Source of the DNA: Obrimoposthia wandeli
Lineage: Eukaryota
Direction: 5' to 3'
DNA length: 64,000 nucleotides
Assembly (NCBI GenBank): GCA_977020255.1
Contig: CDROCS010003952.1
Coordinates: forward strand, 124,001-188,000
The notes beneath the pieces are model-generated. The model had not been told where the DNA came from, ran no database searches, and worked only from the letters and a program-made list of their open reading frames with translations. Below, piece after piece: positions 1 through 64,000 of the stretch; position 1 is the first letter of the stretch, and every line of letters begins with the position of its first letter. Both the position numbers and the translations under genes were made by a program.

Positions 1-708
1 ACCATTGAGTTCATAATTAAAATAACTTTCATCTTGAGAGAATATTGCCTGCTGTACATCTCCCATACCAACATCCGCAAAATGAGTCCCAATTGTCATC
101 ACTTTCGAGTTAGAAGCGATCACCTTGCCTGAATCATCTAAAATCAAAGTCACCGCGCCGGGAAATTGGATGTCGTTAACGACTTTACCCAAGATATCCA
201 GCTCTATATCGCCCAAAATAACCCCATCGCTAACACTTTTTGATATTGATATAACAGGTTTCCCTGTAGAAGCGGCATTATAGACATCTGTTAGAACTAG
301 ACCATTTGTCGCCTTAGCTTTTTGATACCATTCGCGAGTTCTAGGGTCGTATTCGCTCGGATTTCTGGGACCTAAAGAAGCAAATGACCTGCCATCATCA
401 AGACCGTAAACAACCATACTTAATCCACTCATATCCTCACTTAAAGCTGCTAATTGAACATAACTGTCGCCGCTTATTCCTGCTTGGTAATGGCTCGTTA
501 ACGAGTCGATAACTTGCATTTTATCTTGAAACCAACTTTCAATTTTGTAGGCTTCATTGTTAACGAGAGATGCTGACATTTCATCAACGTTCTGAATTGT
601 TGTTTCTTTTAAAGTGATGTAGGAGAGCCAGTTAGATGCCATTAAGCATAGTGTAATTAACGCTGCTACCGAGGTTATGATTGTGGTTTTGAATCCTAGG
701 GATTTCAT
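1..708 (-). CDS. Methyl-accepting chemotaxis protein, N-terminal part (TM + dCache_1 sensor); runs off the window start
   Basis: Not in the ORF track. Manual translation from ATG at 708: MKSLGFKTTIITSVAALITLCLMASNWLSY (TM) ... YDPRTREWYQKAK ... LTDVYNAASTGKPVISIS (dCache motifs). Open to position 1. The signalling domain is not visible, so MCP vs other dCache sensor is inferred. Confidence 0.8.
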   Translation of the reverse strand, partial: MKSLGFKTTIITSVAALITLCLMASNWLSYITLKETTIQNVDEMSASLVNNEAYKIESWFQDKMQVIDSLTSHYQAGISGDSYVQLAALSEDMSGLSMVVYGLDDGRSFASLGPRNPSEYDPRTREWYQKAKATNGLVLTDVYNAASTGKPVISISKSVSDGVILGDIELDILGKVVNDIQFPGAVTLILDDSGKVIASNSKVMTIGTHFADVGMGDVQQAIFSQDESYFNYELNG

Positions 709-1263
709 TTACAGTGGCCTTAAAGTTATAAAATGATTAGGAGTGTTTGTCCTGTAAACACGGAGATAAACGCCCCTGGAATCTATTTCAGTTGGCGCAG
801 CTAGATTCTATGTGATATTTAAAACTTTTGGTAGAGTAAGTACTCAATTGTGGGTACTTGGGCATGGTTGTAGATATAAGCTGTAGATATAAGTCGGAGT
901 GAATAAATATTAAGAAGTTACGCTCATAACCGGTTGTAATACTGAAAATTAATCCCATTACACGAATGGGTAAATGCATGGGAATCGATATGAACATATA
1001 CTGAGTGAGTAGCTGCGCTAAGCGACGTCGGGGAGAAAGGGCTTAGTGTCTCTGTCGTCGCCGATAGTCATATGATTAGATGTTGTAGGGCGAATTGAAG
1101 TGGTAGAGTGAATTTGGCCACCTAACTAGAGGTGTTATAATACTGTAGTGGCTAAGTAATACTGGCCACGGTTTTCTGTTCATTCTTGTAAATTGTATTA
1201 TATGAAAAGCAACCATAAATTAGTTGAGTGTAAAGAGGGATTGAGAATTGCTCTAAAAATAAA

Positions 1264-1305
1264 ATCGAGGTATCGATAAAGCCTGCTACTTCACGATACC
1301 TCGAT
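1264..1305 (-). terminator. Intrinsic terminator of hcp-hcr
   Basis: 12-bp inverted repeat ATCGAGGTATCG/CGATACCTCGAT followed by a T-rich run on the minus strand, ~55 bp after the hcr stop. Confidence 0.7.
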
Positions 1306-1359
1306 GCTTACTGACCCTGTAAATAATGGTGTATTATGTTATTTCACTCATTAACTTTA

Positions 1360-2694
1360 CTAGCTGAGTGCGACAGTCACATCGCCCTCAACTGTACTTG
1401 AACAGGCTAATACAAACCCTTGTTCAATTTCTGCCGCGGTAAGCGTTTCACTGCTGGTGGACTTCACTTCACCGCTAGTGACTTTACACTTACACGAGCC
1501 GCACACACCTGCACGACAAGCGCCAATAATCGGCACGCCATTATTCTCTAATAGTTCTAATAGTGATGAACCTTGTACTACCTTTTTCTCTACAGCAAAG
1601 TCGGGTACATACAGCATCACACTGGCCGTTACTGCGTCTGATGTGATGTTATCTTGCTGTTTGTTATCTGCAGCTGGCGTAAAGCTTTCTTGGAAGAAGT
1701 TCGCCATGTCAAAATCACTTTCTTGAGCAATATTCTCTACTGCTTTCATAAAGCCGACAGGACCACACAAGAAGATAGTACGATCTTGTAAATCTGGATA
1801 TAACTGCTGAATAACGTCTTTACTCACCATGCCTGTTTGATGTGTTAAAGCAGGGTTATTAGTCGTGGCATTGTCATTCGCACTGAAGTGAGCAAAACCA
1901 TCACTGTTTTCCAGTAATAATTGCACTTTGAAATTGCTGTGTTGAGCGATTAACGTCTGCATTTCAGCATGGAAGATAACGTTGTCTTTGTCTCGGGCGC
2001 AATGTAAGAACTCAATGTCAGCGTCGCTATCTTGCGCTAATAATGTTTTAGCAATCGACATAACAGGGGTGATACCACAACCTGCGCTAACCAAAAGTAA
2101 TTTGGCTTTGTGTTGGCAATCGCTGCTATTGAATTGGCCGGCAATGTTTAATGCCGATAAGTTATCACCGATAGCTAAGTTATCCGCTAACCAGTTCGAT
2201 ACCAAGCCGTCAGGTACACGCTTAATAGTTAAACGTAATTGTTTTTGCTGTGGCACAGAACTAATTGAATACGCGCGATAATGGGTTTTACCGTCGATTT
2301 CTACCGCTAAAGTCACGAATTGACCGGGCTTAAAATCAAACAGGGTTTGGTCTGCTGCCGCAAAAGTAAAGCTCATTGAGTCATGCGTTTCTAATTCACG
2401 CTTTACCAATACTAATGACGTTGTAGTCGGTGACCAAGTTGTTGGTGTTGGATTTGTTATCACAACAGGTTTTACAGCTGTTTCACCTAGCGAAAAACTC
2501 AGCTTTGGTGTTGCAAGCTTTGAAGAACCCGACGACTTACTACCACCAAGAGCAAAGTTAAGCTTAGGGGGCGTTAGCTTGGAAGTTGCTGGTTTAGCTG
2601 TTTTACCCAGACCTGAACTGTTTAATTTAAGAGGCTTAAGTGCAGGTGGTGTAAGTGTAGATGAAGGCGTATTTGAAGAAGACATTAGTTGCAC
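1360..2694 (-). CDS. hcr: NADH-dependent HCP oxidoreductase (FAD/NAD-binding + C-terminal 2Fe-2S) with ~85-aa low-complexity N-terminal extension
   Basis: FKPGQFV, RAYSISS, SAGCGITP, FLCGPVGFM, ESF and ferredoxin CRAGVCGSC...C motifs; directly downstream of hcp. Confidence 0.9.
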   Translation of the reverse strand: MQLMSSSNTPSSTLTPPALKPLKLNSSGLGKTAKPATSKLTPPKLNFALGGSKSSGSSKLATPKLSFSLGETAVKPVVITNPTPTTWSPTTTSLVLVKRELETHDSMSFTFAAADQTLFDFKPGQFVTLAVEIDGKTHYRAYSISSVPQQKQLRLTIKRVPDGLVSNWLADNLAIGDNLSALNIAGQFNSSDCQHKAKLLLVSAGCGITPVMSIAKTLLAQDSDADIEFLHCARDKDNVIFHAEMQTLIAQHSNFKVQLLLENSDGFAHFSANDNATTNNPALTHQTGMVSKDVIQQLYPDLQDRTIFLCGPVGFMKAVENIAQESDFDMANFFQESFTPAADNKQQDNITSDAVTASVMLYVPDFAVEKKVVQGSSLLELLENNGVPIIGACRAGVCGSCKCKVTSGEVKSTSSETLTAAEIEQGFVLACSSTVEGDVTVALS

Positions 2695-2754
2695 CTATGG
2701 CTGTAATAATTAAAGGTTTTAATATGGGGATGGGAGGCGTGTAGAACGCTTTTA

Positions 2755-2789
2755 ATCAATGCGGCATATCGGAATATGACCGCATTGAT
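2755..2789. other. Intergenic hairpin between hcp and hcr
   Basis: ATCAATGCGG/CCGCATTGAT arms with inner CATAT/ATATG pairing and no clear U-tract; possibly stabilises the hcp segment of the mRNA. Confidence 0.5.
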
Positions 2790-2814
2790 CAGCGAGTGCT
2801 ATTTACCAGCTAGC

Positions 2815-4491
2815 TTACTTACCAGACAACATAGTCACTAAGTCAGTTTCAGCATCGCCAACACTGCGCATATCAAAGTTATCTTGTAGCGCTTTAATCA
2901 AGTTGTCAGTTAAGAACGCAGGAGCAGTAGGACCGGTATAAATACCTTTGATACCTAAAGCGAATAACGTTAATAACACAACAATTGCTTTTTGCTCGAA
3001 CCAAGATAAAACAATGCTTAGCGGTAATTCATTCACACCACAATCAAACTCTTCAGCCAGTGCTAACACTAATTGAATTGCAGAATAAGTATCGTTACAT
3101 TGGCCAACATCTAATAGACGCGGGATACCATTGATATCGCCAAACTCTTTCTTATTGAAACGGTATTTACCACAAGCCAGTGTGAGTACCACTGAATCTT
3201 TAGGTGTATTAACAGCGATGTCAGTGAAGTAGCTACGCTCTTCTTTATCACCGTCACAACCACCGATTAGGAAGAAGTGCTTGATGTTACCGGCTTTAAC
3301 TTCTTTGATAACTGCAGGAGCAGCTTCCATCAGCGCGTTACGACCAAAACCAACCGTGATCATGTGTTCGATTTCTGTGTGTGCGATACCGTCTTGTGCA
3401 AGTGCACATTCGATAACTTGCGTGAAATCATCGCCTTCAATATGTACAACACCAGGCCAACCCACGATGCTACGTGTGAATAGACGGTCTGCGTATTGAC
3501 CTACGTTTGGATTGATTAGACAGTTAGATGTCATCACAATTGCGCCAGGGAAGTTAGCAAATTCTTTTTGCTGATTCTGCCAAGCGCTACCGAAGTTACC
3601 AACTAAGTGTGGGTATTTGTTTAGTTCAGGGTAACCGTGTGCAGGTAACATTTCACCATTGGTGTAAACGTTGATGCCTTTGCCTTCGGTTTGTTGCAAT
3701 ATTTTTTCTAAATCATGTAAGTCATGACCAGAAACAAGAATACATTTACCAGCAACTGGTTTCACGTTTACTTGTGTTGGTTGTGGGTGACCAAACGTAT
3801 TAGTTTCACCACGGTCTAGAATTTCCATGATGCGGTAGTTTAATAAACCAATTTGCATTGATGTTTCAAGTAGCGCATTCGCATCTGTCGGTTCAGTACC
3901 TAAGAATGCCATGATTTGATGGTATTCAGCGCAGATAGACTCTTCACTTTGACCAAGAACATGGGCATGTTCCATGTATGCTGCAGCGCCTTTAAGACCG
4001 TAAAGACATAATAAACGTAGACCAATAATGTCTTCGTGTAATTCTTCATGACCACGGTTAACCGCTGCTTCAGGTGCGAAGTTCATGATTTCTTCAGCTG
4101 TGCTTGGTAATACAAACTGCGCTGCAGGAGATAATGCAGGTAATGTGTCGCCAGCTGCTGCAGCGGCTGCCATGACTTGTGTGCTTAATTGGATCTTGTA
4201 ACGCTCAGCAATTTCAGTGTATTCAGTAATACGTTCTGGAACAAAGTTGACGTTAGTTAATGTAGAGAAGAATGCACGTGGTGCCCAAGCATCAATTTCA
4301 GTATCGATGATGTCGTATTTACGCGCTAATTCGGCCCAGAAAGACACACCTTGAAGATTAAATACTAATATGTCTTGTAGGTCTGAAACATCAGCCGTTT
4401 TACCACACATACCTTGAGTATAAGAACAGCCTTTAGCTGTAGGTGTTTGAACCGTTTGCTCACATTGAATACAGAACATTTGAAACTCCAT
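2815..4491 (-). CDS. hcp: Hybrid cluster protein (hydroxylamine/NO reductase), class II; likely start at MFCIQCEQT
   Basis: N-terminal C-x2-C-x11-C-x6-C, VSGHDL, MTSNC, IGGCDG, LACGK, VGQCND, SWFEQKA motifs. Confidence 0.97.
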
Positions 4492-4540
4492 TATAATTAT
4501 ATGATTGATATCGAATTAACGATGATCTCACAATTTATAA

Positions 4541-4557
4541 TGCAGCTAACGTGCCAA
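4541..4557 (-). promoter_or_regulatory. sigma54 (-24/-12) promoter of hcp-hcr
   Basis: Minus strand reads TTGGCAC-GTTAG-CTGCA (consensus TGGCAC-N5-TTGCA), upstream of hcp and next to a sigma54 activator gene. Confidence 0.8.
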
Positions 4558-4610
4558 CTTTTATGTTGTTGATACTTAACAGTATTGTGTTTTTCTATAT
4601 TATACTCGAT

Positions 4611-4673
4611 GTAATAACTACAACCTTTATGATGTGATTATTACATCAAAGTTAATGTTGATGTTGTTTACAC
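4611..4673. promoter_or_regulatory. Three NorR enhancer sites (GT-N7-AC)
   Basis: GTAATAACTAC 4611-4621; GATGT-GATTATT-ACATC 4631-4647; GTTGTTTACAC 4663-4673 (overlaps the norR stop). Three such sites is the established NorR enhancer layout. Confidence 0.8.
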
Positions 4674-6248
4674 CAACTCTGCAGCGCGTAATGTTTTAGG
4701 CTCAATACCGAGTTTTTTGCCCATTTTGTATAAATTACCGCGATCCATCTGTAAAAACTCTGCTGCTTGCGCCCACACGAAGTTAGATTGTTGCAGGGCA
4801 TGGGAAATAAGCTTGGTTTGATAGCTTTCTACTGCGCCACGTAGCTCAAATGATGTCGTGGGTAAATCATCAGCCTCTGTGTTCGAGTCGCTTTCTGCTG
4901 AATAGGCGTAAGTGTGGCTCACTTCATCGGATAAGTGTTGCTGTAAGATCAGGCTTTGCTGTGCTTGAATTGCACGGAGTCCGGCACGCATCAAGGTATG
5001 TTCTAATTCCCGTACGTTACCAGGCCAGCTGTAATGATTCAGCGCTGTTAATGCTTGTGGGTGCAATTGTAACTTAGCCACATTGAATTGGCTGCGTACA
5101 CGATCGAGTATGTGCCCTGATAATACCGCAATATCACCTTGGCGATGACGTAGTGGTGGAACCTTAATTGGAAACACATTTAACCTATGGTATAGATCAC
5201 TTCGAAAGCGACCTGCTGCGACTTCTTCGGTTAACTCGCGGTTAGTTGCCGCGATAATGCGGACATTGATCATTAAGTTCTTATCTGCGCCAACACGTTG
5301 TACTTCGCCTTGTTGGATAACACGCAGTAGTTTAGCTTGCATTAACAGCGGTAACTCACCGATTTCATCTAAGAAAATAGTACCGCCATCAGCTAACTCA
5401 AATTTACCTGCGCGGTTGCTGGTAGCGCCGGTAAATGCGCCTTTGATATGACCAAATAATTCACTCTCAGCAAGGCTTTCTGGCAAAGCAGCGCAGTTGA
5501 CGTAAATCATCGGCTTGGTTGCGCGTGAGGATTGAGAATGTACCGCGTGGGCAACTAACTCTTTACCTGTACCGGTTTCACCACTGATTAACACGGCGTA
5601 ATCGGAATAAGCCACCATGTTGATGTTGTTGCGCAGGGTTTGTATTTCAGGACTAATACCAACCAATTCACCGCCTTTATTACGGGCCTCTTGGATCAGT
5701 ACTTGATTCATATTCTGTTGTTGCTGGTGGCTTTTGTGCAATGCTTCAACTTGATTAACGTTTCTTATTGTTGCCGCCGCTAATGCTGCAAAGGTTGCCA
5801 CCGTAATATCATCAATACGCTTGAAAGCCCCGACCTGCATAGCGTCAAGGGTAATAAGGCCGACTAAATGGTCTTCTACATATAAGCTACAACCCATGCA
5901 GTCATGCACATCAATCGAGCGGTTTGGATCGCTTTTTAATAACCCATCAAATGGATCGGGCAAGGTCGAACTCGCTGGGAATCGAACTGGCTCGCGACTG
6001 GCTAGAATCGCGCGTAGGCGAGGGTGCTGCATTGGATCAAATTTTTGTCCTAATACTTCATCAGTCAAGCCATTTACGGCAGCGGCAGACAACAGACCTG
6101 AATCATCAAGAATAAACAAGGCACTGGCATCGCAAGGTAACACAGACTGTAGCGACTGCATTAAACGTTGGTAATGATGGCCTGACGGCAGGTTTAAATT
6201 GAGATCGAGTGCAATTTGTAGCATCGCTTGGTCGAGAGTTGTTTGCAT
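4668..6248 (-). CDS. norR: NO-sensing sigma54 activator (GAF-AAA+-HTH)
   Basis: GAF domain with NorR iron-ligand-like residues (HPRL, DPFD, DCMGC, TLDA), Walker [23 protein letters not shown]-terminal Fis-type HTH. Confidence 0.92.
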
Positions 6249-6270
6249 GCATAAGCCTTAATATCGAGAG

Positions 6271-6289
6271 TGATGTGATTTTTACATCA
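6271..6289. promoter_or_regulatory. NorR-type site upstream of norR (autoregulation candidate)
   Basis: TGATGT-GATTTTT-ACATCA, almost identical to the central hcp enhancer site, ~22 bp before the norR start. Confidence 0.7.
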
Positions 6290-6790
6290 TAGGCTAAAGC
6301 TGTAAATGACTGTCTGCTGAAACGCCGGTATAACAGCGATTTTATTGATCTGGATTAATTTTATAAAGGAATAAGTCATTCATAAACACTTGTTCGCCAT
6401 GCTGACGATGACAGCTCATCGTTGCTCCTTTCGAGGGGGGAGTTACAGTCGTGTCGTGACCAAATTAAGCACTTGGTTAGTCATCGTATTTAACGAAAGC
6501 GTTATTTTATAATAAATTATTTAAATATTTAAATGATTGTTTTAACTCCGCTCTTTACACGTACTGTAGCACGAAGAACTCCATAATTGATGATTGGTCT
6601 ATAGTTATGCTGTGGGTGAGTTAGTGTAAATAACATGGTGTTAAATATAAGTGATGGCCTGTATATATTATGATGAATAAGCGCGCCTTGATTCTGTTTA
6701 GTACCTATATTTTTTAATATTTAACTTTCCCAACATAATTATTATTAAGTGATTTAAAACCTTTATTTAGATATTCGTAGAGAGGTATAA

Positions 6791-7366
6791 ATGAAAGTAT
6801 TAACATTAATCGGTGATGATTTTGTACAGAAGTGTGACAATTTAGCGAGTTTAGCATTGCGGGATTTCCGCCCTGACGTGGTGATAGGTATTGCGACTGG
6901 TGGCAAGTATGTCGTCGAGGCTAAAAGTTCATTTACGAGTTTTAATCAATTAATTGTCAAAAGGCAAAGACCGGCAACAAAGAAAAAAGAAAAGTTGAAA
7001 ATCCTCAATATGTTAAAATATTTACCTAAGTTTTCATTAGATTCTTTAAGAAGCCTTGAAGTCTATTATCAAGAGAGAAAATTTAAAAATAACGAAGTGA
7101 AAAGGTGCGCTTCGGATGTGAAACTTATTTCTGGTGATGCTTCTTGTTTAAAAAAACCAGGTTGTAAAGTGCTCATTGTAGATGATGCTGTCGATAGCGG
7201 AAATACGATGTTAGACGTGTTTGACTTCATTTCAAATATCAATGATAGCTGTGATGTGAAGACCGCTGTATTAACGACGACCTTTACCAATCCGATTCAT
7301 AATGCGGATTTCACGCTTTATTCCAAAATATTATTAAGATGTCCATGGGCTTTGGATGCAAGATAA
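6791..7366 (+). CDS. Type I phosphoribosyltransferase family protein
   Basis: VVIGIATGG and PRPP-binding motif VLIVDDAVDSGNTM; AT-rich coding sequence. Confidence 0.8.
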   Translation: MKVLTLIGDDFVQKCDNLASLALRDFRPDVVIGIATGGKYVVEAKSSFTSFNQLIVKRQRPATKKKEKLKILNMLKYLPKFSLDSLRSLEVYYQERKFKNNEVKRCASDVKLISGDASCLKKPGCKVLIVDDAVDSGNTMLDVFDFISNINDSCDVKTAVLTTTFTNPIHNADFTLYSKILLRCPWALDAR

Positions 7367-7975
7367 ATGGTATCAATTTATGATCTTGACCTAACATTAA
7401 TCAGAGTTAATTCTTTTAAACATTGGGTTATATTTACGCTTTTTTTGTTACCTTTTAATTTATTTACTTTCCTACCTATTTTAACATTGTATTATAATCG
7501 ATGCATTGGTCTTGTAGGTAGGTATGAATTTAAAAAAAGATTAACAATCATCCAATCAGAAAGTAAATACTGGCGCCTGGCTGGGTTTATCTTTTCCAGG
7601 TATTTATGCTTATTTACCAATAAACAAGTATTAAAGCATTTAGAACAACCTGGCATAAATATAATTGCGTCTGCTGCGCCTGAAATCTATGGTAAATGCT
7701 TACCCTTCCTTGATAAGTTTGACCATGTTTTATTTTCGAGTTTATCTGATGGGCATTATATAGAACTTCTCGGTGACGCTAAAAAGGTCGCAGTGGTTAA
7801 CGAAATGGAAAATAATAACATTGAATTCAGTTTGTTACGATTTTATACTGACAGCTTAGAGGACTTACCTTTGGCTAGAATTGTGAATGAATTATATGTT
7901 ATCTATACCGAGGATACTGTTTTCGAATCGTTCCAAAATGAATTAGCTGATATCAAAGTCAGTCTATTGAAATAA
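7367..7975 (+). CDS. HAD-superfamily (IB-like) phosphatase with hydrophobic segment
   Basis: Motif I IYDLDLTL, IIASAAP, motif IV FYTDSLEDLPL; starts immediately after the PRTase stop. Confidence 0.75.
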   Translation: MVSIYDLDLTLIRVNSFKHWVIFTLFLLPFNLFTFLPILTLYYNRCIGLVGRYEFKKRLTIIQSESKYWRLAGFIFSRYLCLFTNKQVLKHLEQPGINIIASAAPEIYGKCLPFLDKFDHVLFSSLSDGHYIELLGDAKKVAVVNEMENNNIEFSLLRFYTDSLEDLPLARIVNELYVIYTEDTVFESFQNELADIKVSLLK

Positions 7976-8039
7976 CCATCAGAGTAGGGTCACAGGTACG
8001 TGATCTTATAGCAATAACCCTCAGTCCCCTCAGCGTTTT

Positions 8040-8960
8040 CTATACCTCGCGATATTTTTTCGCAGCGCGATTAAAAAGCTCTCTGAACCATTTATGCGTA
8101 GCGTCATTGGTACGTGATGAATGCCAGTAGATGGCTACTTTAATGGGTTCTAGTAAGAAATCGGCGTCGAGCTGTTTGAGGTTGTGGATGTGAATATATT
8201 TATCCACCAGTTTTTGTGGCAACAAAGCAATGTAATCACAACGCTCAATCACGGGTAGCATTTCCATGATACTGCTGGCTTGCCAAGCGACTCGACGTTT
8301 GCCGAGAATGCCTTCATCTTTAAGGCCGCGCCCTAATAAATAACCGCCTTTTTTATCAAGCTGGGAATGGGTGACGTGACTTTCAAATAAGAACTCTTCA
8401 GGTGTGATCGTGTTACCCGTCAGCCTTGGGTGATTTTCTCGACACATCACACTCAAAGTATCTTCCATTATCACTTTAGAGCGTAACTGCGAGCTTTGGT
8501 TTGAGTAGACTTCGATAATCAAGTCGCACTGTTGTGAGCGCAGCATATTGCTGTGGTCGTGACTGTATAAGGGTTCAACTTTGACACTCGCTAGCGGGGC
8601 TTCTTGACTCATCAGTGCTGAGAGTTCTGGCAATATAGTGAAGCCAAATACGCTGAGCGAAGACACCACAAATTCTTTATCGCACTTTAAGGGATTGAAT
8701 TTTTTAAATTCCGGCAGCATATACGCGATATTTTCGACAGAACTTGCCAGCGTAGGGTAAATGTCTAATGCAAACTGTGTGGGTTCTACGCCACGACTAC
8801 CACGGATAAATAACGGATCTTTAAACACTTCTTTGAGTCTCGTTACACCTTGGCTAACTGCCGATTGACTGATGCCCAAGCGTTTTGCTGCTTCGGTATA
8901 ACTTTTCTCTTCAACAATCGCGACGAATGTCGGAATTAAACTGTAATCTGAATGCTTCAT
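8040..8960 (-). CDS. LysR-family transcriptional regulator (LeuO/NodD-like)
   Basis: N-terminal HTH SYTEAAKRLGISQSAVSQGVTRL...LFIR; divergent from the sulfatase gene. Confidence 0.92.
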   Translation of the reverse strand: MKHSDYSLIPTFVAIVEEKSYTEAAKRLGISQSAVSQGVTRLKEVFKDPLFIRGSRGVEPTQFALDIYPTLASSVENIAYMLPEFKKFNPLKCDKEFVVSSLSVFGFTILPELSALMSQEAPLASVKVEPLYSHDHSNMLRSQQCDLIIEVYSNQSSQLRSKVIMEDTLSVMCRENHPRLTGNTITPEEFLFESHVTHSQLDKKGGYLLGRGLKDEGILGKRRVAWQASSIMEMLPVIERCDYIALLPQKLVDKYIHIHNLKQLDADFLLEPIKVAIYWHSSRTNDATHKWFRELFNRAAKKYREV

Positions 8961-8992
8961 CTCTTACCCTTTTATAAAATAGCGTAACTGAC

Positions 8993-9006
8993 ATAAGTTA
9001 ACTTAT
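8993..9006. promoter_or_regulatory. Palindrome in LysR/sulfatase divergent promoter; candidate operator
   Basis: Perfect 14-bp palindrome ATAAGTTAACTTAT between the divergent genes. The spacing is not an exact LysR T-N11-A box. Confidence 0.3.
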
Positions 9007-9085
9007 ATCATATATCACTTAACTTCTGCATTTTTTAGTTACGATAGCCTCATTAAATATGTTTAAACATTTAACGAGGCTTAAT

Positions 9086-10993
9086 ATGAAACGCTCTATT
9101 ATTAGTTTATCTGTGCTGCTCGCGACTTCTCTTTCAAACATTGCATTAGCAGATGATAGTCATCAGAACCGTTTTGACGGCGTAAATGTCGATATCCCAA
9201 CACTCTCGCACGATTATTACTTAGGTGAAAACTCGGGTGCAACGCATTTCTGGCATGGCGATACCAAAGACATGACCTTTACCCGTACGGGTGGCAATGA
9301 TGCCTTTGATGCTGAATCTAACAAGGTTCACCCACAGTTAACCGCGCATTCACAAAAGATGGATAAAGGTATTTTTACTTATAAAAATAAATTCTTCCAG
9401 ATTTATGGTTATGGTTTAACGTCACCGATGATTGTTGATGGTGATAATGGTCTATTAATCCTCGACCCTGTTGAGTCAGTCGACAAAATGCAATTGGTCA
9501 TGGCAGATTTTCGTAAAGTAACCGGTAATAACAAACCCGTTGCCGCTATTATGTATTCACATTGGCATCCTGATCACTACGCCGGTGTACGTGGTATTGA
9601 AGGCGCTGAAAACGCTAAAATTATCGCCCATGAAACGTTTATGGAAAACGTTGTTAAAGGCTCGATGGGCGGGACTGGTCCAGCACTTGGTTTCCGTGTT
9701 GATTACTCGTTAGGTACCTTACTTAATGTTGAAGAGGGTGGCCGTATTAACGGTGGTTTAGGGCCAGATTTTGAAATAAAAGAGCATAGTTTAATTAAAC
9801 CAAATACCTTAGTTACAGGTAAGTTTGGCAAGCTAGACATGGAAATTGAAGGTATAAAGGTGGAGTTCCAGCACGTACCTTCTGAAGCATCTGATGAGAT
9901 CACTGCTTACTTCCCTGAATTTGACATGTTATTTGGCTCTGAAGTTATTCAAGGCGAAAGCTTCCCGAATCTTCATACTATTCGTGGCACACAATACCGT
10001 GACCCAAGTATCTGGTTCCCAGGTGTTGATATGCTACGTGAATACAATGCCAACACTATGATGGTGTCACATGGTCGCCCGGTAAACGGTGCTAAGCATG
10101 TTGATGACACATTAACGTCATACCGTGATGCGATCCAATTTACTTATGATCAATCAATCAAAGCGATTAATGATGGTGCGACGCAAGAAGATTTAATCCG
10201 TCAAATAAAATTACCAGCACACTTAGTTAACCACCCGTGGTTAGGTGATTTCTATGGTTCGATTCGTCATGCTGCAAAACAAATATTTGTTGGTGAAATG
10301 GGGTGGTTTGATGGTGACCCAACAACACTAAACGCAACTTACTCGGTAGAGGCATCAACACGCTACGTCAACATGGTTGGCGGTAAAGAGAAGATGATGG
10401 AGTTTGCAATGGACGCCTGTGATAGCGGTGATTATCAGTGGTGTGCAGAATTGGCAACACATGCAATACGTATCGATTTAGACGACATGGCGCCGCGTGA
10501 ATTAAAAGCAACAGCACTGCGTGAATTGGCTTACCGTGAAACCAATAACAATTGGCGTAATTGGTACTTAACCTCGGCACAAGAGCTTGATGGCACTATT
10601 GATTACTCTAAAAAAATCAACCTGCAAGCACCTGATTTGATGGCTGAGTTTGAACCTGCACAATTGGTTAGCGCGATGCGTTTTGGTTTGAATGCAGAGC
10701 GTAGTCAAGATAAGCACTTCACTGTAGCGTTTGAATTTGGTGATACTAACGAAACCCATGCGCTTGAAATTCGCCGTAGTGTTGCGCAATTCCATCAAGA
10801 TTTTGCAGGCCAACCTAAAGCAACCGTTAAGCTAACTAAAAATGTATTCCTAGGATTACTGGTTGGTAAAGTCGATTTTGTTGAAGCGGTTAAACAAGGT
10901 TACATCCAAGTCGAAGGCGATGCGAAAGCGGTGCCTGAGTTCTTTAGCTTATTCGATAAGCCTGCGGAGTCTCCAAAAATCACGCTTCGTTAA
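9086..10993 (+). CDS. Secreted alkyl/aryl sulfatase (SdsA1/YjcS type: metallo-beta-lactamase + dimerisation + SCP2 domains)
   Basis: Signal peptide MKRSIISLSVLLATSLSNIALA (GAGG RBS before ATG 9086), HWHPDH metal motif, PSEASDE, PNLHTIRG, SHGRP, C-terminal SCP2-like domain. Confidence 0.88.
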   Translation: MKRSIISLSVLLATSLSNIALADDSHQNRFDGVNVDIPTLSHDYYLGENSGATHFWHGDTKDMTFTRTGGNDAFDAESNKVHPQLTAHSQKMDKGIFTYKNKFFQIYGYGLTSPMIVDGDNGLLILDPVESVDKMQLVMADFRKVTGNNKPVAAIMYSHWHPDHYAGVRGIEGAENAKIIAHETFMENVVKGSMGGTGPALGFRVDYSLGTLLNVEEGGRINGGLGPDFEIKEHSLIKPNTLVTGKFGKLDMEIEGIKVEFQHVPSEASDEITAYFPEFDMLFGSEVIQGESFPNLHTIRGTQYRDPSIWFPGVDMLREYNANTMMVSHGRPVNGAKHVDDTLTSYRDAIQFTYDQSIKAINDGATQEDLIRQIKLPAHLVNHPWLGDFYGSIRHAAKQIFVGEMGWFDGDPTTLNATYSVEASTRYVNMVGGKEKMMEFAMDACDSGDYQWCAELATHAIRIDLDDMAPRELKATALRELAYRETNNNWRNWYLTSAQELDGTIDYSKKINLQAPDLMAEFEPAQLVSAMRFGLNAERSQDKHFTVAFEFGDTNETHALEIRRSVAQFHQDFAGQPKATVKLTKNVFLGLLVGKVDFVEAVKQGYIQVEGDAKAVPEFFSLFDKPAESPKITLR

Positions 10994-11069
10994 TTAGTTC
11001 TGGAAATGAATAACCCGGGTATGCCATCACGCTACATCTGTTGGCATACTCAAGTTTAGGAACGAGACG

Positions 11070-11330
11070 ATGAAAAAAAGAGTAGTTAGTACATTATCAG
11101 TGATGCTTTTTAGTTGTAATCTCGTGGCATTTAACGCATTCGCCTGTGGTGGTGACATCGATATGACAGTGCCGCATATTCATGATGAAAATGGCTTACT
11201 CATCGCGATAGAAAAGGCTAATAGCAGTCCATCAAACCAGCATGCACTAAAACAAATCGATATCTATCAGATTTTTTCCGGTGAATTGGCAAGTAATAAA
11301 GACGCTCATCAGCATGGCAAAACGCATTAA
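11070..11330 (+). CDS. Small exported hypothetical protein
   Basis: AGGA RBS, signal-peptide-like N-terminus, C-terminal HQHGKTH; no family recognised. Confidence 0.55.
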   Translation: MKKRVVSTLSVMLFSCNLVAFNAFACGGDIDMTVPHIHDENGLLIAIEKANSSPSNQHALKQIDIYQIFSGELASNKDAHQHGKTH

Positions 11331-11429
11331 CCTCGCAACGTATTTATAACTAAAATTTAGATAAATAGAAATTTGAAGTTAGAAGTTAAACGTTGAGAAC
11401 TGAAATATGAGAACTAAATAGGAAATAAT

Positions 11430-11951
11430 ATGAACATCTTAAAAAGTATTTTCCGAGTGATCACGATAATTTGTAAAGTTTTATTTAAGTTTACCTGCTT
11501 CATGTCCTTGATGCTTTGCGGTGCTTATTTACTGGCGCCACTGGGCACGATTAATTCTAAACAGATAGATTTAAGCACTTTCACTAATACGCCTAATGAC
11601 ACCATGATGATTGTGTTTAATTCGGAGTATTTTAGTGGTTACCTGTTTTCCGTTACCCTCGCGGTGGTTATTTTTGTTGTCTACCTACTCTGGCAGCTGC
11701 ACGAAGTGGCTGTACATAAAGCGCAGGAACAAAATAGTACCCATATCCAATTGGTATTTGCGTTGTCACTGTGCGGTTTGTTTATACACAAAGCCTGGTG
11801 GGTACTTGCCATTATTATTGCGTTTGCGAATTGGAAACATATCGGTGCTTCACTGACAGACATTATTAAAAATGGGTTAGCGACAAAAAATAACAATACA
11901 GGAGCCAACGAGGTGAATACGCTGATGAATAAAGATGCGGAATCACATTAA
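11430..11951 (+). CDS. Inner-membrane protein with DUF3302/YiaW-like C-terminal half
   Basis: Several TM segments; LWQLHEVAVHKA...HIQLVFALSLCGLF...WWVLAIIIA resembles YiaW/YibI; precedes a YiaV/YibH-like MFP. Confidence 0.6.
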   Translation: MNILKSIFRVITIICKVLFKFTCFMSLMLCGAYLLAPLGTINSKQIDLSTFTNTPNDTMMIVFNSEYFSGYLFSVTLAVVIFVVYLLWQLHEVAVHKAQEQNSTHIQLVFALSLCGLFIHKAWWVLAIIIAFANWKHIGASLTDIIKNGLATKNNNTGANEVNTLMNKDAESH

Positions 11952-11992
11952 TTAGGCCTGTAGATTTACAACCAGAATAAAAGGGTAAGACA

Positions 11993-12982
11993 ATGAAAGA
12001 AATAATAATTCCGTATATCCTACTGATGTGGGTATTAGTTTCTACCGGCGCGATAAAGTGGTCTTTAAAAAGTGCGGTGTGGATAGTATTTGGTGGTGTG
12101 TTTATTTTAGTTATATTAGGCATTATGTCACGCTTGTGGGCGCCTGTAGATTTAACCTATTCATCAACAGTAAAAGCACCTCATGCAGTGCTGTCACCAT
12201 TATTTGGTGAAGAGATTGACCAAGTTTTTGTAGAACACAATCAGGTGGTTAAAAAAGGCGCCATTATTTATACCCTAGTGGACACCAATTCTGCTGCGGA
12301 TATAGAGAAAATTAAAGCCTCTATTGTTAAACAAGAAGAGTCTATTTCGCAAATGCAGCGCGATTTGAAACGAGCGAAAAAATCACCAGAGATATTTAAA
12401 TTTAGAGATGTTGAAAAATTTAAATCTGATTTGAAAGTCGCGAATGCTTCGTTGCTTTCGTTGCAAGCTGATTTAGACAAAACGTTATTCGTGCAACAAA
12501 GAAAAACGGTTCGAGCACCTTTTGACGGACAAATTGCGGTGGTTAATATCGCCGATGGTAGCCGTATTGGTAATATGCATATTTATGATACGTCGAAGAA
12601 ATTTGTAGAAATGCGCATCTCTGATCAAACTTACCGTTACGTAGAACCGGGACAATTTTCAGAGTTTTATGTCGATGCTTACCCTGGGGAAATATTCCGC
12701 GCCAAAGTACATAGCTTTACCGCGGGTACAGGTGAATCATCTATCTCTCCGATACAAGGACCACAAAGTGTAAGGCAACATGTCGGCGCTAATACCAGTG
12801 CGCATGGTCGTACTGTGATACTTGAAATTGTTGAACCAGATGGCAAAATAATTCCAATTGGTGCGACGGGATCTGCTTGGATTGCAGCTAAAAAACCACA
12901 TGCTTTCTTTGGTTTTATTGATGTTATTGGCGCAGCGACAGTACGCTTACATTCGTATAAGTCTTATTTAAATGCGATGTAA
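11993..12982 (+). CDS. HlyD-family membrane fusion protein (YiaV/YibH-like)
   Basis: N-terminal TM hairpin, lipoyl half-motifs VFVEHNQVVKKGAIIY and TVRAPFDG, coiled coil, beta-barrel YPGEIFRAKV. Confidence 0.85.
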   Translation: MKEIIIPYILLMWVLVSTGAIKWSLKSAVWIVFGGVFILVILGIMSRLWAPVDLTYSSTVKAPHAVLSPLFGEEIDQVFVEHNQVVKKGAIIYTLVDTNSAADIEKIKASIVKQEESISQMQRDLKRAKKSPEIFKFRDVEKFKSDLKVANASLLSLQADLDKTLFVQQRKTVRAPFDGQIAVVNIADGSRIGNMHIYDTSKKFVEMRISDQTYRYVEPGQFSEFYVDAYPGEIFRAKVHSFTAGTGESSISPIQGPQSVRQHVGANTSAHGRTVILEIVEPDGKIIPIGATGSAWIAAKKPHAFFGFIDVIGAATVRLHSYKSYLNAM

Positions 12983-13058
12983 ACAGGTGCCTAAAAAAGT
13001 CATAAAGCACTGTCATAAGCACTGTCATAAAACAGGGCTCTAAAATACAGCTATAAAA

Positions 13059-13104
13059 AGTGCAGACGAGATATTCATCGCTAAGTTGGATATCTCTTTG
13101 CACT
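13059..13104. terminator. Imperfect hairpin after the HlyD gene
   Basis: AGTGCA..GAGATAT / ATATCTC..TGCACT arms. Confidence 0.35.
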
Positions 13105-13194
13105 GAAGTCTATTTAAAGTTGTTTACAGCTATGTTTAATACAATTCTGTATAATACACGCTGTTTAATAATCGAAATATAGGCATAGTGAGCG

Positions 13195-13734
13195 ATGACA
13201 AATAGAGGCCTTGGCTGTTCTAAATTTACCTTTGCAGTATATCTAGCAAATACGCCGAACATGTTGGAATACCAAGACATAAGCAACGTTAATTCACTCG
13301 TCAGTGGTGAAGTGAATGCCATCGGTCAAGCCTGTGGCAATGGCTGGCGTAAAGTATTTAACGTTTATGCAAAACTGCTGTATGCCTTAAACCCAGCAGA
13401 TTTCGACTTTGCGCAACGCGCGCCTACTTGGCAGACGTATCGTGATGGTTATTTACTACAAGCGGGCAGTGCAACCGCGTTGTTATTTAGCCCTCCGAAA
13501 CTTGATAGCAATGCACAGACTATTCATATTTTATGCGGCCGTACTTATGCTAAAGACTTATTAGCATCAGGTAAATTACAGACTAATTTAATTTGGTTAG
13601 ACGATGAGTTTGCGATTGATGTAACCAAGCGTTTAGTTGTGTGCCCGTATTTTGATTACCGACAGTTATCCAATATCAAAATTGAACGCCTGTCGGTGAT
13701 GTTGAGTGGGCTTGTGCTGGATTCAAGTAATTAA
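13195..13734 (+). CDS. Conserved hypothetical protein (resembles DUF6942)
   Basis: CGNGWRKVFNVYAKL and PYFDYRQLSN blocks recalled from Vibrio/Shewanella hypothetical proteins. Confidence 0.55.
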   Translation: MTNRGLGCSKFTFAVYLANTPNMLEYQDISNVNSLVSGEVNAIGQACGNGWRKVFNVYAKLLYALNPADFDFAQRAPTWQTYRDGYLLQAGSATALLFSPPKLDSNAQTIHILCGRTYAKDLLASGKLQTNLIWLDDEFAIDVTKRLVVCPYFDYRQLSNIKIERLSVMLSGLVLDSSN

Positions 13735-13751
13735 GCCACTACTAACTTAGG

Positions 13752-15806
13752 CTATAGCGTTTTAGATACGCTATAGCGTTGGCCGCGATAATCCCCCGAT
13801 ATAATCACCTCTTTAACGCCTTCTATATTAGTGGCACTTGTTGGTCGCCACTGCAGGTCAATATCACTAAATTGTTGGCTAATCACATCCTCTTCGCCAA
13901 TATCTCGTAGTAATTCTGCAAGCGTCATATTTGTTAATGAAGCACCGGACTTTGTTGACCAATTTTGTAGCAAGTCTTTAGATAACATCTGCTTGGCAAC
14001 CTTGATTGGTAACCCCGTCAAATTATCAAATTGAATGTAATCAATTGCCCTTAAACGACTAATAATGATGCGATTACTGAGCATGCTCATACCGTATACA
14101 TTACGTTGTGTATAAGCTTGCGAGTAGATAATCGATTTTGACTCATTATCAATAAGGTACAAGTTTTTATTTGTTAACGCAGCACTATATTTACCCGTCG
14201 GGTCGGAAGTGAGTTTAAGCACATTTTCAGCTAATGCTAATGTTGCGATTGATGAACCTTGCGCAATATCAATCCAGCTGAGGATATTAGTTTTATCGCT
14301 GACAATTAGATGCTTATCGTTATTGACGAATGCGGCTTTATCTATGTCATTTTTTATTATTTCACTTTGTAAATTCAAGGTTTGAGCATTAATCACAACC
14401 GCTGGAGTACCAGTATTTTGCAGCACGAATAATGATTTTTGTTGCTTACTTAATATGAGTACTGGCTGAGTTGAAGATAGATCATAACTATTACCAGTAG
14501 GCTTTAAAGTACCGCCAACTAACTGTTTTAATTCAGCACTTTGTCCATAATAACCTTTGCTAAATACTGCCGCCACTGTGTTGTGGTTCTGAGAGACGAT
14601 TAACTCATTGATATGGTTGTTTTTACAGTCTGCAGATGAAACCGGCAATACTGGCACGACTACAGGGGGCTTGGATCCTCCGGATGCACGACTATAGGTA
14701 CTAATTTTAGGTGCTGAAGACAAAGGGGAAGCTTGACTGTTTTTGCCTAATTCGGTTAAGAAAATACCGTTATTACCAGTAATATTGCAGGTAGCGCTCA
14801 TGGTCTTATCGCCATAAATCGTTGGCTGATAGATCAAATAAGCATTTTTATTATGGTCGCCTTGAGCGGCTGATAAAATGGCTGATGCCGGTTGGGTTGT
14901 GCCGCCGCCATTGCAGTCATCGCCGAAAAGGGAACCGTAATCATCATCATCATCACAATCATCTCCATCGTGATCATCATCATCATCATCATCGTCGTCA
15001 TCATGGTCATCGTATGTGCTTATCACAGGCGATGTTTGCGTGGTCGTTGCAGGGGTAAATGTATTGCTTAATCCTGTGGTGGTATCAATTTGTAGCAATT
15101 TGTCGCCAGAGGTAAGCGCAAGTAACATGCCGGTATTTTCATTCATCGTGATTGCACGACCACTGGATAGCGTACGTATCGGATATGAACCAGGAATTAA
15201 ATAGCGCTTATTTAAGTTCACATAGGTATTATCTAAATCTGCTTGTTGCAAGCTTCCTGTTATATCAAAATTACCGCTACTTACCATTTTATCAACAGCA
15301 GCTGAGATTTTTAACGCTTTAGAATCCCCCTCTAATGACAATGCATGGGCAAAAGAAGCGAGTAATAGATTAGTCGCTTCTTTTGGTCCATGCTCGGTAT
15401 TTAGCTTATGAAAATCAAGATTATATTGATCCCCAAATAGCTGTTGTAAATGCGCTTGTGCTTGCGCAACACTACCGGAAACTTGTGGGTTAAATAACAC
15501 TTCATTTTGAATCAATGTCGTAAACGGACTCACTACATTGGCACTTGCTGGTGCGGTAAGTAAATATGCCACATTATCGATGACGAATGGAGCTGTGTTA
15601 TCAGCCGCAACACTCCATAAGCTTGACACCTTTTGTTCTTGAGCTCCGCAAGCATAATTACGATCTGCATCGACACAAATTGATAATTTACTGTAGTCAT
15701 AGAGATCTGATTTTGTATTACTGCTTTCTTCGCCGCCACAGCTAATCACGAGACTACATCCCGCTAGAATAACCGCTATTTTAGATAGTTTAAATTTTCC
15801 ATTCAT
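13752..15806 (-). CDS. Lipoprotein with Asp/His-rich tract and probable C-terminal beta-propeller
   Basis: Lipobox (LAGC or VISC), N-terminal module CVDADRNYAC...VSPFTTLI, tract DDHDDDDDDDDDDDHDGDDCDDDDD, repeated short beta-strand units in the C-terminal half. Confidence 0.75.
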   Translation of the reverse strand: MNGKFKLSKIAVILAGCSLVISCGGEESSNTKSDLYDYSKLSICVDADRNYACGAQEQKVSSLWSVAADNTAPFVIDNVAYLLTAPASANVVSPFTTLIQNEVLFNPQVSGSVAQAQAHLQQLFGDQYNLDFHKLNTEHGPKEATNLLLASFAHALSLEGDSKALKISAAVDKMVSSGNFDITGSLQQADLDNTYVNLNKRYLIPGSYPIRTLSSGRAITMNENTGMLLALTSGDKLLQIDTTTGLSNTFTPATTTQTSPVISTYDDHDDDDDDDDDDHDGDDCDDDDDYGSLFGDDCNGGGTTQPASAILSAAQGDHNKNAYLIYQPTIYGDKTMSATCNITGNNGIFLTELGKNSQASPLSSAPKISTYSRASGGSKPPVVVPVLPVSSADCKNNHINELIVSQNHNTVAAVFSKGYYGQSAELKQLVGGTLKPTGNSYDLSSTQPVLILSKQQKSLFVLQNTGTPAVVINAQTLNLQSEIIKNDIDKAAFVNNDKHLIVSDKTNILSWIDIAQGSSIATLALAENVLKLTSDPTGKYSAALTNKNLYLIDNESKSIIYSQAYTQRNVYGMSMLSNRIIISRLRAIDYIQFDNLTGLPIKVAKQMLSKDLLQNWSTKSGASLTNMTLAELLRDIGEEDVISQQFSDIDLQWRPTSATNIEGVKEVIISGDYRGQRYSVSKTL
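14941..15012 (-). repeat. In-frame (GAT)n/(GAC)n trinucleotide tract encoding poly-Asp with His/Cys
   Basis: Runs of TCA on the + strand at 14941-15012. Confidence 0.9.
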
Positions 15807-15909
15807 ATAGATAACACTTTGTTGATTGAAGTTTTATACCGGATACCTTTTGGAAACCAGTCATTTTAATGTAAATAAAGATGATTAGTAAAATATATGA
15901 TCGAATACA

Positions 15910-15928
15910 ATTGATAATCACTCTCATT
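15910..15928. promoter_or_regulatory. Fur box
   Basis: ATTGATAATCACTCTCATT matches 15 of 18 defined positions of AATGATAATnATTATCATT; one mismatch is the common ATTCTC variant. Confidence 0.75.
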
Positions 15929-15939
15929 CCCGTTAGTAT
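15911..15939 (+). promoter_or_regulatory. sigma70 promoter of the DUF1566 lipoprotein/tad run
   Basis: TTGATA-N17-TAGTAT, ending 68 bp before ATG 16008; the -35 and spacer are overlapped by the Fur box. Confidence 0.65.
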
Positions 15940-16007
15940 ATGCGAAAATTTATGTTTGACTATAGTTTTCATAAAGTTATTTACATTTCAATAAAAGGGA
16001 TAGGTAA

Positions 16008-19000
16008 ATGTTGTTAGGAGTAAATAAATCACTGCTCGCGTTCACAGTGATTTCAGGTTCGTTGTTAACGGGTTGTAATGAAGCAAGCCCAGATCAAAAA
16101 TCGACAAATCCGACACAAAAAGTCGTTAAACCAGATGCTCCAGTCGGACCTATCGTGAATGATGACCTTGATCAGTTTGGCTGGTCTTGGAGTCGTAATT
16201 TTAGTGATAAACAATTTTATGAAATCAAAATACCCAATCAACCCTGGTCGAACGTCAATGGTAATCCGCATCAACTGGTTGTTGATGGTGTTTATGCTGT
16301 TGGTGATATTCAAATTCGTGTAAAGGCAGACTCAAGTAGTAACCGAGCAGCGAGTGATGTACTGGTTAATGCCGCTATTTATACCGCTGATTCAGCGATA
16401 AAACGCCCTAAATCGCCTACTAATCCAGTTCAGAATGACAGCTTGAATACCTTTGGTTGGGACCTCGTTACTGGTTTTAACGATGTTAGCGAGTATGAAT
16501 ACTCACTGACTGGCGGTGTTGATTGGACAACTGTTGCTAGCAAACCTTTAAACGTTGGTGATGTTGATATTGATGCTGGACATGTGCAAGTACGTGTTAA
16601 AGCAAATCCAGCAGTGGGTACATTAGCTGGTTCAATCTTAATTAGCTCACAAGCATTTACAGCTGGTGTGCCGGTTGTCATTGCCGCGCCAACATCGCCT
16701 GATATTGTTAACAAATACATCGGTTCCTACAATGAAGTTAAAACAAATGGTTTTAGTTGGGATTGGGTAACGAATAGTAATACTAAGGTTACTTACGATG
16801 AACCTGAGTATTACGAATTTACCAATGATGGTGGAACAACCTGGCAGGCTGCGACGTACAAGCCTCAGCATATTGGTCCTAAAGCTTATGATAAAACCCA
16901 AGTTGGTGTACGTATTAAGAAAAACGCAATCGCGAATCAGGTGAACCCTGTTGGCGAAATATTGTTTGCAACAGCAGCGAGCGAAAAGTTTTATGTTACA
17001 CGTGTAGTATCAATGAAAACCTGGAATCAGGCTCAAGATTTAACATCATCAGGCAACTGGTCTAAGGCGAAAGATGATGGCTGTTATATTGAATATGATG
17101 TTAATGGCGAAAATCCACAGTTTTGGGCTTATGCAGGCAAAAATTCTAGCGCGAATAAGGTGTCTGCATTATTAACTACAGAATTTTGTAATATACCAAA
17201 CTGGTCGTTACTCGACTCGACAGAAATGAAAGCTAAAACTTTAGTTGATTCGAGTTATATCTCAAGCACGTTTAGTCGCTATTTAATTACTAACTCTACA
17301 TCGTATGGTATTGCTTATTGGGCTGTTGAAAAAACGGGTGATGCTAAGATATGGAAGAAAATACAAGCGGGTAAGGAAATAACGAATGCAAGCGCGAAAG
17401 TAATTTTAAATTGGACACTACCAGATACAGCAACAATAGTAACAGAAAGTGCATCAACGGACGCTGATATCAAGGCATTAGTATCGTTACAAAATGGTAA
17501 CTGGCAAACGACCTCGACTGATTTGATTGCTGTTATTAATAAAATTGCAGCGTTAGCGGGTCAATCTTTGACGCCATTATTATCTGACGTGACAGCTGCG
17601 GAAGGCAAAGCGAAAGCGGTATTTGATTTACTTACGTTAGCGTTAGTTGAATACCAAAAAAAGTTCGACGTATTAACACTTTACTCAACTATGCTCGAAA
17701 GTGATAGCAGTATTGATAATGCGCTTAAAGCAACGATTAATGCCAATATCGCCTCGGCTAAAGTAGCATTTATTAATTTAACAGCATTACATACGACATT
17801 TAAATCAGCACTAAAAGTGACGCCAGCATTAACCGCATTGATTAAGTTAACAGATCAAAATACCAGCGCAAATACGGCTAAAGATGCATTAATAGCGGCC
17901 AATGATGGGGCTGATATTCATGCGAAGAGTTTGGATCTATTCGCTGCTGCAGCTGCAATAACTGATTTCATCAATGCAAATATTAAGCTCACTACCGACC
18001 TGAATAAGGCCATTAATGAATTGCCGACAGTAAATAATAGCGGATTAATCTCAGCGCTAGACAAATTGTTAATTATGTTTAGCAATTTACCAATCGCTGC
18101 AGATGTTAAAGCGTTAGACGATCACGCGTTAGCTGGATTGAAACGAGCAGCAGATGCAGGTTATAAAGCCCTTGCTGCGGATGCTGTAATCGGTACTCAC
18201 TTTGCTAAATTAGACATCAATGGTGATTATTTACCAAGTACCACGACGTATGCGCAAGGTTGGCGCTGTGTGATGGATAACCGCGATCCTATTCGTAAAC
18301 GTATTTGGACATTACTTAAAGACGGACTACCAAATGGTGCAGATGATTTGGCATTTGATGCTTCAGGTGCTGGTATTGCAAGTGTGATGGGCGTTGGTGG
18401 TTTAGTTGAATCGACAAAAATAGCACAACTATGTGGACGTAATAACTGGTCATTACCAAGTAAAAAACAGCTAATTTCATTGGAAACAGGCGTGATTAAG
18501 AGTTATGCAACAATCGATGTTGACGTATTCCCTAATCACCTTGCTTTTAAGCCAGAATATGACATCAATGATTGGCTATCCGGTGCTTTACCTGCAACAA
18601 AATTTTGGTATTGGACTGCTGAAAAACGTAGCAGTGAACAGATAACTTATCATTATAAAACAGCTAATAACGATTCATCAACAGGCTCTGAATCAACACA
18701 GGGTGATGAAGATGAAGTGGTTCTTGGGCGCTTAGTCAGTGAAATTGAATTGTCATACCAATTACTCGATAGTGCGGGTGTTGAAACGAGTAATGTTGAT
18801 GATGCTGTATGCGCTTATCAGCCGGAAACAAAGAAAACGTGGCAATTATTTGATACAGCTGATTTAGCGAAAAGAGCAAAATACTACGGTAACACAAGCG
18901 CTGATGCCGATACTGTATTAGCTGAAGTGGCACGTATTAATAACGTTCGTCTGTGTAATAAAAATAATTGGCAAGTACCTAGCTTAGCTGAATTAGAGTT

Positions 19001-19205
19001 ATTAGCACCTGTAGATCGCGTGGTGTTCCGTAACAGCAATGTTGAAAAATCGAGTACAACGCTTTGTTATGTTAGTGCTGATGCGCGGAATAGTAGTCAG
19101 AAGTGCTACAACATGAGTACTGATAAGACTTCTGATGTTGGTAGAATCAAGAATCCTTGGGGTTCGAGGATGTGGTATGTTTATCGTTTAATTACGTCTG
19201 ATTAA
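16008..19205 (+). CDS. Large outer-membrane lipoprotein adhesin: 3 beta-sandwich repeats, helical stalk, DUF1566 (Lcl/CLec-like) domains
   Basis: Lipobox LLTGC; three ~85-aa repeats (FGW...YE...W...QVRVKA); DUF1566-like motifs FCNIPNWSL, LCGRNNWSLPSKKQL, LCNKNNWQVPSLAEL; 8 non-lipobox Cys. Confidence 0.8.
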   Translation: MLLGVNKSLLAFTVISGSLLTGCNEASPDQKSTNPTQKVVKPDAPVGPIVNDDLDQFGWSWSRNFSDKQFYEIKIPNQPWSNVNGNPHQLVVDGVYAVGDIQIRVKADSSSNRAASDVLVNAAIYTADSAIKRPKSPTNPVQNDSLNTFGWDLVTGFNDVSEYEYSLTGGVDWTTVASKPLNVGDVDIDAGHVQVRVKANPAVGTLAGSILISSQAFTAGVPVVIAAPTSPDIVNKYIGSYNEVKTNGFSWDWVTNSNTKVTYDEPEYYEFTNDGGTTWQAATYKPQHIGPKAYDKTQVGVRIKKNAIANQVNPVGEILFATAASEKFYVTRVVSMKTWNQAQDLTSSGNWSKAKDDGCYIEYDVNGENPQFWAYAGKNSSANKVSALLTTEFCNIPNWSLLDSTEMKAKTLVDSSYISSTFSRYLITNSTSYGIAYWAVEKTGDAKIWKKIQAGKEITNASAKVILNWTLPDTATIVTESASTDADIKALVSLQNGNWQTTSTDLIAVINKIAALAGQSLTPLLSDVTAAEGKAKAVFDLLTLALVEYQKKFDVLTLYSTMLESDSSIDNALKATINANIASAKVAFINLTALHTTFKSALKVTPALTALIKLTDQNTSANTAKDALIAANDGADIHAKSLDLFAAAAAITDFINANIKLTTDLNKAINELPTVNNSGLISALDKLLIMFSNLPIAADVKALDDHALAGLKRAADAGYKALAADAVIGTHFAKLDINGDYLPSTTTYAQGWRCVMDNRDPIRKRIWTLLKDGLPNGADDLAFDASGAGIASVMGVGGLVESTKIAQLCGRNNWSLPSKKQLISLETGVIKSYATIDVDVFPNHLAFKPEYDINDWLSGALPATKFWYWTAEKRSSEQITYHYKTANNDSSTGSESTQGDEDEVVLGRLVSEIELSYQLLDSAGVETSNVDDAVCAYQPETKKTWQLFDTADLAKRAKYYGNTSADADTVLAEVARINNVRLCNKNNWQVPSLAELELLAPVDRVVFRNSNVEKSSTTLCYVSADARNSSQKCYNMSTDKTSDVGRIKNPWGSRMWYVYRLITSD

Positions 19206-19230
19206 TTCGGTATTTACCTGTTTATTATAA

Positions 19231-19254
19231 GGCAGTTAATGGAGATTAACTGCC
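19231..19254. other. Perfect hairpin between the lipoprotein gene and flp, no U-tract
   Basis: GGCAGTTAAT-GGAG-ATTAACTGCC followed by AAAACA. Confidence 0.7.
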
Positions 19255-19289
19255 AAAACACTCAACAATAACAATAATAGAGATGAAAA

Positions 19290-19469
19290 ATGAAAAACAA
19301 CAAACAAAAACAATGTGGTGCTGCAGCAATTGAATATGCCATTTTAGCGGCTGCAATGTCACTTATTATGCTGCAATTTTTTGGTTCTGACGGCAAGCTT
19401 TCGAATGCGATTGAGCAGACCTATGAGTCTGTCATTGAGAAACTGGATACAGTTAAAGCTGATAAATAA
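19290..19469 (+). CDS. flp: Flp (type IVc) major pilin, 59 aa
   Basis: Missed by the ORF track. MKNNKQKQCG|AAAIEYAILAAAMSLIMLQFFGSDGKLSNAIEQTYESVIEKLDTVKADK has the G|xxxxEY class III signal and sits first in the tad locus. Confidence 0.93.
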   Translation: MKNNKQKQCGAAAIEYAILAAAMSLIMLQFFGSDGKLSNAIEQTYESVIEKLDTVKADK

Positions 19470-19524
19470 TAAACATTAACTCAGATAATATACGGTTTCG
19501 GCCGTATTAATAGAAGTAACAATT

Positions 19525-20391
19525 ATGCATGCAAAACGTTTAGTTTATCTGTCTGTTTGTACGTCTTTACTTGGGTTGATTTGGCTATTTTTCAGCTTGT
19601 CAGCACCAGTGAAAAGCACGTCTAAACAGGATCTGGTTAAGAATTATGAAGTACTTGTTACCACGCAGGATATCACTATTGGTCGTCCTTATAGTGCCTC
19701 GTTATTTGCCTGGAAAACGGTAAATGAACAGGATGTTAGTTCCCGTATTGATTTTATTGATAAAGCCACATTTTTAATCTCGACATTAAAAAATACCGTG
19801 GCTGCGGATGATTTTGTCGCAGGACAAATATTAAGCCCGTCAGATTTTTTGAAACCTGAACAAGGTGGCTTTTTGTCAGTCATGCTACGTCCCAGTTATC
19901 GCGCAGTTTCAGTACCTGTTGATCAAGTAACGGCTAACTCTGGCTTAATTGGTCCTGGAGATCATGTTGATGTATTACTGCTGGCATCAAAAGAGCAAGA
20001 ACTTCGCTCTCGTGGTAATGAAACCCAAAGTTTATACGTTAAAACTATCGCACAGAACGTCCGAGTGTTGGCATTTAATGACGCCTTACAGCTTACGCGT
20101 TATATGGAAAAGCAAAAAAACAATAAAGGCGTACTTCCAGATAACAGTACCGTGACGTTAGAGGTGTCACCGAGACAAGCAAATCAAATTACGTTAGCCA
20201 ATCAACTGGGTACATTGTCGATGGTCTTACGCAGTAAAAACAATTTAGATACAGATAATGCGGTAATCGCAGCTATCAATGTCGATGATATTTTACCTGC
20301 AATTAAACAAGTCCAACCGGATATTGGTTTAGTTGAATTTCGCGCTAAAGAAAAACGAGTGATGAGTAATGCAGGAAACGAAAATGATTAA
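19525..20391 (+). CDS. cpaB: Flp pilus assembly protein CpaB/RcpC
   Basis: N-terminal TM, SAF domain, YRAVSVPVDQVTANSGLIGPGDHVDVLL, TVTLEVSP. Confidence 0.92.
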   Translation: MHAKRLVYLSVCTSLLGLIWLFFSLSAPVKSTSKQDLVKNYEVLVTTQDITIGRPYSASLFAWKTVNEQDVSSRIDFIDKATFLISTLKNTVAADDFVAGQILSPSDFLKPEQGGFLSVMLRPSYRAVSVPVDQVTANSGLIGPGDHVDVLLLASKEQELRSRGNETQSLYVKTIAQNVRVLAFNDALQLTRYMEKQKNNKGVLPDNSTVTLEVSPRQANQITLANQLGTLSMVLRSKNNLDTDNAVIAAINVDDILPAIKQVQPDIGLVEFRAKEKRVMSNAGNEND

Positions 20392-21781
20392 ACAATTAGT
20401 GAGCGCATTGTCGTTATTACTACTGAGCACAGTATTACAAGCGCAGACTTTGGATGTGGTATTAAACAAAGCGCGATTAGTGGTGCTGCCAAGTACAGCC
20501 AAGTCTATTTTCATTGCGAGTAGTGGTATTGCCGATTACCAAACTTTAACTAATACCAAGATCATGGTGTTCGGTAAAAAAACAGGAAGTACATCTTTGT
20601 ATGTACTGGATGCTAAAGAAAACGTTATTTATTCAGCAACAGTGAAGGTTAATCATAATGTCACAGAGCTTAACGATCTCATTCATGATGAATTTCCTGA
20701 TGCATTATTTAACGCCGAATCAACCGCCGGTAAGTTGTTTTTAAAAGGGCAAGTTCCGACAGCCAGCATGGCAGAAAAGATAGTTCGTTTATCTGAAGGT
20801 TATGTCTCTGCGTTAGCAACATCAAGTGAGGTTCCACAAGGTGCTAGTGCGGAAGGGGGGGCAGCTGCTGCCGCTCCAGTCGCTAAAACGGATGACGATG
20901 AATTGATCAATCAATTACAAGTCACCATGCCAAATCAAGTTAATTTGCGTATTCGTATTGCCGAGGTTTCTCGTAAAGTGTCTAACAAACTGGGCATTAA
21001 ATGGGGTTCACAAGGTTTTGGTACTGGTACATTTGCTTTTTTAGATAATTACGGCGGCAAACTTGGTGGTATGAACCCTGCAGGTTGGGCTGATCTGTCG
21101 GTCATTGTTGATGCATTGGCAACTAACGGCATGATGTCGGTGCTCGCAGAACCTAATTTAACCGCGATGAGTGGTGAAGAAGCTTCGTTTCTTGTTGGTG
21201 GCGAGATCCCGCTACCTTTGGTCTATAACGACACTGCATCAGTTGAGTATAAACAGTTTGGTGTGAAGCTTGATTTTAAACCGACGGTATTAAGTGCTAA
21301 CCAAATTAGCCTGCAAGTATTTTCTGAAGTCAGCACTGTCTCTTCGGAAACAAGTGTGCAAATTGGCGGGCAGGGAGGCAGTTCTTCATTCCCTACGTTT
21401 GTGACGCGCCGCGCTGCGACGACGGTAGAACTGGCCAGTGGTCAAAGCTTTGCACTAGGTGGTTTATTACAATCAAAAGATATTGAGCAGTTACAAAAAA
21501 TGCCACTGTTGGGTGATATTCCAGTACTTGGTGCGCTATTCCGTTCAACCGAATTTCAACGTGAAGAAACGGAACTCATTATTATTGCGACGGCTTATTT
21601 AGTGCAACCGACTCGTTCTGACACATTCGCGTTGCCAACAGACGGTTTGATCCCGATGAGTGATGTTGAACGGTTATTAGCGTGGCCAATAGACAAACAA
21701 ACAACAAGTTCAACAGCAAATGAAGATCGTACTGACAATCGCCAACCGCGACTGCTTGGCGATAACGGATTTTATTACTGA
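20384..21781 (+). CDS. cpaC: Tad secretin CpaC/RcpA
   Basis: Signal peptide from ATG 20384, QVNLRIRIAEVSR, LAEPNLTAMSGEEASFLVGGEIP, KMPLLGDIPVLGALFRS. Confidence 0.95.
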   Translation: MIKQLVSALSLLLLSTVLQAQTLDVVLNKARLVVLPSTAKSIFIASSGIADYQTLTNTKIMVFGKKTGSTSLYVLDAKENVIYSATVKVNHNVTELNDLIHDEFPDALFNAESTAGKLFLKGQVPTASMAEKIVRLSEGYVSALATSSEVPQGASAEGGAAAAAPVAKTDDDELINQLQVTMPNQVNLRIRIAEVSRKVSNKLGIKWGSQGFGTGTFAFLDNYGGKLGGMNPAGWADLSVIVDALATNGMMSVLAEPNLTAMSGEEASFLVGGEIPLPLVYNDTASVEYKQFGVKLDFKPTVLSANQISLQVFSEVSTVSSETSVQIGGQGGSSSFPTFVTRRAATTVELASGQSFALGGLLQSKDIEQLQKMPLLGDIPVLGALFRSTEFQREETELIIIATAYLVQPTRSDTFALPTDGLIPMSDVERLLAWPIDKQTTSSTANEDRTDNRQPRLLGDNGFYY

Positions 21782-21788
21782 GGTAGTT

Positions 21789-22418
21789 ATGCGGATATTT
21801 TCGATATTAATAATGTGTGGTTTGTTGAGTGCCTGTGCAATTGATTCTGTACAGCGCCAACCAGAAGTTCAAGTAGAAGCAGTTACTCACAAAATAGCGT
21901 TACAACTGGATCAAAAGGGATTATCACAAAGTGATCAAGCCGCGTTGAGTGAATTTATTTATCAACGTGGTGATTCGTCAGCGTTGCGCATAAAAATAGC
22001 CACTTATAACAACAAAGGGGTGAGAGCTATACCTGCATTAACGGCATTATTAAAACAGGCTGGTGTGTATCCATCTCAGGTAACGAGCGAAGCGGGTGAA
22101 ACATCGACGGTAGCGGATGTCGCCTTATTCGTTGAATCTTATCGTAGCCTTGTACCGAATTGTGTGGCAGGGAAGCAGAAACACAGTGTGTTAAATGAAT
22201 TCAAATCGAGTTCTAATTTTGGTTGCGCCAATGCGAGTGCTTTAGCGCAAATGGTTGCAACACCAAGAGATCTTGCTGTTGGGCGTACGCTCGATGCAAC
22301 AGAGGGCCGTAAAGCTGTATCAAGAGTGGATACTTATTATCAGCCAACGACTAGCAACAGCGAACAAGCAGATAAAAATAACAGCAGTAGTATTTCGTCT
22401 AGCTTAGGAGGGCTGTAA
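21789..22418 (+). CDS. cpaD: Pilus lipoprotein CpaD/RcpB
   Basis: GAGGT RBS, lipobox LLSAC, PNC...NFGCANASALAQMVATPRDL. Confidence 0.85.
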   Translation: MRIFSILIMCGLLSACAIDSVQRQPEVQVEAVTHKIALQLDQKGLSQSDQAALSEFIYQRGDSSALRIKIATYNNKGVRAIPALTALLKQAGVYPSQVTSEAGETSTVADVALFVESYRSLVPNCVAGKQKHSVLNEFKSSSNFGCANASALAQMVATPRDLAVGRTLDATEGRKAVSRVDTYYQPTTSNSEQADKNNSSSISSSLGGL

Positions 22419-22420
22419 TA

Positions 22421-23239
22421 ATGCAAGCGTCTAATCCAATCGCGAATGATCATGTAAAGCGTCATAAGATCGCAGTCGTGAGTGCCAAAGGTGGCGCTGG
22501 TACAACCTCGTTAATCGCCAATATTGCGTGGGGTTTATCTCAATTGAGTCAGACCAGAGTCGCTTGTGCAGATCTTGATTTTTTGACAGGTGATTTAGAC
22601 TTACAATTCAGTGTACAAGCGAACAACGCATTGCTAGAAATGCTGCAATTTCCAGACCGTTTAGAGCCTGTTATCTATCAACGTAGCGGGGTTAAAGTTA
22701 ATGATGATTTATACCTATTTACCGGTTATGCATCTGGTTTTGAACTGCATTTTTGGCCTGATATTACAAGTATGGATAAAGTGTCTGATTTTTGCCTTGA
22801 ACAAGCAAACCATGTGATTTGGGATATTCCTGCATTCTGTTTACGCGATAAAGTGGGCTTTGAAACGTTAAATCGCAGTGATATTCGCGTGGTGATTGTT
22901 GAACCTACATTGGCATCTATCCGCAGTACCAACCAGCTATTGACGAAATTAGCATCTACAGGCGCATTAGATACTCGCACGATAGTGGTACTTAATCACA
23001 CCAAACCCGAAGCACAATCTTTAATTACGGCTAATGATGTTGCGGCGACTTTGGACCGTAAATTGGATGTTGAAATCCCGTATTCTCCAGAGGATATGCG
23101 GACAGGTAATGCGCTCGGTTTATTGGCTATTAATCAAAAAAGTCGCAGTGCAAAAGCATTGAAAAAATTGGTTGCTGTTATTAGTGGTGAATCAAAAGTA
23201 TCAAAGCCTAGTGTGTTTAGCTGGCGTAAGGGGGCGTAA
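22421..23239 (+). CDS. tadZ: MinD-like pilus localisation protein TadZ/CpaE (no receiver domain)
   Basis: Deviant Walker A SAKGGAGTTS, ADLDFLTGD, VEPTLASIR; position in the locus. Confidence 0.85.
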   Translation: MQASNPIANDHVKRHKIAVVSAKGGAGTTSLIANIAWGLSQLSQTRVACADLDFLTGDLDLQFSVQANNALLEMLQFPDRLEPVIYQRSGVKVNDDLYLFTGYASGFELHFWPDITSMDKVSDFCLEQANHVIWDIPAFCLRDKVGFETLNRSDIRVVIVEPTLASIRSTNQLLTKLASTGALDTRTIVVLNHTKPEAQSLITANDVAATLDRKLDVEIPYSPEDMRTGNALGLLAINQKSRSAKALKKLVAVISGESKVSKPSVFSWRKGA

Positions 23240-24594
23240 TGTTTGGAACTAATACAGTCACACCGACGCCAACAGAGTCATTACTGACATTATCTGTATC
23301 CACAGATGTTGCGGACGTAACACCTAGCAATAATGTTGAAGAGCAACGTTTTCGTGTTATCCAACAAGAGATAATGGCGATTATTGCTCCTGCTGTCGTT
23401 GTCACGCTGACGCCTGAAGAACTTGAAGTTCGCACGTTTGAAGCCGTCGGTGATATTGCTGCTCGTCAGCAATTTCCAATTGGGGGGACTGAGCAGCGTA
23501 ATATCAGCCAGCGCCTTGTTGATGAAATGTTGGGGTTGGGGCCTTTACAGGTGTTAATGGATGATCCTGAGATAACAGACATCATGGTTAATGGTCATAC
23601 CGAGGTATTCGTTGAATATCGCGGTAAGGTCAAGCGCGCTGATGTTCGCTTTCGCGATGAAGAACATGTATTGAATTTAGCGCGCCGAATAGTAAGCCGT
23701 ATCGGTCGCCGTGTGGATGAAACAACGCCGATGGTTGATGCGCGTTTACCCAATGGCAGCCGTGTGAATGTGCTTATTCCACCATTGGCATTAAATGGTA
23801 CGTGTATTTCTATCCGTAAATTTAATGAGCAAAAACATAGCTTGCAGCAACTTGCTGCGCTCGGGGCTATGTCGTCTGATATGGCGGATGTGTTGAATAT
23901 TATTGCTCGTTCTCGAGTTAATGTATTGATTTCGGGTGGTACAGGTGCCGGTAAAACGACATTACTGAATGCGTTGTCGTTTGGTATTTCCCCCGACGAA
24001 CGCATCATTACGATTGAAGATGCTGCAGAATTAAAGTTACAGCAACCGCACGTGGTGAGTATTGAGACAAGGCCTGCCAATGTCGAAGGCGCTGCAGCCA
24101 TTGGTCAGCGAGAATTGTTACGTAATGCATTACGGATGCGTCCTGACCGAATTATTTTAGGTGAAGTCCGTGGCGCTGAAGCGTTTGATATGATGCAGGC
24201 AATGAATACTGGTCATGATGGTTCTATGTCAACGCTGCATGCTAATACGCCGCACGATGCGTTAATCCGTTTAGAGAACATGTTGTTAATGGCAGAGGTT
24301 AATTTACCTGTGTCTGCTTTACGCCGCCAAATCGCTAGCACTTTGGATGTGGTTGTACAAGTGGAACGTATGCGAGACGGTAAACGTCGAGTGGTAAATA
24401 TTACCGAAGTAGTCGGCCTCGAAGGCGATCAATACCTTACTCATGATTTGTTCCATTTTGATTATCAGAAAATGGACGTTAATGGCGATCTTGTTGGTGA
24501 GTTTCTATCCACGAAAATCTTGCCGCGTTTTAATGAAAAGGCGCGTTACTACCAACTTGAATCTCAGTTGAAACAAGCCATGGGAGTGCGATGA
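23239..24594 (+). CDS. tadA: Pilus assembly ATPase TadA/CpaF
   Basis: [48 protein letters not shown]. Confidence 0.97.
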
Positions 24595-25526
24595 TGTCAG
24601 TCATGGTGACAGGCCTGTTGTTATTGATTATGTTTGTGTTTAGTAGTTATAAAGCCTTACAGCATCAGCGTCAACGACAGGTATTAAAGCGTCGGTTAAG
24701 CTCGATATCAGCAGTGAATAGTACAGATAGTAAAGCGACGTCAACTTTATTTCATTGGGCGCAAAAAACGAGCCCTTTATTACAATATGGTCACGATCTG
24801 AAAGCGCGTATCGACGCCTTATTTAACCGTAAAGCTAAGCGTGTTCTACAATTATTGTTAGCAATTTTGGCTGTTGTTGTCTGGTTTACGTTATCTTTTT
24901 TTACGCCATTAATGAGAATGATGATTATTGCGATTATCATATTATCGGTATTGGCTGTGAGCTATTGGATCATGACTGTGCGTCAACATAGTGAATTTAA
25001 TGCTGGTTTCACGCAAGTATTAGGTCAAATGTCACGGGCTGTGTCGGCAGGTATTTCAGTGCCGCAAGCTATCGCTCAAATAGCGGATTATCAACAAGGG
25101 ATATTGGGTCGCGAGTTTGGTTTGATCCGCGATAAATTAGAGATTGGTATAGGCCTAAAGCAAGCGCTAAACCAGGCCCGTATTCGTTTGCCTTATGTGA
25201 GTTTTCATTTCTTTAGTGTGGCATTAATTTTGAACGAAGAGAATGGTGGTCAGCTGCGAGAGGTATTACATAGTTTGAGTCGAACAGTGCATGACAACTC
25301 CGCTATTAAGATGAAGATCAGAAGTTTAACTGCCGAACCGCGCATGACGGCCGCAATTTTAGCAAGCTTGCCGGTCGTCCTTATCTCGGTGATGTTCTTT
25401 AAAAATCCCAGTGCATTTATTACGTTAACTCAAAACCCTAGCGGGCATTTAGTCTTAGGTTATGTGTTTACCAGTATGGCGCTTGGTTTTGCGATTATTC
25501 ATTTGTTAACGAAGGTGAGAGCTTAA
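24591..25526 (+). CDS. tadB: Inner-membrane platform protein TadB
   Basis: T2SS-F-like MSRAVSAGISVPQA, EENGGQL, SLTAEPRMTA. Confidence 0.92.
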   Translation: MMSVMVTGLLLLIMFVFSSYKALQHQRQRQVLKRRLSSISAVNSTDSKATSTLFHWAQKTSPLLQYGHDLKARIDALFNRKAKRVLQLLLAILAVVVWFTLSFFTPLMRMMIIAIIILSVLAVSYWIMTVRQHSEFNAGFTQVLGQMSRAVSAGISVPQAIAQIADYQQGILGREFGLIRDKLEIGIGLKQALNQARIRLPYVSFHFFSVALILNEENGGQLREVLHSLSRTVHDNSAIKMKIRSLTAEPRMTAAILASLPVVLISVMFFKNPSAFITLTQNPSGHLVLGYVFTSMALGFAIIHLLTKVRA

Positions 25527-26416
25527 TGTCTTTATCTTTATGGATTGCCGTTACTTTGCTTATTACTGGCGCGGTCATGGCACTGTTATTTAGTGCGCCA
25601 GCACAGCGCCGTGAGCAGTTATTAAAGCGACTGCTATTAGTATCGGCATCGGCACCGCAGAAATACCGACCTCTTAGTCTCAGTAAATCATCGTCAAAAA
25701 TTGGCTGGTTACGCCGTTTAACTGTCGCGCCTGATATTAGCGCATTATTGGTTAAAGCTGGGTTTCATGGTTCAAGAGCAAGCGCTACGTTTTTATTGTG
25801 CAAATTAAGCTTAATGCTGATTAGTGCGATGGCGTGGCAATGGTATGTCGATTTTGATACCGATAAATTCGTCATGGCTAAGACTATTATCTTTGCTATT
25901 TCTGGCGGACTTGTTGCTGAACAATGGTTGAAATGGCGCGCTCGCACGGTTAATTACCGTATTGCGCTAGCGTTGCCTGATGCGCTTGATTTAATGGTTA
26001 TCTGTGTCGAATCAGGTTTAACCTTGGAAGCCGTATTTCAACGTGTTGGCCGTGAAATGGCTGCAGTTACTCCTGAGTTATCACGTGAATGGTTAATCAC
26101 TGAAGCGGAGTTACGTTTATTGGACTCTCGTATTACGGCATTAAATAACTTGGCAGAGAGAACGGGTTTAGTGGAAGTTGAAAACATGGTTATCGCCTTA
26201 TCTCAAGCTGAAAAATATGGCAGTAAGATAGCGCCAACGATGCGTTTAATCGCCAGTGACAGCCGTCAATATCAATATTTACGTCTAGAAGAGAGAGTCG
26301 GTAAGATCCCCGCGAAAATGTCATTACCTGTGGTGGTATTAATCATGCTGCCTGTAGTCGTCCTGATTGTTTCACCAACGATCATCGCATTATTAGATAG
26401 CCTTGGAGGTATGTGA
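25526..26416 (+). CDS. tadC: Inner-membrane platform protein TadC
   Basis: LPDALDLMVICVESGL, QAEKYGS, KMSLPVVVLIMLP. Confidence 0.93.
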   Translation: MSLSLWIAVTLLITGAVMALLFSAPAQRREQLLKRLLLVSASAPQKYRPLSLSKSSSKIGWLRRLTVAPDISALLVKAGFHGSRASATFLLCKLSLMLISAMAWQWYVDFDTDKFVMAKTIIFAISGGLVAEQWLKWRARTVNYRIALALPDALDLMVICVESGLTLEAVFQRVGREMAAVTPELSREWLITEAELRLLDSRITALNNLAERTGLVEVENMVIALSQAEKYGSKIAPTMRLIASDSRQYQYLRLEERVGKIPAKMSLPVVVLIMLPVVVLIVSPTIIALLDSLGGM

Positions 26417-27222
26417 TGAAAAAGTCACTGGTGAAAGTGTTTATTATGTTTGGCTTGCTCATGTTATCTGGCTGTAGCACTAATCAATTAAGCCAAACCG
26501 AAGAAATGCACTCGGATCGTGACCTAGCAAAGTTGGCACTTGATAGTGGCCGACCAGACAGTGCGATCTCTATTTATCGTAAGCAACTTGATTTACAACC
26601 AAACGATACCGAGCTGTTGCTAGCGATAGGGACTGCTTACAACCAAATGTCTGAATTTGATTTAGCACTGCATTATCTTAATCAAGCACAAGCGTTGATG
26701 TTAACTGAGACTAATAAGTCATCTGTGATACATGGTCAAATATTACGTGAAAGAGGTAATGCACTGCAAGGTTTAGGTAACTTAGAGGGCGCTATTTTAG
26801 ATTTAAAAAAAGCGGCTGAATTATTACCTAAAGATGCTAAAGCATTAAACAGTTTAGGTATTAATTACGCCTTGTTTAAGGACTACCCTCAAGCAAGAAT
26901 CGCGTTCACAGGCGCGCTTGCTAATGCACCTGACAATTTAGAATACCGTAATAATTTAGCACTCGCTTGGATTTTAGATGGGCAACCACAGCAAGGTATC
27001 GATGTGCTTTATTCACATTACTTACGTGGTAGTTCGACGTCTAAAAGCCGTCAGAATTTGGCCTTGGCCTTTGCGATGAAGGGCGATGTCGAAGCTGCAG
27101 AAACCATTGCAAAACAAGATCTAACGAAAGCTGAATTAGAAAATAACCTTGCTTATTATCGGCAGCTTTATCAAGGCCTGTTACAGCAAGAACCGTTATT
27201 GACAGAGCAGATTAAACAATGA
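26413..27222 (+). CDS. tadD: TPR lipoprotein pilotin TadD
   Basis: Lipobox LSGC, TPR repeats, RNNLALAW, RQNLALA. Confidence 0.9.
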   Translation: MMKKSLVKVFIMFGLLMLSGCSTNQLSQTEEMHSDRDLAKLALDSGRPDSAISIYRKQLDLQPNDTELLLAIGTAYNQMSEFDLALHYLNQAQALMLTETNKSSVIHGQILRERGNALQGLGNLEGAILDLKKAAELLPKDAKALNSLGINYALFKDYPQARIAFTGALANAPDNLEYRNNLALAWILDGQPQQGIDVLYSHYLRGSSTSKSRQNLALAFAMKGDVEAAETIAKQDLTKAELENNLAYYRQLYQGLLQQEPLLTEQIKQ

Positions 27223-27689
27223 GTCTGTCTAACATGAGAAATCGTCAGCGAGGTGGCGTTAGTATTGAATTTGCAGTGACAATTGTGCCATTTTTTGTAT
27301 TGCTGTTGGGATTGATCGAAATTAGCCGCTTTATGATGGTGAGCAGTATGGCTGATGTGGCCTTAGCTTCTGCAACGCGAGAGTTAGTGGTGGATAATTC
27401 GCGTGAAGATTTAACCGCCAAATTACAATTAACCTTGTCAGAGCTGCAGTTACCATTATTGAATGGTAACGAGATTACTGTTCAAGCACATTATTTTACC
27501 AGTTTGGTGGCATTAGAAAATGATGATTTTGTAGGCACCTTTGGTGGAGAGAATTTCGCTGAATTTACCTTGTTGTATCCGTATGAAGCGCTATTTGTTG
27601 CAGGTTTTTCTGATAGCTTTGAGCGTTTATCAAACTTTAAACGCACGACGTTAGTGACTGTAGAGCGGAGTGCTAATTATGCGAACTAA
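27219..27689 (+). CDS. tadE: Pseudopilin TadE
   Basis: QRG|GVSIEF class III signal followed by a hydrophobic helix. Confidence 0.88.
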   Translation: MSLSNMRNRQRGGVSIEFAVTIVPFFVLLLGLIEISRFMMVSSMADVALASATRELVVDNSREDLTAKLQLTLSELQLPLLNGNEITVQAHYFTSLVALENDDFVGTFGGENFAEFTLLYPYEALFVAGFSDSFERLSNFKRTTLVTVERSANYAN

Positions 27690-28290
27690 ACGCAGCCCGT
27701 ATACAGCTCAACGCGGTAGTAGTGTCATCGAGTTCCCTATCATTACATTAGTGATGGTTATCCTTGTTTTATTTGTCATAAAGATAAATCAAGGGATCAA
27801 CCACAAGAACCAACTTAATGCGTTAGCTTATTCACTGACATCAATTGTGGCTTGTGCTGAATGTGATAATGGCATGAATAAGCCAGCTTCAAGTCCTGTT
27901 ACTCCAGGTGTCATTCCGGACCTAGTAGCGGATTCATTATTCCAAGTTGCACAGCGGCATTTCAACGATTTAATTGTTGAATCGTCAGCTGATATTGGGC
28001 TTCAAGTTGAAAGGCTGGTCTTTGATCCTTCAACCAAAAACTCAAAACCGTACTCTTTAAATAGAGGGGTAGAATGTGACGCAGCTACGTCATTATCATC
28101 ATTAGAGGATTTATCACCCTTAGGGAAAAGGTCGGGCATAAATGCTGGACAGCAGGCTGAATTATTTCAAGTCACCCTGTGTATTAAGGGTGTCGAGAGC
28201 TTTGGTAATGGTATTACCCCTTTATTTATACGTAACTTCAGTGACCGTTATTATCAAAGCTCGGCGTTATTAATAGGGCGTAAAATATGA
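27670..28290 (+). CDS. tadF: Pseudopilin TadF
   Basis: QRG|SSVIEF class III signal; 4 Cys. Confidence 0.85.
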   Translation: MLIMRTKRSPYTAQRGSSVIEFPIITLVMVILVLFVIKINQGINHKNQLNALAYSLTSIVACAECDNGMNKPASSPVTPGVIPDLVADSLFQVAQRHFNDLIVESSADIGLQVERLVFDPSTKNSKPYSLNRGVECDAATSLSSLEDLSPLGKRSGINAGQQAELFQVTLCIKGVESFGNGITPLFIRNFSDRYYQSSALLIGRKI

Positions 28291-29483
28291 TGTCCATATC
28301 ACGTCAACGTGGCGCAATAGCACTCACATTCACGTTTATGTTACCCGCGATTATGAGCTTATTAGCCATGACGGTGTTTTTTTCGATGTACAGCCAAGTT
28401 GTGATTAGAACGGGTCAAGCTGCTGAAGCCGCAGGGCTTGCCTGCGGGTATCAGCAAAGTGATGAGCGAACCGTTATTGACGGTATTTTAGATTATTACC
28501 GCCCTAATTTTGTGCTGCCTGCGCTTGGTAATAGTGTCAGCTTGGATGGTGATAAGGGTTGTAATATATCAGTGCAATATCATTTTAAACCGGCAATGAA
28601 CAAATTACTGCCAGTTGAAGTTAACAGTTCAAGCTTAGTTACATCAAACAGCGGTTCTAGCGCCAAATTAGTGGAGAATGTTGCGAATGTTATTCAAAAG
28701 CCTACCGATTTTTCACTCGTTCTTGATATTTCAGGTTCGATGGGATCGGATTTACCTGAATTAAAAAGAATCATTACCGATGTGATAAGTGACATTGACC
28801 CAAGTAATAATCAAGTTCGTTTTTCTATTGTGCCTTTTCAAACCGGAGTGGGGGTGATGGCAGCACCTTGGCTTTCGAGCTCTAAAGCAAGTCCTAAGTG
28901 TGTTGATGGCTTGGCTTATCGCAATGGGAATTTCGATGCAGATAAAACCGTGAAATTGTTAAATTCGCCATCCAAAAATCTTGATTTTAAAGAGGTTACA
29001 CCAGGACCTTGGTTAGACCGTTGCAGTAGTACGGCATTTATTTTACCGCTGACCAACGATCTTAATAGCGTAATTGATTATGTCAACAAGCTCAGTACCA
29101 GTGGTACTACCGCGTCTTACCAAGGCTTTATTTGGGGTGTGAGAACGCTTACTGAACAATGGCAGCAGGAATGGAAGATTACCCCTGTGACATCTTCGTC
29201 ACTAACTCAACGATTAATTTTGTTTACCGATGGGTCTGATAACGGCGGTGGGCATTTTGATGACCTAATGAATGCGGGTTTATGTGACGAAATCCAACAA
29301 AACTTAAACATTGTAGTGAGTTTTATCGGTTTTGGTGTATCAGCTAATCGTATTAAGCAATTTCAACAATGCGCAGGCCGTCTTGGTGCGGTGTTTGACG
29401 CTAAAGATAGTCGCGATCTAGCCGGTTATTTTGAGAAGGCACTTAAGGTTGAATCCAAGCCTAGGCTCGTATTGGGTCAGTAG
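28287..29483 (+). CDS. tadG: TadG with vWA domain
   Basis: QRG|AIAL N-terminus, MIDAS motif VLDISGSM, GTT, LFTDG; 6 Cys. Confidence 0.9.
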   Translation: MMSISRQRGAIALTFTFMLPAIMSLLAMTVFFSMYSQVVIRTGQAAEAAGLACGYQQSDERTVIDGILDYYRPNFVLPALGNSVSLDGDKGCNISVQYHFKPAMNKLLPVEVNSSSLVTSNSGSSAKLVENVANVIQKPTDFSLVLDISGSMGSDLPELKRIITDVISDIDPSNNQVRFSIVPFQTGVGVMAAPWLSSSKASPKCVDGLAYRNGNFDADKTVKLLNSPSKNLDFKEVTPGPWLDRCSSTAFILPLTNDLNSVIDYVNKLSTSGTTASYQGFIWGVRTLTEQWQQEWKITPVTSSSLTQRLILFTDGSDNGGGHFDDLMNAGLCDEIQQNLNIVVSFIGFGVSANRIKQFQQCAGRLGAVFDAKDSRDLAGYFEKALKVESKPRLVLGQ

Positions 29484-29543
29484 CGTTTTAGTTTTAAGCT
29501 TTTAGTTTTTGAGAAGTTTTTATTTATTATATTAGAGGTAGTT

Positions 29544-30008
29544 ATGTTTAAAAAGTGGCTTGTGGTGTTCACATTATTATTGTCTAGCCAAGCACATGCT
29601 TATCAACAAGGCGAGATGCTTTCTGCGTCCGCACTGCAGAAGTTAGGTTTAGATCCAAATCGCGTCACTCTGATTGATTTCTTTGCCGAGTGGTGTGTGT
29701 CTTGCCGAGCTGAGTTACCAGAAGTGAATGAGTTTGTCCCTGCATTAAGCTCATTAGGGGTTGATGTTGTTGGTGTTGATGTCGATGAGGACATTGCTGT
29801 CGGTATTGCATTTCAACAATCTCTCGGGCTCAATTTCAGGGTGGTTAATGACGATAAACAAACCCTAGTTGATGACTTTCAACCTATTGGTATGCCTGCA
29901 TTGTATTACGTTTATCAAGGGCAAGTGTTGAAGATCCGTTATGGTGCGATTAACCATATCGGTGACGTCATTTTGAGTGACTTGAAAGCGATGGGATTAA
30001 ATCAATGA
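29544..30008 (+). CDS. Periplasmic TlpA-family thiol:disulfide oxidoreductase
   Basis: Signal peptide ending AHA, DFFAEWCVSC, cis-Pro motif GMPA. Confidence 0.9.
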   Translation: MFKKWLVVFTLLLSSQAHAYQQGEMLSASALQKLGLDPNRVTLIDFFAEWCVSCRAELPEVNEFVPALSSLGVDVVGVDVDEDIAVGIAFQQSLGLNFRVVNDDKQTLVDDFQPIGMPALYYVYQGQVLKIRYGAINHIGDVILSDLKAMGLNQ

Positions 30009-30658
30009 AACCTTATGCCCAATTAACGTTGTTATCTTCGTCGTTGTTTCTGGCTAGTTTTAGCCTGCAAGCTGAAGTGGTCCAAATAGTAGAGTCGGTT
30101 TCTAGCGTTGTCTACCAAGGTGAACAAGCTGTCGCGGTCGTCGAACCATCTGTGGTTCCTGTGCCGACTAAGTCTTACGGAAATGCACCTGAAGTCGTCG
30201 CGATAACGCCTGTGGATGTGCCGCATATTACGGCATTGCCACCTAAATTAGTGATAACGGAATCGGCTATTAAATCGGAAATTAAGGTGAAGCAAGTTGC
30301 GATTATTCACCCTTTACCATTAAAGATAACGCCAAGGCTTGATGTGGCGGGGGATGTTGCAGTAATGCCACCGCTTATGCCAACAAGCATGCTTGTTAAT
30401 CCGATATTGAATACTTCGGAATTAACCAGTTCAGCTCAAACTGAGCTTGATGATGAACCGTCATTATTTTCTGCAATTAGTGATTGGTTTAGCGTTAAAG
30501 AGGTTAAACCTTGGCAAAAAGGCACGCTAGCGAAAAAGGCCATGAAGCCTGGTGGGGAAGTACCCGAATTTGATCTTTTCTCTGAAAAAGTATTTGCCTA
30601 TAAACAAGGTTCTATTGGTGGTAATGGCGTAGGGGGCGGCGGTTGTGGCTGTAACTAA
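30005..30658 (+). CDS. DUF4266-domain protein with long Pro/Val-rich N-terminal extension
   Basis: C-terminal VKPWQKGTLAK...GGNGVGGGGCGCN hallmark; position between TlpA and DUF3570. Confidence 0.82.
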   Translation: MKPYAQLTLLSSSLFLASFSLQAEVVQIVESVSSVVYQGEQAVAVVEPSVVPVPTKSYGNAPEVVAITPVDVPHITALPPKLVITESAIKSEIKVKQVAIIHPLPLKITPRLDVAGDVAVMPPLMPTSMLVNPILNTSELTSSAQTELDDEPSLFSAISDWFSVKEVKPWQKGTLAKKAMKPGGEVPEFDLFSEKVFAYKQGSIGGNGVGGGGCGCN

Positions 30659-30777
30659 ATATACCCATCACTGGCTGTAAATTTAGCTTGTTTTATCGTG
30701 AGTGGTTTATAAGGAATAGCTGATAAGTCACTGTTGATAAAACACTGTTGATAAAATAATGTTGTAACTAATTAAAG

Positions 30778-31995
30778 ATGAATAAAATAATGAATATAAA
30801 ATTACCGTTAACGATACTTGGTCTTGTTGCAGGTTCAGCATCTGCAGCCGATCACATTTCTATCCATCATATGAGCTTTGAAGAATACGGCGATAAAGTT
30901 AAAGCCGGTGATAATGTGTTGTCATTAGAAAAAAATATTGGTTTAGATTGGACTATCACTGCTGAATTGGGCTACGACACTGTTTCTGGCGCTTCTCCAG
31001 CTTGGGTCTCGACGACACCATCATCTGGTTCACATGACCAAATTACCCAAGATGCACAAAATATGACCTCGGAAGTGATCCGAGCAGGTTATGACCCTTA
31101 TCGTGGCAATTATGAAATACGTCCTGTTGAGCTAGAAGATACCCGTTATTCTGCGTCAACTAATGTGACCTACCGTGATAAAGACCGTGATGAATGGACA
31201 GCCGGGGTAAACTATTCGCAAGAGGAAGATTACAAGAGTATGGGCGCCAATGCGAAAGCGTTGTTCTATACCGACAATACTAAAAACCGTTCGTTTAGTG
31301 TTGGTGGCTCGATATTGACGGATCAGACATTAGCATTCCAAGAATATCAAAATGGTGGCAATGCCCAAGAATGGCAAGACATTTTCACATCGAGTATGGA
31401 AGTGGGTATGTCACAAGTATTCACACCTAATTTATATGCCATTTTCACGGCTTATGGCGGTTATAAAAGTGGTTATTTAAGTAATCATTATTTGACCGTA
31501 CTACGTGAAGTAGATATTGATGGTGACGGTTCAATTGGTGATGATGAGGTGTTTTTAGGACAAGATTCACGTCCTGATACTCGTATTTCTGGTGGCGTAA
31601 ACTTGCAAACATTCTACAGCGTTAGCGACAGCGTTGTTGTTCGGCCTCGTTATAAATTCTTTACCGATGACTGGGGCGTAACGTCACATCAACTCGGCGG
31701 TAAAATGAGTGTCAAAGTAACTGATTGGTTAACGTTTGCGCCAGGTTATTTTTGGTACACCCAACAAGGGGCGAACTTCTTTATTGATCCTAAAGCACAA
31801 GATCCTACTTTTGCATCAACAGGTTACGCCACTTCAGATATTCGCTTAGGTGATTTTAATGCTAATGCCTATGAACTGGGGGCAAGCATTAAGTTATCGT
31901 CTAAATGGCGTATGAATGCCTTGGCTGCTTATTATGAACAGAGTAATGGTTATGCGAGTAATTGGTGGGCAGTGGGAGTTACCTATGACTACTAA
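30778..31995 (+). CDS. DUF3570 outer-membrane beta-barrel protein
   Basis: Sec signal (GSASA), DTVSGAS, EEDYKS, GYLSNHY, RPDTR, DDWGVTSH, SDIRL blocks; C-terminal beta-signal VGVTYDY. Confidence 0.85.
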   Translation: MNKIMNIKLPLTILGLVAGSASAADHISIHHMSFEEYGDKVKAGDNVLSLEKNIGLDWTITAELGYDTVSGASPAWVSTTPSSGSHDQITQDAQNMTSEVIRAGYDPYRGNYEIRPVELEDTRYSASTNVTYRDKDRDEWTAGVNYSQEEDYKSMGANAKALFYTDNTKNRSFSVGGSILTDQTLAFQEYQNGGNAQEWQDIFTSSMEVGMSQVFTPNLYAIFTAYGGYKSGYLSNHYLTVLREVDIDGDGSIGDDEVFLGQDSRPDTRISGGVNLQTFYSVSDSVVVRPRYKFFTDDWGVTSHQLGGKMSVKVTDWLTFAPGYFWYTQQGANFFIDPKAQDPTFASTGYATSDIRLGDFNANAYELGASIKLSSKWRMNALAAYYEQSNGYASNWWAVGVTYDY

Positions 31996-32872
31996 CCAAG
32001 CCTATACGCACCATTTTATGGCAATGACTGTACCTTGTGAAGTGACTTTAATTACGATTGATGCTGCGTCTAATGCGGCGCAGCTTGCGCTTGATATTGA
32101 AGCTAATACCAAACGATTGGAAGCCAAGTTTAACTTCTATTCGGATACGTCCATGCTCACTACCTTGATTAATCAGCGAGAGGGCAAGCGAGTAATGGTC
32201 GATGCCGAAACTCGCGATATTTTAACTAAGGTGCGCGATTACAGTGCGTTAACGCAGGGTATTTTTGATATTACCGTTGGCACAGTGAAAGCATTATTAC
32301 AGCGCAGTACGTTAACACGAGAGCAAATCTATCAAGATGCGGCGCCTTATATGGGGCTGAGCGCCTGGGAGATTGAAGATGATTACTTACTCTTACATTT
32401 TCCACTTACTCAGTTAGACCTTGGTGGTGTGATTAAAGAAGTCGCGGTTGATCAAGCGCTGGCGATGGTATCAGCAGCGAGTAGTGGTGTACTGATTAAC
32501 TTTGGTGGTGATATTCGTGTTGCAGGTAAAAAATCTGATGGTGATGATTTCATTGTCGGGGTGGTTAATCCCCATGAGCAAACACAAGCGTTGTTTGCCT
32601 TACCGTTACATAATCAAGCGCTGACCACGTCGGCACATTATGCAAGGCGACAGCAGTTTTCTGATCATGACAGCTCGCACATACTAGCTTCGCAGGATAC
32701 CCATAAACAGGTTATCTCGGTAACCGTTGTCGCCAATACAGCTTTACAAGCTGGGATCATGAGTACCGCATTAACAATTAACCCTCGCTTAGCCGTTCCT
32801 GAAGAAATTGGTTTTGCACTTGTAGATGAACAATTAAATGTTCACCAAAATACGGATTTTTTATTACTATGA
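31985..32872 (+). CDS. apbE: FAD:protein FMN transferase, no signal peptide visible
   Basis: FMAMTV, FDITVGT, LDLGGVIKE, INFGGDI, TTSAHYAR, SHIL motifs; ATG 31985 overlaps the DUF3570 end. Confidence 0.88.
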   Translation: MTTNQAYTHHFMAMTVPCEVTLITIDAASNAAQLALDIEANTKRLEAKFNFYSDTSMLTTLINQREGKRVMVDAETRDILTKVRDYSALTQGIFDITVGTVKALLQRSTLTREQIYQDAAPYMGLSAWEIEDDYLLLHFPLTQLDLGGVIKEVAVDQALAMVSAASSGVLINFGGDIRVAGKKSDGDDFIVGVVNPHEQTQALFALPLHNQALTTSAHYARRQQFSDHDSSHILASQDTHKQVISVTVVANTALQAGIMSTALTINPRLAVPEEIGFALVDEQLNVHQNTDFLLL

Positions 32873-34818
32873 AGTCATTTTTAAAAACATCACTACAGAC
32901 AAATAAGGCTGTAGTGCAGTGCATTATTTTCCTGATGTTACTCATGAGTATCTGCGTATCAACCTGGGCGCAAGCGAGCAGTAATGCACAGGCCAAATTT
33001 TTAACGGTAAACGAGGCTTTTCCATTTACATCTCACATTTCACGATCGAGTGATGGCGATAAACTGGTGCTTAACTTTGCGACTCAAGCGGGTTATTACC
33101 TTTACCATAAACGATTTTCGTTTAAAGCTATTAATGATGAGCTTGATGGCGATATTAGTTTAGCTAAGCCGCAATTTTCGGTGGTCGCAGAGCAGAAACA
33201 GGATCCTAACTTTGGCTTGGTTAAAGTTTATCATCAAGCGTTAACTGTCACGTTACCTTTCACAGGTAGCGGTAATGTGAAGGTTAGTTATCAGGGCTGT
33301 GCCGATAGTGGTTTATGTTATTTACCACAACGTAAAATAATTAATGTGAGTGCGATTGATTCTAATGGCATTGATGTTAACGATGCTAAGGGAGTGAATG
33401 AAAATAAGGTTCCTGCTGTTATAACTGCTGCGGTAAAAGCACAAACAACAGCAGCAAGCAGTTCATTGGTTGCGGCTGTTAATGATACGGCGAATGACAG
33501 TCAAGGTTTGGCTAGCATGCTCGCTGGTACCGGGCGTGCTCAAGCATTATTGTTATTCTTCGTACTCGGTTTAGGGCTTGCATTTACGCCTTGTGTGTTG
33601 CCGATGATCCCGATTTTATCGAGCATTATTGGTGGTCAAGGTGACGGCATGACGGGTTGGAAAGGTTTTTATATTTCGTTAGCGTATGTGCTTGGCATGG
33701 CATCGAGCTATGCCATGATTGGCGTGCTGATGGCGACAGTGGGTCAAGGTATTAATATCCAAGCGGCGATGCAACAGACTTGGTTATTAGTGATTTTCGC
33801 AGGACTGTTTGTATTACTCGCTTTAGCTATGTTTGGGGCTTATGAACTGCAATTACCGTCTCGATTACAGGTGGCGTTAAATAACCAATCACAAAGATTA
33901 TCTGGCGGGAAGGTATTCACCGTGTTCATGATGGGCGCTATTTCAGCTTTAGTCGTATCGCCATGTGTCTCCGCACCTTTGGCTGGGGCGTTACTTTATG
34001 TATCGACTACGCAAGACTGGTTGTTCGGTGGCGGGGTATTATTTGTAATGGCGTTAGGCATGGGCGTACCGCTAGTTATTATTGGTACATCGGGCGGAAA
34101 ATTATTACCGCGCAGTGGTCCTTGGATGATCCGTGTTAAGCAAGGGTTTGGCGTTATGCTATTGGCTATCGCGATATTATTGATTAGCCGGTTTGCGGCA
34201 CCATCGGTGACACTCGGATTATGGGCGCTGTTGATTATCAGCTGTGCGATGTACATTCATAGTATTACTGATATACAAGTAAGTCGATTGTGGTTGCGTC
34301 ACGTGGTGGTGTTCGTGTCCTTGGTTTATGGTGCAATGCTAATGATTGGCGTGGTGACAGGGGCGGATGATATGGCTGACCCGCTGCAGCATATCACCCA
34401 ACGTGGTGTGATGAATAAAGGTACCGAGCAAGGTTCACAACCGTTATTTATGAAAACAGCGTCGGTAACTAAGATTGAAACTGCAATTAATAACTTACCT
34501 GCACTTAAAGCGGTGACTATGGTGGATCTGTACGCAGACTGGTGTACATCATGCAAAGTGATGGATAAGCAGGTATTTTCGCATGCAGACGTGGTCGCTA
34601 AAATGACAGGCATTAATGCAATGAAGTTTGATATTACCGACAATTCAACAGCGCAGTCAGATTGGATGGCGAAAGCGCAGTTATTTGGTCCACCAAGTAT
34701 GCTGTTCTTTGATGCCGATGGTCAGGAGTTGCAACAATTACGCGTTGTTGGAGAAATGGATAAACAGCAGTTCTTGGCGCATCTGGAACTGGTTGTGGGC
34801 ACTGTACCTGTGAGCTAG
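32869..34818 (+). CDS. dsbD: Thiol:disulfide interchange protein DsbD (alpha-beta-gamma)
   Basis: All three Cys pairs intact: QGCADSGLCY; FTPCVLPM and SPCVSAPL; YADWCTSC. Confidence 0.96.
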   Translation: MKSFLKTSLQTNKAVVQCIIFLMLLMSICVSTWAQASSNAQAKFLTVNEAFPFTSHISRSSDGDKLVLNFATQAGYYLYHKRFSFKAINDELDGDISLAKPQFSVVAEQKQDPNFGLVKVYHQALTVTLPFTGSGNVKVSYQGCADSGLCYLPQRKIINVSAIDSNGIDVNDAKGVNENKVPAVITAAVKAQTTAASSSLVAAVNDTANDSQGLASMLAGTGRAQALLLFFVLGLGLAFTPCVLPMIPILSSIIGGQGDGMTGWKGFYISLAYVLGMASSYAMIGVLMATVGQGINIQAAMQQTWLLVIFAGLFVLLALAMFGAYELQLPSRLQVALNNQSQRLSGGKVFTVFMMGAISALVVSPCVSAPLAGALLYVSTTQDWLFGGGVLFVMALGMGVPLVIIGTSGGKLLPRSGPWMIRVKQGFGVMLLAIAILLISRFAAPSVTLGLWALLIISCAMYIHSITDIQVSRLWLRHVVVFVSLVYGAMLMIGVVTGADDMADPLQHITQRGVMNKGTEQGSQPLFMKTASVTKIETAINNLPALKAVTMVDLYADWCTSCKVMDKQVFSHADVVAKMTGINAMKFDITDNSTAQSDWMAKAQLFGPPSMLFFDADGQELQQLRVVGEMDKQQFLAHLELVVGTVPVS

Positions 34819-34912
34819 TTTAGTCGATATGGTTATTCAGTAATATTGGGCTGGTTAGATAAAACCGTGTCGTCGATATGGTTGCTTATTCAGTCTCTTA
34901 TATCAGACGAGC

Positions 34913-36463
34913 TCATATAGATTTAATCATATTCTTTAAACAGGCTTTACCACCGCTGAAGACCCGTTTAAATTGTTCTGACGTGCTGGTATTGCCACTT
35001 TCTAAGCGTTGTCGATTACGCTGTACATTGATGCTTGCATCGAGATTAGTGGCAATCAGTTGTTCTAAGCTTTCAAGCCCCCAGACCTGTGATTCGCTAG
35101 AAAACGATGTCGGGATGATGTTATCCAAGTTGAGCAGTTTTTGATTGTACTCAATGGCTTTATTGATGGTATCAACTTTGGGCGAATCAGACTGATTTAA
35201 ATCATAAGGGGGCGACCATTCTGCTAATGGTTTTAACTTATCAACTTGATTTAGAATACCGGTAATTACAGGCTTCTTACGATGTAAGTTATCCTTGTGC
35301 GCGTAAAACGCTTCTAAGCTGAGCATAAATTGGCGATCAAGTTGGCGTGATGATTGGTTGGCTTTTAACACCCACAGCACCATATCTGCATTCGTCACAT
35401 GTTTGAGTACTGTTTTGTTGGTTTTGTCATTACCATCAAGGCCGGGTAAATCCACTAAATTAAGTACTTCTATATCCCCAATTGCGCAGCTATAAACATT
35501 CACAGCATTGGTTGAGGGCAGTGCACTTACCTCAGCATCAAGCGCGCCTTTAATGGTATTGATAAGCGATGACTTACCCGCACTAATTTGTCCAATAACA
35601 GTAATGCGTAAGGGCTCTAGTGGTTTAGGCTCACTTTGCTCATCTTCCACTGCGATAGTACTTTTCTTAATGTCTTTATCTTCAATCGAAAAGCGGCCAC
35701 TGTATAAATCAATCGAAACGGCAGCGACTTCTTGCAGAAATGCGCGTTTCATATTGAGTTGTAAGTTATCGCCGACGTTACCAGCAATATCGCCGAGCAA
35801 CTTGTTGCGCACTTCTTTAGTGATCGCAGCAACAGGGTTGATAAATTGATAAACGCGATAGGCTTTACTGAGTAAGTCCGCCGCTTGTTTACCGGTTTCT
35901 ATTTTGTCTTGGTGATCAAAAACAAACTTGAGGTGTGAGACTTTAATGCTTTCAACAAAAGGCACGTTGTCTTTGAGGGTTGCACGGTAACGTCTGCTGA
36001 CTTCTTCCAGTAGCTTTAAACCGTCGGTGACTGAAAATTGTAGATCACCGCGCGAGAATGCTTGTGCAGTCACGTTGGCGATAACTAAACCATGGCTTTT
36101 TAACGATCCCCAGGCATCATCTTCGGCTAATTGTGTGTCAATATTTTCATTAAGGCGCTGCCAAATTACATTTTCAGCTTCAGACCAGTCAGCAGAAGCT
36201 TGAACCAGGCTGTCTTCGCTGACTTCCTGTGTCGCTACTTTGATGTTGGCTTTTCTACGTAGCCATAGCAAGGGTATATAGAAAAGGAAAAAACTAGTCA
36301 CCAAGGCAATCGCAAAATGTAAGGTGTAACCATATTGAATAATGGCGTATAAACCAAAACCACACAGCACCAATACCGGTAGCAATATGGCTAACGTCAG
36401 CACGGCAGTGACGCCACTTGAAAGCTTGTCTAACTGGGTTAGGCTGTTTTTAACGCGTTTCAC
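34913..36463 (-). CDS. Membrane-anchored GTPase (2 N-terminal TM, helical region, C-terminal G domain)
   Basis: G1 GQISAGKS, G3 DLPG, G4 NQVD. Confidence 0.85.
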   Translation of the reverse strand: MKRVKNSLTQLDKLSSGVTAVLTLAILLPVLVLCGFGLYAIIQYGYTLHFAIALVTSFFLFYIPLLWLRRKANIKVATQEVSEDSLVQASADWSEAENVIWQRLNENIDTQLAEDDAWGSLKSHGLVIANVTAQAFSRGDLQFSVTDGLKLLEEVSRRYRATLKDNVPFVESIKVSHLKFVFDHQDKIETGKQAADLLSKAYRVYQFINPVAAITKEVRNKLLGDIAGNVGDNLQLNMKRAFLQEVAAVSIDLYSGRFSIEDKDIKKSTIAVEDEQSEPKPLEPLRITVIGQISAGKSSLINTIKGALDAEVSALPSTNAVNVYSCAIGDIEVLNLVDLPGLDGNDKTNKTVLKHVTNADMVLWVLKANQSSRQLDRQFMLSLEAFYAHKDNLHRKKPVITGILNQVDKLKPLAEWSPPYDLNQSDSPKVDTINKAIEYNQKLLNLDNIIPTSFSSESQVWGLESLEQLIATNLDASINVQRNRQRLESGNTSTSEQFKRVFSGGKACLKNMIKSI

Positions 36464-37553
36464 TTTTTGCTACCTCTTTAATATTTGCTAATGCGTCTTT
36501 GTAGACATCCTGCATATCTTGATTAGACACCGTTTCGCCTTTGCTTTTGTGATACATGTATTTACACGCGGCGCGACCAATAGCATAGGTGGATGCAAAG
36601 CTAATGATTGCAGCAGATGCACTACCGATGGTTTGTCCATAAGCTGGAATGAGTTTAACTAATTGGCGGATCCCGAGCTTAGATGCATATTGAAAGGCAA
36701 AGCCAGATCCTAATGTTCCGATAAACTCTGCAAAGGCTTGTTTATCCCAATCGACACCGTATTGATTTGCCAAGCTGTGGAGCATTTTTGCTTGAATGCT
36801 TGGCACGGCGACTAAACCCACGGCGGGTATTGCATCAGCCGCGCCAGCGGAACCTGCGTACCAGAGTATTTCAGTTTTTAGTTTTTGAAAGTTAGCGCCT
36901 TCGGTATCGTCATGTTGCTGCTGTTGATTAAATTGTTGGATGATCGGTAATAGTTCGACCAGCTTTTCTGTTAGTGCGGGTATACCGAATGTCTCGCCAT
37001 TGGCTAATTCAAAATCAACTTCAAGGTAAGCGAGCTGCTCACCCCATATTTTCTCGAACTGTTGCTGGTTATATTGCACCGTTTTAGCTTGCTCATCGGC
37101 GCTCACTTGTTTAACGGCGGTATGGATGATTAAGATTTGTTTGATTGAATTTTGCTTTTTAATCTTCAGTAATGCATTGATAACATCGCTTTGTTCTGGT
37201 TCTTCAGCTTTAGCTATGACAAGTAAAGCATGGCCTTGTTGCGCGCTGATCTCAATATCTTCTGCTGGATCATAATCTGCTTCTGACAATCCTCGGGTAT
37301 CAAGAAAACGCAGTAGGGGCGTTGCTTTAGGGTAGTTATAAGCGTGCGATGTCATGGTACAAGGCTCGAAACCATTACCGACTTCAACATCGCTATCGCC
37401 AGTGATGATCTGTATCAATGATGACTTGCCTGCGCCAGTTTTACCCAGTAGCCATAAGGTTGGCAAATGCGTGTTTTGATACTCGAATGCTTTGGCTATA
37501 TCTGGGTTTTTACTTGGGTTGATAAATTCTTTAATGGCATCAAACATTTTCAA
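36450..37553 (-). CDS. GTPase with C-terminal DUF697/YcjF-like hydrophobic domain
   Basis: G1 GKTGAGKS, G3 DTRG, C-terminal AGAADAIPAVG...QAKML...TYAIG. Confidence 0.83.
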   Translation of the reverse strand: MKMFDAIKEFINPSKNPDIAKAFEYQNTHLPTLWLLGKTGAGKSSLIQIITGDSDVEVGNGFEPCTMTSHAYNYPKATPLLRFLDTRGLSEADYDPAEDIEISAQQGHALLVIAKAEEPEQSDVINALLKIKKQNSIKQILIIHTAVKQVSADEQAKTVQYNQQQFEKIWGEQLAYLEVDFELANGETFGIPALTEKLVELLPIIQQFNQQQQHDDTEGANFQKLKTEILWYAGSAGAADAIPAVGLVAVPSIQAKMLHSLANQYGVDWDKQAFAEFIGTLGSGFAFQYASKLGIRQLVKLIPAYGQTIGSASAAIISFASTYAIGRAACKYMYHKSKGETVSNQDMQDVYKDALANIKEVAKSETR

Positions 37554-37669
37554 GTGCTCTTTGAGTTTTGGTTAGTGATATTTATACTTTCAGTAATGCT
37601 ACAGGGGTATATCCTCATAACTACTTTCAGTTGTATAGTATTCATTCGTTAAGGAAAAGGAAAGTTAGT

Positions 37670-38641
37670 ATGTTCGATAGTCAAGCTTGTTTATCTCGCT
37701 CACCGCAGAGTATGATTAATTTGGATAAGTGGCAGCAAACAGTGGATCTTATTGCTGAATTATTTGATTCGGCATGCGGTACGATAGTTCAGTTACGTCA
37801 AAATGAGTTTAACGTCGTTGTAGCCAGCAAAAACGAAAGTAACTTTCTTTCTAAAAATGATACTTGGGCATGGGATGTCGATAGCTTTTGTCGAAAAATA
37901 ATCGAAACCCAGCAAGGGGTAGATGTTCAAAATACACTATCAGATCCTTATTGGAAAGTGTCGCCGCCAGTCGTTGACGGTAAAATAGGCTCTTACTGTG
38001 GTTTGCCAATATTTTGGCCTTGCGGTGAATTGTTCGGCACGATTTGTATCATAGATACCAAAACAACAGATCATTCACCAGTCTTGATTAAATTACTTGA
38101 ACAGTGCTGCCGATTAATCACTGCTGACTTAAAAATGTTAAGAGATTACGAATCGATTCGCGAATTGGCATTAACGGATGAATTGACGGGAATTAACAAC
38201 CGCAGAGGTTTATCTATTCTTGGTGATCAGCGTATTAAAGATGCTCGACGTGCAAAGGAAATCATCGGTTTGGTTTATCTTGATATTGATCATCTTAAAA
38301 AGATCAATGATAAACAGGGGCACCAGATCGGTGATCAATGTATTGCAGTATTAGGGAAGGTTCTGAAAGCGGGCTGCCGTGAAAGTGATATTATTGCCCG
38401 TATCGGTGGCGATGAATTTATTATCATGACATCCTTTGCTGATGATGAACATCACTTGGAAAAACTCTCATTGCGTGTATTGGGCGGTTATAATAGTGCG
38501 GTGTCAGAATTCGATACAAATGAAATAACATCGCTTAGTTATGGTTATCGAGCCTTCCATCATGAGCACCTGCCGATACTTGAAGAGATGATTGCACAAA
38601 CAGATCAAGTTATGTATCGAAATAAAAACAGTAAACGTTAA
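37670..38641 (+). CDS. GAF-GGDEF diguanylate cyclase
   Basis: GAF (SYCGLPIFWPCGELFGTICIID), DELTGINNRRG, I-site RESD five residues before GGDEF; start ATG 37670 after AGGAAAG. Confidence 0.93.
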   Translation: MFDSQACLSRSPQSMINLDKWQQTVDLIAELFDSACGTIVQLRQNEFNVVVASKNESNFLSKNDTWAWDVDSFCRKIIETQQGVDVQNTLSDPYWKVSPPVVDGKIGSYCGLPIFWPCGELFGTICIIDTKTTDHSPVLIKLLEQCCRLITADLKMLRDYESIRELALTDELTGINNRRGLSILGDQRIKDARRAKEIIGLVYLDIDHLKKINDKQGHQIGDQCIAVLGKVLKAGCRESDIIARIGGDEFIIMTSFADDEHHLEKLSLRVLGGYNSAVSEFDTNEITSLSYGYRAFHHEHLPILEEMIAQTDQVMYRNKNSKR

Positions 38642-38768
38642 ATTACCCCGCGAGCCTTGCTTCGTGTTAGAATGCACGCCAATATCCAACTGTTACTTAT
38701 TCCAACCTTAACAGTTTATTACCTATTGAAGTTTATTTTACCTATTTATCAAATACCTGAGATTAAAA

Positions 38769-39980
38769 ATGCCATTTTCTAAGTTTGGATTAAACAAATT
38801 AATTACACAAGCGGTAGCGGAACAAGGCTATACGCAACCAACTCCAATTCAACAAAAAGCAATACCGGCTATTTTATCGGGTAAAAACCTGATCGCAGCT
38901 GCGCAAACAGGCACAGGTAAAACAGCAAGTTTTGTATTACCACTATTACAAATGTTCAGCCACAAGCATACATTACGTGGTAAACGTATTCGTGCGCTGA
39001 TCTTAACACCTACACGTGAACTAGCGGTTCAGGTAGCTGAAAATGTTGAACAATACGGTCGTCATTTACACCTTACATCAATGGCGATGTACGGTGGTGT
39101 TGACATAGATCCACAGAAACAACGTCTAATCGAAGGCGTTGATATTCTGGTTGCGACGCCAGGTCGTTTATTAGATATGATCCATCAACGTGCACTTCAT
39201 TTTGATGAACTAGAAGTATTAGTTATTGATGAAGCGGACAGAATGTTAGACATGGGTTTTGTTAACGACATCAACAAAATCATCGAGCGTTTACCACAAG
39301 AACGTCAAAACTTATTGTTCTCGGCAACGTTATCGAACAAAGTACGTTTCTTAGCAAAAACTGCTATTAACTACGCACTGGAAATCTCGATTGAACCAGA
39401 AAACACAACTGCGCCAGAAATTGATCAATGGTTAACAGTGGTTGATAAAGATGTTAAATCTGCATTGCTTAGCCATATGATTCTTGAAAATGACTGGAAG
39501 CAAGCGTTGATCTTTATTGAGACTAAACGTGGCGCGGCTAAATTAGTTGCCCAGCTTGAAAAACGCGGTATCAAAGCGGAATCATTCCACAGTGGTCGTA
39601 GTCAAGCGATGCGTGAGCAGTTACTTGCAGAATTTAAATCCGGTGAGCTAGGCCTACTTGTTGCAACTGGTGTTGCTTCTCGTGGTATTGATATTGATGA
39701 TTTAGATCGTGTAGTTAACTACGATCTACCTGAAGAAGCCGCTGATTATGTTCACCGTATTGGTCGTACTGGCCGTGCTGGTGCAACGGGTGAAGCTATT
39801 TCACTGGTATCTCGTGATGATTTCCGTAGCTTATGTGCTATCGAACAATTGCTAGAGCACGTTATTGAACGTAAAGAAGTGGAAGGTTTTGAAGCGAAAG
39901 TGGGTATCCCTGATTCTATCTTAGGTTATGTACCAAAACGTTCACAGCCACCACGTCGTCGCCGTCCAGTTAAAAAATAA
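38769..39980 (+). CDS. DEAD-box RNA helicase (RhlE-like)
   Basis: Q motif PTPIQ, AQTGTGKT, PTRELA, DEAD, SAT, HRIGRTGR. Confidence 0.96.
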   Translation: MPFSKFGLNKLITQAVAEQGYTQPTPIQQKAIPAILSGKNLIAAAQTGTGKTASFVLPLLQMFSHKHTLRGKRIRALILTPTRELAVQVAENVEQYGRHLHLTSMAMYGGVDIDPQKQRLIEGVDILVATPGRLLDMIHQRALHFDELEVLVIDEADRMLDMGFVNDINKIIERLPQERQNLLFSATLSNKVRFLAKTAINYALEISIEPENTTAPEIDQWLTVVDKDVKSALLSHMILENDWKQALIFIETKRGAAKLVAQLEKRGIKAESFHSGRSQAMREQLLAEFKSGELGLLVATGVASRGIDIDDLDRVVNYDLPEEAADYVHRIGRTGRAGATGEAISLVSRDDFRSLCAIEQLLEHVIERKEVEGFEAKVGIPDSILGYVPKRSQPPRRRRPVKK

Positions 39981-40026
39981 CGGTTAGGCTTCTGTAGTAT
40001 AAAAATGCAGTATAAAAAGATAGTAT

Positions 40027-40064
40027 AAAAATACCGCTCACTTTATGGTGAGCGGTATTTTTTT
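40027..40064. terminator. Bidirectional intrinsic terminator
   Basis: AAAAATACCGCTCAC-tttatg-GTGAGCGGTATTTTTTT between convergent genes. Confidence 0.9.
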
Positions 40065-40112
40065 ATCTCAAGATTTATTTTTCATCAAGCCATTAGCCAC
40101 TATGTAGTCATG

Positions 40113-40589
40113 CTACTGAGCTATTGTAGAAAGCCCCTGTAAAATATCCTCATCTAAAATACCTTCTTTAGTGACATTTAATGGAATAAAGCCTTGCGGA
40201 TCTATGGTTGTTTTAAGCTGATACTTGATCCCTTCACCTGACTGTTGATTTAAGGATGTGAGGACTTTGAATATATAAAATAAATTGACGTTGGTTTGTA
40301 CTTCGATTGGCGTTTCACTGTAGGCTTTTAGTGTCGGTATCTGATTTGATACACCTGACAGTACTTTTTTATCTGCGACAGTAAGTTGTAAACTGAGCCC
40401 CTCAATATCTAAGTCTTGTGCATTGGGGTTTGAGACTAACAAGTGCACGTTAAAACGGGGCGATAACCCAGATGACGGTATCGATTCTATCTTAATTAAA
40501 CTCACGTCCAGATCGCGTAAATTTTGTATGTTAGTACACCCGCTCAGTACCAAAGCACATACCATCACAAGACTCTTCCAAGTTGACAT
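40113..40589 (-). CDS. LEA type-2 (WHy) lipoprotein
   Basis: Start MSTWKSLVMVCALVLSGC (lipobox), LLVSNPNAQDL motif; the longer upstream ORF-track start looks spurious. Confidence 0.82.
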   Translation of the reverse strand: MSTWKSLVMVCALVLSGCTNIQNLRDLDVSLIKIESIPSSGLSPRFNVHLLVSNPNAQDLDIEGLSLQLTVADKKVLSGVSNQIPTLKAYSETPIEVQTNVNLFYIFKVLTSLNQQSGEGIKYQLKTTIDPQGFIPLNVTKEGILDEDILQGLSTIAQ

Positions 40590-40833
40590 ACTGCCTACCT
40601 TCTTAAATTTAATAATCAATAATGATAGCAAAGAATCGCAGTGTGTTCTTATATCATTCATTAACAAGGACAGCATTGCTGTGCGATTTGGTTTTCTGCT
40701 ACTTGGTGCTTTGTTTATTGGTATAGTATTTATTGGTGCAGTATTAATTGGTCTGTTGCCGACGTAAAGCCTATTCTTAAACGGACGGTGGTATTTTGCC
40801 ATCTATATCGCCACGATTACTGTTTGCCAAGGA

Positions 40834-41526
40834 GTGCATTTGTCATTAACCATCGAATCTCTGAGTCACCAAATAACCGACGGCCATGGTCAGCGACAAT
40901 TACTGTCAGATGTCAGCTTAGCAGTGGGAGCTGGCGAATGTATTGGCCTAATGGGTGACAGTGGCAGTGGAAAAACGACCTTACTTAACCTTATTGCCGG
41001 ACTTGAGCCGATACAGCAAGGCCAGATCACGCTTGCGGGCGTGCTAATGGCGCAAGCGAATGACAAGCAACTGAGTGAGCTGCGAAAGCAAAAGCTGGGG
41101 ATCATTTTTCAACAGTATAATTTATTGTCTAGTTTGTCGGTACAGGACAACATAGCTTTTAGTGCCAAACTAGCTGGACGTTATGATGCTGACTTGTGCC
41201 GTGAATTAGCCCAACAGTTGGAGATTGAATCCTTATTAACGCAGTACCCACAAACCCTTTCTGGTGGTGAATTACAACGCGTCGCAATTGCCAGAGCGAT
41301 GAGCGCGCAACCTAAACTATTACTGGCAGATGAACCAACCGGTAATCTTGATGACAATAACAGTCACCGTGTGGTGGCATTGTTGATGAAGTTAGTAAAG
41401 TCGCACGATACCGCACTGGTACTTGTCACCCATAGCGTTCATGTCGCGGCGACAATGGATAAGCGTTATCAATTAGCGAATGGTCAGCTAACCTTAGTTA
41501 ATCAGAGTCCAAAGAGGGACGGTTAA
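40834..41526 (+). CDS. ABC transporter ATP-binding subunit (LolD/MacB-like, AttE-like)
   Basis: GDSGSGKT, LSGGELQR, LLADEPTGNLD, VTH. Confidence 0.95.
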   Translation: MHLSLTIESLSHQITDGHGQRQLLSDVSLAVGAGECIGLMGDSGSGKTTLLNLIAGLEPIQQGQITLAGVLMAQANDKQLSELRKQKLGIIFQQYNLLSSLSVQDNIAFSAKLAGRYDADLCRELAQQLEIESLLTQYPQTLSGGELQRVAIARAMSAQPKLLLADEPTGNLDDNNSHRVVALLMKLVKSHDTALVLVTHSVHVAATMDKRYQLANGQLTLVNQSPKRDG

Positions 41527-44007
41527 GTGACGGAACACCATATTATTCATTTTCTTCGATGTTTCTTTAGCAGACCAGGTCGGCAAGAACTTTGGTTGGT
41601 ATTACAAACCCAAATGGCAGAATATAAGCAGCATCGCTTATTACATTTGGGTTTTATCTTCAGCTTAGCTATCGCCACCAGTACCTTGTTATGTATTCTG
41701 GTGTTAAATCATGCGAGTAAACAACAATATCAACAAGCTAATACCCAGTTAACCAGTCCGGTCGGCTTTTATATCGTTGCCGAGCAGGGGGGGCGAGTGA
41801 CTAAAAGTGATTTTTCGGACTTGCGCAGACAAGGATTTACGCAAATTACGCCGGTATTAACGTTCCGAAAACACCTGAAGAATGGCAAACGGCTGAAGTT
41901 TGTGGCGATTGATATGCTGGCGCTGAGCATTGCCAACCCCGCGCAATATAATCACCAAACGGTGTTACTTACTCAAGCCCACTTGGCGTCACTGACAGCT
42001 GACAGTGACATTAACCTAGACTTTAATACAGATGAGAGTGCCGATAAGAGTGCAGTTCTTACCTTAGCGGACAACACCACTATCCCTATCGCTTTAACAA
42101 CGAGTGAGGAATGGGGCAAAGTCGCATTGCTTGATATTGGACTCGCTTGGCAGTTATTTCCCCAGCAGATTGATTTTAGTGCATTAATGGTATCGCCATT
42201 GCTTGCATCATCTGCAACATCATCGATAGCACAACAAAAAGAAGCGTTAGAGGCGGCATTGCCTGCGCATTTATCTCTCAACGAGCCTTGGTCATATCAA
42301 GAACGCAGTGGCTTTGCCGATGCGCTACACCTAAATTTAATGGCATTAGCGTCATTAGGATTTGTTGTGAGCATGTTTATTGCGTTTCAGGCAGGAGAGC
42401 AAGCATGGTATAAACGTGCAGAACTAGCGATGCAATTACGTTTGTTAGGGGTCACGCTACAGACGATTAAAATGGCGATGTTACTGGAAGCTTTATGGCT
42501 GATACTGATTGCCAGTATTGTCGGTATTTTAATTGCCTTCGCCTTGGTGACAGTGTTGTTACCCTTGCTGGGATTAACGTTTAGTCAGTTGTATTCACTT
42601 AATATGAGTGGTCATTTTACTTGGCAATGGCAATACGCGTTATGGGCTGTGATTATTTCATCGGTTGCGGTATTGCTGGCATTAACTAAGCAGTTCAAGC
42701 GCATTAGTACTGCATATATCGCGCGTTCAGACAACGCAGTATCAGAACGGTTTCCTCGATTTATAACCCTGATCTTAGCCGTTGGGTTATTGTTGTTATT
42801 TGGCTGGTGGCCGAGTCATGACTGGTATCAAATCATGTTCAAGTACGGTTTGTTATTGAGCGCCAGTGTCGCGCTGTTACCGCATTTTTTACAAGGATTG
42901 CTATGGCTCTGTGGAGCTTGGGCTAAGTCTTTTCGAATTAACTACATTTTTAAAGATGCCAGTAACCAGATTGGACGGCGTTATTTACCCTTGGCGGCTT
43001 TCTATCTGGCACTTACCACCAGTATTGCTGCCGCCTTAATGGTACATAGTTTTGAGCGGGCGTTTGTGCGCTTTCTCGATCAACAACTAAGTGCAGATTT
43101 GTTGATCCGTTATCATAATGGCCAAAAACAGCAGGTAGAAGATTGGCTGCAGCATAATGCTGACATTGACGAATATGTGCAGCATCAACATTCCTGGGCG
43201 AAAAGTGCCGATGATTCGGTTAAAATTTTCGGTTATCAATCCCCACGGCAGCTTACCTCACTACTGTTAAAATCGTCATCAACTAACACTTCCCACGGTT
43301 GTTTCATTAACGAGCAGCTGGCGTTGAAACGACAAGTGACGGTAGATCAAGCCATCATCATTCGCCAAGGCGATAATCAATATAGCTGTGATATCCAAGG
43401 TATTTACTATGAATACGGTTATCCGGGATTCTCACTGACGTTAGGGGCACAGCAAGCCAATCCGCAATTTAGTGGTTGGGTTTATGGTGGTTTTGGAGTG
43501 TATTTTAACCCTGATACCGTTATCGATAAGCAAGCGGTGAGTATTGCATTGGGCTTAACAGATGAACAAATATACCAAGCGTCACAAGTTAAAAAATTAG
43601 CACTAAAGATATTTTCGCAGACCTTTGTGCTGACGCAACTGATCGCGGTTATCTTGTTGGTGATCGCGTGTTTTGGTCTGTTTTTATCGGCGAATGGGTT
43701 AGAGCTAGCGCGTAAAGCAGATTTATATATCCTTTGCAGTTTGGGTTATAGCAAGAGGGAGTTGTTTGTTCATATGTTGATGCAATGGCTGTTACTTGCA
43801 GGTGGTTGTGTGCTCTTAAGTTGGCCAATCGCGACAATACTGGCTGATGCCTTGGTGAGTCAGGCTTTACCGGCTTCGTTTGGTTGGTCGATGCCGCTGA
43901 TATTCAATGTTGGCTCTTTTGCCGTTAGCAGTATATTCGGATTGTTATTTTTGATACCAGCGTTAAGTATCCCGCTGTATAAACTGAACTTAAGGCGGCG
44001 CAGATGA
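41527..44007 (+). CDS. FtsX/MacB-type ABC permease, duplicated (AttF/G-like)
   Basis: Two repeats of TM-periplasmic domain-3TM with R..ELA..RLLG and RKADLYILCSLG motifs. Confidence 0.85.
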   Translation: MTEHHIIHFLRCFFSRPGRQELWLVLQTQMAEYKQHRLLHLGFIFSLAIATSTLLCILVLNHASKQQYQQANTQLTSPVGFYIVAEQGGRVTKSDFSDLRRQGFTQITPVLTFRKHLKNGKRLKFVAIDMLALSIANPAQYNHQTVLLTQAHLASLTADSDINLDFNTDESADKSAVLTLADNTTIPIALTTSEEWGKVALLDIGLAWQLFPQQIDFSALMVSPLLASSATSSIAQQKEALEAALPAHLSLNEPWSYQERSGFADALHLNLMALASLGFVVSMFIAFQAGEQAWYKRAELAMQLRLLGVTLQTIKMAMLLEALWLILIASIVGILIAFALVTVLLPLLGLTFSQLYSLNMSGHFTWQWQYALWAVIISSVAVLLALTKQFKRISTAYIARSDNAVSERFPRFITLILAVGLLLLFGWWPSHDWYQIMFKYGLLLSASVALLPHFLQGLLWLCGAWAKSFRINYIFKDASNQIGRRYLPLAAFYLALTTSIAAALMVHSFERAFVRFLDQQLSADLLIRYHNGQKQQVEDWLQHNADIDEYVQHQHSWAKSADDSVKIFGYQSPRQLTSLLLKSSSTNTSHGCFINEQLALKRQVTVDQAIIIRQGDNQYSCDIQGIYYEYGYPGFSLTLGAQQANPQFSGWVYGGFGVYFNPDTVIDKQAVSIALGLTDEQIYQASQVKKLALKIFSQTFVLTQLIAVILLVIACFGLFLSANGLELARKADLYILCSLGYSKRELFVHMLMQWLLLAGGCVLLSWPIATILADALVSQALPASFGWSMPLIFNVGSFAVSSIFGLLFLIPALSIPLYKLNLRRRR

Positions 44008-45128
44008 AGTCTCGTAAACGTGTAATACTTTTTGTGTGTTTTACATTGTTAGCACTCTTATTCGTGTTTGTATTTGTATTATTGCCGAATGAAAAACCAA
44101 GTGAAAACCCGGTTGAATTAACGCCAAACCAGCTTAAATACCAAGAGACTGAAGAGCAGCAATATACCCAAGCGTCAGCAGGATATAAGATTGATTTTCC
44201 ACAAGCCCATTCGCCGCATAAAGATTTTCGCCATGAGTGGTGGTATTTAACCGCAAATCTAAAGAGCGATACTGGAATACAGTTTGCTACGCAGTGGACG
44301 TTATTCCGTACTTCGGTGGGTCAAGCGCAGTGGTACTTTGCCCATGCAGCACTGGCGGATACGAACGACCATCTTGCGGAATTTCGACATGGTCGCGAAG
44401 AATTCGGCAATGTCACTATTACCTCAGAACCTTTTAGCGCAGCTATCGATGATTGGTTATGGCAGTCGTCGACGGCGCTATTACCTTCAAAACTGTTACC
44501 AGCGCAACTCAGTTATGGTTCTGCGCGTACAGATGATGCCGCGTGGCAGGCCAAATTATCGTTACAGACAACGAGTCCCTTCTTTTTGCAAGGTGAGCAG
44601 GGCTATAGTCAAAAACATCAGCGCGAAGCGAACGCTAGCCACTATTATTCTCAACCCTTCATTGATGTAAAAGGTGAAGTATTATGGCAGGGACAATGGT
44701 TGAATGTGACGGGTTCTGCTTGGTTTGACCGCGAATGGGGCTCGGCAATGCTGGCAGATGATCAACAGGGATGGGATTGGTTTTCGCTGCGTTTATCATC
44801 CGATAAGGCCTTGATGATTTACCGTATTCGTTCGTCTGAACTGGATTTTGTTTATGGCAGTTTGATGTACAGTGATGGCCGTATTGAAATTCTTGATACG
44901 AATGATATTAAGTTGGTTAGCCATGTTAGCGATACGCTAGATTATCCCTATGCGTTTGACTTGCAGGTGCAAAAACAAAGTATCGGTTTGAATGTTGATG
45001 TACGTGTCACGGTCATTAATCAACAGCAGATCATGCGTTTTGGGATTGAATATTTTGAGGGCATGGTGAGCTTTAAGGGGACTCATGTCGGAGAAGGGTT
45101 TGTGGAAATGACGGGTTATAGTCCATGA
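44004..45128 (+). CDS. AttH/CrtC-like lipocalin-fold protein
   Basis: N-terminal anchor, EWWYLTANL, SHYYSQP, WFDREW, GWDWFSL, YFEG...EMTGY. Confidence 0.85.
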   Translation: MKSRKRVILFVCFTLLALLFVFVFVLLPNEKPSENPVELTPNQLKYQETEEQQYTQASAGYKIDFPQAHSPHKDFRHEWWYLTANLKSDTGIQFATQWTLFRTSVGQAQWYFAHAALADTNDHLAEFRHGREEFGNVTITSEPFSAAIDDWLWQSSTALLPSKLLPAQLSYGSARTDDAAWQAKLSLQTTSPFFLQGEQGYSQKHQREANASHYYSQPFIDVKGEVLWQGQWLNVTGSAWFDREWGSAMLADDQQGWDWFSLRLSSDKALMIYRIRSSELDFVYGSLMYSDGRIEILDTNDIKLVSHVSDTLDYPYAFDLQVQKQSIGLNVDVRVTVINQQQIMRFGIEYFEGMVSFKGTHVGEGFVEMTGYSP

Positions 45129-45349
45129 AGTTGGGTTATATCGTTAACATAGCGATAGTAAAGTGTACTAATGCATAAGCTTTGCAAAAAAAGTATTAAT
45201 TTGTCACAAAATAGTCAGGTTTGTTTTGTATCTGAAATTAATATCAATACAATCAGTCAATTTAAAGTATAACCTTGTTTTCCAATTGATTAAACGTGAA
45301 TGCGTATTGGCAAGCAATATCATTATTCAAGGATATTAAGGACGAAACT

Positions 45350-46204
45350 ATGGACGAAATCGCGTTACAAGAAGATCTACAGCAAGAACTGGATCAACTG
45401 CAGGGTGTGTACACCATGATCACTGAGTTTTTGGTGCAATACAGTTTCCAGATTTTTGGTGCGATAATTATCTTCATCATCGGCTTATGGCTGGCCGGTA
45501 AAATGCAACGCATTATTGCTGCCCAGTGTATAAAGCATGATGTTGATGTCACCCTAAGCGGATTTATTTCCAACGTTGTGCGCTTACTCGTCATTGTGAT
45601 GGTCGCGGTTATCGCGCTGGGCAAACTCGGGATAAGTGTAGCGCCGTTCGTTGCTGCCGTCGGTGCCTTGGCATTAGGTGCTGGTTTCGCCCTACAGGGT
45701 ATGTTGTCAAACTATGCCGCAGGTTTTACCATTATTCTAACCCGTCCATTTGTGGTGGGTAATACGGTTAAAATTGAGGGTGTTGTCGGTGTGGTTAAAG
45801 AGATCACACTTGGGATGACGATTCTCACTAATGAAGAGGGTGAGCAGATTAGTATTCCCAACAAGCATATCGTTGGTGAAGTTCTGCATAATTCCTTCGA
45901 GTACATGTTAGTGGAAACCACCATAGGTATTAGTTACAGCGACGATCCAGAACTGGCCATTGCCACCTTGAGTACTGCGCTGGCGAGTATAGAAGCGGTA
46001 GCCAAAGATCGTGCTGCACAAATCGGTATTGAAGCCTTTGGCGATAGCTCAGTCAATTTGGGTGTACGTTTCTGGGTGCCAACGCAAAGCTATTATGAAG
46101 TGAAATACAGCGCGAATCTGAAAATGTTTCAGGCACTTAAACAAGACGGTATTACGATACCCTTTCCGCAACGTGAAGTTCGGGTATTGTCAAAAACGGC
46201 CTAA
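45350..46204 (+). CDS. mscS: Small-conductance mechanosensitive channel
   Basis: GALALGAGFALQGMLSNYAAG, RPFVVG, IPNK, ITIPFPQREV. Confidence 0.92.
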   Translation: MDEIALQEDLQQELDQLQGVYTMITEFLVQYSFQIFGAIIIFIIGLWLAGKMQRIIAAQCIKHDVDVTLSGFISNVVRLLVIVMVAVIALGKLGISVAPFVAAVGALALGAGFALQGMLSNYAAGFTIILTRPFVVGNTVKIEGVVGVVKEITLGMTILTNEEGEQISIPNKHIVGEVLHNSFEYMLVETTIGISYSDDPELAIATLSTALASIEAVAKDRAAQIGIEAFGDSSVNLGVRFWVPTQSYYEVKYSANLKMFQALKQDGITIPFPQREVRVLSKTA

Positions 46205-46372
46205 GCACAACAGCGATGATCGTATTTTGATTACTTAATGTGAGCGTTATGCTCAAAGGAGAATCGGCGTCGTGCAGGCGATAGCCATTCTTCATTTGGG
46301 CGGAGAACAAGGCCATTGCAGTAAACTAGTCGCAATGGACTGGTAACAATGGCCAGGTCGGAGCGCAGGCTA

Positions 46373-47482
46373 TTAGCTTTTTAATATCTGCAGTGGTAGA
46401 GAAAGTAACTCATCACCCATACCGGCAAAGTACCAGATCACACCAATTAGCGCGCCAACTGTTGCTACATACCAGATAGCGGAAAACAGCTGTCCGTATT
46501 TGTCGAGAGGTAACAGATGGCTCTGGTGACGGCTACGCCATTCAAATACGATCTCGACGCTACCAATTAACAGCATGAAGCCAAGTAAGGCTAGGCCTAA
46601 GCTATAGCTGATAAATATCCCCGCCACTGCACCAGCGATACAAGCAACCAGACCGACAATACTGTTCATCGAAAAGCTAATACTTTTGAGTATGTGGCCA
46701 CCATCGAGTGGTAAAATCGGCAGCAGGTTAAAGAGATTCAGCAACGCGTTAAAACTGGCCAGTCCGGCAAAGAATATCTCACCTGTGATCCAGTAAGCGA
46801 CAAGAGATAACAGCGACATGATCAAGCCAAAGGTAGGACCCATGATCGAGATCACCACATCTTGCCAGCGGGTATTAATCTTATCATCGCCTAATGCTAA
46901 CCCGCCCATAAATGGGATCAGGTAAATGCCTTTGGTCTTCATACCAAAATATTTCATGGCTTTAACATGGCCGAATTCATGAAACACCAGACAAGCAATT
47001 AAGGCAAGGGCAAACTGCCATGAAAATAGCCATGAATAAGCGGCCAGACTGGCGCCTGCTAGCACTACCTTAATAACCTTGGCACTCTTCAATAACTTTA
47101 ACGCCAGCGAGCCTAAGCCAATTAAGCTAAATTTTTTCTTTACGGCAACTGGATGTTGAGGGGTTTGTCGTTCAATATCCTTGGTATCACGCTGGCCTTG
47201 GGTAATTACCTGTTCATTAACGTACAAGGTATAGTCTATTTTGAAAGGTTGCCAGAGCAGCTCGGTGGTGAGCTTGATGAGAATACTGGCTGGTGGCTGT
47301 TCTGCTAGCGCATCATCGTGGTGCTGGCTGAGTTCAAATTCATGGGTTTTACTGCCTTCATTGTCACTAGAGGCGTTGATCACTGACACGAGATTATCGT
47401 CCCAAAATACTTGCTGCCAGCCTGCTAGTGAGCCTTCTAGGCGCAAATTTTTGCCAAGGCAGTCAATGTTTAATAATTCCAA
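46373..47482 (-). CDS. Site-2 protease (M50) family membrane metalloprotease
   Basis: HEFGH zinc motif, GPTFG, NLLPILPLDGG; soluble N-terminal domain. Confidence 0.9.
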   Translation of the reverse strand: MELLNIDCLGKNLRLEGSLAGWQQVFWDDNLVSVINASSDNEGSKTHEFELSQHHDDALAEQPPASILIKLTTELLWQPFKIDYTLYVNEQVITQGQRDTKDIERQTPQHPVAVKKKFSLIGLGSLALKLLKSAKVIKVVLAGASLAAYSWLFSWQFALALIACLVFHEFGHVKAMKYFGMKTKGIYLIPFMGGLALGDDKINTRWQDVVISIMGPTFGLIMSLLSLVAYWITGEIFFAGLASFNALLNLFNLLPILPLDGGHILKSISFSMNSIVGLVACIAGAVAGIFISYSLGLALLGFMLLIGSVEIVFEWRSRHQSHLLPLDKYGQLFSAIWYVATVGALIGVIWYFAGMGDELLSLPLQILKS

Positions 47483-47906
47483 GTTAAGCCTTTATATTTA
47501 TGCAGCAGTGATGCCGAGTAATAGTGTAAAAGAGAAATCGTGTAATAAATAAAAGTGTAATCGAGAGTAAGTTACTGTCGTTAAAGCGTGTTTACCGATG
47601 GCAGATTATAGCAAAAAATATAGCAAAAAGTATGACAAAGAGAAAAACGCGATGGCAGTGATGAGCGTGTTCGATAATATCTTGAATAATGTTTAGTTTA
47701 TGTGGCGCTCACAAATATCATAAATAGCGGTACTGTAATAGGTCATTATGGATGCTAATAAGGCAAAACATGATGTATCTATCATTTAATTACAATACAA
47801 AGAGTAGGGTGGACAAATCCTAACTTCTTGCGCTCTGCGGAGAAGTTATTTAATGGGTATTTATTGATGATTTATTGATTATCCCCCCTCAGATTAGAGA
47901 GATATT

Positions 47907-48284
47907 ATGAAGCAAGTAAATGTTTTCCATCCATTTTTGTTTTCAACTTTCAAACGCGACCATAGCTTAATGCTAAGTGATTTAAAATGGAAAGCTTTTG
48001 AATCTCATGACTTTTTAGGCGATGGTGAAGATTGGGCGTTGGTGTTAGAAAATATGCTTTCAGAAAAGAACCCAAGCTTATTAGAAAAACTAACTTTTGG
48101 TGATGAAACACTGATGTTTACCATTCACAGTGAAGACCGAGATGCATTGCATACAATTGCTGAAATGGTCTGTGAATTTTATGATAATGAAGAATTATTA
48201 GATGCGTGTATCACCCGTTATGCTCAGTATGAATTTGAACCAGAGCTAGTAGCCGCACCTGAACTAGCAAGTAAATCCGGCTAA
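47907..48284 (+). CDS. Imm51-like immunity protein (orphan)
   Basis: PF...SLML...FLGDGEDWAL...LTFGDETLMF...D.ELL pattern resembles Imm51 (G.GYDW, FD.E..MF). Confidence 0.6.
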   Translation: MKQVNVFHPFLFSTFKRDHSLMLSDLKWKAFESHDFLGDGEDWALVLENMLSEKNPSLLEKLTFGDETLMFTIHSEDRDALHTIAEMVCEFYDNEELLDACITRYAQYEFEPELVAAPELASKSG

Positions 48285-48467
48285 TACTTTCGACGCATTT
48301 GATTTAAGCGCTAATTGCAATTTAGACATACTTTCAATGTAACCCTGTTTTTAATTTAGTCCTATTTTCAATTTAGTTATATTTTTAGTATTTAGTTATG
48401 TTTTCAGTAATACGCATTTTCCCGTCTCAAGCGCCAGTCATTTATGCCTATCATTGAGTCAGTTGAA

Positions 48468-49544
48468 CTAGACTGACTCAATACTTCCTGTTAATGATAC
48501 TTTCAAACGCTGCATTCCTTCGTCAATAGACACCAAAGGCTGGTAACCCAGATCGGTTTTCGCTGCGCTAATATCAAAATAATGGCAGGTCGATAATTGG
48601 CGAGCGACAAAACGTGTCATCATCGGTTCTTGGGTTTTGCCAAGCCACAAGTACAGATATTCTAGAATGGTGCCAACCACATAGGCCAGTGGGGCTGGTA
48701 CGCGTTTTGTTACTGGTGGTAAATCAGCACAATGGAGTATTTTATTAAGCATACTTGCCATCGTAATCGGTTGGTCATTACTCAGGAAATAACTCTTACC
48801 GGCACAAGCGGGCGCGGGCTCTGCGAGCTTTAACGCGGCCAGAATATGCGCATAAGCGGCATTGTCGATATAGATAGTATCGACGAGTTTATCCTGTTTA
48901 CCGACTAATTTTAATCGCCCAAGTTTGGCGCGTTCAATTACCCTAGGTACCAAATGTGGATCGCCAGGTCCCCAAATCAAATGCGGTCTCAGCGCGACAG
49001 TTTTTAGTTTATCGCTATTGGCGGCGAGCACCATTTTTTCGGCAAGCGCTTTGGATTGGGCATAATAATTTAAGAATGACTGAGCATACGGTTGTGATTC
49101 ATCGATCCCAGCTTCGTCTTCCCCCGTAAACGTCACACTTGGCGTGCTGGTATAGACTAAGCGTGTGATAGCCAGCGACTGGCAGGCTTTAATCACATTT
49201 TCCGAGCCTTGCACATTGGGTTGATAATATTCCGCTTTAGAGCCCCATACGCCGGCTTTTGATGCGACATGAAAGACTAGATCACAGTCCTGCATCGCTG
49301 CCGTCAGCGTTGCTAAATCGCTAATATCGCCTTGCACCATGTTGATACCTAGCTTGGCTAAGTGCGGATAATGGCCGCGGGCGAACCCTGTGACTTTAAT
49401 ACCGGCCGCACATAATGCTTGGCAAATGCTAGTCCCTAAAAAGCCACCCGCACCGGTGACAAAGGCATGTCTGGTCGTTGCAGATAATGCCGTTAACGCT
49501 TGCTGTTCTGCTGCTGGACGCGAGCTGAGTTCCGTCATGTTCAA
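48468..49544 (-). CDS. oleD: 2-alkyl-3-oxoalkanoate reductase (3-beta-HSD-like SDR)
   Basis: TGAGGFLG, HVAS, YTSTPSV, YAQSK, LRPHLIWGPGD; last gene of the ole cluster. Confidence 0.92.
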   Translation of the reverse strand: MNMTELSSRPAAEQQALTALSATTRHAFVTGAGGFLGTSICQALCAAGIKVTGFARGHYPHLAKLGINMVQGDISDLATLTAAMQDCDLVFHVASKAGVWGSKAEYYQPNVQGSENVIKACQSLAITRLVYTSTPSVTFTGEDEAGIDESQPYAQSFLNYYAQSKALAEKMVLAANSDKLKTVALRPHLIWGPGDPHLVPRVIERAKLGRLKLVGKQDKLVDTIYIDNAAYAHILAALKLAEPAPACAGKSYFLSNDQPITMASMLNKILHCADLPPVTKRVPAPLAYVVGTILEYLYLWLGKTQEPMMTRFVARQLSTCHYFDISAAKTDLGYQPLVSIDEGMQRLKVSLTGSIESV

Positions 49545-49564
49545 ACCTTGTTTAGGGGGAAGGG

Positions 49565-51301
49565 TTAACGATTATAGGGTGCTTGTTTTTGTGCCCACAC
49601 GGCTAATTTTTCACGAAATATTTTAGCATTGTGACGAATATCTACGGGGAAATTAGGGTGAATCAAAAACGCGTTTATTGCAGCTGTTTGCTGATGTCTA
49701 CTGCCAATGACTTTAAGCTCGCGAAATAGCTGTTCAGTAGAGAGCTTACTATCATCTTTTAATTCGACACACAGTAACGGTATGGGTTGACCTTGGTATT
49801 GGATCCCCACCAGCGCGGTACGTTTCACTTGTTCATGGGTATTGAAGATACGTTCACAAGGAATTGAAAAGTAGGATTGGCTAGGTGTGATAACACTGTG
49901 CGCTTTACGCCCACACATCCATAACTGGCCTTGTTCATCTAAATATCCCAGGTCGCCCATACGGTGTCGGAACACGGGTTGTTGTTCTGTGCTCGTTGGG
50001 TCTTTAATTTTGGCAAGTTGGGTAGCTTCGTCACGGCGATAATAGCCCTGACTTACGACTTGTCCTTTCACCACTATTTCACCAATTTGGTTGGTGGGTA
50101 AGCTCAAATCGTCATGCCAATTTGCAATAACATCTTCGGTGATCGCAATAATCGCGACTTCAACATCTTTGATTGGCTGACCAACACAAATACCGCCACC
50201 GTTATCGGTGATGTTTTGCATGGTTAACAGCGCCTTGCTGCCAATTTTGGTCAGGGGTAATGACTCTGTGGCACCGTAAGAGTTCCACACTTCGACATCG
50301 GTTTTAAGTAAACGGGTAAAGCGTGATATTGATGATAAGGTTGCTGGAGCTCCAGCTGATATTACTCGTCTCAAGCTGGTTAATAACAGCTGTGGTTGCT
50401 GTTTACAGCCTGCTTGACCGAGTATTTCTATTAAGGCCGGATTAGCAAACAGGTTAGTGCATTGGTATTTTTCAATGGCAGCAAAGATAAAATCTGGGTT
50501 TGCGGTTATCGGTTTGCTGGCATCCATATCAGGTACGATGGATGCCATGCCCAGCGCTGGACCAAATAATGAGAATAATGGGAAAGTGCTTAGATCTCTT
50601 TCGCCAGATTCGATACCGTAGTCATCGCGGAGTGCTTGTATTTGGCCTTCAAACATTTGGTGACTGTAAACAACGCCTTTAGGTACGCCAGTACTACCAC
50701 TGGTGAATAAAATGGCGCACAAATCACGCTTATCAAACAGTGCAATAGGATAAGGCTTAACTGTTTCGTGCTCTGCGATGCTAGCGCGATAATCGGTTAA
50801 TAAACGGCTAAGACTCATTTGCCCTGTAAGACGAGACAGTTTTTCACAACCACCGACGGTCAGACTCAGTTTGACACTGGTTTTACCCCAGCCAAACAGT
50901 TTACGCGCGAGATGGGCTTTGGGAATACCAATGAAGGCATCGGGCGTTGATTCGCTAAAACATTGTTTTAGATTGCGTACTCCCATGCCTGGATCCACTA
51001 AGATCGGCACGATACCGGCTTTAAATAACGCAAAGGTTAAAATGAAAAAGTCGATGCTTGGCGTGACCATTAATACCGCTTTCATGCCTCGCGTTATGCC
51101 GTAAGCATTTAACGCATAAGCCAACTCATCACTTTGCTGGTTAAGCGACGATAAGTTAATCTCGTCATAAAAAAGCTGGCCTTTACGACTGCGCTGCACT
51201 GCAACTGCGAGCGAGTCGGGAGTTGCTAATGCGGCGTGTGAGAGATGACGACAGAAGTTTATCGCTTCTGACGTTGTGCTATTAATGGTCATAGAACTCA
51301 A
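49565..51301 (-). CDS. oleC: Olefin beta-lactone synthetase (ANL superfamily)
   Basis: [35 protein letters not shown]. Confidence 0.93.
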
Positions 51302-52191
51302 CGCTTCTCGGTCATGAAATCGGTGATTAAGCCAATTACTTCATCACTGGCATCTTCAAGAATATAATGACCGCAGTCATCAAATTCATTCACTTGCGCA
51401 TGCGGCATACGTTGTTTCCATTGTGCTAAAAAGTGTTTATCAAAGACAAAATCTTTTAGTCCCCAACAGATTAGAGTCGGTACATCTGCAAACTTGCTCA
51501 GGCTATCGCTAATATCAGAGACTAACTCGTAATTACGGTCGCCTGGTTTTAGTGGAATGTCCTGCACAAAACGTAAAGTAGAAATACGGTTACGCCAAGA
51601 ATTGAAAGGCGATACATAAGCGCGGCGCACATCACGGCTCATTGCTTTGCGACGCACGCCAACAATAGAAGCGATAGATGAAAAGGCATTAAAACCACGC
51701 ACTAAAAACGTGCCGACAACGGTATCACGACAGATCCACAATGGCAGTGGAAAGGCTTTTGATAATGGCAGGTGGAAAGCCGCAGTATTTAAGATCACTA
51801 GGCGTTTGATCCGTTGAGGGTGTCGCGCTGCGTAACCCATACCAATCATGCCGCCCCAATCGTGAACGACCAAGGTAATGTTCTCGGTAATACCCAGATG
51901 CTCAAGTAACGCTTCTAGATCATCAATTCGATTGGTTAAGGTATAGTCGTAATCTTTGTCATCCGGTTTATCCGAAAGACCACAACCAATATGGTCGGGT
52001 ACAATACACTGATAATTAGTGCTTAATGCCGACACTAGATTACGGTAATAAAACGACCAACTTGGGTTACCGTGAACCATCACTACCGGTTCGCCAGTGC
52101 CTTCATTGAGGTAATGATATTGCTGGCCATTACGGTCAAGGTAATTACGTTTAAAAGGAAATAATTTATCTAACATATTTGAAGTATCCAA
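51298..52191 (-). CDS. oleB: beta-lactone decarboxylase (haloalkane dehalogenase-like alpha/beta hydrolase)
   Basis: [16 protein letters not shown] nucleophile elbow, GHYILED. Confidence 0.92.
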
Positions 52192-52192
52192 G

Positions 52193-53242
52193 TTACCACT
52201 TTAATCCAAGCATCATACAATTTAAGCCACTGCCTATACCTAGGAAGCTGACGTTATCACCTTTTTTCAAAAAGCCTTGTTCATCGGCCATTGCTGCGGT
52301 GACAGGCAATGATACTGTGCCCATGTTACCGAGGTATTTGAAGGTGGGAAATTCTTTATAAATAGGTATATTTAAGGCGGTTAATACTTTCTTTTGGTTC
52401 GCAGCGCCGACCTGATGACAAATGACTTTATTGACATCTTCGGGAGCCCATTGCTGTTGCTCCAAAAAGTGCTGCCACGTTTCTTGCGCTAATTCGACGC
52501 CTTCTTTAAGTAATTTCACGGCATCGGTACGCATGTATTCACGGTATAACTGGGTATCGATTTCTTTCAATCCCCATTGGCATAGATCGTGATGTTCAGG
52601 TGCGGATAGGTGGGCTGCACTTAATAATTGGTGATTGCACGAGCCAGCTAAATCTAAGCTGCCGTCGGTAAGCAATATCGCAACTGCGCCAGAACCGCCT
52701 GTTAAGGTCGCTAATGAGGTAGCGTAATTTCTGATGGTTGGATCTGCCAGCATATCATCGATAGTCACATCAACAATGTGACGTGCAGATTCACAAGACA
52801 CCACTAAACCGGCTTTGATTTGGCCTAATTCGATGCGGTTCGCGATATCTAACATACCGGATAAAGCCCCTAAGCAGGCATTACTGATGTCATAAATGGC
52901 GGTGTTTTTTGATACGCCCAGTTTGGCTGCGATACGGCATGCAGTGGCTGGTTCGTGTTGATCGCGGCAAACGCCGGTATACACGACAGCGCCGATATCA
53001 CTAACATCAATACCCGTTTCATCAAGGGTTTTTTGTGCGGCAAGTAACGCACCATCAGATAACATGTAGTCTTTCGGCCACCAGCGACGTTCGGTAATAC
53101 CAGTTAATGCAGCAAGTTGGCCAACAGGAATACGCAGCTTTTGATATAAAGGTGCTAAGCGAAGCTCCAGTGCTGTACTCGTTATGGTTTCTGGCGCTAA
53201 TTCATAAGTCAGGCTATTAATAAAAACGCGGTTATATTTCAT
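52193..53242 (-). CDS. oleA: Acyl-CoA:acyl-CoA alkyltransferase (thiolase fold)
   Basis: EPATAC, SNACLG (catalytic Cys), CHQVG, GNMG, GIGSGLN. Confidence 0.94.
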   Translation of the reverse strand: MKYNRVFINSLTYELAPETITSTALELRLAPLYQKLRIPVGQLAALTGITERRWWPKDYMLSDGALLAAQKTLDETGIDVSDIGAVVYTGVCRDQHEPATACRIAAKLGVSKNTAIYDISNACLGALSGMLDIANRIELGQIKAGLVVSCESARHIVDVTIDDMLADPTIRNYATSLATLTGGSGAVAILLTDGSLDLAGSCNHQLLSAAHLSAPEHHDLCQWGLKEIDTQLYREYMRTDAVKLLKEGVELAQETWQHFLEQQQWAPEDVNKVICHQVGAANQKKVLTALNIPIYKEFPTFKYLGNMGTVSLPVTAAMADEQGFLKKGDNVSFLGIGSGLNCMMLGLKW

Positions 53243-53421
53243 ATATAGGTTATTTTGCTCAATAGTTAGGCGAATTCTCGCCTTATTTTAATTACTTAAA
53301 TTACGTTAACGTTATTTGAGCAAGAAAGCGGTGCAGATTCAACTAAAACTTATTTAGAGTCATAAAAATTAAGCGTTATTTGGATTATTTTTTATTCACT
53401 ACAGCATGTGATTAATGTAGA

Positions 53422-53449
53422 AAAGCCAGTTGGTGTTCCAACTGGCTTT
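53422..53449 (-). terminator. Intrinsic terminator after the giant lipoprotein gene
   Basis: AAAGCCAGTTGG-tgtt-CCAACTGGCTTT perfect 12-bp stem. Confidence 0.8.
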
Positions 53450-53480
53450 AAAATACAAATTAATTTAGGTGAGTTATAAA

Positions 53481-56400
53481 TTAATCATTCGGTTCTTCAA
53501 TGGTGAACACGTTACTCCATATATCACCGCTCTTATCTGAACCAATCCCATCCCATTCTGGAGATTGAGACATCGTTTTTATCGAAAATTGTACCCCGTT
53601 AGTTTCAACAACTGACATATAGTCAACGGCGACTAGTTCGTCATTATCAAAAACTTCGAGAGTAATAATATTCGTAGTATCATCTATTTTCCATTCAGTA
53701 TTCATAACCACATCGCCATCAGTATAAGTACCGATACCACTTAGCTGTGTTACGTCATCGACTGTAAATTTAATGATTTCTTGAAAGTTTGAATCGCCAC
53801 TTACTAACGAGAATGTATGGTCAAAAAACTCAGTACTAAAACGAGCCTGATTACCAGTCTGCGCATTACAATCAATGACGGCACTAATGAACTGGCTATA
53901 AGGTGCTAGTGTTAACGGTTCATCATTGACATCATCCCACTCAGTATTGTCTATCGCGCACTCATATAATTCTTGTTGTTCGGTCGTATTGATATAAGTA
54001 CTTTCCCATGCCTCACTTTCTTCAACAGCATAGATGGCGAATTCGAATTCGTTATCCATGTTTTCAATAAGCGCAATTTTATCCGTGACAACAGAACCGT
54101 CTTCAGATGCGAGTTCTAATAATCCGTCGTTATTAAAGCTCCAAGTAATAGCGCGTTCGATACCATTACGGTAATAGCTCCCGGTTTCATTTTCATTAAA
54201 TGTATAAGCTCTGGTTTCACCGTTATTATTCACATGTGACATTGACATATCAGTCATCGTTCTAGAATCGAACACTGGTAGGTCTGCATAACATGCGTCA
54301 ATTATAGCTTTAAAGCCTTCAAGACTTGATGCATTACTAACATCACATGCAATGGCTTGGTCTAATAAAGCAGTTTTCGCGGTTTCATTTAATAAGATAC
54401 CTTCATCGTCTTCAATTTGTATTCCGGCTTTTTCCAAAGAACCGATGGAAACCGTCTCATTATGCACTGAGAAAATCATGTCGGGCGTATCTTGGTCCCA
54501 CTTATCACCGAAGGCATTAATGGCGTTCTGAGGTACTGTGTGTTCAATGATATCTTCACCATGGATAGTTGAACGAGACCATGTTGAAGAACCGACGAGA
54601 GTTGCTCTACCCGTATCTTTGTAATCTAGAGTATAATAATTAGCTATTCTACCATCTTCACCATCGACGAGTTCAACAGCGATATCATAACCAATACTGA
54701 CTGCATGTAAATCTCCAGTTACTGGGTTCAGCCCTGCACTAACATCTGCTATTAGTTCATCTAGAGTCGCGACGTTTCCATTATCACTATTGCTATTATG
54801 AACATATGCTTGCCAGTCCCATAAGAAATAGGAATCGCTACTCTGTGTAAATTTAAGCACTGCGGCTGTTGAGCCTTCAGGATAAACAGCGCTGTCATCG
54901 GCAAACAATGACCATCCCATGCCATTTTCTGCAATGTTTTTACCCGATAAATCAACCAGTGAGCTGGTAATCGTTTGTGAAAGATCATTGTGACCTGTTG
55001 GATAGGCGATGAACTGACCATCACTAAAATCAATAGTGAACTCTTCAGAAATAAGTAGCCAACCGGATGTCGTTAGTTCTAGGTCTGCATTTAAACTTGT
55101 ATCAACCTCAACCAGACTATTCTCTGACGTTAATTTATGTAATGCTGACATTGGGGCTATATCGTTACTGGTTGTAAAAGTTTCTACAAATAACTCAGAT
55201 ATATCATCATAATCATCATCTTCCCAAACTGAGTAAAAGATACCGTTACCACGTAGGAAATTGATTACTTGGGTATTATCAGATAAACCAACACTTGGAT
55301 TGAGAGGGTCAATATCGACTGTATCATCAACACCATCGCCATCATCATCGGTATCTGCATTATTACCAGTGCCGTCATTGTCGGTATCTAACGTTTCGCT
55401 GCCATTTATTGGGAAAGCATCATTAAAGTCATCTACACCATCACCGTCGGTATCAGGTAATAATGGATTTGTCCCTTGATCCGCTTCAACGACATCGCTC
55501 AGACCATCGTTATCGTCATCGGTATCAATGCTGTTATCGATATTATCGCCATCAGTATCTAATGGTATAATAGCGTTAGCTAATAAAGCCGTTTTCGCTG
55601 TTTCATTTAATAGGATTCCTTCATCGTCTTTAATTTGTATTCCTGCTTTTTCCAAAGAACCAAGGAGTACCGTCTCATTATGCACTGAGAAAATCATGTC
55701 TTGCGTATCTTGGTGCCAGTCATCACCGAAGGCATCAATTGCTGACTGAGGTACTGTATGCACAATGATATCTTCATCATTGATAATTGAACGTGTCCAT
55801 GTTGAAGTGCCAACTAGAGTTGCTTTCCTCTCGTATTGGAAATCTAAGGTATAGTAATTAGCTATTCCACCATCGACTAGCTCAACTGCAGTATCGTAGC
55901 TAATACTGACTGCATGTAAACTTCCCATTTCTGGATTCTGTCCGGCGCTAACATCCGAAATAAGTGCATCTAGAGTAGCTACTTCCCCGTCACCAATACC
56001 GCTATTACCTGTGAATACATGTGCTTGCCAGTCCCATAATAAGTACGAATCGTTATTCGGTGTGAATTTAATTACTGCGGCTGTTGAGCCTTCAGGGTAA
56101 ACAGCAGCATCATCGGCAAACAATGACCAGCCCATGCCATTTTCTGCAATGTTCTTACCTGTTAAATCAATTAATGAGCTTGTAATACTTTGTGACAGTT
56201 CGCTATGACCTGTTGGGTAAGCGATGAACTTACCGTCACTAAAATCAATAGTGAATTCGTCAGGGATCATCTCCCAACCAGATGAGGTTAGCTGCAGGTC
56301 TGCATTTGAATCTGTCGGAATGTTAATGAGTGAGTTATCGGGTGTTACTTGTTGTAGTGCTGTCATCGGCGCAATATCGCCATTAACGGCGAAGGTTTCT

Positions 56401-58070
56401 ACAAATAACTCGGAGATATTATCATCATTATTATCTTCCCAGATTGAGTAAAAAGTATCACTATCACGTAAGAAATTGATTACTTCGGCATTTTCAGATA
56501 AACCAATTTCCGGATTAAGTGGGTCGGTATCATTATCATCGTTAACACCGTCGTTATCATCATCAGTATCGGCGTTATTACCTGTGCCGTCGTTATCAGT
56601 GTCAATAGACTCTGTACCATCTAGTGGGAATGCATCGGTGTCATCATTAACACCATCATCATCATCATCGACATCTTCATTGTTACCTGTGCCGTCGTTA
56701 TCAGTGTCAATAGACTCTGTACCATCTAATGGGAATGAATCGCTGTCATCATTAACACCGTCTCCATCGTCATCGTTGTCTTTATTATTACCAGTACCGT
56801 CTTTATCTGTATCGACAGACTCTGTATTATCCAACGGAAATTCATCTGCGTTATCTAACACTGCATCATTATCATCATCGGTATCAGCGTTATTACCAAT
56901 ACCATCTAAATCTGTATCAATGGATTCAGTATTGTCTAACGGAAATTTATCAAAATTATCTAGAACCTCGTCGTTATCATCATCAGTATCGGCGTTGTTA
57001 CCAGTACCGTCTTTATCTGTATCGACAGATTCAGTGTTATTTAGTGGGAAGGCATCTGCAGTATCAAGTACACCATCATTATCATCATCAGTATCGGTAT
57101 TATTTCCAAAGCCGTCATTATCGCTATCAATGGATTCCGTACTATCTAATGGAAATGCATCGTCAATATCTGCAATTAAGTCATTATCATCATCTAGATC
57201 GGCATTATCCCCTTGATCATCACCATCAAAGTTGACCCACTCATTAGGGTCTTCAGGGAAGATATCAAATACGTCAGCAATACCATCGCTATCACTATCC
57301 GTATCGAAGTTATCCTCTTCAGTAAAAACAGGTATCGCATCGACAAATTCTTTTGAATCATCCGCCTTAATCGTTACCACATTTTGTTTAATCGTATTAC
57401 TTACCGCTTCTACGACTTTAGTGAAAGAGGTTGAATCACTGTTATTTTCATCTGAAATTTGTTCTAGCTGTTCCGGTGTGCTGGGTAATACATTTGATGC
57501 CACAATATTTTCAGCAGCATAAATAACATCATCATTACCCGCATCGATAAAGTCACCCATAACATCTTCAGCTTCAATACCAAGTTGTTGTGATACTTGT
57601 TGGATCGCTTCTTGTTTTTTTGCTGCAACTTCTTCGTCAGAATCATCTGTGGTAGTAGATTGCTTTAGAATAACGTGAACCATGGTGGACAGTGGGGTGA
57701 CCGCTGTTTCACCAGCGGGTGCAGACATGACATAGTTAGAAGTGACGACACCTTGGTCTTCATCAATGGTTTGATCTTTGATGGCTTGAACTACGACGGG
57801 ATATTGTTCAGGATTAGTAATACCAGTCACATCTAAATTAGCTATGCCGCCCACACCGGACAAGGTATTTGGTTCGTTAGCATCCAGTTGAAAATTACCA
57901 TTCAGATCTAACCAGACTTGGGCGTTTTGTAAATATCCGTCAATTGCAGTAACGCTGTAGGTTGATGTTAATGGGGGGGAGGTCTCTGTACTAGAGTTAC
58001 TATCATTACAGCCTGCTAATCCGAGGCCACTCGTAATACTTATTAAAATAGCTAATTTATTTTTTTTCAT
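53481..58070 (-). CDS. 1529-aa acidic surface lipoprotein with thrombospondin type-3-like Ca-binding repeats and a duplicated ~315-aa domain
   Basis: Lipobox LAGC, AIDGYLQNAQVWLDLNGN module, 35-aa DxDxDG/DAFP repeats, two near-identical large domains. Confidence 0.87.
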   Translation of the reverse strand: MKKNKLAILISITSGLGLAGCNDSNSSTETSPPLTSTYSVTAIDGYLQNAQVWLDLNGNFQLDANEPNTLSGVGGIANLDVTGITNPEQYPVVVQAIKDQTIDEDQGVVTSNYVMSAPAGETAVTPLSTMVHVILKQSTTTDDSDEEVAAKKQEAIQQVSQQLGIEAEDVMGDFIDAGNDDVIYAAENIVASNVLPSTPEQLEQISDENNSDSTSFTKVVEAVSNTIKQNVVTIKADDSKEFVDAIPVFTEEDNFDTDSDSDGIADVFDIFPEDPNEWVNFDGDDQGDNADLDDDNDLIADIDDAFPLDSTESIDSDNDGFGNNTDTDDDNDGVLDTADAFPLNNTESVDTDKDGTGNNADTDDDNDEVLDNFDKFPLDNTESIDTDLDGIGNNADTDDDNDAVLDNADEFPLDNTESVDTDKDGTGNNKDNDDDGDGVNDDSDSFPLDGTESIDTDNDGTGNNEDVDDDDDGVNDDTDAFPLDGTESIDTDNDGTGNNADTDDDNDGVNDDNDTDPLNPEIGLSENAEVINFLRDSDTFYSIWEDNNDDNISELFVETFAVNGDIAPMTALQQVTPDNSLINIPTDSNADLQLTSSGWEMIPDEFTIDFSDGKFIAYPTGHSELSQSITSSLIDLTGKNIAENGMGWSLFADDAAVYPEGSTAAVIKFTPNNDSYLLWDWQAHVFTGNSGIGDGEVATLDALISDVSAGQNPEMGSLHAVSISYDTAVELVDGGIANYYTLDFQYERKATLVGTSTWTRSIINDEDIIVHTVPQSAIDAFGDDWHQDTQDMIFSVHNETVLLGSLEKAGIQIKDDEGILLNETAKTALLANAIIPLDTDGDNIDNSIDTDDDNDGLSDVVEADQGTNPLLPDTDGDGVDDFNDAFPINGSETLDTDNDGTGNNADTDDDGDGVDDTVDIDPLNPSVGLSDNTQVINFLRGNGIFYSVWEDDDYDDISELFVETFTTSNDIAPMSALHKLTSENSLVEVDTSLNADLELTTSGWLLISEEFTIDFSDGQFIAYPTGHNDLSQTITSSLVDLSGKNIAENGMGWSLFADDSAVYPEGSTAAVLKFTQSSDSYFLWDWQAYVHNSNSDNGNVATLDELIADVSAGLNPVTGDLHAVSIGYDIAVELVDGEDGRIANYYTLDYKDTGRATLVGSSTWSRSTIHGEDIIEHTVPQNAINAFGDKWDQDTPDMIFSVHNETVSIGSLEKAGIQIEDDEGILLNETAKTALLDQAIACDVSNASSLEGFKAIIDACYADLPVFDSRTMTDMSMSHVNNNGETRAYTFNENETGSYYRNGIERAITWSFNNDGLLELASEDGSVVTDKIALIENMDNEFEFAIYAVEESEAWESTYINTTEQQELYECAIDNTEWDDVNDEPLTLAPYSQFISAVIDCNAQTGNQARFSTEFFDHTFSLVSGDSNFQEIIKFTVDDVTQLSGIGTYTDGDVVMNTEWKIDDTTNIITLEVFDNDELVAVDYMSVVETNGVQFSIKTMSQSPEWDGIGSDKSGDIWSNVFTIEEPND
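54351..56516 (-). repeat. Intragenic duplication: copies at 55569-56516 and 54351-55301, separated by a short TSP3 block
   Basis: Both copies contain GKNIAENGMGWSLFADD.AVYPEGSTAAV and DMIFSVHNETV..GSLEKAGIQI.DDEGILLNETAKTALL. Confidence 0.92.
56517..57310 (-). repeat. Coding tandem repeat, 105-bp (35-aa) unit, about 7-8 copies
   Basis: Same motifs recur at 56581/56686 (105 bp apart) and 56791/57001 (210 bp apart); unit DNDGTGNNADTDDDNDGVxDxxDAFPLDxTESIDT. Confidence 0.9.
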
Positions 58071-58526
58071 TGTTCATCCTAAACATATATAAATTATATA
58101 GTTAATTACGTTGTAAATTATATAGTAGCTAAAGCTAGTGTCATGCTCATGATTAGTCAAACCGTAATACTATTTTCTTGTAGGTATGATTATTCATATC
58201 AGTCTTTGTAGAATGATTTATAGTATTAATTATGCTGAATGTTAATTGCATGATAAATAAGGGGTAATATTGAAAGGTAGAATGATATGTTATTACAATG
58301 ATAGTTTTAAGTTTTTAATTCTAACTTAAGGTTTTGATATTAAAGTGATTTTTTAGTGTGATGTTGGTTTTGTTTATTATTAACAAAAAATCTATTTTGG
58401 GTGGTGTATCACATTATTATGGTGTTTGATAATCGGTGTTTTTTCGAATGTTGATTTATTGAACATACACATAATAGACAATGAGAAGGATTGCATCATG
58501 TGTATGTCGTTTATTGATTAAAGTGA

Positions 58527-59732
58527 TTAATAACATTTCGTATTAGTTGCAAAGCGTTGTTTGTAACGACTGTGGGTTAGTACTAATGCAATCGATGACC
58601 CCGTGAATAAATAGAATATCCCCAAACTTGTTTGATTGTTTATCAAGTGTTCGATTAAAAAGCCCCCGACAAGTCCAGCAATACACATTTGCACTGACCC
58701 TGATAATGCCGACACCGCACCGACTTGTTTACTGTGTGGCGCGAGTAACATGCTTATAGACAATGGAAAACTGATGCCTTGGGCGATTGTTAGCAGGGTA
58801 AAACCAAATATCAGGTTCGCTAACGTCATCTCATTAAAGACTAACCAACAGCCTGCCATCATCATAATGCTCGATGCGAGGTACATAAGTTGATTAGTGG
58901 TGAAACGTTTATTCAATTTATTTAACGTCAAACTACCGATTAACAGTCCTGCTGAAGGAATAATCATGACTTCGCCATAATCTGCCGCACTCATTTTTAA
59001 CCCTTCTTGTAATAAGAAAGGTAAGAGTGACACGGATACTAGCGTGGATAAGTAACCAATCCAGTTATAGCTCGCCGATGAGATTACTTGATAGTTTCGA
59101 GATAAATGCCAATAGTTTCGAATGGTATCTTTAAGTTTAAATTTGGTCACTGCATGGGGCAGGGTTTCTGGCAACACAAAGTAACCGAGAATCAAAATAG
59201 CCGACAGATACAATAATACAAAATTGAACACGGACTGCCAGCCAAAATGCCATGCTGTCCAACCACCAACGACAGGGGCGACAATCGGTAATATAGATGC
59301 TGTTATCGACATATAAGACAAGGCTTGTGTTAACTGAGCACCACTGTAGCTATCGCGGATCACACTGCGTCCCAATACCGAAGCACTACCTGCGCCTAAG
59401 CCTTGCAATAATCGACCGGTAATAAGCGCGGTATAGCTGTCTGGTAGTAGCACACACATTAGCGTACCGGCCAGATAGATACCCTGACCAAGTAGAAACA
59501 CTGGGCGACGACCAATTGCGTCAGACAGTGGACCGTAAAAAAGTTGCGATAAGCCAAACCCCATTAAAAATAGAGTGACCAGTTGCTGAACGTCGGCTTG
59601 AGACACACCAAGATCACTGCGGATTAATGGCAATGATGGCAAATAAATGCTGACACCGACTTGTCCTGTAGCAATGATCATCATCGCTAATGCAAGTGGG
59701 ATTTTGTTAAATGGGGTTTTATTTATATTCAT
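58527..59732 (-). CDS. Bcr/CflA-family MFS efflux transporter
   Basis: IYLPSLP, YGPLSDAIGRRP, GRLLQGLG, PVVGG; 12-TM pattern. Confidence 0.92.
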   Translation of the reverse strand: MNINKTPFNKIPLALAMMIIATGQVGVSIYLPSLPLIRSDLGVSQADVQQLVTLFLMGFGLSQLFYGPLSDAIGRRPVFLLGQGIYLAGTLMCVLLPDSYTALITGRLLQGLGAGSASVLGRSVIRDSYSGAQLTQALSYMSITASILPIVAPVVGGWTAWHFGWQSVFNFVLLYLSAILILGYFVLPETLPHAVTKFKLKDTIRNYWHLSRNYQVISSASYNWIGYLSTLVSVSLLPFLLQEGLKMSAADYGEVMIIPSAGLLIGSLTLNKLNKRFTTNQLMYLASSIMMMAGCWLVFNEMTLANLIFGFTLLTIAQGISFPLSISMLLAPHSKQVGAVSALSGSVQMCIAGLVGGFLIEHLINNQTSLGIFYLFTGSSIALVLTHSRYKQRFATNTKCY

Positions 59733-59986
59733 GCGGACAGTGTATATTAAGACTGTATTAATGATAATCCTTAATTTTGGACGCTCATTGAGTCCAGCTG
59801 GGACTTAATTGATTAGCTTGTATACAGCATAAATTCTACCTAGATCATCTTTATGGTAAGAATAAATATCAATTATGTTAAGTGTTTAGCATAAATACAG
59901 GCGAACTATAATTTCTTACAAAAGCTTACAATTGGCGTAAAGAGCTAGCTATAAACTTAAGCCTTTCATCTTACAGAGGAAAAGTT

Positions 59987-60667
59987 ATGAAAAAATCAAT
60001 GCTAGCAATCTTGCTATGTTCTTCATCTGTTGCGGCCAGTGAGATCGAGGTAGATTTAAATAACCTATCGAATATCTCTAAAGCAGGCACAGATAATCTA
60101 TCCATCATCAGTGAGTTTAATGGTTATGAATTATCGGGTGCTGGTCATCGTAAAGATATTCAATTAACAGGACTTGATTGGCAGTTCTTCTATGGTGTCG
60201 ATACATCTGTTGAAAAACCGAATAGCGATAAAATTGGTCCGTTAACAGACATAGGTGCTATTAAGCATATGCCTGGGGATAAACCTGTCCACGCTAATCG
60301 TTATAGCTGGGATGGCGGTAGTTATGCCGACTATGCTGATCAATTTAATCACGCGATGTCACTGGGTGATGGTGGCTTTAGTTTTAACGTCAAAGCGCAA
60401 GGTATTGGTCGTTATAAACTTGACCTTTATACCCATAACTGGCTTTCTTCGTCAGATGTGACTGCTTGTATAAATCAGCAGTGCGTGACCATCAAAAATG
60501 ACATTACAACGCACATGACAGGGGTTCAAAACAGTATTGTATTTAACACCACCTCGATTGATGATCAATTAACCGTGACTTATAAACGTGTTGCTCGTCA
60601 GTGGGACTACTCGCAGTCAGAAGGCTATCACAGCTTAGAAGCAATCAATTTAAGTGAGGTTAAATAA
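59987..60667 (+). CDS. Secreted hypothetical protein, beta-rich
   Basis: AGAGG RBS, signal peptide ending VAA, one Cys pair (ACINQQC); stop overlaps the protease start. Confidence 0.7.
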   Translation: MKKSMLAILLCSSSVAASEIEVDLNNLSNISKAGTDNLSIISEFNGYELSGAGHRKDIQLTGLDWQFFYGVDTSVEKPNSDKIGPLTDIGAIKHMPGDKPVHANRYSWDGGSYADYADQFNHAMSLGDGGFSFNVKAQGIGRYKLDLYTHNWLSSSDVTACINQQCVTIKNDITTHMTGVQNSIVFNTTSIDDQLTVTYKRVARQWDYSQSEGYHSLEAINLSEVK

Positions 60668-61860
60668 TGAAAAAATTACTTATTGCTACAGCTGTTCTAG
60701 CGTCTATTTCGATGACGGCGAATGCCGGGCTTGCGCGTTATGACCGTTCAGTGTCGCAACATAAGACTTTTGCATTACAGAGCAAGTTTGATTTTGCATG
60801 TCATATGAATGCTGGTTCTGCGACGTTAATCGACCCGTTCTGGGTGATCACTGCAAATCACGTATCCGGTTCTAAATCACAATCATACCGTAATACAGTG
60901 ACGTGTACTTCGTTTGAAAAAGATGAAAATGGCGAATACACCACGATAAAGTCAGTTTCTGCATCAACAGACCCTAAGGGTGAGTACGGAGAATATGAAT
61001 TTAAAGATGAAATGTATGATTTCGCACTGGTTCGTTTGGATACCCCAATTCGCGGCATTAAACCAGCTAAGCTAGCAACGGAAGAAATGTTTCCAAAAGA
61101 TAAACGTTATGAAGTGAATAGCGTCGGTTTTGGTAATTATAATGGCCGCAACGGTGGCCAAAAGTATGTTGAATACAATGAAGTTGATAAGAAATGGCTG
61201 GCTGAATATTCTTTCAACCCCGATTATTTTAAGCAAAGTGAGTTGCAGTGGTTAGCAATTCATGGTGATAGTGGCTCTGGCATTACGGTGGAAAAAGACG
61301 GTGAGTTTTATCTACTAGGTGAGATTGGCCTGCAATATTATACCGAGTTTGGTTGGACTGATACGTTTGAAGACGTGGCGATCAAACTGCCTTGGATTAA
61401 TAAAGCGATGCAAGAGCACGGGTTTAGTTATACTGAAGAAGTGGAACTTGATAACGTCATGTGGAGCGCCTCGTCACCAGACAATACCGATGACTACCAT
61501 GCCTACTTCAGTTATTGGAAAGCAGAAAACATTGGTATGTCTGAAACTTTTTGGACTGATGACGGTGGTTTAAAAACCATGGCGTATGCGGATGCGGGGT
61601 CAAGCTACAGTATCGAGATGGTGATACCGAAGGATAAAAATACACCGGCGTTTGACTTGTTCGTGAATGGCCGTGTTGTCGCGGTTAATATTGACGTCAA
61701 TACAGCTAAAACCGATGCACTTTTCCTTAAGGTAAATACCTTTAAGATTGATGCTGATAACATCAATGTTGAGTTTAAACCGGTTGGTGATTTAACTGGG
61801 AAAACTAAAATCGTATTAGACTATTTTGCAGTGAAAGCTGCGGTGAAAGCAGCGAAATAA
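60667..61860 (+). CDS. Secreted trypsin-like (S1) serine protease with C-terminal beta-sandwich
   Basis: Signal peptide, TANHV (His), DFALVRL (Asp), GDSGSG (Ser). Confidence 0.9.
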   Translation: MKKLLIATAVLASISMTANAGLARYDRSVSQHKTFALQSKFDFACHMNAGSATLIDPFWVITANHVSGSKSQSYRNTVTCTSFEKDENGEYTTIKSVSASTDPKGEYGEYEFKDEMYDFALVRLDTPIRGIKPAKLATEEMFPKDKRYEVNSVGFGNYNGRNGGQKYVEYNEVDKKWLAEYSFNPDYFKQSELQWLAIHGDSGSGITVEKDGEFYLLGEIGLQYYTEFGWTDTFEDVAIKLPWINKAMQEHGFSYTEEVELDNVMWSASSPDNTDDYHAYFSYWKAENIGMSETFWTDDGGLKTMAYADAGSSYSIEMVIPKDKNTPAFDLFVNGRVVAVNIDVNTAKTDALFLKVNTFKIDADNINVEFKPVGDLTGKTKIVLDYFAVKAAVKAAK

Positions 61861-61879
61861 TATAACGAGATGGTAAATT

Positions 61880-61936
61880 AAGTCTTAACCTTAACGCCAG
61901 TAATATAGGGGGTTATCGGGTTAAGACTTTTTTTTC
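61880..61936 (+). terminator. Intrinsic terminator after the protease gene
   Basis: AAGTCTTAACC ... GGTTAAGACTT followed by a T run. Confidence 0.7.
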
Positions 61937-62021
61937 GCTATAAAAGAATATAATCATGCTAGATTAACTCTTATTAGGACTGAGTATTCGTTTCAGTCTC
62001 AAGATCGTAATAAGAGGAGCT

Positions 62022-62921
62022 GTGATGGATTGGATAATGTGTGTGCGTAGTTACATTAAAGTCGTTGAAGAAGGCAGCTTTAATGGCGCGGCTTATCAAC
62101 TTAATACCACAGGCTCTGCGATCAGTAAGCGCATTAACTGGCTAGAAGATAAAGTCGGCGTGCAGTTACTTAAGCGCACCACGCGCTCGTTAGATCAAAC
62201 AGAAGCGGGTCAGCTATTTTATCAGCGTTCCCGATTGCAACTTGATCAATGGATGTCGCTGGTGGACGAAGCGCGTTCAGTTAATCAAACGCCTACAGGG
62301 CTGTTAAAAATTGGCGCTACTACCGCAGTGGGCTCTAAATTTATCATCAAGTATTTAAACGACTTTTTATTAATGTATCCTAAAATCAAAATACAGTTGC
62401 TAACCACATCACCAGGGCAAATGCCCGAGAGTCATGTCGATGTGTTTATCAGCCGTGATTTAGAACAGCTCAACTCCCACAGTTATAAAGCCATTGAACT
62501 GTTTAAAAACGATGCCAAGTTCTTTGCTTCGCCAGACTATATTGACAAGTATGGAAAGCCTGAAACCATTGAAGATCTTGAATCGCACAATATGCTTATT
62601 TGGGGCGAACGCCCGATACGCGATGTAAAATTATCGACGGGTAATCGCATTACCTTACGGGGTAATTTTGCGACTACCAATCCTGAAGCGTTATTTTACG
62701 GGGCTAAATGCGGCATGGGCGTATTGCTTGCCAGCCAAAAAATGCTGGAAGATTTAACGGAAGTTGGGGAATTAATACAGGTATTACCCGATGTCACGAT
62801 TGATCATGGGTCTGTATGTGCTTATTACCCAACCCTTGATTATGAACATACCCGTACTCAGTTGTTTATTAAGTACCTGAAAGAACGTGTTAGCAACGAA
62901 CAGATTAAGGAACCATCATGA
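62022..62921 (+). CDS. LysR-family regulator (CrgA/DmlR-like)
   Basis: GSFNGAAYQL...ISKRINWLE...LLKRTTRSL..TEAG. Confidence 0.92.
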   Translation: MMDWIMCVRSYIKVVEEGSFNGAAYQLNTTGSAISKRINWLEDKVGVQLLKRTTRSLDQTEAGQLFYQRSRLQLDQWMSLVDEARSVNQTPTGLLKIGATTAVGSKFIIKYLNDFLLMYPKIKIQLLTTSPGQMPESHVDVFISRDLEQLNSHSYKAIELFKNDAKFFASPDYIDKYGKPETIEDLESHNMLIWGERPIRDVKLSTGNRITLRGNFATTNPEALFYGAKCGMGVLLASQKMLEDLTEVGELIQVLPDVTIDHGSVCAYYPTLDYEHTRTQLFIKYLKERVSNEQIKEPS

Positions 62922-63421
62922 TTGATTTAACGCGTGCGGTAGATTTAAGCAGCGCAGAAAGTATAGCCCTTTGGCGAGTATCTAATGATGGTGTCATGGG
63001 AGGTTTGTCTGAAGGGCGCATGTTATTCAACCATGATCATGGCATATTTACCGGAAATATATCGCTTGAAAACAACGGTGGTTTTAGTTCGATCTTTCGG
63101 CCTGTTAAGGGTGTGCCGACAAAACTGCATAGCATTCAAATCGATGTACAAGGTGACGGTCAATGTTATCAATTAAGAGCCGTGGTTTTCGATAATGGCT
63201 ATCGCTTAGCGTACAAACATGATTTTGAAACTGTTGCAGGCCAACGCCAAACATTCACATTTCCGCTTATCGATTTTAAAGCCTCTTTCCGTGGGCGGTT
63301 AATCAGCAATGCACCGATACTGGCATCGTCAGACGTAAGAGAAGTGGGGTTCTTAGTGAATAATCACACTGCAGGGGAGTTTGCGTTGTCAGTTTTTGGG
63401 ATTGAGTTTTTGGATCTGTAA
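62918..63421 (+). CDS. CIA30-family (NDUFAF1-like) protein
   Basis: WRVSNDGVMGGLS, SLENNGGFSS, GDGQCYQLR, FRGR. Confidence 0.9.
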   Translation: MIDLTRAVDLSSAESIALWRVSNDGVMGGLSEGRMLFNHDHGIFTGNISLENNGGFSSIFRPVKGVPTKLHSIQIDVQGDGQCYQLRAVVFDNGYRLAYKHDFETVAGQRQTFTFPLIDFKASFRGRLISNAPILASSDVREVGFLVNNHTAGEFALSVFGIEFLDL

Positions 63422-63503
63422 GCGGGGAGGGCGAAATAGTTGGTAATATGATTGATTCTTTCTTCAGCGTTATATGATGTGAATAACTTTCGGATTCCTC
63501 ACT

Positions 63504-63541
63504 GTAACAAATGAATGATAATATGATCATTCATTTGTTAC
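63504..63541. promoter_or_regulatory. 38-bp perfect palindrome upstream of the nucleotidase gene
   Basis: GTAACAAATGAATGAT-aatatg-ATCATTCATTTGTTAC. Confidence 0.6.
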
Positions 63542-63575
63542 TATCGATTCAGCTACAGATAAAAACTGAAACATT

Positions 63576-64000
63576 ATGATGAAAAAGAATAAGCCAGTTA
63601 AAATAACACTGGCGCATATAAATGATACGCACTCTTACTTTGAACCTCAGTCACTGCAATTACAGCTGAATATTGATGGCAAAATGATATCGCCTTATGT
63701 CAGCAATGGCGGATTTTCTCGTATCGCCACGCGCGCTAAACAGCTTAAAGCCACCGCGCTGCAACATGATCGCGACTTTATATTTGTCCATGCTGGCGAT
63801 TGCTTTCAAGGCACGCTCTATTTCTCGTTGTTTAAAGGTAAAGCCAATTCCGACATGCTCAACGCATTAGGTATTGATGTCATGACTATTGGTAACCATG
63901 AACTCGATATGGGCAATGAACCAGTGGCTGAATTTTTAGACCGTATTGAGTTTCCACTACTCGCTGGCAACTGGGATCTGACTAACGAATTAACAACCAA
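63576..64000 (+). CDS. Bifunctional UDP-sugar hydrolase/5'-nucleotidase family metallophosphoesterase, N-terminal part; runs off the window end
   Basis: Not in the ORF track. Manual translation gives HINDTHS, HAGDCFQG, TIGNHELD metallophosphoesterase motifs; no signal peptide. Confidence 0.9.
   Translation, partial: MMKKNKPVKITLAHINDTHSYFEPQSLQLQLNIDGKMISPYVSNGGFSRIATRAKQLKATALQHDRDFIFVHAGDCFQGTLYFSLFKGKANSDMLNALGIDVMTIGNHELDMGNEPVAEFLDRIEFPLLAGNWDLTNELTT

Follow-up and report, generated by a model that had tools for sequence, protein, structure and literature searches.

Related systems

Known Tad/Flp pilus loci include tad of Aggregatibacter and cpa of Caulobacter. The present locus has the same flp, rcpC/cpaB, secretin, cpaD, tadZABCD, pseudopilin (tadE and tadF) and tadG genes in the usual order; it differs in lacking tadV, in having a lipoprotein adhesin gene at its head and in carrying five redox genes after tadG. 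In Shewanella, the outer-membrane barrel of the porin-cytochrome conduit MtrCAB carries electrons to minerals. Passage of electrons through such a barrel is also proposed here, but MtrCAB employs many hemes, where the present system would have thiols and FMN only, and the two have no sequence or family relation. CcmG, DsbC and TlpA are among the dedicated periplasmic clients that DsbD-fed thioredoxins serve, and TlpA reduces the copper chaperone ScoI for metal binding. Escherichia coli YncE is an iron-regulated periplasmic beta-propeller.

The closest relative of the redox genes is the "DsbD system", composed of DsbD, ApbE, DUF3570, a thioredoxin-like protein and DUF4266 (Meheust et al. 2021, eLife 10:e66878, PMC8238504). 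A route from DsbD through thioredoxin to flavin was proposed there, the function of the system being given as unknown, and flavinylation of DUF3570 by ApbE was demonstrated experimentally for the Chlorobium luteolum protein only. In the FmnB/PplA system of Listeria a protein facing the surface receives its flavin from an enzyme of the ApbE type and can hand electrons outward, including to Fe(III) (cited in PMC8238504). The present locus may work in a like manner, although the Listeria system is Gram-positive, is fed by quinone via Ndh2 and EetAB, and is without an outer-membrane barrel, DsbD or a pilus.

A first, sequence-only reading had put forward a candidate undescribed system joining adhesin, pilus and redox module, but the five redox genes are the published DsbD system: all five families lie in one cluster, with a three-domain DsbD, a secreted thioredoxin, a DUF3570 protein with its [S/T]GA[S/T] site, a neighbouring ApbE and a DUF4266 protein with a C-terminal CXC. 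It differs from the published system in being fused to a Tad locus and an adhesin gene, in having one SGAS motif in DUF3570 as against two in Chlorobium, and in a DUF4266 protein with a signal peptide and long linker where the published type has a lipobox. No paper describing the fusion of a DsbD system with a Tad pilus was found, and PMC8238504 is silent on it.

Organization of the locus

The locus belongs to a marine Moritella bacterium. Within the window (the whole 64,000-nucleotide stretch of DNA analysed), 18 co-directional genes occupy nucleotides 16008–34818 of the plus strand, with overlapping or short junctions, the largest gaps being 84 nt (19206–19289) and 119 nt (30659–30777). This layout and the gene order of Table 1, as first read, were upheld by the open reading frames and by Pfam and NCBIfam, which bore out the assignments across the set, TadZ remaining below the Pfam cut-offs.

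Table 1. Features of the Moritella locus
Feature	Coordinates	Strand	Matches and remarks
Divergent lipoprotein, 684 aa, lipobox LAGC	13752–15806	-	No Pfam/NCBIfam match
Sigma-70-like promoter, TTGATA-17-TAGTAT	15911–15939	+	Overlapped by Fur-like box
Lipoprotein adhesin, 1065 aa, lipobox LTGC	16008–19205	+	Lcl_C (formerly DUF1566)
Hairpin, 10-bp, without U-tract, adhesin gene/flp gap	19231–19254	+
flp prepilin, 59 aa, processing motif G/AAAIEY	19290–19469	+	Flp_Fap, 31.2 bits (cut-off 32.2)
cpaB/rcpC	19525–20391	+	Pfam RcpC, 105 bits
cpaC/rcpA secretin	20369–21781	+	Pfam Secretin, T2SS-T3SS_pil_N
cpaD lipoprotein (probable start)	21789–22418 (ORF opens 21720)	+	Pfam Pilus_CpaD
tadZ-like ParA/MinD ATPase	22421–23239	+	Weak ParA/CbiA matches below cut-offs
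tadA secretion ATPase	23239–24594	+	Pfam T2SSE, 219 bits
tadB	24591–25526	+	Pfam T2SSF
tadC	25526–26416	+	Pfam T2SSF
tadD TPR lipoprotein, lipobox LSGC	26413–27222	+	TPR families
tadE minor pilin	27219–27689	+	Pfam TadE
tadF minor pilin	27670–28290	+	Pfam TadF
tadG VWA protein	28287–29483	+	Pfam VWA
Periplasmic TlpA/ResA-like thioredoxin, signal peptide, WCVSC	29544–30008	+
DUF4266 protein, 217 aa, signal peptide	30005–30658	+	61.7 bits
DUF3570 outer-membrane beta-barrel (model)	30778–31995	+	Pfam PF12094, 268 bits
apbE FMN transferase, start corrected	31985–32872	+	Pfam ApbE PF02424, 139 bits
dsbD, three domains	32869–34818	+	NCBIfam PRK00293, 560 bits

TadA, TadB/TadC, CpaC, CpaB, CpaD and TadD all scored above their Pfam cut-offs, while the Flp prepilin, which has the G/XXXXEY motif, fell just under. 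The tadZ-like gene holds the same position in all relatives. In CpaD the lipobox cysteine is probably residue 39 of the open reading frame. No Peptidase_A24 domain, as expected of a TadV/CpaA prepilin peptidase, was detected among the genes of the locus or the other scanned open reading frames of the window, and this enzyme may be encoded elsewhere in the genome. The Pseudoalteromonas version of the locus includes tadV, which is variably present or absent among the clusters of relatives.

The adhesin consists of N-terminal repeats, an alanine-rich coiled coil and C-terminal Lcl_C domains. The divergent lipoprotein possesses a helical N-domain, a beta-propeller and a poly-Asp loop; its AF2 model (pLDDT 72.8) resembles WD40/YVTN propellers. 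It shows 31% identity to its positional counterpart in V. europaeus, and homologs occur in Moritella, Photobacterium, Shewanella and Vibrio, one of them carrying the NCBI name "YncE family". Like YncE it is a beta-propeller protein behind a Fur-type box, but it is double the size, lipidated, and has the added helical domain and poly-Asp loop. Together with the adhesin it co-occurs with the tad-redox set as a conserved partner.

Redox proteins

The CxxC of the thioredoxin is kept in 17/17 relatives. The DUF4266 protein has a variable Pro/Val-rich linker between its signal peptide and a C-terminal domain that is conserved and ends in GGGGCGCN; the C-terminus reads CGCN, and the vicinal CGC, preceded by a run of glycines, does not vary between Chlorobi and Moritella. 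In the tad-linked proteins the long linker replaces the lipid anchor, giving a derived form. DUF3570 contains a single flavinylation motif, DTVSGAS (residues 67–73, codons 30976–30996; SGAS is residues 70–73), and D[ST]V[ST]GASP is universal among the DUF3570 proteins compared. Its AF2 model (pLDDT 89.8) is an all-beta barrel resembling those of FadL, OmpG, BcsC and PelB. The protein thus models as an outer-membrane beta-barrel bearing an SGAS motif, in agreement with its first reading as an outer-membrane flavin-site protein.

The start of apbE was placed at 31985, M24 of the open reading frame, because the upstream frame has stop codons in relatives; the gene therefore overlaps the 3' end of the DUF3570 gene and its product is without a signal peptide. 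The Shewanella apbE is called with an equivalent start. DsbD, well above the PRK00293 cut-off of 330 bits, contains DsbD_N, DsbD_TM and Thioredoxin domains (Pfam) and six cysteines (144/150, 242, 366 and 559/562).

Conservation of the tad-DUF3570 linkage

Recurrence of the linkage had been set beforehand as a test. Tad genes lay directly 5' of trx-DUF4266-DUF3570-apbE at each of the 46 gammaproteobacterial DUF3570 loci that were informative, even where DUF3570 identity fell to 35%; these loci came from Moritella, Photobacterium, approximately 30 Vibrio species, Colwellia, Pseudoalteromonas, BD1-7 and Marinobacterium. The linkage was likewise present in Shewanella violacea and on one metagenome contig. 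The adhesin recurs with it as well, homologs heading the equivalent locus in Photobacterium, Vibrio and Shewanella. The tadG-trx junction is constant while its surroundings vary: the adhesin gene was found in three different positions, the clusters of BD1-7, Colwellia and Pseudoalteromonas have no dsbD, and in the last two genera a small barrel-like open reading frame follows apbE.

Promoter and transcription

The promoter was originally read as a sigma-70 promoter overlapped by a Fur site, and a predicted Fur-like box, TGATAATCACTCTCA, does overlap its -35 at 15912–15926 (7-1-7; 15913–15931 as a 19-mer). It scores 12/14 against the 7-1-7 pattern and 14/19 against the classic box. With two or fewer mismatches the 7-1-7 pattern matched three times in the window (0.81 expected), this being the sole intergenic match, and 14/19 was reached by 3.7% of shuffles of the 201-nt spacer between the adhesin and divergent genes. 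A box lies 73–98 nt 5' of the adhesin gene in 8/8 taxa examined (14–16/19, the best in Vibrio), and the promoter/Fur-like block is the only conserved stretch of this spacer across four genera. No Fur-like box occurred in the internal gaps of the gene set. The box is predicted to serve the adhesin promoter, and the link applies to that promoter only.

Absence of a terminator had been noted, and a simple scan found none in any gap of the 18-gene set; the hairpin before flp, lacking a U-tract, qualifies this. Terminator-like hairpins occupy the same place in Vibrio relatives, and in Pseudoalteromonas, where the tad-redox genes are transcribed apart from the adhesin gene, the adhesin box scores 15/19 and the flp promoter box a weak 12/19. 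These two observations speak against the single Fur-controlled transcript of 18 genes that had been envisaged. Further downstream, the tadG-trx gap ranges from 10 to 85 nt among relatives, trx overlaps the DUF4266 gene, and apbE overlaps dsbD. A search for RNA runs from this genome returned none.

Proposed function

Our tentative preference is to regard the 19 genes as one conserved genetic unit, made up of a divergent surface-lipoprotein pair with a Fur-boxed spacer, a complete Flp/Tad machine and a DsbD system joined to tadG, with a relay that would operate at the site of attachment when iron is scarce. Under such scarcity Fur would leave the adhesin promoter, and transcription continuing past the hairpin before flp, which would hold back part of it, would bring about expression of the pilus and relay. 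Electrons from cytoplasmic thioredoxin would pass via DsbD to the periplasmic WCVSC thioredoxin, which would reduce the C-terminal CGC of DUF4266; from there they could reach the FMN put by ApbE on Ser73 of the DUF3570 barrel, and finally an acceptor, most likely Fe(III), at the spot where the cell is bound to a particle through its pilus and adhesin. Beyond the thioredoxin the order of carriers is our inference, as are the acceptor and the role given to iron. The relay would suit an iron-starved cell because no carrier needs iron. Several observations count against this proposal: the Fur-like box is tied to the adhesin promoter alone; terminator-like hairpins precede flp in Vibrio relatives; the Chlorobi carry the same relay without pili, tad genes being absent at the two Chlorobi loci whose flanking DNA was long enough; ApbE has no signal peptide, yet the barrel to be flavinylated is exported; and no iron transporter lay in or adjoining the cluster in any taxon looked at.

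Somewhat unlikely, in our estimate, is that the pilus and adhesin are themselves what the relay acts on, with disulfides of TadG, TadF, CpaD or the adhesin being reduced or reshuffled, or the adhesive state being redox-switched, and with no outside substrate. The specific joining of the relay to tadG at all loci would fit such a role, as would the dedicated periplasmic clients of other DsbD-fed thioredoxins. The cysteines also point this way. The counts first reported (adhesin 8, all in the mature protein; TadG 6; TadF 4; CpaD 2) agreed on recount, and C136/C171 of TadF, C205/C333/C362 of TadG and C148/C169 of CpaD are conserved throughout the clade, the CpaD pair in 14/14 relatives. However, the CxxC of TadF is restricted to Moritella, Tad systems generally assemble without such a module, the Chlorobi relay exists where there are no pili to serve, and disulfide isomerisation needs neither a flavinylated outer-membrane barrel nor a CGC protein.

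Two independent modules might instead be neighbours by descent, juxtaposed once in an ancestor and spread horizontally as a block without functional coupling, which we judge improbable. A single origin of the tad linkage suffices for the DUF3570 tree, which places Moritella and Shewanella beside Photobacterium within the Vibrionaceae rows, contrary to organismal taxonomy and as block transfer would have it; moreover, the relay stands alone elsewhere (Chlorobi; PMC8238504). Against this, the junction outlasted divergence to 35% (DUF3570) and approximately 25% (TadG) identity, while the adhesin gene, dsbD, tadV and the small barrel-like open reading frame changed position, disappeared or were acquired nearby. 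A derived form of DUF4266 accompanies the tad linkage, and one transcript across tadG-trx is indicated because the gap is 10–29 nt in many taxa.

A metal-handling device, in which the thioredoxin keeps the DUF4266 CGC reduced for metal binding and the barrel is a metal passage, is more improbable still: the TlpA-like thioredoxin, the invariant vicinal CGC at the extreme C-terminus and the tie to metal status through the Fur-like box agree with it, but it gives no role to the conserved flavinylation motif, of experimentally shown function in the family, or to the dedicated ApbE, and the Pfam and NCBIfam searches found no metal-binding family.

Biological significance

The DsbD/ApbE/DUF3570 relay is present in hundreds of genomes, and with its flavinylation known it still lacks an assigned function. 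Its join to a Tad pilus and adhesin behind a Fur-type box, in some fifty marine species, supplies a concrete setting, namely surface attachment, possibly under iron limitation, with phenotypes that can be assayed. Since the carriers include easily manipulated bacteria, among them tractable Vibrio as well as coral and shellfish pathogens, the job of the relay can be tested. Were the relay to bring electrons to the outer face, it would constitute an outer-membrane conduit without heme or iron-sulfur centres. The boldest form of the proposal, which we consider unlikely, is an "attach and reduce" machine for iron starvation, in which the Tad pilus and lectin-like adhesin pin the cell to a particle and a heme-free conduit across the envelope, consisting solely of paired cysteines and a single flavin bound covalently to the outer-membrane barrel, reduces Fe(III) or another surface-bound oxidant where the two are in contact. 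If true, it would represent a second way of moving electrons across the outer membrane, one that needs no iron, beside the porin-cytochrome complexes.

Gene content of the locus

The 18 genes from adhesin to dsbD lie on one strand, with overlaps or short gaps throughout, and profile searches upheld every gene assignment of the sequence-only reading. The closest genome is that of Moritella dasanensis ArB 0140, with a DUF3570 identity of 99%. Identity to this locus is mosaic: DUF3570, apbE, dsbD and tadA reach 98–99%, the adhesin only 70%, TadF 80% and the DUF4266 linker 62%. Sequence divergence of this kind suggests that surface-facing or linker parts evolve fast or are swapped. An upstream start for apbE at 31916 was rejected, the frame 5' of Met24 holding stop codons in relatives, and the start was set at Met24, as called in the Shewanella gene; that of cpaD most likely directly precedes its lipobox.

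Features of the locus, its surroundings and two related loci
Feature	Position	Strand	Remarks
Divergent propeller lipoprotein gene	13752-15806	-	684 aa
GAT-codon run within this gene	14930-14990	-	Encodes poly-Asp loop, residues about 266-285
Fur-like box	15912-15926		TGATAATCACTCTCA; overlaps -35 hexamer of promoter TTGATA-17-TAGTAT
Whole run	16008-34818	+	Adhesin to dsbD
Lcl_C (formerly DUF1566) protein, the adhesin	16008-19205	+	First gene of run; profile search
Adhesin-flp gap	19206-19289		84 nt, one of the two widest in the run
Flp, RcpC/CpaB, secretin CpaC, CpaD	cpaD start 21789	+	Profile searches
TadZ, ParA-like		+	Weak matches, under Pfam cut-offs
TadA, TadB, TadC, TPR protein TadD, TadE, TadF, VWA-type TadG	tadF 27670-28290	+	Profile searches
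TlpA/ResA-like thioredoxin, DUF4266, DUF3570, ApbE	DUF4266 30005-30658; apbE 31985-32872	+	Profile searches
Gap after DUF4266	30659-30777		119 nt, the other widest gap
DsbD, three domains		+	PRK00293, 560 bits against a cut-off of 330
Two adjoining dynamin-like/DUF697 GTPase genes	34913-37553	-	Convergent to dsbD
Small ORF	47907-48284		Matches Imm51
Small ORF after apbE, related locus L044	12144-12857		237 aa
tadV, Pseudoalteromonas denitrificans locus L062	4781-5104		Peptidase_A24, 107 aa, after flp

No prepilin peptidase was found in the locus or among the other ORFs of the window that were scanned; an Rfam search matched no family, and no meaningful repeats were found. The Moritella, Vibrio, Photobacterium and Shewanella versions lack the short Peptidase_A24 prepilin peptidase gene of P. 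denitrificans. The GTPase pair downstream of dsbD recurs at the same place in L001, L002 and L004, three of the other four Moritella loci, and was seen in none of the other genera. Imm51, matched by a small ORF farther downstream, is a family of immunity proteins from polymorphic toxin systems.

The lipoprotein adhesin has repeats in its N-terminal part, Lcl_C domains in its C-terminal part, and a coiled coil rich in Ala. Head-to-head with its gene in Moritella, Photobacterium, Vibrio, Shewanella and Pseudoalteromonas stands that of a second lipoprotein, which had no family match in profile searches and for which structure modelling predicts a helical domain and a beta-propeller with a poly-Asp loop. 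The Asp run is kept in all homologues, columns D270–D273 being invariant, and the loop may be cation-binding.

Recurrence of the tad-relay linkage

One genome per species (GTDB) was surveyed with two peptide patterns taken from a DUF3570 alignment, and each of the 54 loci obtained was searched with the 21 proteins of the window; patterns drawn from the gammaproteobacterial clade bias this survey. The sequence-only reading named recurrence of the tad–DUF3570 linkage in other genomes as a check, and the linkage does recur: in 46 of 46 gammaproteobacterial loci with sufficient upstream sequence, tad genes lie directly upstream of trx-DUF4266-DUF3570-apbE in the same strand and order. These comprise 4 Moritella, 5 Photobacterium, about 30 Vibrio species, BD1-7, Marinobacterium, Colwellia, Pseudoalteromonas and one unclassified gammaproteobacterial genome; two further loci (L037 and L043) were left out as too short to judge. 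Identity across the 46 drops to 35% for DUF3570 and about 25% for TadG. The whole 19-gene layout, propeller lipoprotein included, was also present in Shewanella violacea, missed by the pattern scan and reached through the divergent lipoprotein. One metagenome contig likewise has the linkage. In the Chlorobi, both loci that include 10 kb of upstream sequence carry the relay and no tad gene.

The gap between tadG and trx measures 10–85 nt across loci, trx and DUF4266 overlap by 1–4 nt, and apbE and dsbD by 4 nt. Around a constant tadG-relay junction, the neighbouring genes vary. In Moritella, Vibrio, Photobacterium and Shewanella the adhesin gene comes first in the operon, and it lies downstream in P. 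denitrificans (convergent) and in the metagenome contig (co-directional); the BD1-7, Colwellia and Pseudoalteromonas clusters are without dsbD, and those of Colwellia and Pseudoalteromonas have a small barrel-like ORF 3' of apbE. The product of this ORF (L044; also L041, L042, L046 and L047) is conserved, carries a signal peptide, matches no family and ends in Phe, like small outer-membrane barrels.

A single origin suffices for the tad linkage in the DUF3570 tree. There Moritella and Shewanella stand beside Photobacterium, inside the Vibrionaceae rows, a placement which suggests that the tad-relay block moves horizontally; the fifty species thus cannot be counted as so many separate events.

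Promoter and transcription

Scored as matches to the classic 19-bp Fur box, the Fur-like box reaches 14/19 in the window, 15/19 in Moritella sp. 24, 14/19 in Photobacterium, 16/19 in three Vibrio species, 15/19 in P. denitrificans and 14/19 in Shewanella violacea (counted by hand on the sequence). By itself the box of the window is marginal, since shuffles of the spacer attain its score in 3.7% of cases; it gains weight from its conservation across taxa. It is the sole conserved block of the spacer in four taxa from three genera, and in each of the eight taxa examined a box lies 73–98 nt 5' of the adhesin start codon.

No Fur box was found in the four internal gaps scanned. The adhesin-flp gap contains a hairpin without a U-tract in the window, a canonical terminator in V. 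makurazakiensis and a terminator-like site in V. ostreicida; the two Vibrio species have no promoter room before flp. In P. denitrificans tad-redox begins at its own flp promoter, where the best Fur-box match is 12/19. Fur control, proposed earlier for the whole run, appears well supported for the pair of adhesin and propeller genes; the other 17 genes are candidates for it.

A search turned up no RNA run containing this genome. RNA contigs from four runs were placed on the V. coralliilyticus locus. Low-depth metatranscriptome contigs covered the genes from tadG to dsbD to a similar depth and spanned the trx/DUF4266 and DUF4266/DUF3570 junctions; at this depth none spanned tadG/trx. A culture run gave one 15-kb contig, which may be DNA.

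Relay proteins and the published DsbD systems

The relay belongs to the "DsbD systems" of Meheust et al. 2021 (PMC8238504), made up of DsbD, ApbE, DUF3570, a thioredoxin-like protein and DUF4266, with 227 clusters containing DsbD and 316 without it. In that study DUF3570 of Chlorobium luteolum was flavinylated by its own ApbE at two [S/T]GA[S/T] motifs, and a hybrid thiol/flavin chain fed electrons by DsbD was proposed with no function assigned; pili, Tad, Flp and secretins are nowhere mentioned. Because the redox module is described there without pili, "undescribed system" holds for the Tad-relay combination only. A literature search found no paper linking Tad with DsbD, ApbE, DUF3570 or DUF4266, one on Moritella tad gave nothing relevant, and a V. 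splendidus Fur paper and a V. brasiliensis salt transcriptome made no useful mention of the locus.

DUF3570 is predicted with high confidence (pLDDT 89.8) to form a closed beta-barrel, its structural matches being outer-membrane barrels such as FadL, OmpG, BcsC and PelB. The D[ST]V[ST]GASP motif is universal in the DUF3570 proteins compared, and a second SGAS is confined to the Chlorobi. By standard barrel topology Ser73 would lie late in the third strand, toward the outer half. The thioredoxin combines a signal peptide with a WCVSC motif, whose CxxC recurs in 17 of 17 relatives. The C-terminal domain of DUF4266, ending in GVGGGGCGCN, hardly varies between Chlorobi and Moritella. Chlorobi and Gallionellaceae have DUF4266 as a lipoprotein of 78 aa, whereas the form in the tad-linked clade carries a plain signal peptide and a variable linker of low complexity, roughly 80–400 aa long.

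Possible function

The reading favoured here, tentatively, is that a thiol-to-flavin chain would carry electrons out to the outer membrane where the cell attaches, Fe(III) being the likeliest acceptor; none of the carriers requires iron. The chief puzzle is a signal-less ApbE set against an exported DUF3570 barrel. With the true start at Met24, ApbE has no signal peptide and no lipobox, the mature domain beginning about 10 residues later, and both are likewise missing from ApbE of the Shewanella and Chlorobi relatives. One possibility is that FMN is attached to the barrel before export.

That the relay matures or switches the pilus and adhesin by redox chemistry is somewhat less probable; the conserved Cys pairs in TadF, TadG and CpaD keep the maturation idea in play. 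That tad and relay are a neighbourhood without function is improbable, and a metal-handling device after the TlpA-Sco model slightly more so. The outward electron chain remains the preferred account of the relay, and the best-supported statement is that the adhesin, propeller lipoprotein, Tad pilus and relay are one selected unit.

What the first reader, a model, noticed from the sequence alone, without database searches (positions are those of the whole stretch)
15910..15939. Fur box on the -35 of the adhesin/tad promoter, between two divergent lipoprotein genes
Seen: ATTGATAATCACTCTCATT (15/18 consensus positions) overlaps TTGATA-N17-TAGTAT. It lies ~80 bp before the DUF1566 gene and ~104 bp before the divergent Asp/His-rich lipoprotein. 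Established: Fur represses by occluding -35/-10 elements. Inference: both arms are induced by iron starvation.
Basis: partly seen in the sequence, partly recalled or inferred. Interest (0 to 1): 0.7.

Follow-up and report, generated by a model that had tools for sequence, protein, structure and literature searches.

The report
Conserved Fur box heading tad locus
A binding site for the iron-sensing repressor Fur sits on the promoter of an adhesin gene that heads a pilus (tad) gene cluster in a marine Moritella bacterium, and other genera keep the same layout, so the cluster is very probably switched on by iron starvation: well supported, but a familiar kind of regulation.

Summary
ATTGATAATCACTCTCATT lies at 15910-15928. 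It matches 15 of 18 positions of the Vibrio-type Fur consensus and overlaps TTGATA-N17-TAGTAT. It is 80 bp from the Lcl_C/DUF1566 lipoprotein gene and 104 bp from the divergent Asp/His-rich lipoprotein gene.

The contig is a Moritella in a metagenome-like assembly. I built a PWM from Fur boxes in front of iron-uptake genes of the closest reference genome. The site scores 17.7 bits (15.0-15.7 with stricter training sets). Only 7 positions in 800 kb score as high, all intergenic. Chance predicts 0.1-2 such sites in the whole genome's intergenic DNA.

The box is kept in 9 of 10 Moritella sequences. The whole module (lipoprotein, box, adhesin, flp-rcp-tad) also recurs in four genomes outside the genus, with proteins 30-75% identical. 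There the only conserved island in the intergenic DNA is the box plus the -10 hexamer, at fixed spacing.

Published work shows iron-limitation induction of a Vibrio vulnificus tad locus and lists DUF1566 genes in the V. parahaemolyticus Fur regulon.

The Fur-operator reading is supported in silico. Co-transcription of tad and Fur control of the leftward gene are plausible but not shown. No RNA data exist. This is a new member of a known kind.

The parts
15910..15928 (.). Fur box (operator): ATTGATAATCACTCTCATT, an imperfect 7-1-7 inverted repeat matching 12 of 14 core positions
   Evidence: PWM score 17.7 bits, with chance expectation 0.14-0.34 per genome's intergenic DNA, or 15.0-15.7 bits and 1.1-2.1 expected with stricter training sets. 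At least 15.7 bits in 9 of 10 Moritella sequences. An orthologous box of 15.8-18.6 bits in four genomes outside the genus.
15911..15916 (+). -35 hexamer TTGATA of the rightward (adhesin) promoter, inside the Fur box
   Evidence: Invariant in all Moritella sequences and in the four other genomes.
15934..15939 (+). -10 hexamer TAGTAT, 17 nt after the -35; the predicted start is near 15946
   Evidence: TAnTAT is kept at the same distance from the box in the window, a second Moritella (G009) and the four other genomes; the MAG G001 has TTTTAT. The transcription start is not measured.
16008..19205 (+). 1065-aa lipoprotein with three N-terminal repeat domains and an Lcl_C (DUF1566) C-terminal region; putative adhesin
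   Evidence: Homologues sit in the same position in 9 Moritella genomes and 4 other genomes.
13752..15806 (-). 684-aa divergent lipoprotein: helical N-domain, a 7-bladed beta-propeller, and a conserved disordered poly-Asp/His insert (about residues 252-307)
   Evidence: No Pfam or NCBIfam family. Homologue alignment, model, generic propeller matches. Always divergent from the adhesin gene.
15940..15985 (.). Block invariant within Moritella, downstream of the -10. It could be a leader, a second operator, or part of a minus-strand promoter (TAGTCA-16-TATACT, 15962..15935).
   Evidence: Not conserved outside the genus. Function unknown.
19231..19254 (+). 10-bp stem-loop between the adhesin stop and flp, without a U tract
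   Evidence: fold z-score -2.8 for 19200-19295; no terminator-like site.
19290..19469 (+). flp pilin gene
   Evidence: (Flp_Fap, 31.2 bits, just under the 32.2 cut-off), plus its position ahead of rcpC.
19525..29483 (+). tad pilus genes: rcpC/cpaB, secretin rcpA, cpaD, tadZ-like ParA ATPase, tadA, tadB, tadC, TPR tadD, tadE, tadF, VWA tadG
   Evidence: The same order follows the adhesin gene in four genomes outside the genus.

Best explanation
The 19-mer at 15910-15928 is a genuine Fur operator. With iron present, Fe2+-Fur dimers bind the imperfect inverted repeat. They cover the -35 hexamer and spacer of the sigma-70 promoter TTGATA-N17-TAGTAT and block transcription of the Lcl_C/DUF1566 adhesin lipoprotein gene. 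In iron starvation Fur leaves and the gene is transcribed. Transcription probably reads through a terminator-less hairpin into flp and the tad pilus genes. The divergent Asp/His-rich propeller lipoprotein gene is probably controlled by the same operator. Shown here, in silico: the site, its score against background, its conservation, and the conserved gene module. Inferred: Fur binding, the transcription start, repression, read-through into tad, and control of the leftward gene.
For: (1) The sequence and promoter hexamers are as described.

(2) M. dasanensis (G002) has 38 sites with up to 3 mismatches, against 17 for the reversed pattern. The best sites precede a Mn/Fe ZnuA-like binding protein, three TonB-dependent receptors, FeoB, a Peripla_BP_2 protein, an Fe3+-type SBP, IucA/IucC, PepSY_TM and DUF3450 of a TonB system. 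So the motif is the organism's Fur box.

(3) On a PWM from those ten sites the candidate scores 17.7 bits. This is inside the leave-one-out range of 13.7-25.1. Only 7 positions in 800 kb score as high, all intergenic. Chance expectation is 0.14-0.34 per 680 kb of intergenic DNA, and the reversed PWM finds none. The result holds with stricter training sets.

(4) The 19-mer is identical in 6 of 10 Moritella sequences whose flanks are only 76-96% identical, and scores at least 15.7 bits in 9 of 10.

(5) The module lipoprotein / box / adhesin / flp-rcp-tad recurs in four genomes outside the genus (proteins 30-75% identical). Each has a 15.8-18.6-bit box in the divergent intergenic region. In a six-way alignment, 24 of 32 invariant columns fall in 15904-15939, which is the box plus the -10.

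(6) Fur is present: G002 has a Fur gene, and the window's own assembly has a 95%-identical copy.

(7) There are precedents. V. vulnificus flp-1 (tad1) is induced about 131-fold by iron limitation (PMC6748444; also PMC7137831). Two DUF1566 genes are listed in the V. parahaemolyticus Fur regulon (PMC12341060). A second Moritella Lcl_C locus has a strong Fur box conserved in five genomes.
Against: There is no experimental evidence for this locus: no RNA run holds it, and there are no binding data.

The site is at the weak end of the regulon, with 3 mismatches. Its right half is ACTCTCA against the ideal ATTATCA.

The PWM training sites were first found with the same consensus, so the score is partly circular.

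Within Moritella a whole block of about 80 bp is conserved, not just the box, so within-genus conservation alone is not specific.

One Moritella MAG (G001) has lost the right half-site (9.2 bits) while keeping an intact adhesin gene.

Most other Lcl_C loci in Moritella have no Fur box.

The leftward promoter is unresolved. A hairpin separates the adhesin gene from flp.
Confidence: 0.8

Rival explanations
1. The sequence is only promoter DNA: a -35 hexamer plus an AT-rich spacer. It is conserved because it is a promoter, it resembles a Fur box by chance, and Fur does not regulate the locus.
For: TTGATA is a good -35 in its own right. Fur boxes are AT-rich and promoter-like. The reversed-pattern control still gives 17 genome hits at up to 3 mismatches. 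With stricter PWMs, chance predicts 1-2 such sites per genome. The MAG G001 tolerates loss of the right half-site.
Against: Outside the genus the right half-site (TATCATT / TATCGTT) is conserved, and it lies in the spacer, where a sigma-70 promoter has no sequence requirement. In G158, G083 and G290 an extra upstream hexamer extends the array. No position in 690 kb of coding DNA, and no non-candidate intergenic position without a plausible target, scores as high.
Confidence: 0.1
2. The inverted repeat is the operator of another dimeric regulator. This could be the second Fur-family protein (probably Zur-like) or a locus-specific factor. The signal would then be a different metal or cue; the Asp/His-rich protein might suggest Zn, Ni or Ca.
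For: G002 encodes a second Fur-family protein. The divergent gene product has a conserved poly-Asp/His insert. A further block conserved within Moritella next to the box suggests additional regulators.
Against: The site scores within the range of boxes in front of iron-uptake genes of the same genome. Its conserved positions are the Fur core TGATAA...TATCA. From established knowledge, gammaproteobacterial Zur boxes have a different, longer palindrome, which I did not scan for.
Confidence: 0.07
3. Fur binds but controls only one arm: the adhesin gene alone. The tad genes would have their own promoter, and the leftward lipoprotein gene would start from a promoter outside the Fur footprint.
For: There is a stable hairpin after the adhesin gene. 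The best leftward promoter-like site (TTTACT-18-TAAAAT, 15892..15863) lies 18 bp beyond the box.
Against: There is no terminator-like site, only weak promoter-like matches (9 of 12, no more than in shuffles), and no second Fur box between the adhesin gene and flp, here or in seven related loci. The pairing of the two lipoprotein genes around the box is kept in every genome examined. In G001 the box has decayed where the leftward gene is broken. This is a refinement of the main explanation rather than an exclusive rival.
Confidence: 0.3

Closest known systems
Classical Fur operators at iron-uptake promoters of gammaproteobacteria (19-bp box; Vibrio-type palindrome AATGATAATNATTATCATT)
   Same: The same motif as in front of this genus's TonB-dependent receptors, feoB, iucA/C and other iron genes. 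It overlaps the -35 and spacer, the usual repression geometry. Fur is present.
   Different: The downstream genes are surface lipoproteins and a pilus system, not iron transporters. The box is a weaker variant, with 3 mismatches and GAGA in place of GATA in one half.
Vibrio vulnificus tad1 locus (flp-1), induced by iron limitation (PMC6748444; PMC7137831)
   Same: A tad/flp pilus locus of a marine gammaproteobacterium whose expression rises when iron is scarce. That is the behaviour predicted here.
   Different: In the passages read, the papers report expression and describe no Fur box or promoter. Whether tad1 carries the same lipoprotein / box / adhesin head could not be checked, because the genomes in the search tool are unnamed. 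Orthology is untested.
Vibrio parahaemolyticus Fur-regulon cluster VP_RS22185-22165: S9 peptidase, TonB-dependent receptor, P-domain protein and two DUF1566 proteins (PMC12341060)
   Same: DUF1566/Lcl_C proteins are listed as Fur-regulon members and co-vary with iron genes. A second Moritella Lcl_C locus likewise has a strong conserved Fur box.
   Different: There the DUF1566 genes follow a receptor and peptidases. Here the DUF1566 protein heads a tad pilus locus and is paired with a propeller lipoprotein.

Membership tests
Fur operator (Fur box) | Match to the organism's Fur-box motif clearly above genomic and intergenic background | tested here: met
   17.7 bits. 7 hits in 800 kb, all intergenic. 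Chance expectation is 0.14-0.34 per genome's intergenic DNA (1.1-2.1 with stricter PWMs), and the reversed PWM finds none.
Fur operator (Fur box) | Inverted-repeat (7-1-7) or NATWAT-hexamer architecture | tested here: met
   TGATAAT-C-ACTCTCA matches 12 of 14 core positions. Orthologues have ACTATCA or AATATCA, and three of them an extra upstream hexamer.
Fur operator (Fur box) | Overlap with core promoter elements of the regulated gene | tested here: inconclusive
   The box overlaps a consensus-predicted -35 and spacer, and the hexamers are conserved across genera at fixed spacing. No transcription start is measured, because no RNA run exists.
Fur operator (Fur box) | A Fur protein encoded by the organism | tested here: met
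   G002 Fur scores 149 bits on PF01475. A 95%-identical copy is on G000:C506 of the window's assembly. It was not shown that C506 and the window's contig are the same strain.
Fur operator (Fur box) | Metal-dependent Fur binding, and iron- or fur-dependent expression | not testable with these tools
   This needs EMSA or footprinting, FURTA, and qRT-PCR or RNA-seq with and without chelator.
tad/flp pilus locus | Flp pilin, RcpC/CpaB, secretin, TadZ, TadA ATPase, TadB/C, TadD-G | tested here: met
   Pfam hits. Flp_Fap is just under its cut-off (31.2 against 32.2 bits).
Lcl_C / DUF1566 domain proteins (PF07603) | Pfam match over the gathering score | tested here: met
   38.6 bits against a cut-off of 34.9, in two stretches, residues about 800-895.

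The most novel reading that the evidence does not exclude
The conserved Fur-controlled head of this tad subtype may be more than co-regulated adhesion genes. This head is a propeller lipoprotein with a poly-Asp/His insert plus an Lcl_C adhesin. With the Tad pilus it could form an iron-starvation-triggered system for attaching to, and perhaps scavenging iron from, iron-bearing particles or host surfaces. In that reading the acidic His-rich loop binds metal or mineral. This would be an undescribed iron-acquisition or attachment module shared by several marine gammaproteobacterial genera.
Probability: 0.15. Interest if true: 0.6.

Novelty: new member of a known kind. Interest (0 to 1): 0.4.

Why it matters
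If the operator works as predicted, iron scarcity is a cue for Tad-pilus and adhesin production in psychrophilic Moritella and in related marine genera. That links the chronic iron limitation of seawater to surface attachment. It would also give a promoter-level explanation for the iron-limitation induction of tad pili already measured in Vibrio vulnificus. Finally, it flags two uncharacterised surface lipoprotein families as members of the iron-starvation response: the Asp/His-rich propeller family and a subset of Lcl_C/DUF1566 proteins. The regulation itself (Fur over a -35) is textbook, so the gain is in regulon content, not mechanism.

Tried and rejected
- **"All Lcl_C loci have Fur boxes."** In G002 all three Lcl_C loci had a site with up to 3 mismatches upstream. 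The third (L060) scores only 12.4 bits, and its orthologues in four genomes have nothing. The small Lcl_C gene pairs also have none. The association holds only for two or three loci, so I dropped the general claim.
- **Second hit in the window (24911-24929, 16.3 bits).** It lies inside tadB, is lineage-specific, and reflects Met/Ile codons. I take it as chance.
- **RNA evidence for the start site.** No RNA run holds the stretch; there is only one contig-type DNA run, which cannot show starts.
- **Rfam scan of 15700-16150.** Nothing credible.
- **Function of the 684-aa lipoprotein.** Pfam and NCBIfam give no family. The protein atlas gives only unnamed clusters and weak propeller leads. Foldseek gives generic 7-bladed propellers.
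- **Similarity to another Fur-box-preceded unknown protein (L042).** None.
Alice et al. 2008 (PMC2519419) is not held.
- **The large protein searches** were not used, because the claim does not rest on them.

Full report
**What is there.** The window is G000:C3952:124001-188000. The assembly has 1.35 Gb in 6912 contigs and 34 Fur-family hits, so it is a metagenome-like mixture, not one genome. The contig is a Moritella. The 1065-aa protein after the site is 63-73% identical to proteins of Moritella dasanensis ArB 0140, a Moritella MAG and Moritella sp. JT01. The flanking DNA is 96% identical to two Moritella genomes.

ATTGATAATCACTCTCATT lies at 15910-15928, with 3 mismatches to AATGATAATNATTATCATT. 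It overlaps TTGATA-N17-TAGTAT at 15911-15939. To the right, 80 bp away, starts a 1065-aa lipoprotein with an Lcl_C/DUF1566 region. After it come flp and a complete tad set: RcpC, secretin, CpaD, TadZ-like ATPase, TadA, TadB, TadC, TPR TadD, TadE, TadF and VWA TadG. To the left, 104 bp away, starts a divergent 684-aa lipoprotein with no Pfam or NCBIfam family.

**Is the match more than chance?** A whole-assembly scan is meaningless for a metagenome: it gave 16,365 hits, against 13,081 for the control. I therefore used the closest reference genome, M. dasanensis (G002). G002 has 38 sites with up to 3 mismatches, against 17 for the reversed pattern.

I fetched all the sites and annotated their neighbours. 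The best sites precede:
- a Mn/Fe ZnuA-type binding protein;
- three TonB-dependent receptors;
- feoB;
- a Peripla_BP_2 protein and an Fe3+-type binding protein;
- IucA/IucC;
- a PepSY_TM protein;
- DUF3450 of a TonB system.

The motif is therefore this genus's Fur box.

A symmetrised PWM from those ten iron-gene sites gives the candidate 17.7 bits. The leave-one-out range of the training sites is 13.7-25.1. In 800 kb of G002 (110 kb intergenic by a greedy ORF mask) only 7 positions reach that score, and all are intergenic. Three are training sites. The others precede an S8 subtilase, precede an unknown 637-aa protein, or lie between convergent genes.

Chance expectation is 0.34 (independent bases) or 0.14 (first-order Markov) per 680 kb of intergenic DNA. 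A reversed PWM finds nothing at or above 16 bits. The training sites were first found with the same consensus, so I repeated the test with stricter training sets. The candidate falls to 15.0-15.7 bits, the same 7 intergenic positions remain, and chance rises to 1.1-2.1 per genome. That compares with roughly 40 sites extrapolated for the genome.

**Conservation within the genus.** Nine of 13 Moritella genomes have the locus. In the 10-sequence alignment the part of the intergenic region next to the leftward gene has diverged in the distant species. A block from about 15904 to 15985 is conserved in all ten. The 19-mer is identical in six sequences and scores at least 15.7 bits in nine. Six of the ten read GATAAT-N7-ATTATC, the outer hexamers of the classical 19-bp box.

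The exception is the MAG G001 (9.2 bits; its -10 is also weakened to TTTTAT). There the leftward lipoprotein gene is also broken by stops and a frame change. This is a single case in a MAG, so it is only suggestive. The whole block is conserved, so within-genus conservation alone does not single out the box.

**Conservation outside the genus: the strongest evidence.** I searched 301 genomes of the same order with the 684-aa lipoprotein. Full-length homologues (30-47% identical) turned up in five genomes outside the genus. In four of them (G158, G083, G290, G074) three things hold:
- the gene is again divergent from a homologue of the adhesin;
- flp-rcpC-rcpA-cpaD-tadZABC... again follows in the same order, with proteins 30-75% identical;
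- the 160-190-bp intergenic region again holds a Fur-like box of 15.8-18.6 bits.

The fifth genome (G211) has only an 11.7-bit site.

Anchored on the box, all share ATTGATAA...TATC(A/G)TT, then 5 nt, then TA(A/G/T)TAT. So the -35, the 17-nt spacing and the -10 are all kept, always pointing at the adhesin gene. In a six-way MAFFT alignment, 24 of the 32 invariant columns fall between window positions 15904 and 15939. The rest of the intergenic DNA is unalignable.

The conserved right half-site lies in the promoter spacer. RNA polymerase imposes no sequence requirement there, which argues for a bound dimeric protein with Fur specificity.

**Context that raises the prior.**
- Fur is present. G002 has Fur plus one other Fur-family protein. 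The window's assembly has a 95%-identical Fur on contig C506.
- A second Moritella Lcl_C locus (548-aa and 884-aa proteins) has a 1-mismatch box about 68 bp before its start. The box is conserved at 17.2-23.8 bits in five genomes, and G009 has a further Lcl_C gene behind a 21.3-bit box.
- Most other Lcl_C loci have none, so only a subset of the family is involved.
- In V. parahaemolyticus, two DUF1566 genes in a peptidase/TonB-receptor cluster are tabulated in the Fur regulon and co-vary with it (PMC12341060).
- In V. vulnificus, flp-1 of tad1 rises about 131-fold under dipyridyl (PMC6748444). tad genes are also reported as up in iron deficiency (PMC7137831).

**How it most likely works.** With iron present, Fe2+-Fur occupies 15910-15928, and probably neighbouring hexamers. 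It occludes the -35 and spacer of the rightward promoter. Iron starvation relieves this.

Between the adhesin stop and flp there is no terminator-like site and no second Fur box; promoter-like matches there are weak and no more frequent than in shuffles. There is only a 10-bp hairpin without a U tract. Read-through into tad is therefore plausible, perhaps with processing at the hairpin.

For the leftward gene there are two candidate promoters. One has its -10 (TATACT, 15940..15935) face-to-face with the rightward -10, which would put the box at about +1 to +20. The other (TTTACT-18-TAAAAT, 15892..15863) starts 18 bp beyond the box. In G158, G083 and G290 I read a possible TTGATC -35 for the leftward gene directly abutting the box; no tool scan was run on those loci. 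Co-control is likely but unproven.

**The leftward protein.** An alignment of nine homologues shows that the poly-Asp/His stretch is a family hallmark. The AlphaFold model (mean pLDDT 70.5) has a helical N-domain and a 7-bladed propeller, with the acidic stretch as a disordered insert. Foldseek returns only generic propellers, including a leptospiral surface antigen and an archaeal S-layer YVTN domain. Its function remains open; a metal- or surface-binding role is a guess.

**Verdict.** The Fur-operator reading is well supported computationally (about 0.8). Extension to tad and to the leftward gene is plausible. It is a new member of a known kind: Fur repression at a -35 is textbook, and iron-responsive tad pili are published. 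As far as my searches reached, the new element is a conserved, cross-genus, Fur-headed tad subtype with two uncharacterised lipoproteins.

Noticed in passing
window 24911-24929: A second Fur-like site (16.3 bits, 3 mismatches) lies inside tadB. It encodes Met-Arg-Met-Met-Ile-Ile of a membrane segment. It is present only in the window/M. dasanensis lineage, so it is probably a by-product of codon content.
   Followed up: yes
window 15940-15985: A 46-bp block just downstream of the -10 is invariant in all ten Moritella sequences but not kept in other genera. It contains TTGACT, which has no usable -10 on the + strand. It could be a leader element, a second operator or part of the leftward promoter.
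   Followed up: partly
window 19231-19254: A perfect 10-bp stem with a GGAG loop lies between the adhesin stop and flp, without a U tract. It may be a processing or stability element that sets the flp : adhesin mRNA ratio.
   Followed up: partly
window 13752-15806 (-), residues about 252-307: The poly-Asp/His insert is conserved as a feature, though not in sequence, in all nine homologues from at least five lineages. It is predicted disordered and sits in a 7-bladed propeller lipoprotein with no family assignment.
   Followed up: partly
L039 (G002:C8:181111-185129), with L122, L126, L134, L139: A second Lcl_C locus (about 548-aa and 884-aa lipoproteins) carries a near-perfect Fur box about 68 bp upstream. 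The box is conserved in five Moritella genomes, so a subset of DUF1566 proteins appears to belong to the Fur regulon.
   Followed up: yes
L047 (G002:C10:107319-107343; by offset about 0.5 kb past the window's end): A double, overlapping Fur box (21.6 bits) lies upstream of an S8 subtilase with a PA domain. This would be an iron-regulated secreted protease, like the peptidases in the V. parahaemolyticus Fur cluster.
   Followed up: no
L042 (G002:C1:110305) and L058 (G002:C9:126138): There are two further strong Fur boxes. One (20.7 bits) precedes a protein of at least 637 aa (ORF cut by the locus edge) with no Pfam or NCBIfam family. The other (19.8 bits) lies between two convergent genes, where a small iron-responsive RNA could sit.
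   Followed up: no
L150 / L034 (Moritella MAG G001): The Asp/His-rich lipoprotein gene is interrupted by stops and a frame change. In the same genome the Fur box has lost its right half (9.2 bits) and the -10 reads TTTTAT. This may be co-decay or MAG assembly error.
   Followed up: partly
G000 as a whole: The 'own genome' is a metagenome-like assembly of 1.35 Gb in 6912 contigs, with dozens of Fur genes. Whole-assembly motif counts therefore cannot serve as a background for this contig.
   Followed up: yes
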